From Magallana gigas (Eukaryota), in NCBI RefSeq assembly GCF_963853765.1, contig NC_088856.1, positions 1,054,001 to 1,118,000 on the forward strand: DNA of 64,000 nt, in the 5' to 3' direction. The position numbers were made by a program, and so were the translations under genes. Each line of letters opens with the position of its first letter. Within the stretch, counting starts at the first letter, position 1. The notes beneath the pieces are model-generated. The model was not told the origin of the DNA. It searched no databases and was given only the letters and a program-made list of their open reading frames with translations. This document shows positions 1 through 64,000 of the stretch, piece after piece.

Positions 1-34
1 ATTATTATGTATGGATGTTGTGCGAGAAAGTTTT

Positions 35-35
<1 letters not shown>

Positions 36-88
<53 letters not shown>
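36..88. repeat. (TC)n microsatellite in intron 3 of copy C0
   Basis: Direct TC run; same intronic position as the TC runs in B1, C1 and B2. Confidence 0.95.
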
Positions 89-92
<4 letters not shown>

Positions 93-169
93 CTTTTCAT
101 CAGTACAATATTCCATTATATGGATATCAAAAACTATAGAATTTTTCAATTTTGATGTTCCCTTAATAG

Positions 170-1478
170 TTCCACAAACTGCTGGTCCGTGACCTATCAA
201 CCAAGAAATACCTTCGGTTCCGGATCTGCGACACTAGTGGAGTAAAAGAAGGGGCGACTATTATAAACGAGGACATTGGTTTTATCTTGGACGGACACCT
301 TCCAAATCAATACAAGGTAAGTGAGAGTCTTGTTGTTGTAAAATCTAAACAGAAACTAAAACATTTAGGAATTAAAACTAAAAACATAATAGTGAGTACG
401 AGAACTTAATACTTTGGCTTTCTACGAGACAAAATATATCATATTCAAAATGAGAACGAAATCTGTTATATACAAAAAGTAATCTAAATTATTACACAGT
501 AGGCGAAAAGAAAAACTGGGTTCTCTACATAAAACATCCGAAAAGCATCATTTAATTATGACAAGGTATCTGTTACTGAAAAACTGGAAATCTCATCACA
601 CTGTAAAGAAGAAGTTAGCTTTCTCATGGCAATCTCACGTGTCATGATATTTTATTTTAAATGAAGACCATATGGATATGTGAAAGCACGTCTTTTATAA
701 TTTTTAGTATTGGGTCCTATGCTTTTAAGTATACGAGAAAATTAACTAATTGTGTTTATAAAACTTATCTCATTCATCATGCAAAAGTATCATTTCTAAA
801 TACATATAAAGTGATCTTTAAAACTGGAACCTTTGTAGTTTGAACTCGATTCGGGAGCGTCAACAAAAACTCCTGGCTTTGTCAAGGAACCAACTGTGAA
901 GGAAAAAATACACGTGGTCGTTTTCATCATTGACGGAAGTAACGTGAGCTTTCTGTCAAAAGACGTCGTAAAAAAGCTTAAAGAAATCAAAAGTCTTGTT
1001 ATTGAAAGAGGTATGAATTGACTCGAAATTTATAACTAAGTTATATAAAAAGAATACAGTTTATAATAATTAAAGATGAACATATATATACCATATTAAT
1101 TTGCATAAATGAGATCTAATTATGTGTTCTATTTCATCTAATGCTCAAAAACTGTAAACTTCTTTTTTAGGGATACCCCATTTAGTTTTCCTTACAAAAA
1201 TCGACGAAATTTGTGAACTGGTCAGTGATGACGTCAGCAAAGTATACAAAAGTAAAACTGTAAGGGATGCTGTCAACAGGGCCGCGGACCTCTTCGCTAT
1301 CCCTAGATCCAATGTACTTCCAGTAAAAAATTATGAGAAGGAACATGAACTTCAGACCAGTATCAACATACTGGCCCTTTTGGCCTTGCGAAAGTCACTG
1401 ATGTTTGCAGACGACTTTCTGGAGAATCAGTGTGAGCTGAAACAAGAAAATATGGAGGCTTTAAATAAACAAGACTGA
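170..1478 (+). CDS. IFI44L: IFI44-like gene copy C0, 3' part only (coding exons 4-6)
   Basis: Exons 170-316 (147 nt, FHKLLVRD...ICDTSG...HLPNQYK), 839-1010 (172 nt, FELDSGASTKTPGFVKEP...), 1171-1478 (308 nt, GIPHLVFLTKID...PVKNYEKE...ALNKQD*). All AG/GT sites and phases match the full copies downstream. The 5' exons lie upstream of the window. Confidence 0.9.
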
Positions 1479-2100
1479 TCCCCTCGTAATTTTTCTGATT
1501 TTCTGAGAAAACGATTAAACCACATTTTTGTGACTTTTTCGGATTTGTATTTTGTGTAATTGAAAGATGGTGCAATTAATAAAGGTGAATTAATGCCATA
1601 ATAAACGAGTTAATATAATAATTTGTATGGGGAGGGATTAAGCCCAAACATTGTTTATAATTTAAATACTAGTAAACGTTACATGTCTATTTATTCGGTT
1701 AAAATATTTTAGGCAGGAAAACCTGAAAAACCTACCAGTATAAATAAATCAGCTCTACTATGAGTTAAATATGTAAATGATATAAGCTTCAAACTGTGCT
1801 GTGAGCGAGATAACTGATAAAGACTGTTTTACCTAAATATAGAATGGACAGATTAAGATTTCTTTAACCATTTCCTCAATTGTGTAAAAAAAAAAATGGA
1901 CATTATTAGGTAAACCTGTTGACAAAGATGGTATTGATCCTTACAACAAAACTAATGTTGTGTGGAGTTTACTTAATGAATAGTTACTTTAAGACAAATT
2001 AAGGTAAGATTTGAAGCTGTGTCCCATAAACTTTAATTAATTTATTTACCTATTGAGACACGTGAGTCTTTTGTCTATTCGAGACAGCATTTTTATACTG

Positions 2101-3050
2101 CTACCTTTGGTGTAATATTTCATGAACAACTGAATTTCCAAAACAACGCCGATACTTTATCAAAAGCTGGTGGACGCGCTCTCGGAGGGATGGTTTCCAA
2201 AATTCGTCCATATAAAGAAATAGGAATTTCAACTTTTGAAAAATTGTTTTTAAAATTGTGTAGCGCCAGTTTGGATTATTGTAGTGAAGTGTGGGGCCTC
2301 CAGAATTATCATTCTATCGAAATGGAACAGAATCGAGCCCTCCGTTTTTACTTAGGCGTTCACAAATTAACACCTTTACCAGCGCTACACCGGGGATTTG
2401 GATTGGAACTCTGTTATGATAGACACTGTATTTACGCCGTGCGATTATGGATTCGATTGCTGACAATGGATGACAATCGGCTAACAAAGCGTGTTTTGTT
2501 GTGGGACTTTAATCAACCTGGTTTATGTAGATTGACATTACGCATTAAATCACTGTTCGAATCCACGAATCTTTTACATATTTATGATAATTTATCAGTC
2601 TGTGATGTTAATGAATTTGAAAACAAACTGTTTCTTACTTATGAAAATGAATCGTTGGGAAAGATAAACCAATTACCAAAATTGCAATTGTATAAAAGCA
2701 TTAAAACAAATTTTAAAACTGAAAAGTACCTTGAAATGAACATTTCAAAATCTCAAAGATCTATTTTGGCACAATTCAGGTGTGGGATACTCCAAATAAG
2801 AACTGAAAACGGGGCGATATAAGGGGGAACCTCTCGATGAAAGAATATGTAATTTTTGTGTATCAAATGAAATAAAAGACGAGAATCATTTTCTGTTTAA
2901 TTGTGAAATGTATTCTGATTTTAGAAGGGAATTATTCAATAATGTAGGATATAATCCAACACTAGTAATGTCAAATTAAGACTGTATCTTTTCTCTACTG
3001 TCAAATGTTCCGAGACAAACCTCTAAATATTTACTTGAATCTTGCTTTAA
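2101..3050 (+). mobile_element. Non-LTR retrotransposon (LINE, CR1/L2-like) ORF2 C-terminal fragment, degenerate
   Basis: ORF 2190-2822 plus flanks read (Y)LGVIFHEQLNF...ALGG...LDYCSEVWG...QNRALRFYLGV...RLW.RLL.MDDNRLTKRV...KLQLYKSIK..F.TEKYL...QRSILAQFRCG...*GEPLDERICNFC...DENHFLFNC. This is the typical post-RT region with a Cys/His motif. It is absent from the paralogous spacers at ~25.4 kb and ~59.4 kb. Ends approximate. Confidence 0.8.
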
Positions 3051-3199
3051 TGTGTATTAATATGGAAGATAACTAAAAGGATTTAAAAGTAACAGAAAAG
3101 GGTTAAACTACAAAAAACTGTTATAACTCTACATGTTATCACATAACTCGCAAAATGTATTCCTTTATGATTGAAATGTTATACCGTACTTGAATTTCA

Positions 3200-3216
3200 G
3201 AAAATGAAACGAAAGT
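3200..3216 (+). promoter_or_regulatory. ISRE/IRF-element-like motif GAAAATGAAACGAAAGT upstream of copy A1
   Basis: Contains GAAANNGAAA; identical at 25693-25709 and partly retained at 59930-59940. Function inferred only. Confidence 0.45.
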
Positions 3217-3432
3217 AGCAAAATTGCGCGGTTTGTATAGTTTGATTGTTACTTTGAACAATGTAGTTTCTTAGACTTTATATCTCAAGGAGCTCACATC
3301 AGTAAACCTGAACTAACAAATGAAAGGTTTAGGCAACCAACAGTTGCATACTAACTTATTTCGATAGTCAAGATTATTCGTGTTCGTTCTACTTTCTATT
3401 CCTCTTGCAAGTCTGATATCATAAATGATTAA

Positions 3433-4288
3433 GGACACTCAGGGTTTGAGTTCTCAAAGTCGGATTGTTATCAAGTTCAATATGATGAGTAACATTTGTT
3501 TTAATCACTAAAAGTATTTATGAAATGAATTATTATTGACAAACCATTCTATCTTTATCATTTTTACTATATTATGGAACTAGGCTCAAACAAAGTTTGA
3601 CTTTTTCAAAACAGAATAAAATTCGGACTAAAATTTTCAGATTTTGTTTTTCCCTTAAATATTTTTGGTAGTACTGTAATATTCACAGTTAAGATTTTAT
3701 TTGTTAGTCAACATAATTTTGCATATTTTCTGTTGGTTTTATCTCACTCTTTTGTTTAGATATTTGAATGGCACACACTACAAAAATATTGAAAAATGCT
3801 TAAAAATGATAAAAGACACCTTAACTCAAAGTGTTGATCATTGACCTCATATAACTTTTATGCCTGCAGAGTAAGGTTAATATACCAAGTTTAATGCTAT
3901 AAATGTTTTGGTATTATCATCATTTAGTTTTTTGTAAAATTGAGTTAAAAAGTGTAGGAATTTGGAAACTGATAGAGGAAAATGAAAACTTAATGCTTTG
4001 TGTCTGTTTAGTGTCACTGCCATTCATCAACTGAATTTCATTTTTAAAAGAATTTAGCAATTTCAATTATTTTCACAATTAAGAAAATCTCAATCATAGT
4101 GTTAAATTTTCGGGGATTTTTCTTAAATTTTCAAAAAATATTCAATGGCCATTATCTCAAAAAGTAGATCATTGACCTACTTTTTTGAAAGTGAAAAATA
4201 GCACTACCATGAAAGGTCTTTAACACACAATAGATGGTTTTTCATTATCATCAGTGGAATTTTTTTTCATCCTGAGTAAACGTATACC
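3433..4288. mobile_element. Non-autonomous TTAA-flanked DNA transposon (Kolobok-like)
   Basis: TTAA at 3429-3432 and 4289-4292; GG...CC ends with degenerate TIR (shared actcagg). Empty site gattaagatgcatatctgc at ~25959. Confidence 0.7.
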
Positions 4289-5008
4289 TTAAGATGCATA
4301 TCTGCATGATTAATCAAAATGACGTCATCAATTTTTAGTATCTTAAATATCAACGTTTTAAGTACATGTCTTGCATCTTAGATATTATTAATAACGTTCA
4401 TGTAGGCCTAACATATTCCTTACTCTTTTATCTTACTGATAATTATAAGTTAACTTAACTTTAAAATTTTATTTCGCATCAGTGCACGTCGACTGGGTTT
4501 TATTGCATGATATGCATGTAAACAAAAATTGCTTTTAAGAGTCATTAGAGGCAGCGTTTAGTGTTAGACTATCGGAAACCCATGACGCCAGGATACAACT
4601 TACATACCCATAAGGTTTACGGTTGACTGGTATCGTATCCTAACAAAACTTTTACAGCAGAATGTGAGTTTTTATCTCTAAACTTGAATTTGGACTCAAG
4701 TATCCTTTAAATTATACCATTGCTAATATCAGTCACACTGTGGTATTAAATCTGAATTAAGTACTACTAACAAATCATAGTCCCCACCACTTGACAATGA
4801 ATGAAATGATTCATATTGCGAAAAAATATGTATCTTGTAAAATACATTCTATAATAACTTAGCAATAAAAAGGATTACATACATGTAATATTATTGAATA
4901 TATACTAGAAAATAATGATGTATTCAACTCATTTTCAAAAATGTTACAAGACTACATTCATTTGGTTAATTCCTTTGTTTGTGCATTTGTTTGAAGGGAA
5001 TAGAAAAC

Positions 5009-6996
5009 ATGGCGGAGCTACTTGCACGTAAAGACAAGAAACAAATATCACAGTGGATTGGCAGGGACAGTCAGTTTGAGCTCCTATACAAAATAAGCCG
5101 TGACGGGATGTCTTATCAGAGGTTCCATGAGTTATGTGACAACAAAGGACCCACTGTGACAATCTTTTACAACACAGACAACAACGTGTACGGAGGGTAC
5201 CTGTCAGACAACTGGGGGAGTACTCGGAGCTGGTGTACAGACCAGAAAGCGTTCTTGTTCAAATTACATTCTGCTGGTAACTGGAAACCAGTGATGTTTC
5301 CTTATACAAGTGGAGAAACTCATTATAAAGCAGGCAATCACGGGCCATGGTTTCATTCGTTGGCTTCATGCTCAAATAATGTTTTGAAAAAAACAGTGGG
5401 CGGTTTCTATCAACTTTTTTCTGAATATGATTTCTTTGACGGCCAAAGCTTTGATATGAAAGGAGAGACCGCCCAGTCCGTGGCAAACGGTCACAATAAC
5501 GTCACCGATCTGGAGGTCTACCTGGTCAAAGGTAATCGTTATTACTAGATAGTCAAAGGTCAGTTTATATTCATGTAAGTAAATTCATGGACGTCATCAT
5601 CATGAAAACGTTAGAAAAAGTGTATCAGGTTTGTAAATGAAGATAATTTGTCAATTCACATGCATTAATTCGTATTGCAATGACTTCAATAGTTGAGGTA
5701 GCATGTAAATATACGTCTCATTTGCTAAAGTAGTTGTTGGGTTCTGTTATCAGTATCTCAGAGCAAAAATATATGTGTAAATTTACTGCAGAAATGAAAT
5801 GTGTGTACAATATACACGAGAGCTTGTAATAAATTGCCACTGTTGTTGATGGATTGCCAGATGATGAACTTGAATCTCCATGGAGGGACTCACAAGACTG
5901 GAGTTCACAGGTATGTCATTGAAAAAACACACCTAACATTCACTAGTAACACTTCATTAACTTTTACTCGAACATTTCAAATAAAACTTACAACAACCAC
6001 TCATTTCCAGTTAATAAGATCATTGTCTGCGTTATTTCGCCGTTTAAACTTCAGATTAATTGTTGCAGTACTGTTCTGTAATTAATTATCTTAAACTACA
6101 TATTTTCACAACATATAACAAGATATAGTACTATTATATTGCAATCTCGATGGCGCTTTGCATATCAAAAATAAAGAAATATCAGTAGGTTATAATCTGA
6201 TTATTTTAATTATCCGAAGAAATACAACTGACATATATTTTGTTTCTTGTGTACATGTACAATTTTTCAGACTTTTCAAGAATTAAAAGAATTTGTTGCA
6301 AATTACGATCCCCTCGAGGAGATGAAGATTCCTGAGGTCAACATCCTACTGATAGGACAGGTCGGAGCCGGAAAGTCTAGCTTCCTCAACACCATCAACT
6401 CAATCTTCAGGGGCGGTATATCCTCCCGCGCATGCACAGGAAGTGCCGAGAATAGCCTCACTAAACGTGTGAGTCGAAGATTCTGATACAATTAAAATAA
6501 ACTTTATGTCAAAGATTCAATGCTTAAAGATATTTTGAATGTTCAAATCTTCAAATCAACTCTTTATCAGTTTGAAAAATTCCGTGTTCGTGACCCTTCG
6601 ACCAAGAAATACCTCTGTTTTCGGATTTGTGACACAAGGGGGGTTGAGGAGGGACTGTCCATCAAAAGTGAAGACCTGGGCTTTATTCTGGACGGAAATC
6701 TCCCAAATCATTACACGGTATTGTTGTGTAATTTCTCAGCTGATAAATAATCAATGTGTCTTTATATGGATAGTTTTTTTTATAAAGATGATACATGTAA
6801 TAGCAAAAGGTTGATAAAGAAAGCCCAAATGGTACAGTCAAGCCACAATCATTCACAACTTTGACATCAGCTACATGTAGCTTGACAGTGAAAAATGGGC
6901 ATTGAAAATTTTTCAAATAAAACGAATCACTTTTTGCACAGATACGGAGGTTTGACAGATTCTATTATTACTTATTAGGTTAGTTACTGACTCACT

Positions 6997-7033
<37 letters not shown>

Positions 7034-8682
7034 GAGGCGAAGCCGAGCCTTCTATGAGATTGATCAACTCAATATATTTCGGTAGTGAGTCAGTAACTAA
7101 CCTAATAAGTGTTTTGTTTTCTCGAGGACTATCAAGCGACATATATATTCACAAATAGCGATGTTCTACGCAAAGCCATGTACAAGATGCCTTACATCCC
7201 GTCCAATTTAACTCATTTTAAACCTTCAAAATTTTCAATCTCACCTTTCAAATACTCTTTCAAAATCTTTGCTTCACCCATGTTTACTTACAATGTTTTG
7301 TTGCTATTCAAGTTTAAATGTTTTCTCCCTTTCCTCTGCAGAGATTTGAGCAAATTTCGACGCTGCCATTTTGTTCTGCTCCAGACAAAACAATGTGACG
7401 TCAATATTCTAAGGGCAACTACTCTAATTTTAAAGAATTTCAAAGGTCAACTACTCCAAATACTTTAAGAACTTACGGCATGCAGTTTATGTATAAAATA
7501 CTATGAAATGTCGAAATGAGTAAGCGAAGCGTCGACCAATGACGGCCATATTGCCTAATATTATTTCTCACAGAACAAATATAGAGATATATGAGGCAAT
7601 CACGTGCTATGTTTAAACCAATGAAAATGTCACATTTCAGTTCAAGGGAAAACAAAAGATGATTGTAATCTTTCATATCTCTAATGCTGCTGTACATGAT
7701 AAACAACAAAACATAATGTACCTTTTAAGTAAAATACAGTTCCACAATACAAGTAACAGAGGTGAATCAATCTGCTTTCAGTTTAACCCTGTAGAGAAAG
7801 CATCAACAAAAACTCCAGGCTTTGTCAAAGAGCCCACGGTAAAGGACAGGATACACGTGGTAGTGTTTGTACTTGATGGAAGTACCCTGGATGTTCTTTC
7901 TGAGGGGGTCGTCTCAAAACTCAAGGATATCAAAAGTCTGGTAGTGGATAGGGGTAAGTTACTTCTCTCTGTGGGGTTCGTTACAAAACTCATGGAGATT
8001 AAAAGTTTCGTGGTAGATAGGGGTAAGTAACTTCTGTCTGGGTTGTGGGGGGGGGGCATAACAGAACTCAAGGATATCAAAAGTCTCGTGGTAGATATAG
8101 AAAATAACTTTTCTCTGAGAGCCTTAACGAAAAGATATTGTTAAAAGACTTAAAACGAAATACAAAAATCAATTTTTGTGTTAAATGTCTCTTGGTGGAC
8201 AGGTATGGTTTTGTAAGTGTGATTTACTTCAGTCTCCTGGTGATTTGAGGTGAGTAACGTCTGTCAAAAATTAAGAAGGGGTTAGTCAATACCAAAAATG
8301 TTTGTGACACAGGAGAAACTTCAAAGATTGAAGTTTGTACAAGTGTAAACTTCTGCCTTCTTTTTTGTTTCTAGGTGTATCCCAGTTGGCTTTTCTAACA
8401 AAGATGGACAAGATTTGTGAAACAGTAAACAAAGACGTCAGCAAAATGTTCACGAGCAGTGTCGTAGAAGATACCGTCAATAAAGCTGCTGATATTATCG
8501 CTATCCCAAGATCACATGTACTTCCGGTCAAAAATTATGAGAAGGAATCTCAACTGAAGACGGATATAAACATCCTTGCCCTGACAGCTCTACGACAGGC
8601 GCTCATGTTTGCAGACGACTTTCTGGAAAACCAGTATGAACTGGAACAAGAAAACTCGCAGACGTTAAACACGCGGGACTGA
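5009..8682 (+). CDS. IFI44L: IFI44-like protein copy A1 (TLDc + P-loop GTPase-like), intact, ~465 aa
   Basis: Exons 5009-5531, 5861-5910, 6271-6468, 6571-6717, 7782-7953, 8375-8682 (1398 nt, open). TLDc motifs LLYKISRDG/FHELCDNKGPTVT/YGGY/AFLF/DLEVY; Walker A GQVGAGKSS; DTRG; TKMD. Confidence 0.92.
6964..7655. mobile_element. Intronic insertion with a 141-nt terminal hairpin (6970-7110)
   Basis: Absent in the paralog A2 (gacagattctat|aagatgattgtaatc at ~28665). About 60-bp near-perfect inverted arms around ggcgaggcgaagccgagcc. Confidence 0.7.
7886..8120 (+). repeat. ~69-nt tandem repeat made of the end of exon 5 plus its splice donor (about 3 units), copy A1
   Basis: Unit ...ggggtcgtctcaaaactcaaggatatcaaaagtctggtagtggataggggtaagt recurs, with donors after 7953 and 8022. 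Also seen in A2, A3 and, more decayed, in B1 and B2. Confidence 0.85.
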
Positions 8683-11600
8683 GGATGGTTCTGGTGCTAC
8701 CTGGTTTAGTGGAATCGCCTATAACTAAATGAATTTTCTTAAGAGTAATTCCCGCCTGTTCTCATTTTGGAGATCAAACATTATAGTATTTATCTGAGCA
8801 TTTTATTTCAGAGAATTTTTGCTTTATTGTGATTAAAAATAAAAGGAGACTTTAAAAACCTATTAGTGTTATCCACATCTTAATGACCAATATGGCAATC
8901 AGGCAACTTTGATTGTTTTAAAATGAAGGCTTTATGACTTTTAACACGGTGACCTAAATTAACTAAAGTAACTATTGTAGAATGCGACATTTTGGAACGA
9001 AGCGATAACCTAATATAGACGGGTCCTCACTGTCACACCTGTACAAGGATACATCATTACAATCAATTAATATTATTCAAACATCATGTTATACATTGTA
9101 AAGTTTAAATATCGGTTGACAGCAATGAAATTGTGAATAAAAGATTTAACTGTAATTCATTTCGGATTTAGAAACATTGCTTTTATGCTATAGCTGTTCA
9201 ATGAAAGTAAACAGTGTTAACCAAGGTTAAAACACTGCAGTGATGTCATTCCTTTGTTCCTGCAGTCAAAAATTTTCCTGTGACATTCCGATGTAAGCAA
9301 GCTTCTTTAAATCAGAACGTTACCAATAGTTACAGTACTTATATCCTTCAAAATCGGACTGTCTCAGGTAAATCAAAAATGAAATTCAATGGCAGTGTTT
9401 TAAGAACGATATACGATATGCCTCAAACAGTTCTGTATGAAAAAATATTGGACAGTACTCGGCCCTAAAGAACCATTACGTAAAACATGGTTATATACTA
9501 TTACTGGAAACACTAAATACAAGAATATTGTACCTGTTCTGATTAACTTGGAAATAATGATAATTACAACAGTGGAATAGATGATTTATATCCTATGTCT
9601 CCAGACTTAAAATGCAAAATGATCCCATGACTGATACATATTTCTAAAAATTTTATTTTCAATTTTTTTTACGTGAGTAGATTAAATAAGCAAAATAATG
9701 AAAAGATGCTATAGTAAACGTAATCTCTTAATCTATTTCTTTGGAAAAAGGGGTAACATAACAGTCATCTTACTAAAAAAAGCTCATTTCCAACATTTCC
9801 TCCAAGATTTTCTGCCAACTGTTAGACATTTTAACATATACATCTACATGGAGTATCCAATATTTTTAGTAGAGAGCAGTAAGTAACTAGATTGTTCACA
9901 AAACGGAACCTTTCAGATGAACATGTCCATAGCTGCTTATCCAGAAATTAAAGCTCATCTAAGTAGTTTCTACTGACACATGCAATATCCAAAAAAATGT
10001 TTATCGTCGCTTTTAAACTGGTATATTGCTCTTTTTCAGGGAAATAAATAATATATCGAACAGCCATATAAATCATGGTATTTAATGCGCTTTCGCAGCT
10101 AAAAATAGAGTGCCAGAACTTCGGCGGGAAAATTCTTGAGATCAAATAAATATTATTTAACAATTTTATTTTTCAAAGGCACATGTCAAATTAGTTATGT
10201 AGGTTTGAACGTTCACTTGAACGAACAATAATAAATCTATTCAAAAACATGTGATGACATTTACATTTGTACTTGGGCTTATTTACACCGTGATTCAGAT
10301 TTGAAGTGTGTTATAGAAAATTTAACATCCAGTATCTAAACGCCTAATGCGTAAAAAATCTGATAAACTTTTTTTCTTTCAAATTATGTTTGAAACGTGC
10401 TACCCTACCTACGAGGTTATTGACAACATGATAGTGATCCTTACAAAAACAACTAGTCTTGTATGGCATTGTTTTTTTTGTTCATTTAATCATGTAAAAA
10501 AGAATATGATGTGCTAGACAAATTTTATACCATTCACTACATTACCGTCCATTATTAACACGTTTGTGTCTGTTTGAAAGAGCACTATTACTCACATAAT
10601 ATTTTAGGGCTTAAATCAGACACTGCAACTACAAGTATTGTTATTAAAACAAGAAGATACAATGGTCTAAAACTAAATTGCTCTGTTCATGATATAAGAT
10701 AAATAAGCCAATAGTAAGATCAAAGTTAAACAAAGTATTTACCATTATTTACAAACCATGTACTACACAAAGTATAGCGATCAATTTGGAGCTGATTAAA
10801 GATTTCATAAGTTTATTAAAGTATTGCATATATTGACACTATATTTTGGATTTGAAAATATGGATTCTTAGAGCTAGATTTTGATATAAATAACAGTTAT
10901 ATTCATTTTGTGAAGAAAAGCATGTCCTAATCAAGCTACACTTTATGTTATTTGTGGTACAGTAAAACTTGTTTATAGAGAATTTATTTGCACTATTTGT
11001 AATATTGGTAGAAGTTTTTTTTAGGAAATAGGAAAATATAATGTTTGATTATATACTGAAATTTTAATGTTCTCTCTTATACCTTTGTATGTTTTATATG
11101 TTTCTTTTTCGACAAATCATTATCTTATTTTCATTTGTAGCTTATCTGTAGCCATAAATAGGTAGATATTCAAATATAACTGATATTTTAGGTAATATTT
11201 GTATAATTAAGGTCAGTTAAACATTTATTTTTGTGAAAATTGCAAACATTTATGTTTATCTAAATTGAATTGCTTAATGACTGTTACAATAAGATTGGCA
11301 AAATTCTAGTTCAAAAGACTGTATGCAATCAATGAAATTATTCTGTTTACACATAATTTTTTTGTAAACTGCTTTCTGCCTTTCAGAAAAATAAGGAAAA
11401 TGCGTATTTTTTACATATATTGGTAAAGTTAAATTTTAAAGGGAATGTTTAAGAAAAGCTTATGCAATATCTAAAGCTTGTACTTAAAAGATGAATTTAT
11501 TAAATTATCAATACTTATTGATATCTTACTACTCCATCTAATATTCATGATGTTGCTAGACTACTTATTCACATATTGCATTTTATTGATACGCCTGTTG

Positions 11601-12631
11601 CTCTCACCATTTAGTCATCTGAGTAAAAAAAAAATCGATGTTATTAGAAGGTTGTATAAAACTTTGTTTAAAAGCGATAGTTGGGACTTTACTATTAGCC
11701 GAAATGTTTAAGTCGTGTATTACTTTATTTTTCTAATCAGTAGAAGTTTCTTTTATGATAATTACAGAGCTTTTTTGTCATTCAAGTTCAAAAAACGATA
11801 ATATTGGAAGGCTCGGGAACTCATAAACCAGTTTGAATAATAGTATATATTTTAACTTCTTGAAACACTAATTATTAATATAAAGACTATACACGTTCAA
11901 CATAAACTTGTTTTTATCCGTCTTACTATATATGTTTAAAATGCATAAGTTAAACCAATTTGATCGCTCAAAATGAAAATGTTTTGATTTTGATAACATT
12001 TAAAGTTGACAAGAAATATCATAGATACATGCAAATATAAAAAATACTTTCTGACACGATATTTACATCATTATGATTGCCAACAATAATGTGTAGGTGT
12101 GTGTGTAACCCATTGCAATACGAATATCTGATTTTTCGTTGACATAGATTTAACTGGCATTGCCTATTCTTAGACCAGATGTATTGATTACTGTTCAGGT
12201 ATTCTCCAAAAGTTATTATTTTCATTTTATATAGTTCAATACCAAGAAGCTATGACGGAAAAATAAGATTCAAATTCAAATTTGTATAATCCAGGCACTT
12301 ACGCACGTATCAAATATTAGAAAACAAATATTGTCATTAAACATTACTTTTAGATATGTTACAAGTTTTACCTGTATTACTTTCAGCATGTTTGGAAAAT
12401 AAACTTAGCGCTGCTATTTTGTGACTGCTCTTTGCTGTTGTACTTCTTTAACAGTTACAAACGCAAGTTTTAAATGTCAAATTATAAGATGTCAATGTAG
12501 TTTAATGGTAAGTATTTGAAGTACTTTTTGTATATACATGTAACTTTGAATATTGTTGTTATATTACTTAAATAACTAGGAAACAGTGCTGTTTAATGAG
12601 ATTATTATCTATAGAGAGCTGATATAGAAGC

Positions 12632-14072
12632 ATGGAAAGATCACTAACACGTCGAGACAAGAAACAAATATCACAATGGATTGGCAATGATAGTCAGTTT
12701 GAGCTTCTGTACAAAATTAGCCGAGATGGGGGTTCAGCAGAGACGTTCCATGAGTTGTGTGACAACAAGGGACCTACTGTGACCATGTTCTACAACACGG
12801 ACAACAATGTGTACGGGGGGTACCTGTCAGACAGCTGGGAGAGTACCGGAAACTGGTGTACAGACCAGAGAGCGTTTCTGTTCAAATTATATTCTGCTGG
12901 CAACTGGAAACCTGTTAAGTTCCCATACGTAATAAAAGAAACCCATTTTAAAAATAAAACTCACGGACCATGGTTTTATTCGTTGACTTCAATGTATTCG
13001 TTTATAAAAACGACTAATAAACCATCGTCAAACTATTACAATTTAGACACTTCGAGTCTTTTTGACGGACACAGATTTGACATGAAAGGAGAAACCGTCC
13101 AGTCTGTGGCAAACGGTCACAACAATGTCACGGATCTGGAGGTCTACCAGGTCAAAGGTAAGAAATTTTCCCCACATACAATCATCGTTGTGCTTGAAAG
13201 CAATCATCTCACCTTTATTCTGAATTTTTTCTCATTAGGACTTTTTTCAGAAACAAAGATTTTTTTGTCTTTTTTCGAACCAAACCAAAGTTCAAATTAA
13301 TAACTTACATGTAATCATAATGTATCCCAATTAGTACTTATTTCTGTTTTGTTTTTGTTGTCATTTGATAAGTGTTGCGGGACGCGTGCAACAAAATGCT
13401 CATATTCTATTCTAGAAGGTTCTTTAGACGAAGAACTAGACTCTTTTTGGAGGGATTCACCAGAATGGAGTCCACAGGTTTGTGTCATTACAAAAAACAC
13501 TGACAATGATGCAATCTATATATTTATTATCTTTACACCAGAATAGTAACTGAATATGCACTGCCAAAATGACAAAACAATATCCTAACTATTTGATTGA
13601 AATCAAAAGTGCAATTGAGCAACAAAAATACAACAGTTTTCCAGAAAAAGAAAAAGTAAGCTATATGATAAAACATATTACTTAGAGCAACGATTTCTAT
13701 CTTAAATACAATTGTTATTATCAAGCATAAACATAAAAGTCACACTAAAGAATATTTCAACGTACAATATATAACCATATCAAATAGGTATGCTTGTATT
13801 TTGCGCCTATATCAGTCAGCATGTCAGCTAATACATATCACTGTTGTTTTGATTTATCTTCAATCATTCAGACTTTTCCAGAATTAAAAGAATTTGTTGC
13901 AAACTACAAACCTTTTGAGGAAACAAAAATCACAGAGGTCAACATTCTACTCATTGGTCCGGCTGGTGCAGGAAAATCTAGCTTTTTAAATACCATTAAC
14001 ACAATTTTTAAGGGCGAAATGTCATCCCGTACATGCACTGGATGCGCAGATATTAGTCCAGCACAAAAGGTT

Positions 14073-14142
<70 letters not shown>

Positions 14143-16472
14143 AACATTATATTCGAGAATATATAATAGAACACAGTTCAAAATGATTTTTATGAATTCT
14201 CAATAATGACTTAAATAGTTTCGCAAATTCCGGGTTCGTGACCCAACTACAAAAAAGCACCTTTGTTTCCGGATCTGCGACACTCGGGGCGTGGAGGAGG
14301 GTGTCTTCATTAAAAGTGAAGACTTGGGTTTTCTTATTGACGGAAACCTCTCAGACAATTACACTGTAAGTACAGATATGGGCATTTATTATATACCCAT
14401 CAATTTTCCTTTTTTGATATTGTCAATTATATAGAGAGTAAACTGATTTTACAGTTCACCACTTTTTTTTTTTAAATTATATTTAAAACTTTTGAAAAGA
14501 CAGGGTATATAATAAATTTATCATTATAACAGTAACTTGATCCAAAGAGCCGGATTACGTCTCGTTGCCAGGCGCGGATCATCGGATCAAATTCGCTTCG
14601 CGTCTCGTTTCATCTAAAGACCTGGCAGCTCGACGTGATCTGACCCTTTCGATCAAGTCACTGTTATAATAATATATATGTCTTATACAAAAACTACCGG
14701 TTTGAAAAGATTGTTTAGGTACTGAGATTTTTCAAACCATCTTGTTTTCTGCAATCCTGTCTTGTTTATGGTTCCAAAACTTTGCCTTTTTTACTATTTC
14801 AAACTAATTTATACTTTTCAATATAAAGAAAGGCCTAGGAAAATATATACTTTAAGTTTCAACTCGATTCGGAAGCTTCAACAAAAAGAATTGGCTTCGT
14901 GGAAGAACCAACAGTGAAAGAGAAAATGCACGTGGTTGTGTTTGTACTTGATGGAAGTACCCTTGACGTCCTGTCAGCGGGGGTCGTCTCAAAACTTAGA
15001 GAAATCAAAAGTCTCGTGGTAGACAAAAGTAGGTAATTTGTGTTGGACAGGATAGTTATTGAATCTTTAGAGATAAAAGACATCGTCGTAGGGATGAGTA
15101 ACTTGTGTCTGAAGGGTTCTTTTCAAACTTCAAGGAGATAAAATGTCTTATGGTTGATAGCAGTAAGAAATGTTTAACCAAATCAAAATATTTAGTATCA
15201 AATTACAAAATAAAATTCATATCTAGTAAAAGTAAAAATATTTGTGGATTATTAAGAAACGCATAAAATAAATATACAGTTAACCTGCTGTAAGAAAAAA
15301 AAAGATAAAAAGTATACGAAGCGTAATCAAAAAGTGTGTACATTAATTCAATACTTATCCGTAAAAGGATTGATTCGTTTTGATAAAACAATTGTTCGAA
15401 CCACGTAAAATCGAAATACACTCTGTATTTGTAGTTAAGCTCTAAGTATCGTTTTAGCGCTATGTTTGCTATGTTGAAAACCTGATCCAAAGTTTGGCAG
15501 TATAATGAGCTGCATTAAAAAATACTTTGTGACGAAAACGACAGATTTTTCATTTGTATTAGTTTAGCACTTTGATGACTCAATAGAAAAAGAAATGGAA
15601 ATTGTCCATCAAATATTATCGAATGGGCTATCCCATTATCAAACTGCCGATCACGCTTTCGAGCCGACTACTTGTTTATAGAAGAAGTTTGTGAAACGAC
15701 GTGATAAATATTTCAAACTGGGGAATTTATAGTCCGGACCGGAATGAAGAGAAATTGGAAATAATATGCATTTGTTTATATGGATTTGAAATAAATTTTA
15801 CAACTTGAAGAAAGTTTTATAACTTATATAGCTTTAAAAAAAACAGGCATGTCTTTCAATTGAATATGGCATACCGGGTATATAGCTTAAGAATTGAAAA
15901 AAATTATCACGATATCTTCAAATAAAAGGTCAGGGGTCTCGACGATGGATGATTTTCAGAGAATTTTCAATATGAATGTTACATTTTATAGTGTATTTAT
16001 AGTTTATTTTCATAACTTAATGCAGGTAAACTATAATTTTATAACAAAAAGTATGTAGTGCAAATATGTTTAAGCGATAATGTATTTCCCTGTTATTATA
16101 AATATATCAATTAAACACATGCCTGTTAGTGCATACTAGTATATGGATGAAACATTCGAATCTCATGTTTTATAACTATTTCCAGGTATACCCCATTTAG
16201 TTTTCCTAACCAAGATAGACAAACTTTGTAATTTGGTGGAGAAAGACGTCAGCAAAACGTTTAAGAGTAGAGATGTAGAAGACGCCGTCAACAATGCCGC
16301 TGATGTCATGGCTCTCCCAAGATCCCAAATACTCCCGGTTAAAAATTATGAAAAGGAAACTACTCTCAATACGGATATAAACATTCTTGCTTTGACGGCT
16401 CTCCGAAAGTTGTTGGTGTTTGCAGATGACTTTCTGGAGAACCAGTATGATTGGCAACAGATTGATATGTAA
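12632..16472 (+). CDS. IFI44L: IFI44-like protein copy B1, open, C-terminus shortened by 7 aa
   Basis: Exons 12632-13157, 13416(or 13428)-13477, 13872-14069, 14219-14365, 14857-15028 (AAG acceptor), 16186-16472. Walker A GPAGAGKSS, DTRG, TKID. TAA at 16470 where B2 has CAG. Confidence 0.85.
14075..14137. repeat. (TC)n microsatellite just after the exon 3 donor of B1
   Basis: Direct sequence. Confidence 0.95.
14523..14670. mobile_element. Palindromic (hairpin) insertion in intron 4 of B1
   Basis: Imperfect inverted arms attataacagtaacttgatc...ttgccagg / cctggcag...gatcaagtcactgttataat; centre contains gcttcgc. Not present in the B2 intron. Confidence 0.6.
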
Positions 16473-17976
16473 ATATTAAACAAAAAAACTGAGACTTTCA
16501 AAACATTGGTCTGATCCTAAATTATGGGATTGTATAGTTTGAAATAGTATTGTACATTTAATCTCATTTCTATTTGCAAATAGATGTAGCCAGTTTAAAG
16601 ATAAAACCTAAGATTGTGAATATATGAATTTGAAATCCAATCAGGTGTAGATGGTCACATAGTATTGAATAAATAAGTACTAAAAGGTTTTCAATTGTTT
16701 TAATACAACTATTTTCAAACACATTGCATATAGGCAAAAAACCAATGCCACAAAATGATTACAACGATTTAAAATTTACTTTAAGCAGATAAAGCGTTCT
16801 TTTTTTTGACTGGTAATATGTCCCGATTGCAGTCTTTATTTTTTTATTTTAGATTTTATCAAGTGCGCATGACAGTCTATTACTTTTTTTGATAATAAGA
16901 ATAGTGATGATAAATTCTATTCTATGTTAATTCAGTCAATAAACCCCTGAAACAATTGAACATTTACTTATGATTAAACATTTTATTATGGTTTATGAAA
17001 AAAGAGAATTTCTGAAGAAAAAAAAAAGAAAGCTTTTATTTTTACATATTTTTTTTTACCCTTATATAATGATTTTCTAAAAATCAGAAATTTTTCAAAT
17101 TTGTAAAAAAAAAAACAAAAACAAAAAACAAAAAAACCCAGAAAACTTAGTATTTTTATCAACAAGTCTACAATGTCTAGTGACCTTTTTCACAATAATA
17201 CTGAATGCACATGTATTATTTCAACAAAATGTAAAATAAATCCTTAACTACATAATCAGGACTCTTATATCAATTTATTTTCATTAAGTCAAATCAATTA
17301 TATATGACTTTGAGAATCATAGTAACATAACTTTTTAAGTACCATTGTATCTAAACGCCTAATGCGTAAAAAAATCCGTTAAACTTTTTCTTTCAAATTA
17401 TGATTGAAACCGGCTACCTTACTTATGTTTAATTAAATAGATCAAGTTGGATCAATACAAAGGTAGCAATATTTGTTTTGGTAGGTAGTTGGTGTAAATA
17501 TTTTAGGGTAACTAAGGGTGTTGTAAAGTTTCATGTTTTTTAGTTTAAGTAAATTATTGATTGGCTCTCAATCAACTAACTATTTTTTTTTACCTATTTG
17601 TACTTTTACAAGTTGATTCTCTTTAAAACAGCAATTACCAGTTCCGGGATATGAATCAATTTATACGCATTTATGAAAATTAGGTGTTACATATTCAACA
17701 GGCATACGGTCAGGAAAACCGCTTAATTAGAATAAACTCAATATTTTCCTTTTATTTCCTTTTATTTAATATACATGAATCTCTTTATATAGCTTCGATA
17801 TCAAATACAATGATATAGTCTTCAAATTACCATGACTTTCAATCTCTCATTAGAAACTCATTAGAAACTCATTAGAAACTAAAAAAAACATACGATGTCT
17901 ATAATAATTCCCATTATTTCAGATAGTGAAAAGGTTGTCTAAAAAATCGCGCATACCTTTCAAAAATTTTGACAAT

Positions 17977-18030
17977 ATGAACGCATTACTCGTGCACAAA
18001 CAGAAGAACAAAAAATCAATGGGTCGGTGG
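17977..18030 (+). pseudogene. 5' stub of a C-type IFI44-like gene (MNALLVHKQKNKKS...)
   Basis: Matches the start of C1 (MNGFLVHKHKNKIS), and ~0.8 kb of upstream sequence resembles the C1 and C2 upstream regions. Similarity stops after ~15 codons. Confidence 0.7.
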
Positions 18031-19991
18031 TACTACCTTCTACAACCCTGACAAAAAGTCAATATAAGCTTGAAAGCTGGAGAGTAAATAGCCGTGTTTT
18101 TTTAATTGTATTTGTTATATTAAAATGCAAAATCATTTGAAAGGCATTTTTAAAATATACAAACACGTATTGTTTATGAATGGGTGTGGGCAGCTTCATC
18201 AAAATCATCTTGACAAGCAATTAAAAAAGGGTGAATTCTCAAATACATGGGAAAAAACCCTAAATGTAACTTCAATTCAATTAGAATTCCTTATTTGCAG
18301 TTTCATTTATTGCATACAAAACTGGATGGGGGGGGGGGCAAATCCGTGATATTTTCATTTATCATATAAAGTTAAGAAAAGTGCCAGCTGCCAAAAAAAA
18401 ATCGGGAGAGGGAAGCAGCCCCCCCCCCCCTTCATGGCAACCCCGATGCTGTGATGTAAACGTATGGATATTCGCATGATCATAACGGACTCGTCAACTA
18501 TAATAATCAGTGCGCAAAAATTATGAATGAGACACTATGGCGTAGACTGGTCCTCTGTCTCTATCGTACGAAAGATATCGCGCATATCAGACAGGCATTG
18601 CCAGTCCACACTATCGTGTTCACGCAACGAATGAACTCACCAATGGCAGAAATCCATGGGGAGGGGGTCAGATAAATTTTTTGACATTTATTTTGTAACA
18701 ACTACATACATGTATATTATACTTTTGATCGGATGTTTTGGAAGAAATCTAACGAATTAAAAAACACACTTGATTAGTAATTGTTAAATGTAGTAATGTA
18801 CATTTAGTAAGACACACGAGTTATGATCCCTTTTCAAGGTTAATGAAATATCCCAACCGAACGAAAATCGGGTCAAACCCCGCTTCGGTGATTTAGTTCT
18901 TCCAGTAAACATTCCAGCTGTATAAAAATATATTTGTTTTAATCCAGACTGATGACTCTCTAGTAATAATGATAATCCAACACCAGTTGTTACCTACATT
19001 GTACCGCAATAGACAATATGTTACAAATCGCTGCGATGACCCCTTCTCCCCTTTTCACCGTTCAAATATTGTGGAATGCCGATCTATTTTTAAATCAGGA
19101 TTACACACGTGCACTGCATGGTGAACGTCCATTTTACTTGAAAACTCTTGCTCGCTGTTGGTATTACATGCCATGTAACATTTTCATAAATTGTGAATGT
19201 AAATGCTGACATCTTTAACATGCATCAGTTAACTTTTTGTAAAATATCATGATATTGCTTGTCACACTGTCTGCACTGTTTCGGAGAATGCAACTTTTAA
19301 ACCTTAGATATGCCTGACATCATGACGTCAGGCAATTTTACTTCATTGGTACTTTCCGACACATCTCGGGATTATTTATACATCATAAAGATTATCTAAC
19401 GAACGGGGTTATTGAAAAATCTATAAAGGTGTTCGACCCCCGATCAGTTTACCTGTTTAAACAAAAATATGGAATGAACATTCATAAGAAAATGCTTTAA
19501 AGTTATTTCCATCAATTCCATTATTTTTACGATGATACTTGGTGTCTCGTAGATGTATGATAATATTGTTTAAATGTTATTTTTTGACCCGCATAACGAA
19601 TTGTTATAAAAGTAGATTAGGACAGTCACTTTCGCACTTCAAGAATTATCTTTATTTTTATTGTTTACAGGTTTTTATAATCTGAAAAACAAACGTTGGC
19701 CAAATCATAAGAAAAAGATTAAAAGTTTGGTACTGAATAAAAATAGCGTCGAATATTACATTTTTTCTGTCAACTATGTTTCAATGTTATTGACTGTTTT
19801 GAAGAGGCAATTTGTACGATTGGTAATTCTGTTTTACTAGTAAGGTGTAATAAATAACTTGACATTTCTCTGTAACAAAATATAAGTAAACAAAATTGGA
19901 AAATAAATCCTTAACTAATTAAGATTTTTGTATTGGTTTATTTTGATTGAGTCAAATTATTTATAAATTTAACTTTGAGAATCATGGTAGA

Positions 19992-20129
19992 NNNNNNNNN
20001 NNNNNNNNNNNNNNNNNNNNNNNNNNNNNNNNNNNNNNNNNNNNNNNNNNNNNNNNNNNNNNNNNNNNNNNNNNNNNNNNNNNNNNNNNNNNNNNNNNNN
20101 NNNNNNNNNNNNNNNNNNNNNNNNNNNNN
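19992..20129. other. Assembly gap (138 N)
   Basis: Run of N. Confidence 1.
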
Positions 20130-20585
20130 ATATTTATTCTTCCCTTTTTACGTTTAGTTTGGCCTACCGTACATATGCTTATTTTAAAAAATCGGTGAGT
20201 TAAAACAAAACGAAAGTAGTTGTGTTTATTTTGGTAAGTTAGTGGTAATTTAATATTTAAGTGTAGCTAGGAGCATCGTAGTTAATTTGTTTTTCTATAA
20301 AGTTAAGCAAATCGTTTGAAGTATTTGATAACTATTGATCGGCTCTTAAATGTATGAATGTAGATTTTAAGAAGTTATAAAGTTGTTACATTTTTAAAAG
20401 GTGCACAGTAAGGAAAGGCGTTCCTACATCTATTGATAAAGTCTTGAATTTAACTTTCTACACTCTCATTAAAAAGTGGATTTGCTAAAAAATAATAACA
20501 CTGTTTGTAATATTTCCCATTGTTTCAGACAGAGAAAAAATTGTGTTTTAAACAATCACGCACACCTTTTAGACATTTCGACAAT

Positions 20586-22331
20586 ATGAACGGGTTCCTC
20601 GTGCATAAACACAAGAACAAGATATCAGAATGGATTGGTGGGGATAGTAGGTTTGAGCTCCTTTACAAATTAAGTCGAGACGGAGGGTCAACAAAAATGT
20701 TCCATGAGTTGTGTGATAACAAAGGACCCACAGTGACCATCTTCTACAACACAGACAACAACGTGCATGGAGGGTACCTGTCAGACAGCTGGGGAAGATC
20801 TGGTGGATGGTGTACAGATCAGAGAGCGTTTCTGTTTACATTGTATAGTGCTGGTCACTGGAAACCAATAAAATTTCCTCACATTGATGGAGAAACACAT
20901 TTCCAAACTTTTAATCGTGGACCTTGCTTTTATTCATTAAACAGTTTTCACATGTATGTTAAAATGGAAAAAAAAATTCCGTCAAACTTTTACAAATGCA
21001 TAACAACTGGTCTATTTGACGGGCAAAGATTTGACATGAAAGGAGAGACTGCCCAGTCTGTGGCAAACGATCACAACAACGTCACAGATATGGAGGTCTA
21101 CCTGGTGAAAGGTAATGTATTATCATCATATCATCAATATCTTTTTAAGACACTACGTCACAAGATGGCGATTTAAATGTTTTGTTAAACTGTTAATGTC
21201 GTCGAAGCTCAGTGGTTAAAGTAGTGTGCTTTGGAACCGCAGATCGTGAGTTGAAATCCCCCTGGAGCTTTTGCCTATGTTAACTGCATTATATTTTTTG
21301 AAAATGTAATTTTTCATCCAAAATTGCACATATTGTGGCCTTAAATCTAGGTCATTGAAAGCGTTTTTAAGAAATAAAAAATATATTTACAATCAAAGTT
21401 CTGTAAGAAACAATGTATAATCATGAGTGGATTTTTTCTCTCTGAGTATTCATTAGCTCTATACCTTGAAAATGTTCACATCTTTATGCAGAGATTTTCG
21501 TCTCAGGGAAGTATGTATAGTATTAAAAAGGTAACGCCCAAAAAATCTTCTTATTTGATGACTTTGTGCCTGAATTTTAGATGGTTTACCAGACGAGGAA
21601 CTACAGATTCCTTGGAGGGATTCTACAGAGTGGAATAATAAGGTGAGTTACACAACTTTGTGAGGTAACATATTTGCTACATCAGAATAAAATATTCGAT
21701 CGTTAGACTAGTTGTCCTTGAGCACCGATTTTAATAACATTAAGGAAAAGTTCTTCAAATACTTTTATATGTTATAAAGTACATTTATACCCTATCGGAT
21801 TGTTTGCAAAAAAAAATAAAATTTTGACCAAATTTTAAACAACAATGAGGTGCTTTAATTGATATATTAATAACGATATTTATTTTTATCTTGGCTTTTG
21901 AATTAAAGATTTTTGATGCAAGTTATATCATTTTTCCAAAAAGGTTAATCAAAATCCATAGTTTAAAGTAAACTGAGGAATGTATGTGGTAATAAGGAAG
22001 CTTACCATGGGGCTGATATCAATTATATAGTCTTAACATCGAATTAGCATATTTTTTAACAATATTTTCAAGTCAATTTGCATTTATCTTTAAACTAACA
22101 CAAATATGTGTCTTATGTTTGAGGGTTTTCAAGAATTAAAGGAATTTATCGCCACTTACGAACCGTTTGCTGAGATGAAAATTCCGGAAGTCAACATTTT
22201 ACTGATTGGACAGGCCGGCGCCGGAAAATCCAGTTTATTCAACACCTTCAACTCAATCTTCAAAGGTGGAATTTCCTCCCGTGCATGTTCCGGAAGTGCA
22301 GAAAAAGGCATCACACAAAAGGTGCTCTCTC

Positions 22332-22367
<36 letters not shown>

Positions 22368-23716
22368 AGCACCAACAATACTCATTTTGCACGATTACAT
22401 TGATATCTTAAGATATAGACTTTTTCTTTTCAATATTAATATTCCATTAATAGTTCGATAAATTACGGATCCGTGACCCATCCACCAAGAAATATCTTCG
22501 TTTCCGAATATGCGATACTTGTGGAGTAAAGGATCGGATAAACATCAAGAACGAGGATATTGGTTTTATTATGGATGGAAACCTCCCAAATCATTACACG
22601 GTAAATAAGAATTAAAATCAAAATCTAAGGAGAATCTAAGAAATTTTGAAAACAAAATACAGTGTACATAATTCTCTAGGAGTCAGCACATTTTAAATTT
22701 AAAATGAGAATGACGCCAGTTATTAAAAAAGTAACCGAAATCATTATATAGTAGATGATAATCTAGGATTTATACTTTAAACTTAAAAGAAGTATTAATC
22801 AAAATGACAAGGTATGTAAGGAAATAGGAACATCGTTAATCATCCCACTGTAAAAAAAAATATAGAACTTTTCGAGCAAATTTCAGAAGTCATTCTTACT
22901 GTAAATCATATAACTTTTGAAGCAAATTTCAGAAGTCATTCTGAAAATGATTGCACGATATGTGAAGTTCCGCCTTCTATTCTTATTGTTACTTATTCGC
23001 TATGCTTTTAAGTATATGACAATTAACTAAAATGTGTCTTATTCAGTTAACTCAATTTCTTCAGTTTGACCACGAGACTGGGGCGTCAATAAAAAGCCCT
23101 GGCTTTGTCAAGGAACCAACAATGAGGGATAAAATACACGTGGTCGTTTTCATTCTTGACGGGAGTAACCTGAACTTTCTTTCATACGACGTTGTTAAAA
23201 AACTTCAAGAGATCAAAAGTCTTGCTATTGATAGAGGTTTGAACTTTGAAAAGTCACTTAATAAAAAATGAAAGCAATATCTAAATTATTGCAATGAATT
23301 ATTCTCGTTTCTTTGGTGAATAAATATAAACGTGCATTAGTATATTCATTAACGAAGTGTTAGATTTTACTTTAGTAGCTAATACTCTGAAACAATAAAC
23401 TCTTATAGGTGTTTCTCCCTTAGTTTTTCTTACGAAGATCGACGAAATTTGTGAATTGGTCAGAGATGACGTCAGCAAAGTGTACAATAGTAAAATTGTA
23501 GAAGATGCTGTCAACAAGGCCGCGGATCTCTTCGCTATCCCAAGATTGCATGTACTTCCGGTCAAAAATTATGAGAAGGAATCTGAACTCCTGACCTGTA
23601 TCAACATTTTGGCTTTAACAGCGTTGCGAAAGTCGTTGATGTTTGCAGACGACTTTCTTGAGAACCAGTATGAGCTAAAACAAGAAAAAATGGAGACGTT
23701 AAATAAACAGGACTGA
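20586..23716 (+). CDS. IFI44L: IFI44-like protein copy C1, open, ~470 aa
   Basis: Exons 20586-21111, 21581-21642, 22124-22321 (GAG acceptor, weak GTGCTC donor), 22454-22600, 23065-23236, 23409-23716. Walker A GQAGAGKSS, DTCG, TKID. Confidence 0.85.
21198..21268 (+). mobile_element. tRNA-derived (SINE-head-like) degenerate sequence in intron 1 of C1
   Basis: A-box-like agctcagtgg and B-box-like gagttgaaatcc at tRNA spacing; no clean acceptor stem. Confidence 0.35.
22326..22366. repeat. (TC)n microsatellite just after the exon 3 donor of C1
   Basis: Direct sequence. Confidence 0.95.
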
Positions 23717-24030
23717 GGCCCCCAAACGTTTTAGGATTCTCTGAGGAAACGATTAGAACTTCTTTTGTGACGTTTTGGGGTTAACTTCGTGTAAATTAAG
23801 GATGAAGTAAAATAAAAGTGAATTAAAGCTACAAAAAAAAGAGATTAATTATATGATTTTTTGTTTGGGGAAGGCGTTAAAAGCAACAAATGTACATTCG
23901 ATGTAATTTGCATACTGGTAAATGTTCATTTATTTGGCCACATGTATTTATGACAGAAAAACCTAAAAACCAACGTGTATAAATCTGTTCTGCTACATGT
24001 TACATGTAAAGGACATAAGACTTAAATTAT

Positions 24031-24596
24031 GAGTCCCCTACCGGTTTCACCGGAGGGGACTATAGCTTTCCTCTGCGTCCGTCAGTCCGTCTGTCCGTCC
24101 GTCCGTCTGTCTGTCCCACTTCAGTTTTCCACTGGTTTTTTTCTTTATGCGTTGGACGAATGATATGAAACTTGCTGAGCTGCTTCAAAATATCAAACTA
24201 CAGATCAAGTTTATACTTTTGTGGCGTCTGGTTGACATATTTTCAAGAAAATTATTTTTTTATATTCCAATTTTTTAATGTTCGGGTTTGTTATCGGGCT
24301 CGGTTTGTATCAAATAAACGAGGAAAGTATGTTGTCAGTAATAATATCGTGCATTACTTGGACCATTCCTTTTATTGTTTCTAACAAACAAATAAGTTCT
24401 GTAAAATAGTATCAAGCATTGTGTTGTAAATTTAATCGACAGGGTTTTTTGTATTATTACAATCGGGTTCGTTATCGGGTTGGCCTGTTGAGACGGTAAG
24501 AAATGATATTCTGCATAACAGTGCATTGTTTTCACAAATTTCTACAAACCGGTAGGGGACGTGTATTGCTTATGCCATACTCTCAGAATGCTTGTT
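24031..24596 (-). mobile_element. pearl/HINE (non-autonomous Helentron-like) element
   Basis: On the minus strand: 5' aacaag start, subterminal gtcccctaccggtt repeat, (ACGG/ACAG)n microsatellite and terminal hairpin gtcccctaccgg-tttca-ccggaggggac. Inserted in a T-run; empty site aaattat|ttatactgtgagcga at ~53540. Confidence 0.8.
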
Positions 24597-24741
24597 TATT
24601 CTGTGATCGAGAGAACTGTTAAACTGTTTTACTTACAGATCTAGAATGACAGATTAAGACTTTTAATTCTCTCTAAGCATTTAATCAACTGTGTAAAAAA
24701 GACAATATCACGTAAACCTGTTAACAAAGATGATCATGGTA

Positions 24742-24813
24742 TGTAGCAACCTCTAATGATACACAGTCCACTGACCACTGATAGAGGACGGTGTATCATT
24801 AGAGGTTGCTACA
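24742..24813. mobile_element. 72-bp MITE (second copy 58762-58836)
   Basis: TIR tgtagcaacctctaatgatacac / gtgtatcattagaggttgctaca; atggt on both flanks; absent at ~1930. Confidence 0.7.
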
Positions 24814-25692
24814 ATGGTTCTTACAACAAAAATAGTGTTGTGTGGAGTTTACTGTATTGTTAAATGAATGAATGTTTATTTCTCTCAAATTAATCATATT
24901 AAAGGTACATGATGTACAAAAAAAATATTTACAAATGTACAAATGCTAGGTCAAGTTAGAAAGAGTACAGAGTTAAATAAATCGAGCTAATATTTTTTTT
25001 AACAAATATGGACATTTTTTTTATGAATCAATGTCATTGGTATTCATAAAATTCCTAAATTAATAACATTTGTTGAATTTTTTTTCAAGTAATTTGATGT
25101 GGAATAAAAAAATGCTTGGCATTCCATAATATAGTGGTATTCGTCACCCAAAGTGTTTTATTACATAATGAACAAATTCTGTGACATCTTTCTATGTTAT
25201 TCCATCTTCCAGTTTCAATAGGTTAAATTTTGTAAATATGAATCTTTAATCATTTGGAAGTTTCATAAGAAAAATTTACAGTCCAACGCTTTTTTAAAGA
25301 TCGTTCCCTCGATGATTAATATTATGAGCCAGGCTAAGGTTGGTATCGTATTTTAATTAATACTGAGTAAAGTGAAAATGTCTTTTGGCTGTTCGAGACA
25401 GCATTGTTAGATCACTACCTGTGTGATATATGGATTTTATTTCACAAATATTTTTTACCTACCTATAGTTGTCTTTAAACTTAAAATATAAGTTTTAAGG
25501 ATTGCCTGGCACAAAAAAAACTTTTACAATCTATTTATAGAATGGTCAGTTTACCGTCTTTACTGTGAAAGTTGAAAGATAGTTTAAAGGATTTAAAAGT
25601 AACAGAAGGGGGTTAACTCTACGTGAACTATCACACAACCCGCAAAATGTATTCCTTTGTGGTTGATATGTTACACCGTACTTGAATAATCA

Positions 25693-25709
25693 GAAAATGA
25701 AACGAAAGT
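25693..25709 (+). promoter_or_regulatory. ISRE/IRF-element-like motif upstream of A2
   Basis: GAAAATGAAACGAAAGT, identical to 3200-3216. Confidence 0.45.
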
Positions 25710-26127
25710 AGCAGAGTTGCACGGTTTGTATAATTTTATTGTTACTTTGAACAATGTAGTTTCTTAACGTTAGACTTTATACCTCAAGGAGCTCACATAG
25801 TAAACGTGAACTATATAACAAATGAACGGTTTAGGCAACCAACAGTTGCAGACTAACTTATTTTGATAGGAGCAAGATTATTCGTGTTCTTCTTTCTATT
25901 CTCCTTGCAAGTTGCCCGTTAGCACATATCACCTAAACCTGTATTTTGATATCATCAATGATTAAGATGCATATCTGCATGATGAATCAAAATGACGTCA
26001 TAAATTTTTAGTATTTTAAATATCAACTTTTAAGTACATGTAATGCATCTTAGATATTATTAATAACGTACATGTAGGCCTAACATATTCCTTACTCTTT
26101 TATCCTACTGATAATAGTTAACTTAAT

Positions 26128-26220
26128 CACAGGGGCTCGTCACGAAGTTTTTTCAATATAAATATTGTATAGAGGTGGTAGATATAAAAGGTTGCAAAAA
26201 CTTCGTGACGAGCTCCTGTG
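26128..26220. mobile_element. 93-bp MITE with 7-bp TSD
   Basis: TIR cacaggggctcgtcacgaagtttt / aaaacttcgtgacgagctcctgtg; ACTTAAT on both sides; empty site at ~4453. Confidence 0.75.
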
Positions 26221-26700
26221 ACTTAATTTAAAATTTTTATATCGCATCAATGCACGTCGATTGGGTTTTATTGCATGATATGCATGTAAACATAAGGCAT
26301 AAGGTTCACTATTACCGTACCTTTACATAAATATTACAAAAGAATGTGAATTTTTATCTTTAAACTTGAATTTGGACTCAAATATCCTTTAAATTATACC
26401 ATAGGTAATATCAGTCACACTGTGGTATTAAATTCGAATTAATTACTACTAACAAATCATAGTCCCCACCACTTAGCAATGAATGAAATGATCACAATGC
26501 AAAAAAAAACCACATGTATCTTTAATTTAACTTAGCGATTAACAAGTATACTCATATAATAAATACTAGAAAATGATGCCTTCAACTCGTTTAATAAAAT
26601 ATATAAAACTACAGATTACTTTTCAAAATTGTTACAAGACTACATATTATTCATTTCTTCAGTTTCTTTGTATGCACATTTGTTTTAAAGTTTATAAAGC

Positions 26701-29699
26701 ATGGCGGGATTACTTACACGTAAAGACAAGAAACAAATATCACAATGGATTGGCAGGGACAGTCAGTTTAAGCTGCTATACAAAGTAAGCCGTGATGGGA
26801 TGTCCTACCAGAGGTTCCATGAGTTGTGTGACAACAAGGGACCTACTGTGACCATCTTCTACAACACAGACAACAACATGTACGGGGGGTACCTGTCTGA
26901 CAGCTGGGGGAGTACTGGGAGCTGGTGTACAGACTTAACTGCGTTTCTGTTCAAATTACATTCTGCTGGCAACTGGATACCAGTTATGTTTCCTTACACA
27001 CGTGGAGAAACTCATTTTAAAGCAGGCAATCATGGGCCATGGTTTCATTCTTTGGCTTCATGCTCAAATGATGTTTTAAAAAAAACAGAGGGCGGTTTCT
27101 ATCAACTTTTTTCTGAATATGATTTCTTTGACGGGCAAAGCTTTGACATGAAAGGAGAGACTGCCCAGTCTGTGGCAAACGGTCACAATAACGTCACAGA
27201 TTTAGAGGTCTACCTGGTCAAAGGTAATTGTTATTACTAGATAGTCAAAGGTCAGTATATATTCATGTCAGTATATTCATGGACGTCATCATCATGAAAA
27301 CGTTAGAAAAAGTGTATCAGGTTTGTGAATGAAGATAATTTGTCAATTCACATGCATTTATTCATATTGCAATGACTTCAATAGTTGAGGTAGCATGTAA
27401 ATATACTTATCATTTGCTAAAGTAGTTGTTGGGTTCTGTTATCAGTATCTCAGAACAAAAATATATGTGTACATTTACTGACGAAATGAAATGTGTGTAC
27501 AATATACATGAGAGCTTGTTATAAATTGCCACTGTTGTTAATGGATTGCCAGATGATGAACACGAATCTCCCTGGAGGGACTCACCAGACTGGAGTTCAC
27601 AGGTACGCCATTGACAAAACATATCTAATATGCACTAGTAACATTGCATTAACTTTTACTCGAACATTTCAAATGAAACTTACAACAACCACTCATTTCC
27701 AGTAAATAAGATTATTGTATGTGTGGTTTTGCCGTATAAAATTCAAATTAATTGTTGCGGTTCTGTTCTGTAATTAATAATCTTATACTACATATTTTCA
27801 CAACATATAACAAGATATAGTACTATTATATTGCAATCTCGATGGCGCTTTGCATATCAAAAATAATCAAAAAAATAAAGAAATATCAGTAGGTTATGAT
27901 CTGATTATTTTAATTATCCGATGAAATACTACTGACATGTATTTTGTTTCTTGTGTACATGTACAATTTTTCAGACTTTTCAAGAATTAAAAGAATTTGT
28001 TGCAAATTATGAGCCCCTCGAGGAGATGAAGATCAGTGAGGTCAACATTTTACTGATAGGACAGGTCGGAGCCGGGAAATCTAGCTTCCTAAACACCATC
28101 AACTCAATCTTCAAGGGCGGGATATCCTCCCGCGCTTGCACCGGAAGCGCCGAGAGCAGCCTCACTAAAAGTGTGAGTCGAGGATTCTGATACAATTTAA
28201 AATAAACTTTAAGTCAAACATTCAATGCTTAAAGATATTTTGAACGTTCAAATCTTCAAATCAACTCTTTATCAGTTTGAAAAATTCCGCGTCCGTGACC
28301 CTTCGACCAAGAAATACCTCCGTTTTTGGATTTGTGACACAAGGGGGGTTGAGGAGGGACTGTCCATCAAAAGTGATGACCTAGGCTTTATTCTGGACGG
28401 AAACCTCCCAAATCATTACACGGTATTGTTGTGTACTTTCTCAGCTGATAAATAATCAATGTGTCTGTATATGGATAGATTTTAAGATGATACATGTAAT
28501 AGCACAAGGGGGAGGTTGATAAAGAAAGCCCAAATGGTACAGTCAAGCCACAATCGTTCACAACTTTGACATCAGGTACATGTAGCTTGACAGTAAAAAA
28601 TGGGCACTGAAAATTTTTCAAGAAAACACGAATCACTTGCATCGATACGGAGGTTTGACAGATTCTATAAGATGATTGTAATCTTTCATATCTCTAATGC
28701 TGCTGTACATGTTAAACAACAAAACATAATGTATCTTTTAAGTAAAATACAGCCTCACAATACAAGTAACAGAGGTGTGTCAATCTGCTTTCAGTTTAAC
28801 CCTGTAGAGAAAGCATCAACAAAAACTCCAGGCTTTGTCAAAGAGCCCACGGTGAAGGACAGGATACACGTGGTAGTGTTTGTTCTTGACGGAAGTACCC
28901 TGGATGTTCTGTCTGAGGGGGTCGTCTCAAAACTCAAGGATATCAAAAATCTGGTAGTGGATAGGGGTAAGTAACTTCTCTCTCTGGGGGTCTTTACAAA
29001 GCTCATGGAGATGAAAAGTTTCGTGGTAGATAGGGGTAAGTAATTTCTGTCTGGGTTGCAGGGGGAGGGGGGTGTATTACAGAACTCAAGGATATCAAAA
29101 GTCTCCTGGTAGATATAGAAAATAACTTCTCTCTGAGGGCCTTAACGAAAAGAGATTGTTAAAAGACTTAAAACGAAATACAAAAATCAATTTTTGTGTT
29201 AAATGTCTCTTGGTGGACAGGTATGGTTTTGTAAGTGTGATTTGCTTCAGTCTCTGGTGATTTGAGGTGGGTAACGTCTGTCAAAAAATTAGAAGGGGCT
29301 AGTCAATATTAAAAATGTTTGTGACACAGGAGAAACTTCAAAGATTAAATTTTGTACAAGTGTAAAATTGTGCCATCTTTTTGGTTTCTAGGTGTACCCC
29401 AGTTGGCTTTTCTAACAAAGATGGACAAGATTTGTGAAACAGTGAACAAAGATGTCAGCAAAATGTTCACGAGCAGTGCCGTAGAAGATACCGTCAATAA
29501 AACCGCTGACATTATCGCTATCCCAAGATCCCATGTACTTCCGGTCAAAAATTATGAGAAGGAAACTCAACTGAAGACGGATATAAACATCCTTGCCCTG
29601 ACAGCTCTACGACAGGCGCTCATGTTTGCAGACGACTTTCTGGAAAACCAGTATGAACTGGAACAAGAAAACTCGCAGACGTTAAACACGCGGGACTGA
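26701..29699 (+). CDS. IFI44L: IFI44-like protein copy A2, intact, ~465 aa
   Basis: Exons 26701-27223, 27553-27602, 27975-28172, 28276-28422, 28795-28966, 29392-29699; near-identical to A1 including introns. Confidence 0.92.
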
Positions 29700-30539
29700 G
29701 GCTGGTTTTGGTGCTACCTGGTTCAGTTGAATTGCCTATAACTAAATGAATTTTCTTAAGAGTAATTCCCGACTGTTCTCATTTTGGAGATCAAACATTA
29801 TAGCATTTATCTGAGTGTTTTATTTTCAGAGAACGCTTGCTTCATTATGATTATAAATAAAAGGAGACTTTAAAAACTATTAGTGTTATCCACATCTTAA
29901 TGAAAAGGCAACTTTGATTGTTTGAAAATGAAGGCATTATGACTTCTAACACGGTGCCTTAAATTTAAGTAACTCTTGTAAAAGCGACATTTCGGAACGA
30001 AGCGATAACCTGATATAGACGAGTCCTTACTGTCCCTCCTGTTCAAGGATACATCATTACAATCAATATCATTCAAACATCATGTTATACATTGTAAAGT
30101 TAAAATATCGGTAAACAGCAATGAAAATAAATTGTTGTTGTGCCTTTCAGAGGAAATCGACGCTATATTTTTCTCATAACAAAAATAATTTAAAAGCCCT
30201 ACCGGTATATCAATTTCTATTTGACAAATATGTAACGTTATTGCATGTAGAGACTTTCTGATGAACAAAAGACCCATCACAATGCACGTATATTAACTGT
30301 GGAGATCTTGATTTGTGTTTCATAATACCAAAAATTGATTTTTCATTTGTGTTCTATCTATTGTGATTAAAAGATTTAACTGTGATTCATTTCGGATTTA
30401 GGAACATTGCTTTTATGCTATGGCTGTTCAATGAATGTAAACAGCGTTAATCAAGGTTAAAACACTGCAGTGATGGCATTCCTTTGTTCCTGCAGTCTAA
30501 AATTTTCCTGTGACATTCCTATATAAGTAAGCTTCTTAA

Positions 30540-31755
30540 GGTGACTCTATACACCCACAGTTTATTCCAATTTTCAATAGAAGACCACAAAACATATAGG
30601 CTACTTATTAATTATCAAAATGATGATAGGGGTACTATAGGTAATTTTAAAGAATTTCTAAATGTTTTTTCGTGTTTTTGTAAAATAATTTGTAAAAAGT
30701 TAACTAAAAAAATTATGTCATATGATGAATATTTCTTTCGGACACCTGAAAATAAATATAATACTAAGTCTTCTTAACATTCAAAAATGTCATTATTGCA
30801 ATTTTTTTTAGAATTTCCCCAAAACATAATTTTTTATATGTTCTTACTCTGTTGACAAATCATCTGAAAAAGCTGCTTGACGTTATAAGAAATGTATTTT
30901 AATAACTCTGACATAAAAAAAAATTGAATAAAAATCATTGCAAATAAACACAAAAAATATTTTAAATTTTATTTGGTATGAAAGTTCCTCATGTAAGAGT
31001 TATCGTTCCTAAGTCCCAAGGCCCAAACATCTTGGGGACTCTTCATTTCTGAGTTGAAGACAATTTCCTAAATATCATGATGGAATGATAAATACATACA
31101 TATTTCATTATAGGCCTATATAAGTGAATTCATTCGCTTTAATGCAAAACTAAGTCAAATAAATAAAGGGGAAAATTAACTCATAGGATTTATGTATCTC
31201 AACCTGAGAGAAATTCAAAGCCACCCTCCCATTTCCCTTATGGTGGTTAGGAATATCTGTCAATATTAATGTGGATTAAAGTATACTATAATTGAAATAC
31301 TTTCACCGGTTTAGAATTTTCTTTCACAGTATTCAACCAAAAAACACGTTTTAGAAAATTTTGGAAAGTTAAAAATTTTATTTTGGAAAGTTAAAAATTT
31401 TATTGTCCTCAACGGGATTTGAACTCATGACCAACAGGTTTGTAGTGAACCCACTAACCCACTGCGCTACACTATAAGTTGTCAAAAAACGGAAAGAAAC
31501 TATTTAAAAAATTTAACTTGATTTTACTGTTTATTTCGGTAAATAATACGACATAACGTGAAGGTGTCTCATTACTTGTAAGTTAGGATTTTTCCAATTA
31601 ACTCATTAATCTAAGACTATTCAATTAACAAATTTATAAAAAGAGTGGTCACCATACAATTTGCCACAGTTTAAATCAGCCAGAACCGGAACTGCATGCT
31701 TCCAGATTTACTTTTTTGCGCACTGCGTCATCAAAAAGTGGTGTATAGAGCCACC
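30540..31755. mobile_element. Non-autonomous Kolobok-like element, TTAA TSD
   Basis: 16-bp TIR ggtg(a/g)ctctatacacc; TTAA at 30536-39 and 31756-59; empty site gcttctttaaatcagaacg at ~9301. Contains a tRNA-like segment on the minus strand at ~31404-31472 (A box tagcgcagtgg, B box gttcaaatcc). Confidence 0.85.
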
Positions 31756-33299
31756 TTAAAATCAGAACGTTACCAATAGTTACAGTACTTATATCGTTCA
31801 AAATCGGACTGTCTCAGGTAAATCAAAAATGAAATTCAATGGCAGTGTTTTAAGTACGATATATATGCCTTAAACAGTTCTGTATGAAAAAATATTGGAC
31901 AGTACTCGGCCCAAAAGGGCCTCGAAACTTTCTGATAATTTTTTTTTCATACAGAACTGTTTTTGGCATATATCCATTACGTAAAACATGGTTAAATACT
32001 AATACCGGAAACATTATATACAAGAATATTGTACCTTTTCTGAATAGCTTGGAAATAATGATAGTTACAACAGTGGAATAGATGATTTATATCCTATGTC
32101 TCCAGACTTAAAATGCAAAATAATCCCATGACTGATACATATTTCTAAATATTTTGGTGGAATAAGCAAAATAATTAAAAGATACTATAGTTACCGTAAT
32201 CTCTTAATTTATTTCTTTGGGAAAAGGGGTAACATAACATTCATCTTAAAAAAAAAAGGCTCAATTCAAAATTTCCTCGAAGATTTTCTGCCAACTATTA
32301 GACATTTTAACATATACATCTACATGGAGTATCCAATATTATCAGCAGAGAACAGTACTGTAACTAGATTGTTCACAAAACGGAACCTTCCAGATAAACA
32401 TATCCGTAGCTGCTTATCCAGAAATTAAAGCTCATTTAAGTAGTTTCTATTGACATATGCAATATCCAAAAAATATTTATCGTCGCTTTTTAACTGTTAT
32501 ATCTGCTCTTTGTCAGGGAAATGAATAATATACAGAACAGCCATATAAACTCATGTTACTTAATGCGCTTTCGCTGCTCAAAATAGAGTACCAGAAACTT
32601 CGACGGGAACATTCATTAGATCAAATAAATTTGATTTAACAATTTTATTTTTCAAAAGTAAATATCAAATTAGTTATGTAAGTTTGAACGTTTTACTTGA
32701 ACTTATAATAATAAATCGATTCAAAAACGCGTGATGACATTTACTTGTGCTTTATATACATACACTGTGATTGAGATTTGAGGTGTGTTATAGAAATTGA
32801 ACATCACAGATTTCCAATGCAAACATAAGGGGGAATATACATCACATGTAAATATATCAAAATATCTAAAAATACAATGTTTTAGTGACTCTTTCAACTC
32901 TCTATCGAAAAAAAAAGACATAAGAATAAATGAACAGTGGAAAATTTCATAATTTATGTTTCAAGATTATATCATAAATTGATATTTTTTTTTTATTTTG
33001 ATGCAAAATAAAATTGTTTATACGTTGCATTCATTACAGTGCCTCTTATCTAGCTATTTCTGGTATGTTTGACAGTGTTTAAAAGATGAAACATAGTCAT
33101 ATAGTACTTGGAAACAATAATCAAAATAATGTTAAACCTTTTTTGAATAACTTACAGCCAACTGAATTATGACAACAATGAAACCTTTGTCTCTAGACCT
33201 GAAATCAAAATAATCCAAGATGCATTTTTATGTATTTTTTATTTTCAAGTTTTGCATGTCAATATGTGGAATAAGCAAAAATTATAAAAATACTAAGCT

Positions 33300-33774
33300 C
33301 ACATTTTTTTTTAATTGGGAAGGGGAACATGACAGTCATCTAATAAAACAATCCCAGCACAGTTTCCCCAGGACTTCCTGCCAACTCTTGTATTTATCAA
33401 CACATAGTATCTAATGATGCAACAGAAAACAGAACGTTTATACTAGATTATTAACTTTGCAAAATGGAATCTTCTAGATTTGCACAAGAGCTTCTGATAG
33501 TTCAGGAAACTTATCAAAGTGATTTTCACCGACACATGCAGCCGTGAAGATCTTGACTTCATTGTGATTGTCTACACTCAAGGAGATGTCACAAACTGGT
33601 CTATTACAGATAAACTCCAATAGAGCTCTTCCATTTCTATATGGATGGTTGTTGCCATCTTGTTGACACTTGGATGTTTACAGATTATCATCACTAAATC
33701 TTCCATGGACAAAATGTCTCTACATCTTTTTCTGGATCCCCATACCCTTCTGTGGTGGAGTTGACACATCCATT
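33300..33774 (-). pseudogene. Unassigned decayed coding exon (relic); related copies at ~9720-10160 and ~32200-32640
   Basis: Strong acceptor tttttcag| followed by ATG (33773) and one frame with scattered stops: ...RALLEFICNRPVCDISLSVDNHNEVKIFTAACVGENHFDKF...VNNLV. The 9.9-kb copy keeps ACV..N and VNNLV in frame. Family not recognised. Confidence 0.35.
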
Positions 33775-34047
33775 CTGAAAAACAGATAAAAGATGTGACA
33801 TTGTTTTACAAAGGTAGTCTGCGTTTAGATCTCTTTCTTATAAAAGTATATCAATTAGATATATAAAATTTTAATTTGACAAGTTCAACAAACTATTCAC
33901 TCTAACTCATGTACATCAGGTACAACATTTTGATGAGAAAATTCGAAGGTCTAGAACAGAAGGATGGTTAGTAGAGAGTTATTTTAGTGTTCAAATGTTA
34001 ACCCTCTATTAACCATCCTTCTATTCTATACCATCATTCCCTTGTTA

Positions 34048-37000
34048 TTACCCAGAATTCTCCTGTAGTTGTTTGTTAAGATTCTGATACAGCTCCGCTT
34101 GGTTTCCGTCACTCTGTGCACGCCCGGAGAATTCCACATGCCGCTTGGAGTGGACAGACTTGATGCGATCTGTCCATAGCGAAAGCAGATTACTAGCACC
34201 TGGTGATAAAAATGAAGAAATTATTGATTAGCCATCAGACAAAACCAAGAGCTGAGATCATTATATATATATATGGGTTAATATAAATTAATTTGACAAT
34301 GCATATCTTTCAAACACAACCTTTATGCAAGACATGTAATTAAAGTTAATGGTTGAGATCAAACTGTGTGTTCTGTATATCAGTATCTTCAGCTTCTACA
34401 CAACAAATTGTGTCTAGGCAGTGCATCCTCTACAAGGACAGCTGTCAATACACCCTTCCTCTTGAATTGTGTCTAGACCACCCTTTACACACATATGGAC
34501 CACAGTCTAAACACCCTTTCTTTTACACTGTGTCTAGACCACCCTCTACATACATGTAGACACCCTTTAGATACATCTAGACACCCTATAGATACATCTA
34601 GATCACCCTCTATATACATGTAGATCACCGTCCACCTACCTTTGCTTTTGAACTGAGTATCATCAGTGCTGAGTCTGGATTTTTTAACAGAGGATGGTCC
34701 TCCTTCTGATTTGTTCATTTCTTGTTTTTCCTTCTCTGTCATTTTCTGAAATCTTTAAACAAAAAACAAAATAATTTTAACTTAAATTTCCAATTTTAAT
34801 TTCAAATGCTTTCTCTAATAAACAAAATTCCATCAGAGATTACAAATTTCAAATGCATTTTCATCAAAGATTTCAAATACACAGACATTGAACTTTGACC
34901 CCTGACCTGTCGAGCTCCTTCCAGGCATAGTTCTGGTCAGTGTTAGTCTCCTGTTTCTCCTCCTTTGTGCTGCTGGGCGAGGATTTGCCATCGTCGCTCG
35001 GCTTCTTACACTTGAGGAGACACTCAAGCACCCTCTGGTGTTGGGGGGAGGAGTCTGCGTGGGCACGGATCAGGTTCTCTAACTCCGCCCACATCTGTTT
35101 GTACTGCTCGTCTCTACCGAGATTATCACACATAAATAAGCAAGAAGGCAAACCTACCCATTTAAGATAAATTGAGTTCTGGCCTCCGGATCATAAAGCA
35201 ATTTTAAACGTAAGTAAAAATTTCTGTCCGTCATAAAATTATTGCTTTTCATAAGATAACGATTGAAATTTGTAATTAACAACGATATATCAAGATATTT
35301 TTAAATGCATTTCAATTTTTTTCAATCAATAGACATTAAGACAGTTTTCAATTTTTACTTGAGTCTAAGATCGCTTCATGATCCTGGGGCCTGGATTTAA
35401 TCTGGGTGCAACTAATTAAAAAGTTTTAAGGCTAGAATCTCTTTCAAGTGATTAATGTATTTGATTTTCTCTAATTGTTGAGTTGTCTGGATTGACAGGG
35501 AAGGTTCCAAGAGTATGTGCATTTTTCTGTTTTTACCTTTTTGGTCCTTTCCCGCGGGTTCCTGCACTAGAGGTGGGTAGGGGTTCGTTCCTGGACTCCA
35601 TCCCCACGACATGGTAGATAGCTTTCTGACATTCCAACACATCCTCGTCATCCAACTTCTCCTTAACAATGATTGTGGGGAGCGGGTCAATGTGCTACAG
35701 AGACACAGAAAATGAAATTCAATATAGGAAACTCAGCACCACTCCAAAACACTGACCAAATAGTCTTTATCTTAAATATTGCATACCATTACAAGAAATG
35801 GCAACCTTAAACTAGACTTACATATGCATTTTAATTATTTTTTAGAAGAATATAATTGTAATATTATATATTGTAATTCTTTTCAGAAGAATATGTTGTC
35901 TCACTTCCATCTATTTATGTTGACCAGTGTGACAGATATTATACAAAGATTAAGACCCATTTCAAATTTCTACCAAAAGCAATAAAACTTTCTCAAAGGA
36001 ATTAGGGATTATAAAAATGAAATCTTGGTAATTGGAAGTATTTTCTTCACCTACCCTTATATTGTTATACAGAATTCAGTCATCAAGAGCTACACAATCA
36101 TGTCCAAATGACTTCTTTTCAAGCAAGATTTGTTAAATTAATAATAAAAATTCATCACATGCATTTTTAAAGATGAATTCCACAGTCCTTATTCCTTGCA
36201 AACATGACATGATAGACAGATAGCAGTGAAAGAAGTAAAAAATCGACCCCCCCCCCTTTTAAAAAACTGTCTTACGGAGGCCATGTTGAATATGATGGTT
36301 TCTCCGATGACCAGCGGCCAGAATCGACTCATCCTCTCCAGGTGTGTCTTGGCTACAACAGAGAACAAGAAACATTCAGACAGAACCAGAAGCTTAATAA
36401 TTACCACAAAATTTTTTTATTTTTTTTCATTTTGACATTTTAATGCCAGGTAAAAGCTTCTTTTGATCTAAATGACTTTCCTTACAGCAAAACCCTTGAA
36501 AAGGGTTAGAAAATAAGTATGCCTCAATTTATAATAAACAGGAAATCTTCAAGATCTTGAATAGAGTCTTTTAAGCTCACCTCGGTCTAGATAGTTGATG
36601 CTGGTTGACAGCATGTCTGGTAATGCTGGTGCTAGTCGGTTCTCCTTCATAAACTCTTTGAAATCCTACAAGAGACACCCTATTGTTCTTTGACATAAAG
36701 TAGACCTCCCTTTTTGAAGGTAAAAGATTTATTTAATTTCAGAAAGAATGACTAGATTATGACCAAACCAACAGCTTGTAATGAAATTGAAACAACAGAT
36801 TACTTTTACTTATTATGTTTGTTACTGACTATCTATGGAAACATATCATGTTGGCAAAGCCCACAGAAGACTAGGCTAAACCTAAGAGGTGTTTTGTTTT
36901 GTCAAGTACCAAAACTGTTTGTATACCAATAAATTAAAGAAAGAAACGTAAAAAAAAAAAGATTTTATGGCTAGCTGCCGATAAGAGAAACGTAGACGAC

Positions 37001-37279
37001 AATCAAGATTAATTTTATCCAATCAAGTTGCATCATTTTAATCTAAGGCATAACAATAGTTCTTGAGCAGTTGAAAGGGGAGTGTTCTGTTGATTACTTA
37101 CATTGATTCTGTAGTCTGTGACCCTCCCCCACACCCCTCACTGATTGTGGGTGGATCCTCCAGCAGTGACCGGGCAGTATTGATGGCGTGGATAAAGATC
37201 TCACCCCCATGACTGGCCAGCATGTGGGAGATCACCTTGGTACCTGACTTCCGGGGCTGCTCCAACATAACAGCTCGAC
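34048..37279 (-). pseudogene. INTS13: Integrator complex subunit 13 (Asunder) 3' half, 7 exons, frameshifted first exon
   Basis: Exons 37279-37102, 36665-36581, 36352-36276, 35694-35537, 35113-34907, 34752-34640, 34199-34048. Translation: GRAVMLEQPRKSGTKVISHMLASHGGEIFIH...LEDPPTISEGCGG.VTDYRI|DFKEFMKENRL...RFWPLVIGETIIFNM...GKGPKRDEQYKQMWAELENLIRAH...HQRVLECLL...LLSLWTDRI...AELYQ...*. This matches my recollection of the INTS13 C-terminal half. There is a 1-nt deletion at ~37122, and the inferred acceptor reads TG rather than AG. Confidence 0.85.
34465..34630. repeat. ~20-bp minisatellite (tagacaccctctatatacatg-like) in an INTS13 intron
   Basis: Repeated ctagacaccc..tagatacat units. Confidence 0.75.
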
Positions 37280-52039: not shown

Positions 52040-53205
52040 CAAATCAAATCGAGACGGAGGGTAAAACAAATTAAAATGTTTCTTGAGTTGGGTACCTGTC
52101 ACAAAGCTTGGAAACAGTGGGGTCTGGTTAACAAACAAATCGGATGAAATTCGGTGGCAGTTGTACGGATCATAGGACATTTCTCGTTGAATTGTAAACT
52201 CCTGGTCATTGGAAACCAATCCCTACATACTGTAGATGGAGAAACACATTCCAAAATCTTTATTAAGAGCCTTGGTTTTTTTCCTTGCAATTGGGGTCAT
52301 TTAACATATCCTTTCAAATGATTGAAAATTCTCGATCAAACTTTTACAAATTCAGTATAAATGAGCTCCTTGAGGGACAAACATTTGACATGAGAGGGTA
52401 GACCGCCCAATCCGTAGAAAACAGTCACAACAACGTTACTAACCCGGAGGTCTACCGAGTCATAGGTTAGAGTTTATTCATTATTATCATATTAACTTTT
52501 TCTCGTTTAAAACAAATGCCAACGATTTTGCAATACTCACCAGAATAGGAAAGTTACTGTTGTTGTAATTTTACTTTTTAAGAAGACAGGTTGATCAGCA
52601 ACATACCTTAAAATTAGATAACTAAATCTCTTCAGTTTGACATCGAGTCCGGGGCGTCAATAAAAAGCCCGGGCTTTGTTAAGAAACAAACAATGAGGGA
52701 TAAAATACACGTGGTCGTTTTCTTTCTTAACAAGGGTAGTCTGAACTTTCTGTCAAACCACGTTGTTAAAACACTTCAAGAGATCAAAAGTCTTACTGTA
52801 CGTTGATAGAGGTTTGAAATTGGAAAAGTCATTAAATACAAAATGTTCTCGTTTCTTTGGTGAATTAACCTAGACGTGCATTAGTATATTCATTAACGAA
52901 GTTTTAGATTTAGATTCCTTACCAAGAATGACGAAATTAATGAATTGGTCAGAGATGACGTCAGCAAAGTGTACATTAGTAAAACTGTAGAAGATGCTGT
53001 CAACAAGGCCGCGGGTCTCTTCGCTATCCAAAGATTCCATGTACTTCCGGTCAAAAATTATGAGAAGGAATCTGAACTCCTGACCAGTATCAACATTTTA
53101 GCTCTAATGACGTTGCGGAAGTCGTTGATGTTTGCAGACGACTTTCTTGAGAACCAGTATGAGCTTAAACAATAAAAGATGGAGACATTAAATAAACAGG
53201 ACTGA
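52040..53205 (+). pseudogene. IFI44L: IFI44-like copy C2, decayed, exons 2-4 deleted
   Basis: Scrambled TLDc exon ending at 52465 (...ttgacatgagagggtagaccgcccaatcc...gaggtctaccgagtcatag|gt). Exon 5 at 52636-52811 has a 4-nt insertion. Exon 6 lacks its acceptor and has a premature TAA at 53173; the original TGA is at 53203-05. Confidence 0.88.
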
Positions 53206-54298
53206 GGCCCCCAAACGTATTAGGATTCTCTGGGGGAAACTATTAAAACTTGTTTTGTGGCTTTTTGGGTTAACTTCGTGTAACTTAAAGATGACGTAAA
53301 ATAACGATGAATTAGTGCTACAAAAAATGAGCTTATTATGTAATTATTTGTTTGGGGAAGGAGTTAAACGCAGCAATTGATGTACATTAAAACTATATTT
53401 GATGTTATTTGTATGCTTGTAAATGTTGTTAACATGTTCATTAATTCGGGCACCTGTATTTATGACAGGAAAACCTAAAAATCTACCGGTATAAATCTGC
53501 CCTGCTACATGTTACATGTAAAGGACATAAGCCTCAAATTATTTATACTGTGAGCGAAAGAACAGGGTAGACTGTTTTACTAACCGATCTAAAATGACAT
53601 ATTAAGACTTATTATTCTCTCTAAGCATTTAAGGTGGGTCGCGGGTTTACCCCATAAAAAATCTCACGAGAAAACATACCCTGAAAATTTGTCAAATCGT
53701 TCTGTAGGATTTACAGTTCATTACAAAAAATATTTATCAAATTTGTCTACGCTGTTTTTATGCAATACCGCTTTGAACTTGGTATTGTTGATGGTGCTGT
53801 TTTGACGCTTTTTTAATGAATACAAAGGAAAATGAGAATTTTTAAGATGGAGTTGTTTTGAGAAATTGCAAGTAACTCTTAAACAGTTTAGACAAATTTG
53901 TCAACTGTTTCTGTGCGTAAAGAAAAAGTGATTTAAAAAAATTTATGTAAAAAAAAATAATATGTGTTCTCGCTAGATTTTTTCTATTTTATCTTTACTG
54001 AAAATTGCCGTATTTTCGTATTTGACATCGTGAGTACGACATCATTTATTTTTCACCCGTTCCACTAATTTAGTGATAACATCACTTAAAAATCAAATTT
54101 AGACTTCTTAAGTTTAAACTAGAAGCTTACATTTTTTAAAAAGCAATTTTGGAGAGTATAAAAATAACGCGGAGATAAAAAAAAAGAAAAAAAAAAGCAT
54201 ATTTTTATTATGAATTCGAAGTTATAGGGCCTCCAGTGTACCCCCGGTTAGCATTGGCCTTTGAAAAACAATAGTTCTTAATTTTACTTTTGTATTAT

Positions 54299-56975
54299 TG
54301 TCACAATTATGTTCCAACCATACTCCCATACTTTTGGTTGAGTTCTAGTATCTAAATTTTGTTTGAAATGTATTTCCATACTTTTGAGTTATTTATATAT
54401 TTTTGCTTGCATGAGTGGTCACTGGGTGTAGTAATACTACTGGAGAAAACCTGTTTAACAGGTATTATTTATTTTTAAATAAACTTGCTTAGTGGTTTGA
54501 AGAGTGAGCTTAGATGTATTCTGGGCGACAAGCTGTGTGGACGTGTCTGTACTCTTGGTGAGATATCTTGGGCGTTTCCCATGCTGTGTGATCTTGGGAA
54601 CGGCATCCCTGTGTGGGCTTATTTGTGTGAGAGAGATACAACCCAGTAAGTGTTACATTATTTCTATTGTCATGGTTGATATTAATTCTGCATTGTGAGT
54701 AGAGTTAGACTACAGGTATGTGAAATTGTAATTTAAATAGCTGTTATGTTACGGTAGCCCAGAATTGTAATATACTGCAGCGGTGTGTTTAATGAGTCAG
54801 TATATGTATCTAATTTCAAATATGTGTATAAGAAAACTTATTATGCCACGTTGTTCGATATTTAAATAGGTGACCACGGAGTGGGCACGTGCACGTGGTG
54901 GACCATGTTATATCCGTGGAAGGGCTTATGGTGGGACAATTAATATCCAAACCAAAAACGTATGCTTTCCCAGTCCTACGGAACTTACCTTATGTGAGAC
55001 GTCTTGTCGAATGCCATCTAGTCCATCCGATAGAACTGATGTCAACAACCTCCTAATTATTGTATATTTATAAATAAATTGTGTTTGTTTTGTAAATTTT
55101 GTTTTGTTTGACTTACAAGGACCATCCTTTTACCAGATTGGTGAAATGTGTTAAGAACCTAGTCTACAATTTGAATGCAATTGTGACATTTTGATGGCAG
55201 CGGTGGGATGGTCTTTGTTTAGTCATTTTTTTGTGGTACTATTTGTGTGAACTACTCGCATATTTTTCCATTGTGATATATGTTAGTACCTGTGCTTACT
55301 TTAGAATTTTTTTTCTAATGTAGCAATTTGTTTGTAGAAAAACTCAAACATTTTTACATTGTATGTGTACAAATTTTCGCACGTTGAGCGGTTTGTTGCT
55401 CATTTTTTTTCTTTTTGAACATGAAATTCATTGAGTTGGGTACTAGATTAGGATTGAAAGATGAAGATCTGAGAGAATTTGAAAAAAATAAAGAGACAAA
55501 GAAATTTGAAAGAGATGAGAGAGCGGCAGATAGAGAAATTCGTAAGATAGAAAAAGAGATTGAGCTAGAAACGATAAAGAGAGAAACAGAGTTACAGAGA
55601 CAGAAAAACTCAGAGATAGCTGCTGCAAGTGCTTCTGTATCAAGTCAGGCTAAACTTCCCAAACTACCAGTTTTTTAAGAAACTAATGACTGTATTGACT
55701 CCTATTTACAGAGATTCGAGAGATTTGCATTCAACGCAAAATGGGAAGAGTCCATCTGGGCCATCAATCTCAGATCATTGTTAAAAGGTAAAACTCTGGA
55801 CGTTTATTCTAGATTACCTGCAGGTGAAGCTCTCAATTACAGATGTCTGAAGCAGGCGCTACTAATGCGATTCCAACTGACAGAGGAAGGATTTCACTCA
55901 AAGTTCCGTAATTCTAAACCAGAAAAAGAGGTCATCAAAGGATCAGAGAACATTGGAGCAGATTTCCTGAGCCGACATGTTGCAGAATAGATTAGTTTTA
56001 AGTGCATGAACTGTTTAACTTACGGCACATTTCATTTACGATAAAATGTTACAAAATTGTATTTTGTTCTTAGGAATGGAGGTATTGTCACAATTATGTT
56101 CCAACCATACTCCCATACTTTTGGTTGAGTTCTAGTATCTAAATTTTGTTTGAAATGTATTTCCATACTTTTGAGTTATTTATATATTTTTGCTTGCATG
56201 AGTGGTCACTGGGTGTAGTAATACTCCTGGAGAAAACCTGTTTAACAGGTATTATTTATTTTTAAATAAACTTGCTTAGTGGTTTGAAGAGTGAGCTTAG
56301 ATGTATTCTGGGCGACAAGCTGTGTGGACGTGTCTGTACTCTTGGTGAGATATTTTGGGCGTTTCCCATGCTGTGTGATCTTGGGAACGGCATCCCTGTG
56401 TGGGCTTATTTGTGTGAGAGAGATACAACCCAGTAAGTGTTACATTATTTCTATTGTCATGGTTGATATTAATTCTGCATTGTGAGTAGAGTTAGACTAC
56501 AGGTATGTGAAATTGTAATTTAAATAGCTGTTATGTTACGGTAGCCCATAATTGTAATATACTGCAGCGGTGTGTTTAATGAGTCAGTATATGTATCTAA
56601 TTTCAAATATGTGTATAAGAAAACTTATTATGCCATGTTGTTCGATATTTAAATAGGTGACCACGGAGTGGGCACGTGCACGTGGTGGACCATGTTATAT
56701 CCGTGGAAGGACTTATGGTGGGACAATTAATATCCAAACCAAAAACGTATGCTTTCCCAGTCCTACGGAACTTACCTTATGTGAGACGTCTTGTCGAATG
56801 CCATCTAGTCCATCCGATAGAACTGATATCAACAACCTCCTAATTATTGTATATTTATAAATAAATTGTGTTTGTTTTGTAAATTTTGTTTTGTTTGACT
56901 TACAAGGACCATCCTTTTACCAGATTGGTGAAATGTGTTAAGAACCTAGTATACAATTTGAATGCAATTGTGACA
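54299..56975 (+). mobile_element. Internally deleted Gypsy (Gmr1-like) LTR retrotransposon
   Basis: LTRs 54299-55188 and 56086-56975 (890 bp, TG...CA, about 7 mismatches by eye); TSD ATTAT; PBS tgatggcagcggtgggat (55192-55209, complementary to tRNA-Leu 3' end); PPT aggaatggagg. Gag fragment (AKLPKLPVF*..DSYLQRFERFA..KFRNSKPE) is joined to the RNase H end IKGSENIGADFLSR*. Confidence 0.92.
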
Positions 56976-57565
56976 ATTATAAAGACACTTTTTTAATTAA
57001 CCAGATTTGTATAGTTGCTATTAAGAATATCAAATCAAAAAGCCCACTTTTGCCCTCTCATTCTAAATCAGAGAATGCAGAGCATAGTATTTTTTATATC
57101 AAAAATTTAGAGTAAAGGGTGGTACCAAATTTTTAAGTAGGTTCCCAATTATCACATTCTCTTTGTTAAATGTAATGTTAAATGTTAATGTAAATATTTG
57201 CGAATAGTCTCAAATCTAAAAAAAAACGGATGATATTTGTAAGATATTGACTTTTATTTTGGTTATCAAAATCTTCACAACTAATTTAGATTCCCCGGCT
57301 TTGCTCCTCCCTTTTATCTGTCAAAATAGTTACGATATACTTACTATAAATGCTTGTCAGTTTTTTTCTTTTGAAGAATATGTTTTACGGTGCTACCGTT
57401 CTGGCGAGCGCAGCAAGAATTATACACATACCTTGCATCATTGTCAACTTTTTAATTAGGTATCAACGAACGTCAAAGAATTTTTGAGAGAGTATATTGC
57501 TCTACAATAAGTATACCAAAGGTACTAATTTTAATGGTTATGATACATACAGCGCAATCTCCTTC

Positions 57566-57568
<3 letters not shown>

Positions 57569-57611
<43 letters not shown>
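57569..57611. repeat. (GA)n microsatellite inside the Kolobok-like element
   Basis: Direct sequence. Confidence 0.95.
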
Positions 57612-57614
<3 letters not shown>

Positions 57615-59549
57615 GGTACCTGTTTGTAGGTGTGTAATTTCCCACTTTTAAATTTAATGGTCTGACTATATGCCATATATACATAATTTTTTTAACTGTT
57701 TATTTTTTTTATTTTATTCCTTTTTATTTATTTCAAAATGTCCTATTGTTTATTTCCTCCCTACTCATTCATGCACAATTAGCTAAAAAATGGATCAATG
57801 TGACAGTAAAGTATGACTCTTGCTTACATATAAATTATACATAAAATCTCTAAATTAAAAAAAATAAAAACAAATCATACGTCAATGAGGCAGGTATCGC
57901 AGTCTATACTGAAATAGCTAGTACACGCATTACAGATGTTTGATCCACCTCTAAATTTATCGCGGGAAATATAGCGCAAGTGCACTGTGACGTCATCCAT
58001 GACTTTGTTCGTCTTTGCTTACGTTTCTCGACTCATTACGGAGGTATGGAAGCATGTAACAAATCTTGTGAGTCTCGCCAAAGCATATGCGGTACTCAAA
58101 ACGTGTCTTAAAACCTCGAGACACCGTAAATTACGAGTTAAAAGTCGGCCATTTATGGCATAGCACCACGGGTGAAAACATTAGAGAGCATTATGGGACG
58201 TAGACAAAACATTTTGTTTGATGAACTGTAGGTTTAGCTCGTTCTTTTTCCCGCGCACACTGGTTCTTAGAGCTCGCTTCGCTCGCTATTACCGACCCAA
58301 ACTATTTTACAAACAAATCTCTCTCTCTCTCTCTCTCAAGTTTGAGACTATATGCCTGTCATTACTTAGCTTTTATGGACGATTGCACAGAGAGTTTTAA
58401 AAAAGTAACGCTCCAATTCTTGCTAATAATCTACGTAGTTATGATGCATTGCTTCCAATCTGCATTTCCAACTTACGATTCTTACATGAAAACTAAGACT
58501 GGTATGAATTACTACTTTATTATTTACACTATAGACCTAAATCGAAGTTCGTTATTATAACTAAGAGCATTTGACGTTTGAAAATATGAAGCGGGAAACC
58601 TTGAGATGTCTCCTTTATGACGTCATAAACAAATGTGCACAAAACAGCCAGTCGAGTTGTCTAAATTGAGTACAGAATTTGATGACGAGAGCAAACCCGC
58701 GACCCACCTTAATCAACTGTGTAAAAAAAAAAAGGACAATATCAAGTAAACCATCATGGTATTTAGCAACCTATAATGATACACAGTCCACTGACCACTG
58801 ATAGAGAACGGTGTATTATCATTAGAGGTTGCTACAATGGTCCTTACAACAAAACTAGTGTTGTGTGGAGTTTACTGTATTGTTGAATGAATGAATGTTT
58901 ATTTCTCTCAAACTATATCAATGGTACATGATGTTCAAAAATTTTTTTACAAATGTTCAAATGCTGGGTCAAGTTAGAAAGAGTACAGTGTTAAATAAAT
59001 CGAGCTAATATTTTCTTAACAAATATGGACAATTTTTTAAATGAATCAATGTCATTAGTATTCGTAAAATTCCCAAATTTATAAGTATTAACATTTGTTA
59101 AATATTTTTCTTCAGTTTGTTGTGGAATAAAGAAAATGCTTGGCATTTCATAACATAGTGGTATTCGTCACCCAAAGTGTTTTTATTACATAATGAACAA
59201 TTTCTATGACATCTTTCTATGTTATTCCATCTTCCAGTTTCAATAGGTTAAATTTTGTAAATATCAATCTTTAATCATTTGGAAGTTTCATAAGATAAAT
59301 TTACAATCCAAAGCTTTTCTTAAAGATTGTTCCCTCGATGATTTATTATCCTGAGCCAAGCTAAGGTTGGTATCGAATTTAATTAACTACTGAGGAAAGT
59401 GAAAATATCTTTTGTCTGTTCGAGACAGCATTGTTAGATCACTACCTGTGTGATATATGGATTTTATTTTCACAAATATTTTTACCTACCTGTAGTCGTC
59501 ATATAAGTTTTTAGGATTGCCTGGCACAAAAAAAAACTTTTACAATCTA

Positions 59550-59757
59550 CTGTGGTTTCATTAATGTTCCAGGGTATCAATTTTCGTGGATAAAGTGAAA
59601 ATCACAGTTTCAAGGATACGTAAATTCATGGCCAATGACCCTTTTAATACAAAATAGAAATAGAAATTGCGTTTCAATGAACATTTAATTTCATGGATCA
59701 ACTTAACAACGAAATCCACTAAAAATTGGTATTCAACGAATATTGATGAAACCACAG
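59550..59757. mobile_element. 208-bp Tc1/mariner-like MITE, TA TSD
   Basis: ta|ctgtggtttcattaat ... attgatgaaaccacag|ta; absent at ~25530. Confidence 0.75.
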
Positions 59758-60094
59758 TATTTGTTACAATGGTCAGTTTACCGTCTTCATTGTGTATTAA
59801 GTTGAAAGATAGTTTAAAGGATTTAAAAGTAACAGAGGGGGTTAACTATACGTGAACTATAACGCACAACCCGCAAAATGTATTCTTTTGTGGTTGATAT
59901 GTTACACCGTACTTGAATAATCAAAAAAAGAAACGAAAGTAGCAGAATTGCACGGTTTGTATAGTTTTATTGTTACTTTGAACAATGTAGTTTCTTAACG
60001 TTAGACTTTATACCCAAGGAGCTCACATAGTAAATATGAACTAACAAATGTACGGTTTTGGCAAACAACAGTTGCAAACTAACTTATTTCGATA

Positions 60095-60415
60095 TATTTA
60101 CATTATCCAGTGTATTTGCCTGTGATAACAATGCGTATCGATTTTGTACTATATAACTCATAATACAAATGCAGGCAAATTGAGCCGCCAGCGGGGTTTG
60201 TTTATTTATATTTAAATATTTAATCGTACTATGGCCTAATATTATATAAATATAAGTAATAAGGAATCATTCTTTGAATATTATGAGGTGATAATTTCGG
60301 TCGGGGCGTGTTCAAATCTATCATAAAGCCCTTCGGGCTTTATTGGATTTGATCACGCCCCGACCAAAATTATCACCTCATAATACTCAAAGAATGATTC
60401 CTTATTCCTTATATA
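60095..60415. mobile_element. Insertion ending in a ~165-nt hairpin (60250-60414)
   Basis: About 80-bp inverted arms around aaagccc-ttcg-gggcttt; absent from the A2 spacer (~25865). Confidence 0.7.
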
Positions 60416-60621
60416 AGCAAGATTATTCGTGTTCTTCTTTCTATTCCCCTTGCAAGTTACCCGTTTATTAGCACATATCACCTAAACCTGTATTTTGATA
60501 TCATAAATGATTAAGGTGCATGTCTAGATCTGCATGAATTATCAAAATAACGTCATCAATTTTTAGTATTTTGAATATTAATTTATTAAGTACATGTCTT
60601 GCATCTTAGATATTATCATTA

Positions 60622-62636
60622 CATCCAAAGTCAGTTAAAGTGCCCCAAACATTTCCGAAAAATGGCTCAGTACAGATATCGCAGGGAATGTATAAATTTG
60701 GATAGAGCAACATCTGAATGACCATGAGAAACACACATAAGAGCTATGGAAAATAAGATGTTATATTTTTCGGACATATTTAACAAATCCAGTGTAATTT
60801 TAGTTCTAAAGTGAATTACGTACCTTCATGTAATACTATACAAAATGTAAAATAATTTTTTATTGTAGCATTCAAAAATAATGTTTCAAGTAATAATGCT
60901 TGATGCAGATAGAGTAACTATCCAATTAAAAACCATAGTTCAATGGAAAATTGACTATCAATTCTAAAATAGTCCATTTACCACATAGTATCTGTAAGGT
61001 AAAAAGAAAAAAAAATGTTGTGTTATTAAAAAACCTATTTTATTTATTCTTTTTTTTAGACTTGCATTCTAAATTCAACAAAGAATTATGCATCTGCTTT
61101 CATTTGTATACCTTTTAATAAGAGGTTCTTAAGTTTTTATGTTGAAACTCAGAGGAAATATTTGTTTTGATACATAGTGAAATGGTCTTCTTTGTAACGT
61201 GATTCGCGTCAATGCCTTAAATTGCAAATCTATATGTTTTATTCATGATTAAACAGCAGTTATTTCACAAATGAAAGTATGGGAAATAAAAAAAGATATG
61301 TGGCAATACTTATGCAAATGATAACATATATCTCTAAAGTGTTATGATTGTTTCAAATCAGATTATGTCACATTTTACATATCTTGTTAAATATTAGGGG
61401 AATTCAAAAGCTGTATGTTCTTAAATAACATAATAACTACTTACTACAGATAATAAAAGCAATGTTTTCTTGTGTCCATATAAATTTGATGGGAATGGGC
61501 AATACATTATATTTCAAAATAAACCTGTAGAATAAAACAAGCAACGTATCGTAGTTCACAAACGAGGTTGTAAGAGTCAATATGGAAATAAACATAATAT
61601 TAAGAAGTAAATACAGTTATCTTATTGAAGGGATTTTAACAGTTTATCACACAAACTTTGAACTTTTCTTCATATATTTCAGAAAATTTAAACATATTTC
61701 TAGTCTCTTCCTGCTTTACTGGCTCGTTCAAAGAGACAGAATATCAATATTTCTCTGTACTAGGAATCCAAGTCTTGTCTGTCTGTTCGGGCCATCTAAA
61801 GGACTTTACCCCACATATCATTAATGTGAAATGATATCCCTGGTCGTATCCGATAATTTTTTCAACACACAGTGTACTATAAACCTTTGTACATGGTGAC
61901 AATATGCGCGCATATGCTTGATACTTGCGTTCACCTAATCACCAACAATATAAATGCTCCAGTGCTTGCTTTCTGTAAAACTGTTGGTAGGGGTGTCACT
62001 CTCACTGCCTTGACAAGGATCAGAGCTCATACAACAAGTTACCCACTTCTTGCAAGCCTTATGGTACCAAATTGACGTTTTTGAAACATGCGTCCCAGAG
62101 ACATGATCTGAACGGCTATTACAAATCACCCCCCCCCCCGGCGTGAAAAACAGCATAATAACCTCTTCTTTCCGATAGTTTTCTCTAACCTTTGATCTTT
62201 TTGGTTCCCATCAGTATTTCTTTTAAAGCTTTGCATATTTCATTCTAGTCATTATATGAAATTAAAAGAGTAGTTATGTATGTTCGTGAATTACGTTACA
62301 CTGCTGTAAATTACGTTACACTCAAATACAGACTTAATACCGATTTAAACACCCATCGAATCAATATTTATATTTCATATTTATGATAAATTATTTTTTG
62401 AACCTAAATATGACCACTCTCGTTTGTGACATCCGGTTTTGATCAAATTTGGCTTCTAAATTTTTCATTTTAATACATTAAATGGGATTAATACATCGTA
62501 ATATTTTAATTCATAAGTCAGTCATAGCTAGATATTATATTTAATCCCCTCAACAACTAAAGATGGAGAATTTGGTTTTCAAAAATCGCTTGTAACAACA
62601 AAAATTGTTTTGGGGCACTTTCACTGACTTTGGATG
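60622..62636. mobile_element. 2.0-kb non-autonomous TIR element, superfamily unassigned
   Basis: TIR catccaaagtcagt(t/g)aaagtgccccaaa at both ends; empty site gatattattaataacgtac at ~26053; TSD unclear; no long ORF. Confidence 0.75.
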
Positions 62637-63178
62637 AATAACGTACTTGTAGGCTGGCCTAACATATTCCTCACTCTTTTATCCTGCTGATAATACTTTA
62701 AAAATCAATTTAAACATTTTATGTCGCATCAATGCACGTCGATTGGGTTTTCTTGCAAGATATGCATGTAAACATAAGGCTCACTATAAGATTCACTATT
62801 ACCATACCTTTACATAAACATTACAAAAGAATGTGAGTTTTTATCTTTAAACTTGAATTCGGACTCAAGTATCCTTAAAATTATACCATTGGTAATATCA
62901 GTCACACTGTGGTATTAAATTCGAATTAATTACAACTAACAAATTATAGTCCCCACCACTTAGCAATGAATGAAATGATCACATTGCAAAATAACACATG
63001 TATCTCTAATATAACTTAGCGATTAACAAGTATACTCATAGAATAAATACTAGAAAATGATGCATTCAACTCGTTTCATAAAATATAGAAAACTTCAACA
63101 TTTTTTTCAAAACTGTTACAAGACTACATTCATAAGTTAATTCCTTTGTTTGTGCATTTGTTTTAAAGTTTATAAAGC

Positions 63179-63701
63179 ATGGCGGAGCTACTTACACGTA
63201 AAGACAAGAAACAAATATCACAATGGATTGGCAGGGACAGTCAGTTTGAGCTCCTATACAAAGTAAGCCGTGACGGGTTGTCTTACCAGAGGTTCCACGA
63301 GTTGTGTGACAACAAGGGGCCCACTGTGACCATCTTTTACAACAAGGATAACAACGTGTACGGGGGGTACCTGTCAGACAGCTGGGGTAGTACTGAGGGC
63401 TGGTGTACAGACCAGAAAGCATTTCTATTCAAACTACATTCTGCTGGCAACTGGAAACCAGTGATGTTTCCTCATACAAGTGGACAAACTCATTTTAAAC
63501 AAAACGATCACGGACCATGGTTTCATTCGTTGCCTTCATTTTACTCAGGTTCTATTATGAATAAATCAGCAGACGGCTATTACGTGTTATATACTTCTTC
63601 CTTTTTTGACGGGCAAAATTTTGACAGGAAAGGAGAGACCGTCGATTCAGTGGCAAACAGTCACAATAACGTCAGAGATCTGGAGGTCTTCCTGGTCAAA
63701 G
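63179..63701 (+). CDS. IFI44L: IFI44-like copy A4, TLDc exon (gene continues beyond the window)
   Basis: 523-nt open exon from ATG to GTCAAAG|gtacat, same size as the other A-type first coding exons. Confidence 0.85.
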
Positions 63702-64000
63702 GTACATGTAATTAATATTGCTTTACTCAGCCATCATTTTTAATAGTACATGTATTTGATTATCAAAATGAACAAGAGACTCAAGAGTCTTCACGATCAG
63801 ATCAAAACAGAAGGTCAAATGTCGGAGTTCATTCATTGGCGTCGTCATCTTTAAAACGTTAGAAAAATTGATCAGATTTGATTACAAGATAAACATAATA
63901 CATTCAGTCATCACGCATGCATTTCATTTACTTATAACATCAAGGAATTGAAACCGTTAAAAACTAGTTGAAATAACGTATAATAATTAAGTATTTTGTA

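What the first reader, a model, noticed from the sequence alone, without database searches (positions are those of the whole stretch)
170..64000. IFI44-like array built from a repeated three-gene cassette (A-B-C)
Nine copies plus a stub sort into three types by protein sequence, first-exon length (A 523 nt; B and C 526 nt), introns and flanks. The order C0-A1-B1-C1-A2..A3-B2-C2-A4 means the duplicating unit is a ~22-25 kb trio, not a single gene. Each C is followed by the same C-to-A spacer. Five complete copies are open and two are recent pseudogenes, which fits birth-and-death evolution of an antiviral-type gene family. Whether the trio is a functional module (hetero-oligomer or co-regulated set) is inference.
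Basis: partly seen in the sequence, partly recalled or inferred. Interest (0 to 1): 0.7.

Follow-up and report, generated by a model that had tools for sequence, protein, structure and literature searches.

The report
Oyster IFI44-like array, multi-gene duplication
This is the far end of a large cluster of antiviral-type IFI44-like genes in the Pacific oyster; it grew by copying a block of several genes at once, including a piece of the neighbouring housekeeping gene. That is an ordinary way for immune gene families to expand.

Summary
The window (Magallana gigas, C4:1,054,001-1,118,000) carries nine IFI44-like genes, all on the + strand, in the order C0-A1-B1-C1-A2-A3-B2-C2-A4, plus a C-type stub. 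They sort into three types in the trees. First exons are 523 nt (A) and 526 nt (B, C1). Each C is followed by the same C-to-A spacer. A1, A2, B1, B2 and C1 are open; A3 and C2 are broken.

The second cassette was not made by copying a trio. One collinear chain links 5000-37481 to 38112-78855. This is a ~33-kb tandem duplication of A-B-C-A plus 8 kb of distal flank. That flank holds the 3' half of INTS13, the single-copy gene next to the array. The fragment sits after A2, and the homology ends inside an INTS13 intron.

The A copies are mosaics, which points to gene conversion. A3 lost the normal upstream spacer. The C2-type pseudogene has the same layout in C. angulata, so it is old.

The assembly gap (19992-20129) lies between genes. 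Its flanks are 63 bp apart in contiguous C. angulata sequence.

This is ordinary birth-and-death evolution. There is no evidence that the trio is a functional module.

The parts
170..1478 (+). C0, exons 4-6 of a divergent C-type IFI44-like gene. Its first three exons lie 97-1386 bp before the window. The gene is complete and open (467 aa).
   Evidence: 98.5% identical to transcript-derived protein P0170
1479..5008 (+). C-to-A spacer, copy s0. The conserved core is at 3045-3412, and the segment proximal to A1 is at 4289-5008. It is interrupted by a retroelement-like ORF at 2190-2822.
5009..8682 (+). A1, open, 465 aa, six coding exons
   Evidence: RefSeq XP_034306889.2 belongs to the same 90% cluster
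12632..16472 (+). B1, open, 459 aa in my model. Its stop comes 21 nt earlier than in B2.
17879..18040 (+). Stub: a C-type promoter-proximal region plus about 55 nt of exon 1. It is the copy-1 remnant of the C-pseudogene lineage. High-copy repeat sequence follows at 18040-19400.
   Evidence: (depth in the thousands)
19992..20129 (.). Assembly gap (138 N). It is intergenic, 457 bp upstream of the C1 ATG.
20586..23716 (+). C1, open. It is transcribed and spliced. Exon 2 starts at 21581 (62 nt), giving 470 aa.
   Evidence: joints 21111|21581, 22600|23065, 23236|23409; P0169
23717..26700 (+). C-to-A spacer, copy s1
26701..29699 (+). A2, open, 465 aa, identical to RefSeq XP_034306896.2
29700..37481 (.). 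Copied distal flank ('tail'). It is homologous to the 12 kb after A4 (65942-78855 in extended window coordinates).
34072..37280 (-). Partial copy of INTS13/Asunder (Pfam Mat89Bb profile positions 356-689 only), carried in with the duplicated block
37482..38120 (+). Duplication junction. The sequence is unique in the genome. It holds a weak (66-69%) relic of the spacer core at 37586-37715. Its last 283 bp are shared with the C. angulata A3 counterpart.
38121..44237 (+). A3 pseudogene. It has TAA TAA in exon 1, a lost acceptor of exon 3, P-loop GAEKS, and a 166-bp satellite (41777-43268) in its last intron.
47423..51061 (+). B2, open, 470 aa in RefSeq (XP_065936897.1)
52090..53207 (+). C2 pseudogene. 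It has an exon-1 remnant, lacks exons 2-4, has a 4-bp insertion in exon 5 and a TAA in exon 6.
53208..63178 (+). C-to-A spacer, copy s2. It is enlarged by insertions, including 896-bp direct repeats at 54296-55191 and 56083-56978 (99.1% identical).
63179..64000 (+). A4, the last gene of the array. It runs to 66434 beyond the window, is open, and is 469 aa in RefSeq (XP_065936898.1).

Best explanation
The window is the distal end of a roughly 0.9-Mb, same-strand supercluster of IFI44-like genes (an N-terminal TLDc domain plus a P-loop GTPase) on a Magallana gigas chromosome.

Three paralogue lineages (A, B, C) arose within the Magallana lineage. They stay distinct (dS about 1 between types) and are under purifying selection.

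The local array grew by tandem segmental duplication of multi-gene blocks, not of single genes.
- The event that made the second cassette copied about 33 kb.
- The block ran from just upstream of an A gene, through B, the C region and a second A, into an intron of the flanking single-copy gene INTS13.
- This gives [A1-B1-C(stub)/C1-A2-INTS13 fragment][A3-B2-C2-A4-INTS13].
- The junction is non-homologous and unique in the genome.
- A3 landed without the normal C-to-A spacer, which is the presumed promoter region, and decayed.

Later gene conversion or recombination between A copies, deletions in the C region and transposon insertions produced today's mosaic.

The duplication predates the split from the C. 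angulata haplotype that I compared. That species has the same building blocks in other numbers.

Shown here: gene structures, types, collinearity, the INTS13 fragment, the mosaic pattern, C1 splicing, and fold similarity to human IFI44.

Inferred: the mechanism of the duplication, promoter loss as the cause of A3's decay, and an antiviral role.
For: Family.
- Pfam TLDc hits for the first-exon translations of A2, B1 and C1 (E 9e-15 to 2e-16), with weak P-loop hits.
- G1, G3 and G4 GTPase motifs are present in the models.
- An AF2 model (pLDDT 90) matches human IFI44 and IFI44L over the whole length, E 2e-38.
- RefSeq names the proteins 'interferon-induced protein 44(-like)'.

Supercluster: 39 TLDc-exon matches genome-wide, 35 of them on C4 between 0.2 and 1.12 Mb and all on the + strand. 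A4 is the last of the run.

The 33-kb unit.
- A 29-block collinear chain links 5000-37481 to 38112-78855, with 17 kb aligned at 75-96% identity.
- Mat89Bb profile positions 356-689 occur at 34072-37280 on the minus strand. The only full gene lies at 69166-116948.
- The chain ends between the INTS13 exons for profile positions 356-415 and 323-356.
- The junction is unique in the genome.
- No A or B gene lies upstream of C0.

Types: CDS and protein trees. dN/dS is 0.1-0.3; dS within a type is 0.23-0.44 and between types 0.9-1.2.

Mosaic pattern.
- In the upstream spacer, A2 and A4 are 96% identical while A1 and A2 are 88%.
- In the 3' half of exon 1 and intron 1, A1 and A2 are 93-96% identical while comparisons across pairs are 59-67%.

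Age.
- The proximal tail after A4 is 98.6% identical to C. angulata, but only about 90% identical to the copy after A2.
- C. angulata has an A3 counterpart upstream of a B gene.
- C. angulata has three C pseudogenes with the C2 layout.

Expression: spliced C1 RNA contigs, and full-length transcript-sized contigs for a C0-like protein.
Against: - Divergence between the two copies is uneven. Mismatch-only identity is 75-90% in the genes and 91-96% in the spacer and tail. A single clean event does not explain everything.
- The A copies do not pair as A1/A3 and A2/A4, as a simple block duplication predicts. The CDS tree gives (A3,(A4,(A1,A2))). At least one conversion event has to be added.
- C2's duplication partner appears to be the stub, not C1. 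The tree of C 3' ends is unresolved.
- The left half of copy 1 is joined to the rest across an assembly gap that no read contig bridges.
- I could not fetch C. angulata 807-818 kb to see whether the INTS13 fragment sits there too.
- An antiviral function was not tested for these particular copies.
Confidence: 0.8

Rival explanations
1. The trio really is the unit. The array expanded by repeated unequal crossing-over with an A-B-C period (A1B1C1 | A2.. | A3B2C2 | A4). The B-C pair after A2 was then lost and replaced by flank sequence.
For: - The cyclic order A-B-C-A recurs, with ATG-to-ATG periods of 21.7 and 25.1 kb.
- The same spacer follows all three C copies.
- The block [spacer-A-1.6 kb] is repeated inside each 33-kb unit (3045-10329 ~ 25573-32805).
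- C. angulata shows A3psi-B-Cpsi, then A, then sequence like the A-to-B spacer. Whether a B follows that spacer directly was not fetched. An older trio-period expansion is therefore plausible.
Against: - It needs an extra, independent copy of 8 kb of distal flank with half of INTS13 placed exactly after A2, plus a deletion of B-C. One 33-kb event explains both.
- A3 lacks the normal spacer that a trio-period crossover would give it.
- There is no A0-B0 upstream of C0.
Confidence: 0.12
2. Assembly artefact. The two cassettes, or the parts left and right of the gap, are divergent haplotypes of one locus laid in tandem.
For: - A gap lies inside copy 1 and no short-read contig bridges it.
- Other M. 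gigas assemblies and transcripts carry A and B variants only 82-92% identical to those here. Very divergent haplotypes therefore exist.
Against: - The tail|A3 junction and the series C1-A2-A3-B2-C2-A4-INTS13 lie in one gap-free stretch.
- The copies differ by 4-25%, by different transposon and satellite insertions, and by different gene states.
- C. angulata, an independent assembly, has the same order ...C-A | A3psi | B-Cpsi-A.
- The gap flanks are 63 bp apart in contiguous C. angulata sequence.
- Depth on both sides of the gap is equal and looks single-copy in two runs.
Confidence: 0.05
3. The trio is kept together by selection because the A, B and C proteins work as a set (a hetero-oligomeric GTPase complex or a co-regulated unit).
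For: - The three types are old (dS about 1), are not homogenised with each other, and are under purifying selection.
- They are linked in a fixed order in two species.
Against: - Only one of the two cassettes has A, B and C all intact. The second keeps only B2 plus A4.
- C. angulata has A'-C doublets without a B, and C pseudogenes copied along with their neighbours.
- Linkage and order follow from tandem duplication alone.
- No expression or interaction data were obtained.
Confidence: 0.08

Closest known systems
Vertebrate IFI44 / IFI44L (interferon-induced protein 44)
   Same: - N-terminal TLDc domain plus C-terminal P-loop GTPase domain.
- Similar length (465-470 aa against 444-452 aa).
- Whole-length fold match, E 2e-38, 26% identity.
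- In oysters, IFI44 transcripts rise on OsHV-1 challenge (PMC8917759, read).
   Different: - In my own knowledge, vertebrates have two adjacent genes. This oyster chromosome has 39 or more exon-1 matches, including a Magallana-specific radiation into A, B and C types.
- Induction of these particular copies was not tested.
Tandem segmental duplications in immune gene clusters evolving by birth and death (established knowledge, for example MHC, KIR, NLR and IRG/GIMAP GTPase clusters)
   Same: - Multi-gene duplication blocks.
- Pseudogenes copied along with live genes.
- A truncated copy of a flanking gene at the junction.
- Gene conversion between paralogues.
- Copy-number differences between close taxa.
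   Different: Nothing essential. The particulars are the A-B-C-A block and the INTS13 fragment.
Other expanded oyster immune families (for example IAP/BIRC; PMC8917759)
   Same: Lineage-specific expansion by tandem duplication in Crassostrea/Magallana.
   Different: A different protein family. I found no paper describing the organisation of the IFI44-like cluster. The library covers open-access papers only.

Membership tests
IFI44 / IFI44L family | N-terminal TLDc domain | tested here: met
   PF07534 hits for the exon-1 translations of A2, B1 and C1, E 9e-15 to 2e-16, above the cut-off
IFI44 / IFI44L family | C-terminal P-loop GTPase domain with G1 (GxxxxGKS), G3 (DxxG) and G4 (TKxD) motifs | tested here: met
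   - G(Q/P)xGAGKSS, CDT(R/C/S)G and LTK(M/I)D are present in all open models.
- Weak Pfam P-loop hits on the single exon.
- PF01926 and PF00735 are on record for homologues.
- GTP binding was not assayed.
IFI44 / IFI44L family | Whole-length similarity to vertebrate IFI44 proteins | tested here: met
   Foldseek with the AF2 model of A2 (pLDDT 90): the top five hits are IFI44 or IFI44L of human, chimpanzee and mouse. Residues 1-464 align to 3-440, E 2e-38 to 9e-33.
IFI44 / IFI44L family | Induction by interferon-like or antiviral signalling | not testable with these tools
   Only the literature on oyster 'IFI44' transcripts in general and spliced C1 RNA in one run. The raw RNA run X21 gave almost no reads on the exons.
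Tandem segmental duplication (one multi-gene block) | Collinear paralogous blocks in direct orientation covering the whole unit | tested here: met
   A chain of 29 blocks, 5000-37481 against 38112-78855
Tandem segmental duplication (one multi-gene block) | A single end|start junction, with a truncated copy of the sequence flanking the array | tested here: met
   The INTS13 3' half occurs only after A2, the full gene occurs only after A4, and the chain ends in an INTS13 intron. The junction is unique in the genome.
Tandem segmental duplication (one multi-gene block) | Equal divergence of all parts of the two copies, with paralogues pairing by position | tested here: not met
   Identity ranges from 75 to 96%, and A1 groups with A2 rather than with A3. 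This is explained by later conversion, but that is an added assumption.
Three-gene (A-B-C) cassette as repeat unit | Homology between successive units with the trio period over the whole unit | tested here: not met
   A shift of one trio aligns only spacer-A-1.6 kb (3045-10329 against 25573-32805). B1-C1 have no partner after A2, and there is no A0-B0 before C0.
Birth-and-death evolution with gene conversion | Pseudogenes among live copies, copy-number change between close taxa, and mosaic identity between paralogues | tested here: met
   A3 and C2 are broken. The C. angulata array has different numbers of the same blocks. Sliding-window topology switches along the A genes.

The most novel reading that the evidence does not exclude
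The A, B and C lineages are kept as a linked set because their products act together, for example as a hetero-oligomeric TLDc-GTPase antiviral complex in which the hypervariable TLDc patch differs by type. Block duplication would then be favoured because it copies the whole set.
Probability: 0.08. Interest if true: 0.6.

Novelty: new member of a known kind. Interest (0 to 1): 0.33.

Why it matters
IFI44-like genes are among the transcripts reported to rise after OsHV-1 challenge in oysters.

A precise map helps per-paralogue expression work, copy-number genotyping and resistance mapping. The map shows which copies are live, which are dead, and which block is copied. It also shows that the array differs between M. 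gigas and C. angulata, and probably among individuals.

The INTS13 fragment is a handy marker for the duplication.

In evolutionary terms this is a clean but ordinary case of block duplication, gene conversion and decay in an immune cluster.

Tried and rejected
- Trio x3 model: rejected for this window (see the rival explanations).
- A gene hidden in the assembly gap. This was suggested because C. angulata has an A' gene between its C pseudogene and C. Rejected: the gap flanks lie 63 bp apart in C. angulata.
- Bridging the gap with reads. Contigs from runs X1 and X2 enter it by 13-62 letters from either side, but none spans it.
- The junction as a transposon. Rejected: 37470-38110 is unique in the genome.
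- The spacer core as a transposon. Rejected: it occurs only in the three spacers.
- Showing that the C pseudogenes form one old lineage with a tree of their 3' ends. The tree is unresolved and mosaic. The claim rests on the shared exon layout only.
- Dating by a simple clock. Divergence is too uneven.
- The raw RNA run X21 gave almost no reads on the C1 exons, so no expression level could be read.
- No Pfam hit for ORF 2190-2822.
- Literature: no paper on the organisation of this cluster was found.
- I could not fetch C. angulata 807.4-818.0 kb or 851.5-878.0 kb, because no exact protein was available to look them up with.
Full report
WHAT IS THERE

The window is G000:C4:1,054,001-1,118,000 of a 564-Mb, 29-contig genome. 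RefSeq proteins of Magallana gigas that lie on a contig of the same length (57,946,171 bp) match my gene models, so the organism is the Pacific oyster. GC content is 33%, and there is one run of 138 N at 19992-20129.

All long open frames, and all frames that resemble each other, are on the + strand. Aligning the copies exon by exon gave six coding exons of 523/526, 50, 198, 147, 172 and 308 nt with GT..AG borders.

Gene states:
- A1 (5009-8682), A2 (26701-29699), B1 (12632-16472), B2 (47423-51061) and C1 (20586-23716) are open.
- A3 (38121-44237) has two in-frame TAA codons in exon 1, has lost the acceptor AG of the P-loop exon, and has GAGKS changed to GAEKS.
- C2 (52090-53207) keeps a decayed exon-1 remnant, lacks the next three exons, has a 4-bp insertion in exon 5 and a TAA in exon 6.
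- Reading 30 kb on either side showed that C0 (exon 1 at -1386) and A4 (to 66434) are complete and open.

Checks on the models:
- A2 equals RefSeq XP_034306896.2 exactly. A4, B2 and C1 differ from RefSeq only by a 12-nt-longer second exon.
- RNA contigs of run X15 show GT..AG joints at 21111|21581, 22600|23065 and 23236|23409. C1 is therefore spliced as modelled, with the longer second exon.

FAMILY

- Exon 1 is a TLDc domain (PF07534, E about 1e-16).
- The rest carries G1, G3 and G4 GTPase motifs.
- An AlphaFold model of A2, built on 38 homologues (pLDDT 90), finds human and chimpanzee IFI44, then IFI44L, as best matches over the whole length (E 2e-38, 26% identity).
- Membership of the IFI44 family is supported on architecture and fold. 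Inducibility was not tested. An open-access paper reports IFI44 among transcripts raised by OsHV-1 in C. gigas (PMC8917759).

TYPES

- A CDS tree gives A (78/83), B (100/100) and C0+C1+C2 (97/100). A tree of exon 1 from 29 cluster members and a protein tree with other oysters agree.
- The A+B+C clade (100/100) holds only M. gigas and C. angulata proteins. Saccostrea and Ostrea proteins fall outside it.
- dS is 0.9-1.2 between types and 0.23-0.44 within types. dN/dS is 0.1-0.3.

THE GAP

The gap lies in the B1-to-C1 spacer, 457 bp before the C1 ATG. No exon or reading frame is involved.
- DNA contigs of two runs reach 13-62 letters into it from both sides, but none bridges it.
- Depth is the same on both sides and looks single-copy (11-20).
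- Mapping only the flanks onto contiguous C. angulata sequence puts 19819-19986 and 20130-20351 at 893196-893370 and 893434-893656. They are in the same order and strand, 63 bp apart.
- The flanks are therefore adjacent and the gap is small. I did not fill it.

WHAT WAS DUPLICATED

A self-comparison of the window plus its flanks gives one collinear chain of 29 blocks. It runs from 5000 to 37481 against 38112 to 78855 (17 kb aligned). The chain does not stop after C1. It continues through the C-to-A spacer, A2 and 8 kb downstream of A2, which match A4 and its downstream flank.

That flank encodes part of INTS13 on the minus strand:
- Pfam Mat89Bb (INTS13/Asunder) profile positions 356-689 lie at 34072-37280.
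- The genome has one complete INTS13 gene, at window coordinates 69166-116948, directly after A4.
- The chain ends at 78855, between the INTS13 exons for profile positions 356-415 and 323-356.

So a block was copied in tandem that ran from just upstream of an A gene, through B, the C region and a second A, to mid-INTS13. It is about 33 kb in copy 1 and about 41 kb in copy 2, which has extra insertions.

Other points on the junction and the neighbours:
- The junction (37482-38120) is unique in the genome.
- A3 resembles A1 only from 9 bp, and A2 from 60 bp, before the ATG. Further upstream there is only a 66-69% relic of the spacer core.
- The genes upstream of C0 (at -20314 and -7966) are neither A nor B type. 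There is no third cassette.
- A shift by one trio aligns only spacer-A-1.6 kb (3045-10329 against 25573-32805).

They are not the length of the copied block.

RETICULATION

The block model predicts the pairs A1/A3 and A2/A4. Instead the tree gives (A3,(A4,(A1,A2))). A sliding window over the four A loci shows a mosaic:
- In the upstream spacer, A2 and A4 are 96% identical while A1 and A2 are 88%.
- From the 3' half of exon 1 through intron 1, A1 and A2 are 93-96% identical and A3 and A4 are 70-88%.
- Across the two pairs identity is only 59-67%, with informative sites up to 77:0:0.

Mismatch-only identity between the two copies is 82-90% in the genes (75% in the C exon-1 remnant) and 91-96% in the spacer and tail. 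I read this as gene conversion or recombination after the duplication. That is an inference.

COMPARISON WITH C. ANGULATA (GCA_025612915.2, loci L038-L043)

The order there is B - Cpsi - A' - C - A | A3-like pseudogene | B - Cpsi - A | ... | B - Cpsi - A' - C - A - INTS13.
- The same building blocks occur in other numbers.
- Apart from the last A, the tail and C1 (95-99%), identities to the window copies are 80-95%. The arrays are therefore not one-to-one.
- The proximal tail after A4 is 98.6% identical to C. angulata, but only about 90% identical to the copy after A2. For one INTS13 segment the figures are 95.1% and 92.5%. The duplication therefore predates that split.
- C. angulata's A3 counterpart is also dead but through other lesions: a different TAA, a 1-bp deletion in the P-loop and a TAA in exon 4, with the acceptor intact. 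This fits a copy that was free to decay in both lineages.
- Its three C pseudogenes have the same layout as C2. Their upstream sequence matches the window's stub rather than C1's upstream. The C2-type pseudogene is therefore old and was copied as a pseudogene. Its partner in copy 1 is the stub, which is cut off by a high-copy repeat (depth in the thousands).
- A tree of the C 3' ends did not resolve this.

Other M. gigas assemblies and transcript contigs encode A and B variants only 82-92% identical to those in the window. This suggests that the array is polymorphic.

ARTEFACT?
- The junction and the series C1-A2-A3-B2-C2-A4-INTS13 lie in gap-free sequence.
- The copies differ by insertions, satellites and gene state.
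- An independent assembly of a sister taxon shows the same order around A3.
- I put the chance that haplotypes were laid in tandem at about 5%.

FUNCTION

Nothing supports a functional trio. The second cassette has only B2 intact, plus A4. C. angulata has A'-C pairs without a B. Linkage and order follow from block duplication alone.

VERDICT

The kind of event is ordinary, but it is now well mapped.

Noticed in passing
G000:C4 about 0.2-1.12 Mb (outside the window): There are 39 TLDc-exon matches genome-wide. 35 of them lie on this stretch of C4, all on the + strand, and the window is its distal end. The exon-1 pairs 968k~1011k and 979k~1033k suggest another multi-gene segmental duplication upstream.
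   Followed up: partly
window 34072-37280 (-): The 3' half of INTS13/Asunder (Mat89Bb profile positions 356-689) is embedded in the array. It is a by-product of the block duplication, and the only full gene lies just after A4.
   Followed up: yes
window 41777-43268; extended coordinates 71968-76534: A 166-bp satellite (9 copies) lies in the last intron of A3. A related (about 65%) 4.5-kb array lies in an INTS13 intern region (intron) after A4 and is absent from the copied fragment after A2.
   Followed up: partly
window 54296-55191 and 56083-56978: Two 896-bp direct repeats, 99.1% identical and about 0.9 kb apart, lie inside the C2-to-A4 spacer. They look like a recent LTR-type or TRIM-like insertion.
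   Followed up: no
window 18000-19400 and 21141-21331: High-copy repeats, with contig depth of about 10^3 to 3x10^4 against 11-20 nearby. The first truncates the C stub. The second is a short element in C1 intron 1, also abundant in RNA reads.
   Followed up: partly
window 14070-14130, 22322-22400, 48953-49020, about 60-120: A (CT)n microsatellite starts directly after the donor of the P-loop exon in the B and C type genes (and in gene X upstream), but not in the A type. It is a type-specific intron marker.
   Followed up: no
window 7886-8120, 28900-29050, 40775-40986: In A-type genes the end of exon 5 plus its donor is repeated in tandem (period about 70 nt, 2-3 copies), giving possible alternative donors.
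   Followed up: no
window 5330-5450 and the same place in the other copies: The 3' part of the TLDc exon and intron 1 are by far the most divergent part of the A genes. A1/A2 against A3/A4 are 59-67% identical there. This coincides with the 'hypervariable patch' of note s1-382380.
   Followed up: partly
L040 793582-797400 and L039 888017-891914 (C. angulata record coordinates): These are A' genes: exons 1-5 are A-type, but the last exon is closest to B (77-79% aa). They are annotated as 469-aa proteins, and no counterpart exists in the window.
   Followed up: partly
window 2190-2822 (+): A 210-aa ORF in the C0-to-A1 spacer looks like a retroelement tail. It has no Pfam hit at E 0.01.
   Followed up: partly

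What the first reader, a model, noticed from the sequence alone, without database searches (positions are those of the whole stretch)
5330..5450. Hypervariable ~25-aa patch inside an otherwise conserved TLDc domain
Between GPWF.S and FDGQ.FDMKGE the copies read A1 LASCSNNVLKKTVGGFYQLFSEYDF, A4 LPSFYSGSIMNKSADGYYVLYTSSF, B1 LTSMYSFIKTTNKPSSNYYNLDTSSL, B2 LNSIYLIINTTGKPQSKFYNLNSYSL, C1 LNSFHMYVKMEKKIPSNFYKCITTGL. B1 and B2 differ at 12 of 24 residues here while the N-terminal ~90 residues are nearly identical. A variable surface patch on a domain fused to a conserved GTPase suggests a sensor-effector design with diversifying ligand recognition. I do not know this to be described for TLDc domains. 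Equivalent positions: ~12960-13070, 20915-21020, 27030-27135, 38450-38555, 47750-47860, 63510-63615.
Basis: partly seen in the sequence, partly recalled or inferred. Interest (0 to 1): 0.78.

Follow-up and report, generated by a model that had tools for sequence, protein, structure and literature searches.

The report
Fast-evolving loop in oyster IFI44-like genes
Seven tandem copies of an oyster antiviral-type gene (IFI44-like: a TLDc domain fused to a GTPase) share a genuine 25-27-residue hypervariable loop, but it changes at roughly the neutral rate, so relaxed constraint fits better than adaptive diversification.

Summary
The window is Magallana (Crassostrea) gigas and carries seven TLDc first exons of tandem "interferon-induced protein 44(-like)" genes. 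The 25-27 residues after GPWF.S are the most variable stretch of the ~465-aa protein (permutation P<5e-5).

TLDc plus GTPase is simply the known IFI44/IFI44L architecture: the best full-length fold match is human IFI44, E 1.5e-39.

Codon analysis:
- The excess is purely non-synonymous. Patch omega is 0.79 (CI 0.52-1.29) in seven close pairs and 0.90 by ML, against 0.13-0.19 for the rest.
- Synonymous divergence is not raised.
- Tests for omega>1 are borderline: p 0.02-0.04 for the 53-codon variable region, 0.06 gap-free, 0.11 patch alone. The control partition gives nothing.
- 83% of patch codons fit omega=1.

Other points:
- AlphaFold places the patch in a low-confidence hairpin tip after the conserved glycine bend.
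- The canonical TLDc residues stay invariant.
- The patch and its flanks have incongruent trees, so paralogs recombine.
- Contigs from four RNA or probable-RNA runs show the A2 gene spliced and no variants in its patch, so no hypermutation.

Best reading (about 0.55): a relaxed, exposed loop. Diversifying recognition (about 0.3) is not excluded.

The parts
5009..8682 (+). Gene A1, IFI44-like. TLDc exon about 5009-5531, 'pre' variable block 5285-5341, hypervariable patch 5360-5434, GTPase exons up to 8682.
   Evidence: ORF and translation; Pfam TLD; patch coordinates; exon hits by tblastn; splice donor AAAG|GT read.
12632..16490 (+). Gene B1. TLDc exon about 12632-13157, patch 12983-13060, P-loop exon about 13869-14069. 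The last exon shows one in-frame stop relative to B2.
20586..23716 (+). Gene C1, identical to protein P0169 ('interferon-induced protein 44 isoform X2'). TLDc exon about 20586-21111, patch 20937-21014.
26701..29699 (+). Gene A2, identical to protein P0160. Six exons: 26701-27223, about 27553-27602, about 27975-28172, 28276-28422, 28795-28966, 29392-29699. Patch 27052-27126.
   Evidence: Exact protein match. GT..AG joints in contigs of four runs from four studies, two recorded as RNA-Seq and two guessed to be RNA. Patch coordinates.
38121..44237 (+). A3 pseudogene. TLDc exon 38121-38648 with two adjacent in-frame TAA codons inside the patch (38472-38546). GTPase exons are recognisable up to 44234.
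47423..51061 (+). Gene B2, identical to protein P0165. TLDc exon about 47423-47948, patch 47774-47851.
63179..64000 (+). Gene A4, identical to protein P0156, cut by the end of the window. TLDc exon about 63179-63701, patch 63530-63604.
52090..53202 (+). Heavily degraded IFI44-like pseudogene fragment. TLDc and GTPase pieces are 40-47% identical to B2 and carry 10 stops.
1..1478 (+). 3' exons of the upstream paralogue U2. Its TLDc exon lies just before the window, in locus L009.

Best explanation
The patch is an exposed strand-loop-strand hairpin that follows the conserved glycine bend (GP.F) of the TLDc domain. It occurs in a young, tandemly duplicated Crassostrea/Magallana subclade of IFI44-like genes (N-terminal TLDc, C-terminal GTPase).

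In this subclade the canonical 'GP.FG.G.D' motif of the wider family has been lost. Most hairpin codons are free to change. Ordinary point substitutions and small in-frame indels accumulate there at about the neutral rate, while the rest of the protein is under strong purifying selection.

Recombination or gene conversion among the paralogues then shuffles patch types relative to their flanks.

Shown here:
- the family assignment
- the rates
- the absence of a mutational hot spot
- recombination between patch and flanks
- splicing of A2

Inferred: surface exposure, and the view that most of the variability has no selected function.
For: Family:
- Exact matches to M. gigas 'interferon-induced protein 44(-like)' proteins.
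- TLDc fold with Z 18 to mEAK7, NCOA7 and OXR2; GTPase domain with Z 15 to Toc33/34 and mitofusin.
- Full-length best matches to human IFI44 and IFI44L.

Rates:
- ML M0 omega is 0.90 in the patch (dS tree length 5.2, dN 4.7), 0.39 in the upstream block and 0.18 in the rest (dS 4.4, dN 0.8).
- Seven near-independent close pairs pooled: patch omega 0.79 (CI 0.52-1.29), rest 0.13 (CI 0.09-0.16). The N:S ratio in the patch equals the neutral expectation (binomial p 0.40). pS is 0.24 in the patch and 0.29 in the rest (p 0.30).
- The nearly-neutral model puts 83% of patch codons at omega=1. The M2a improvement is not significant for the patch alone (p 0.11), and the control partition gives an LRT of 0.
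- Site-by-site test: 1 positive and 4 negative of 25 patch sites, against 2 positive and 59 negative of 136 elsewhere.

Other:
- The sister clade in the same genome keeps the canonical motif and shows patch omega 0.43.
- Patch pLDDT is 73-89 and below 50 at the tip, in coil with short strands.
- AU tests reject each partition's tree on the other partition (p 1e-63 and 4e-46). Mosaic proteins exist.
- There are no variants in the A2 patch in four runs.
Against: - Site models on the 53-codon variable region favour a class of 17-21% of codons at omega 1.7-2.1. The p values are 0.044 (M1a vs M2a), 0.032 (M7 vs M8) and 0.018 (M8a vs M8). All candidate sites fall in the variable blocks.
- Patch length is held at 25-27 residues and about eight anchor positions are conserved, so the hairpin is not junk.
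- Positions aligned by HMM to the mEAK-7 V-ATPase contact residues H277 and Q317 (IFI44L positions 34 and 74) are also among the most variable (87th and 91st percentile). This hints that the variable sites share a partner-binding face.
- Power is low: 19 sequences, and saturated divergence between patch types.
Confidence: 0.55

Rival explanations
1. The hairpin, together with the upstream block and positions 34 and 74, is a partner-recognition surface of the TLDc domain under diversifying selection. Each paralogue would bind a different target, such as a viral protein or a V-ATPase stalk variant, and recombination would reassort patch types with GTPase types.
For: - Borderline support for omega>1 confined to the variable blocks, with zero signal in the control partition.
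- One close pair (A4 against its C. angulata relative) has 13 non-synonymous and 1 synonymous patch change.
- Variable positions 34 and 74 align to mEAK-7 residues that contact V-ATPase subunits B and A (PMC9263379). By collinearity of the structural alignment (model 1-177 to mEAK-7 242-415), the mEAK-7 subunit-E contacts Y367 and K384 fall in or beside the patch.
- The canonical TLDc residues stay invariant.
- In C. gigas the gene called IFI44 is reported to respond to OsHV-1 infection (PMC4198667).
- A2 is spliced in contigs of four runs.
Against: - Mean omega is at or below 1 in every estimate.
- The test loses significance without gap columns (p 0.06) and for the patch alone (p 0.11).
- The site-by-site test finds only one patch site, which is gap-adjacent.
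- Recombination, shown, is known to inflate such tests.
- The residue-level mapping to the V-ATPase interface is unverified for the C-terminal half.
- The papers read here report no V-ATPase-binding test for any IFI44 protein. The 2021 study tested five other TLDc proteins (PMC8608904).
Confidence: 0.32
2. The patch is an artefact or the product of a special mutational process. Candidates are misalignment, a compensated frameshift, a local mutation hot spot, import of foreign sequence by gene conversion, or programmed or somatic hypermutation.
For: - Indels occur in the patch.
- Pairwise Nei-Gojobori dS saturates between distant patch types.
- The histories of patch and flanks differ.
Against: - The nucleotide alignment shows only in-frame 3-nt indels and residual homology, with no frame shift.
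- Synonymous divergence in close pairs is not raised (0.24 against 0.29), and ML dS is 5.2 against 4.4.
- There are no variant letters in the A2 patch in contigs of four runs from four studies.
- Patch types are inherited stably between M. gigas and C. angulata.
Confidence: 0.05
3. The hairpin contacts the protein's own GTPase domain and co-evolves with it. The variability would then reflect paralogue-specific intramolecular tuning, not an external ligand.
For: The full-length model has high confidence (mean pLDDT 91.6) but only moderate pTM (0.67), so a defined but uncertain domain arrangement exists.
Against: - The GTPase domain is as conserved as the rest of the TLDc domain (entropy 0.54 against 0.56), so there is little to co-vary with.
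- Natural mosaics combine an A-type patch with partly B-type GTPase segments.
Confidence: 0.08

Closest known systems
Vertebrate IFI44 and IFI44L (interferon-induced protein 44 and 44-like)
   Same: Same two-domain architecture: N-terminal TLDc and C-terminal GTPase, about 450 aa. They are the best full-length structural matches (human IFI44 E 1.5e-39, 26% identity over residues 1-464). NCBI gives these oyster genes the same name.
   Different: The oyster genes form a roughly 1-Mb tandem cluster of at least 39 TLDc-encoding matches on one chromosome, against two genes in humans (own knowledge). The hypervariable hairpin is a feature of one oyster subclade. Induction and function of these particular paralogues were not tested.
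TLDc-domain V-ATPase regulators (mEAK-7, NCOA7, OXR1/Oxr1p, TLDC2, TBC1D24/Skywalker)
   Same: Same fold: Z 16-18, rmsd 1.9-2.4, 147-156 aligned residues. The conserved G.S, GG, glycine-bend and C-terminal Glu positions are invariant in the oyster copies (PMC8608904).
   Different: The TLDc domain is N-terminal and fused to a GTPase. The segment after the glycine bend has lost the glycine-rich motif and is hypervariable. No V-ATPase binding test for IFI44-type proteins appears in the papers read here (PMC8608904).
Rapidly evolving specificity loops of antiviral restriction factors (TRIM5alpha v1 loop, MxA/MxB loop L4); from my own knowledge, not tested here
   Same: A short, exposed, indel-prone loop concentrates nearly all amino-acid divergence in an otherwise conserved antiviral-type protein.
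   Different: Those loops show clear omega>1 and experimentally proven control of specificity. Here omega is about 0.8-0.9, tests are borderline, and no target is known.

Membership tests
IFI44/IFI44L family | N-terminal TLDc domain followed by a C-terminal P-loop GTPase domain in one protein of about 450 aa | tested here: met
   Pfam TLD plus MMR_HSR1 on a full-length relative. Model residues 1-177 match TLDc chains and 187-465 match GTPases. Window copies are identical to annotated 465-470-aa proteins.
IFI44/IFI44L family | Closest full-length relatives are IFI44 and IFI44L rather than other TLDc or GTPase proteins | tested here: met
   In AlphaFold-DB Swiss-Prot, human and chimpanzee IFI44, human IFI44L and mouse IFI44 and IFI44L reach E 1.5e-39 to 4e-33 over residues 1-448/464. 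The next hit is at 3e-14.
IFI44/IFI44L family | Intact GTPase motifs (G1 GxxxxGKS, G3 DxxG, G4 [NT]KxD) | tested here: met
   G220, G225, K226, S228, D278, G281, T372 and D375 are invariant and G223, A224, T279, R280 and K373 nearly invariant in 91 homologues. The motifs are visible in all window-encoded proteins.
IFI44/IFI44L family | Induction by interferon-like or antiviral signalling | not tested
   Literature reports that 'IFI44' responds to OsHV-1 in C. gigas (PMC4198667), but the paralogue is not identified. Here only splicing of A2 in contigs of RNA or probable-RNA runs was seen.
TLDc domain (PF07534) | Significant match to the Pfam model | tested here: met
   63.5 and 59.8 bits against a cut-off of 24.5. 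The match covers only about the N-terminal 100 residues in these copies. It is full-length in relatives.
TLDc domain (PF07534) | TLDc beta-sandwich fold | tested here: met
   Z 17-18.4, rmsd 1.9-2.4, 147-156 residues aligned to NCOA7, mEAK7, OXR2, Skywalker and Oxr1p. The B2 domain model has pLDDT 92.9 and pTM 0.90.
TLDc domain (PF07534) | Conserved residues equivalent to Ncoa7 G815, S817, G845, G896 and E938 | tested here: met
   G33, S35, G62/G63, G112 and E169 are invariant in 16 subclade proteins. Equivalence of G33, S35 and G62-63 rests on the HMM alignment to mEAK-7. Equivalence of G112 and E169 rests on motif position only (PMC8608904).
TLDc domain (PF07534) | Binding to V-ATPase | not testable with these tools
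IFI44 was not among the TLDc proteins tested in PMC8608904.
Positively selected specificity loop (TRIM5alpha v1 or Mx L4 type) | Sites with dN/dS significantly above 1 concentrated in the loop | tested here: inconclusive
   Variable region p 0.018-0.044, gap-free p 0.06, patch alone p 0.11. Mean omega is 0.79-0.90.
Positively selected specificity loop (TRIM5alpha v1 or Mx L4 type) | Loop is solvent-exposed | tested here: inconclusive
   Coil with short strands and locally low pLDDT.
Programmed or somatic hypermutation cassette | Many variants of the patch at one locus within or between individuals | tested here: not met
   No variant letters at 27052-27126 in contigs of four runs from four studies, and two variant sites elsewhere in the exon. 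Contigs can hide rare variants.

The most novel reading that the evidence does not exclude
The hairpin, the upstream block and positions 34 and 74 together form a hypervariable face on the same side of the TLDc domain that mEAK-7 uses to grip the V-ATPase stator. In oysters, tandem IFI44-like paralogues would diversify this face, and recombination would reassort it, to recognise different viral or host targets. That would be an invertebrate counterpart of the specificity loops of vertebrate restriction factors, and the first functional handle on the unexplained TLDc domain of IFI44 proteins.
Probability: 0.3. Interest if true: 0.7.

Novelty: new member of a known kind. Interest (0 to 1): 0.4.

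Why it matters
The papers read here give no function for the TLDc domain of IFI44 or IFI44L. Oysters carry dozens of copies (at least 39 TLDc matches in this genome) and lack adaptive immunity (PMC7064767).

If the hypervariable hairpin were a recognition surface, it would show where the TLDc domain of IFI44 proteins meets its partner. It would also give a natural panel of variants for binding and antiviral assays against OsHV-1, a major aquaculture pathogen.

As the evidence stands, the patch is better read as a loosely constrained surface loop. The practical value is therefore modest:
- a precise map of constrained and free positions in this domain
- a warning that striking paralogue variability here does not by itself mean adaptive diversification

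Tried and rejected
1. Compensated frameshift as the source of the unrelated A1/A2 patch. Rejected: the nucleotide alignment shows two in-frame 3-nt indels only.

2. Mutation hot spot or misalignment. Rejected: synonymous divergence is not raised in close pairs or by ML.

3. Pairwise Nei-Gojobori estimates between distant patch types. They were saturated and uninformative, so I replaced them with ML and with close pairs.

4. Residue-level mapping of the patch onto solved TLDc structures by sequence. This failed. Profile alignments to mEAK-7, Skywalker, OXR2 and NCOA7 stop at residue 87-91 even at E up to 10. Only the ranges of the structural alignment are available. The link between the patch and the mEAK-7 subunit-E contacts is therefore by collinearity only.

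5. Solvent accessibility and TLDc-GTPase contacts. These could not be computed because model coordinates are not returned.

6. Site models on the whole exon with a single tree (second block). Discounted, because the patch and flanks have incongruent trees.

7. Allelic hypervariability of the patch. Not seen in four runs, but only contigs were available, not raw reads.

8. Literature searches for a described hypervariable TLDc patch or an IFI44 expansion study in bivalves. Nothing specific was found. The library is partial, so this is weak evidence of novelty.

My codon models are my own implementation. Branch lengths are fixed to the IQ-TREE estimates up to a scale factor, so this is not codeml or HyPhy.

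Full report
WHAT IS THERE

The window is a eukaryotic, intron-bearing stretch (GC about 33%) of chromosome-scale contig C4 of a 564-Mb assembly. Four window-encoded proteins are identical to Magallana (Crassostrea) gigas proteins that NCBI names "interferon-induced protein 44" or "44-like". These are A2 = P0160, A4 = P0156, B2 = P0165 and C1 = P0169.

Seven first exons on the + strand each encode a complete TLDc domain of 174-176 codons. Pfam PF07534 scores 63.5 bits against a cut-off of 24.5. Each is followed by exons of a P-loop GTPase.

- One copy, A3, is a pseudogene with two adjacent in-frame TAA codons inside the patch.
- A further degraded fragment lies at 52090-53202.
- The genome holds at least 39 TLDc matches of this type. 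Nearly all lie between 0.2 and 1.12 Mb of the same contig.

Exact patch coordinates are A1 5360-5434, B1 12983-13060, C1 20937-21014, A2 27052-27126, A3 38472-38546, B2 47774-47851 and A4 63530-63604.

- B1 and B2 differ at 12 of 26 patch positions, against 7 of the first 90 residues.
- Among the six intact window copies, the most variable 26-column window begins exactly at the first patch column. Its mean entropy is 1.33 bits against 0.56 overall, and permutation P is below 5e-5.
- In 21 close full-length relatives, the eight most variable 26-residue windows of the entire 465-aa protein all start at residues 115-122.
- A second variable block (residues 93-111) lies just upstream, separated by the invariant GP.F island.
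- Of the 35 most variable TLDc positions, 29 fall between residues 100 and 141.

FAMILY

A full-length AlphaFold model of A2 has mean pLDDT 91.6.

- Residues 1-177 align with solved TLDc domains: mEAK-7, NCOA7, OXR2, Skywalker and Oxr1p, at Z 16-18.4, rmsd 1.9-2.4 and 147-156 aligned residues.
- Residues 187-465 align with Toc33/34, mitofusin and EngB-type GTPases at Z about 14-15.7.
- Against Swiss-Prot models, the best full-length matches are human and chimpanzee IFI44, human IFI44L, and mouse IFI44 and IFI44L (E 1.5e-39 to 4e-33). The next hit is at 3e-14.
- GTPase G1, G3 and G4 residues are invariant or nearly so in 91 homologues.

The "domain fused to a conserved GTPase" is therefore the standard IFI44/IFI44L architecture, not a new design.

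IS IT SELECTION, RELAXATION OR MUTATION?

I built a codon alignment of 19 intact sequences of the subclade. It has nine from this genome, six from the Crassostrea angulata cluster and four spliced mRNA-length contigs from public runs.

Maximum-likelihood one-ratio fits:

| Partition | omega | dS tree length | dN tree length |
|---|---|---|---|
| Patch | 0.90 | 5.2 | 4.7 |
| Upstream block | 0.39 | 6.2-6.5 | 2.4-2.5 |
| Rest of the exon | 0.18 | 4.4 | 0.8 |

Seven nearly independent, unsaturated close pairs pooled:

| Partition | omega (95% CI) | pS |
|---|---|---|
| Patch | 0.79 (0.52-1.29) | 0.24 |
| Upstream block | 0.62 (0.34-1.23) | 0.19 |
| Rest | 0.13 (0.09-0.16) | 0.29 |

- The N:S ratio in the patch equals the neutral expectation (binomial p 0.40).
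- Synonymous divergence is not raised (patch against rest, p 0.30).

The extra variability is therefore wholly a six-fold loosening at non-synonymous sites. It is not a hot spot or an alignment artefact.

Site models on the 53-codon variable region, using its own tree, favour a class of 17-21% of codons at omega 1.7-2.1.

| Test | p |
|---|---|
| M1a vs M2a, variable region | 0.044 |
| M7 vs M8, variable region | 0.032 |
| M8a vs M8, variable region | 0.018 |
| M1a vs M2a, gap columns removed | 0.06 |
| M1a vs M2a, patch alone | 0.11 |
| M1a vs M2a, conserved partition as control | LRT 0.0 |

For the patch alone, the nearly-neutral model places 83% of codons at omega=1. A site-by-site test finds 1 positive and 4 negative of 25 patch sites, against 2 positive and 59 negative of 136 elsewhere.

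These are my own implementations, with branch lengths fixed up to a scale factor. Recombination is demonstrably present (next section), and it is known to inflate such tests. I read this as weak, unconfirmed evidence for a few positively selected sites on a background of near-neutral change.

RECOMBINATION

Trees from the variable region and from the rest of the exon are strongly incongruent. AU tests reject each on the other's data (p 1e-63 and 4e-46).

- A1, A2 and two C. angulata genes share one patch type with 100% support, but are not a clade on the flanks.
- The C. angulata proteins P0163 and P0164 are mosaics of A-like and B-like segments.
- Between A1 and A2 the patch is less diverged at synonymous sites (dS 0.07) than the rest (0.47). 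This fits a recent exchange.

CLADE SPECIFICITY

A sister clade of 12 genes in the same genome keeps the canonical GP.FG.G.D motif, has no indels there, and shows patch omega 0.43 against 0.22 elsewhere.

The ratio of patch entropy to other-TLDc entropy is 3.2 in the window's subclade, 1.75 in a related oyster subclade and 1.3 in the canonical bivalve family. The region is generally the fastest part of the domain. The extreme contrast comes with loss of the glycine-rich motif in this subclade.

STRUCTURE

- In the A2 model the patch is coil with short bridges, at pLDDT 82-89.
- In a TLDc-only model of B2 (pLDDT 92.9, pTM 0.90) the patch blocks drop to 73-78, and residues 130-132 fall below 50. 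Short strands flank them at 122-128 and 135-137.
- This is the signature of a flexible hairpin tip. I could not compute accessibility because coordinates are not returned.
- The canonical TLDc residues (G33, S35, G62/63, G112-P113, E169) are invariant in all 16 subclade proteins. They correspond to residues whose mutation weakens or abolishes V-ATPase binding in Ncoa7 (PMC8608904).

A LEAD, NOT A RESULT

- By HMM alignment, the mEAK-7 residues G276/H277 and P316/Q317 correspond to IFI44L positions 33/34 and 73/74. Those mEAK-7 residues contact V-ATPase subunits B and A (PMC9263379).
- Positions 34 and 74 are at the 87th and 91st percentile of variability.
- By collinearity of the structural alignment (1-177 to 242-415), the subunit-E and subunit-A contacts Y341, T354, Y367 and K384 would fall near residues 98, 111, 124 and 141. 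That is in or next to the two variable blocks.
- This could mean that the variable face is the ancestral partner-binding face. It fits either diversification of binding, or decay of an interface that is no longer used.

EXPRESSION AND ALLELES

Contigs from four runs of four studies join the six exons of A2 at GT..AG boundaries. Two of the runs are recorded as RNA-Seq and two are only guessed to be RNA. They show two variant sites in exon 1 and none in the patch.

The hypervariability is therefore between paralogues. It is not allelic or somatic hypermutation, with the caveat that contigs hide rare variants. In C. gigas, "IFI44" is a known OsHV-1-responsive marker (PMC4198667), but the paralogue is not specified.

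VERDICT

The architecture is the known IFI44 one, and the evolutionary signature is near-neutral, not demonstrably adaptive.

My probabilities:
- relaxed exposed loop, 0.55
- diversifying recognition surface, about 0.32
- intramolecular co-evolution with the GTPase domain, 0.08
- artefact or special mutational process, 0.05

An earlier first-reader note on another piece of this genome (s1-369137) states the same idea. It is not independent evidence.

Noticed in passing
window 38472-38546 (A3): The only two stop codons in the A3 TLDc exon are adjacent TAA TAA. They replace the conserved Tyr-Tyr anchor of the patch (TAT TAC in A4). The remaining A3 exons still align without stops, so the pseudogene looks recent. 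Its last intron is about 3 kb longer than in the other copies.
   Followed up: partly
window 14075-14138 and 48959-49015: Perfect (CT)32 and (TC)28.5 microsatellites start a few bases after the splice donor of the P-loop exon in B1 and B2. The C1 ORF read-through shows the same repeat. It appears as SLSLSL in the ORF translations.
   Followed up: partly
window 16188-16487 (B1 last exon): The last exon of B1 shows one in-frame stop when aligned to B2. B1 may be truncated or a pseudogene despite its intact TLDc exon.
   Followed up: no
window 2190-2822: A 210-aa ORF with no Pfam match at E up to 0.01 lies between two IFI44-like genes. It is possibly a decayed mobile-element fragment.
   Followed up: no
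window 7659-8030 (A1): The ORF covering A1 exon 5 runs on into a second, diverged copy of the ...KLKDIKSLVVDRGK motif. This suggests a small local duplication at the exon-intron boundary.
   Followed up: no
window 19992-20129: A run of 138 N (assembly gap or masked) lies just upstream of gene C1. It was left untouched.
   Followed up: no
L031, L032 and L034 (C. angulata CM046783.1, 783-902 kb); proteins P0163 and P0164: The C. angulata cluster carries genes that combine an A1/A2-type patch with partly B-type GTPase segments. Gene content and order differ from the M. gigas window, which indicates rapid turnover of the array.
   Followed up: partly
protein P0001 (1833 aa) and similar hits: Some proteins in the public library contain up to seven or eight tandem TLDc domains related to this one (Pfam TLD 499 bits in 7 stretches). 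Their origin was not examined.
   Followed up: no
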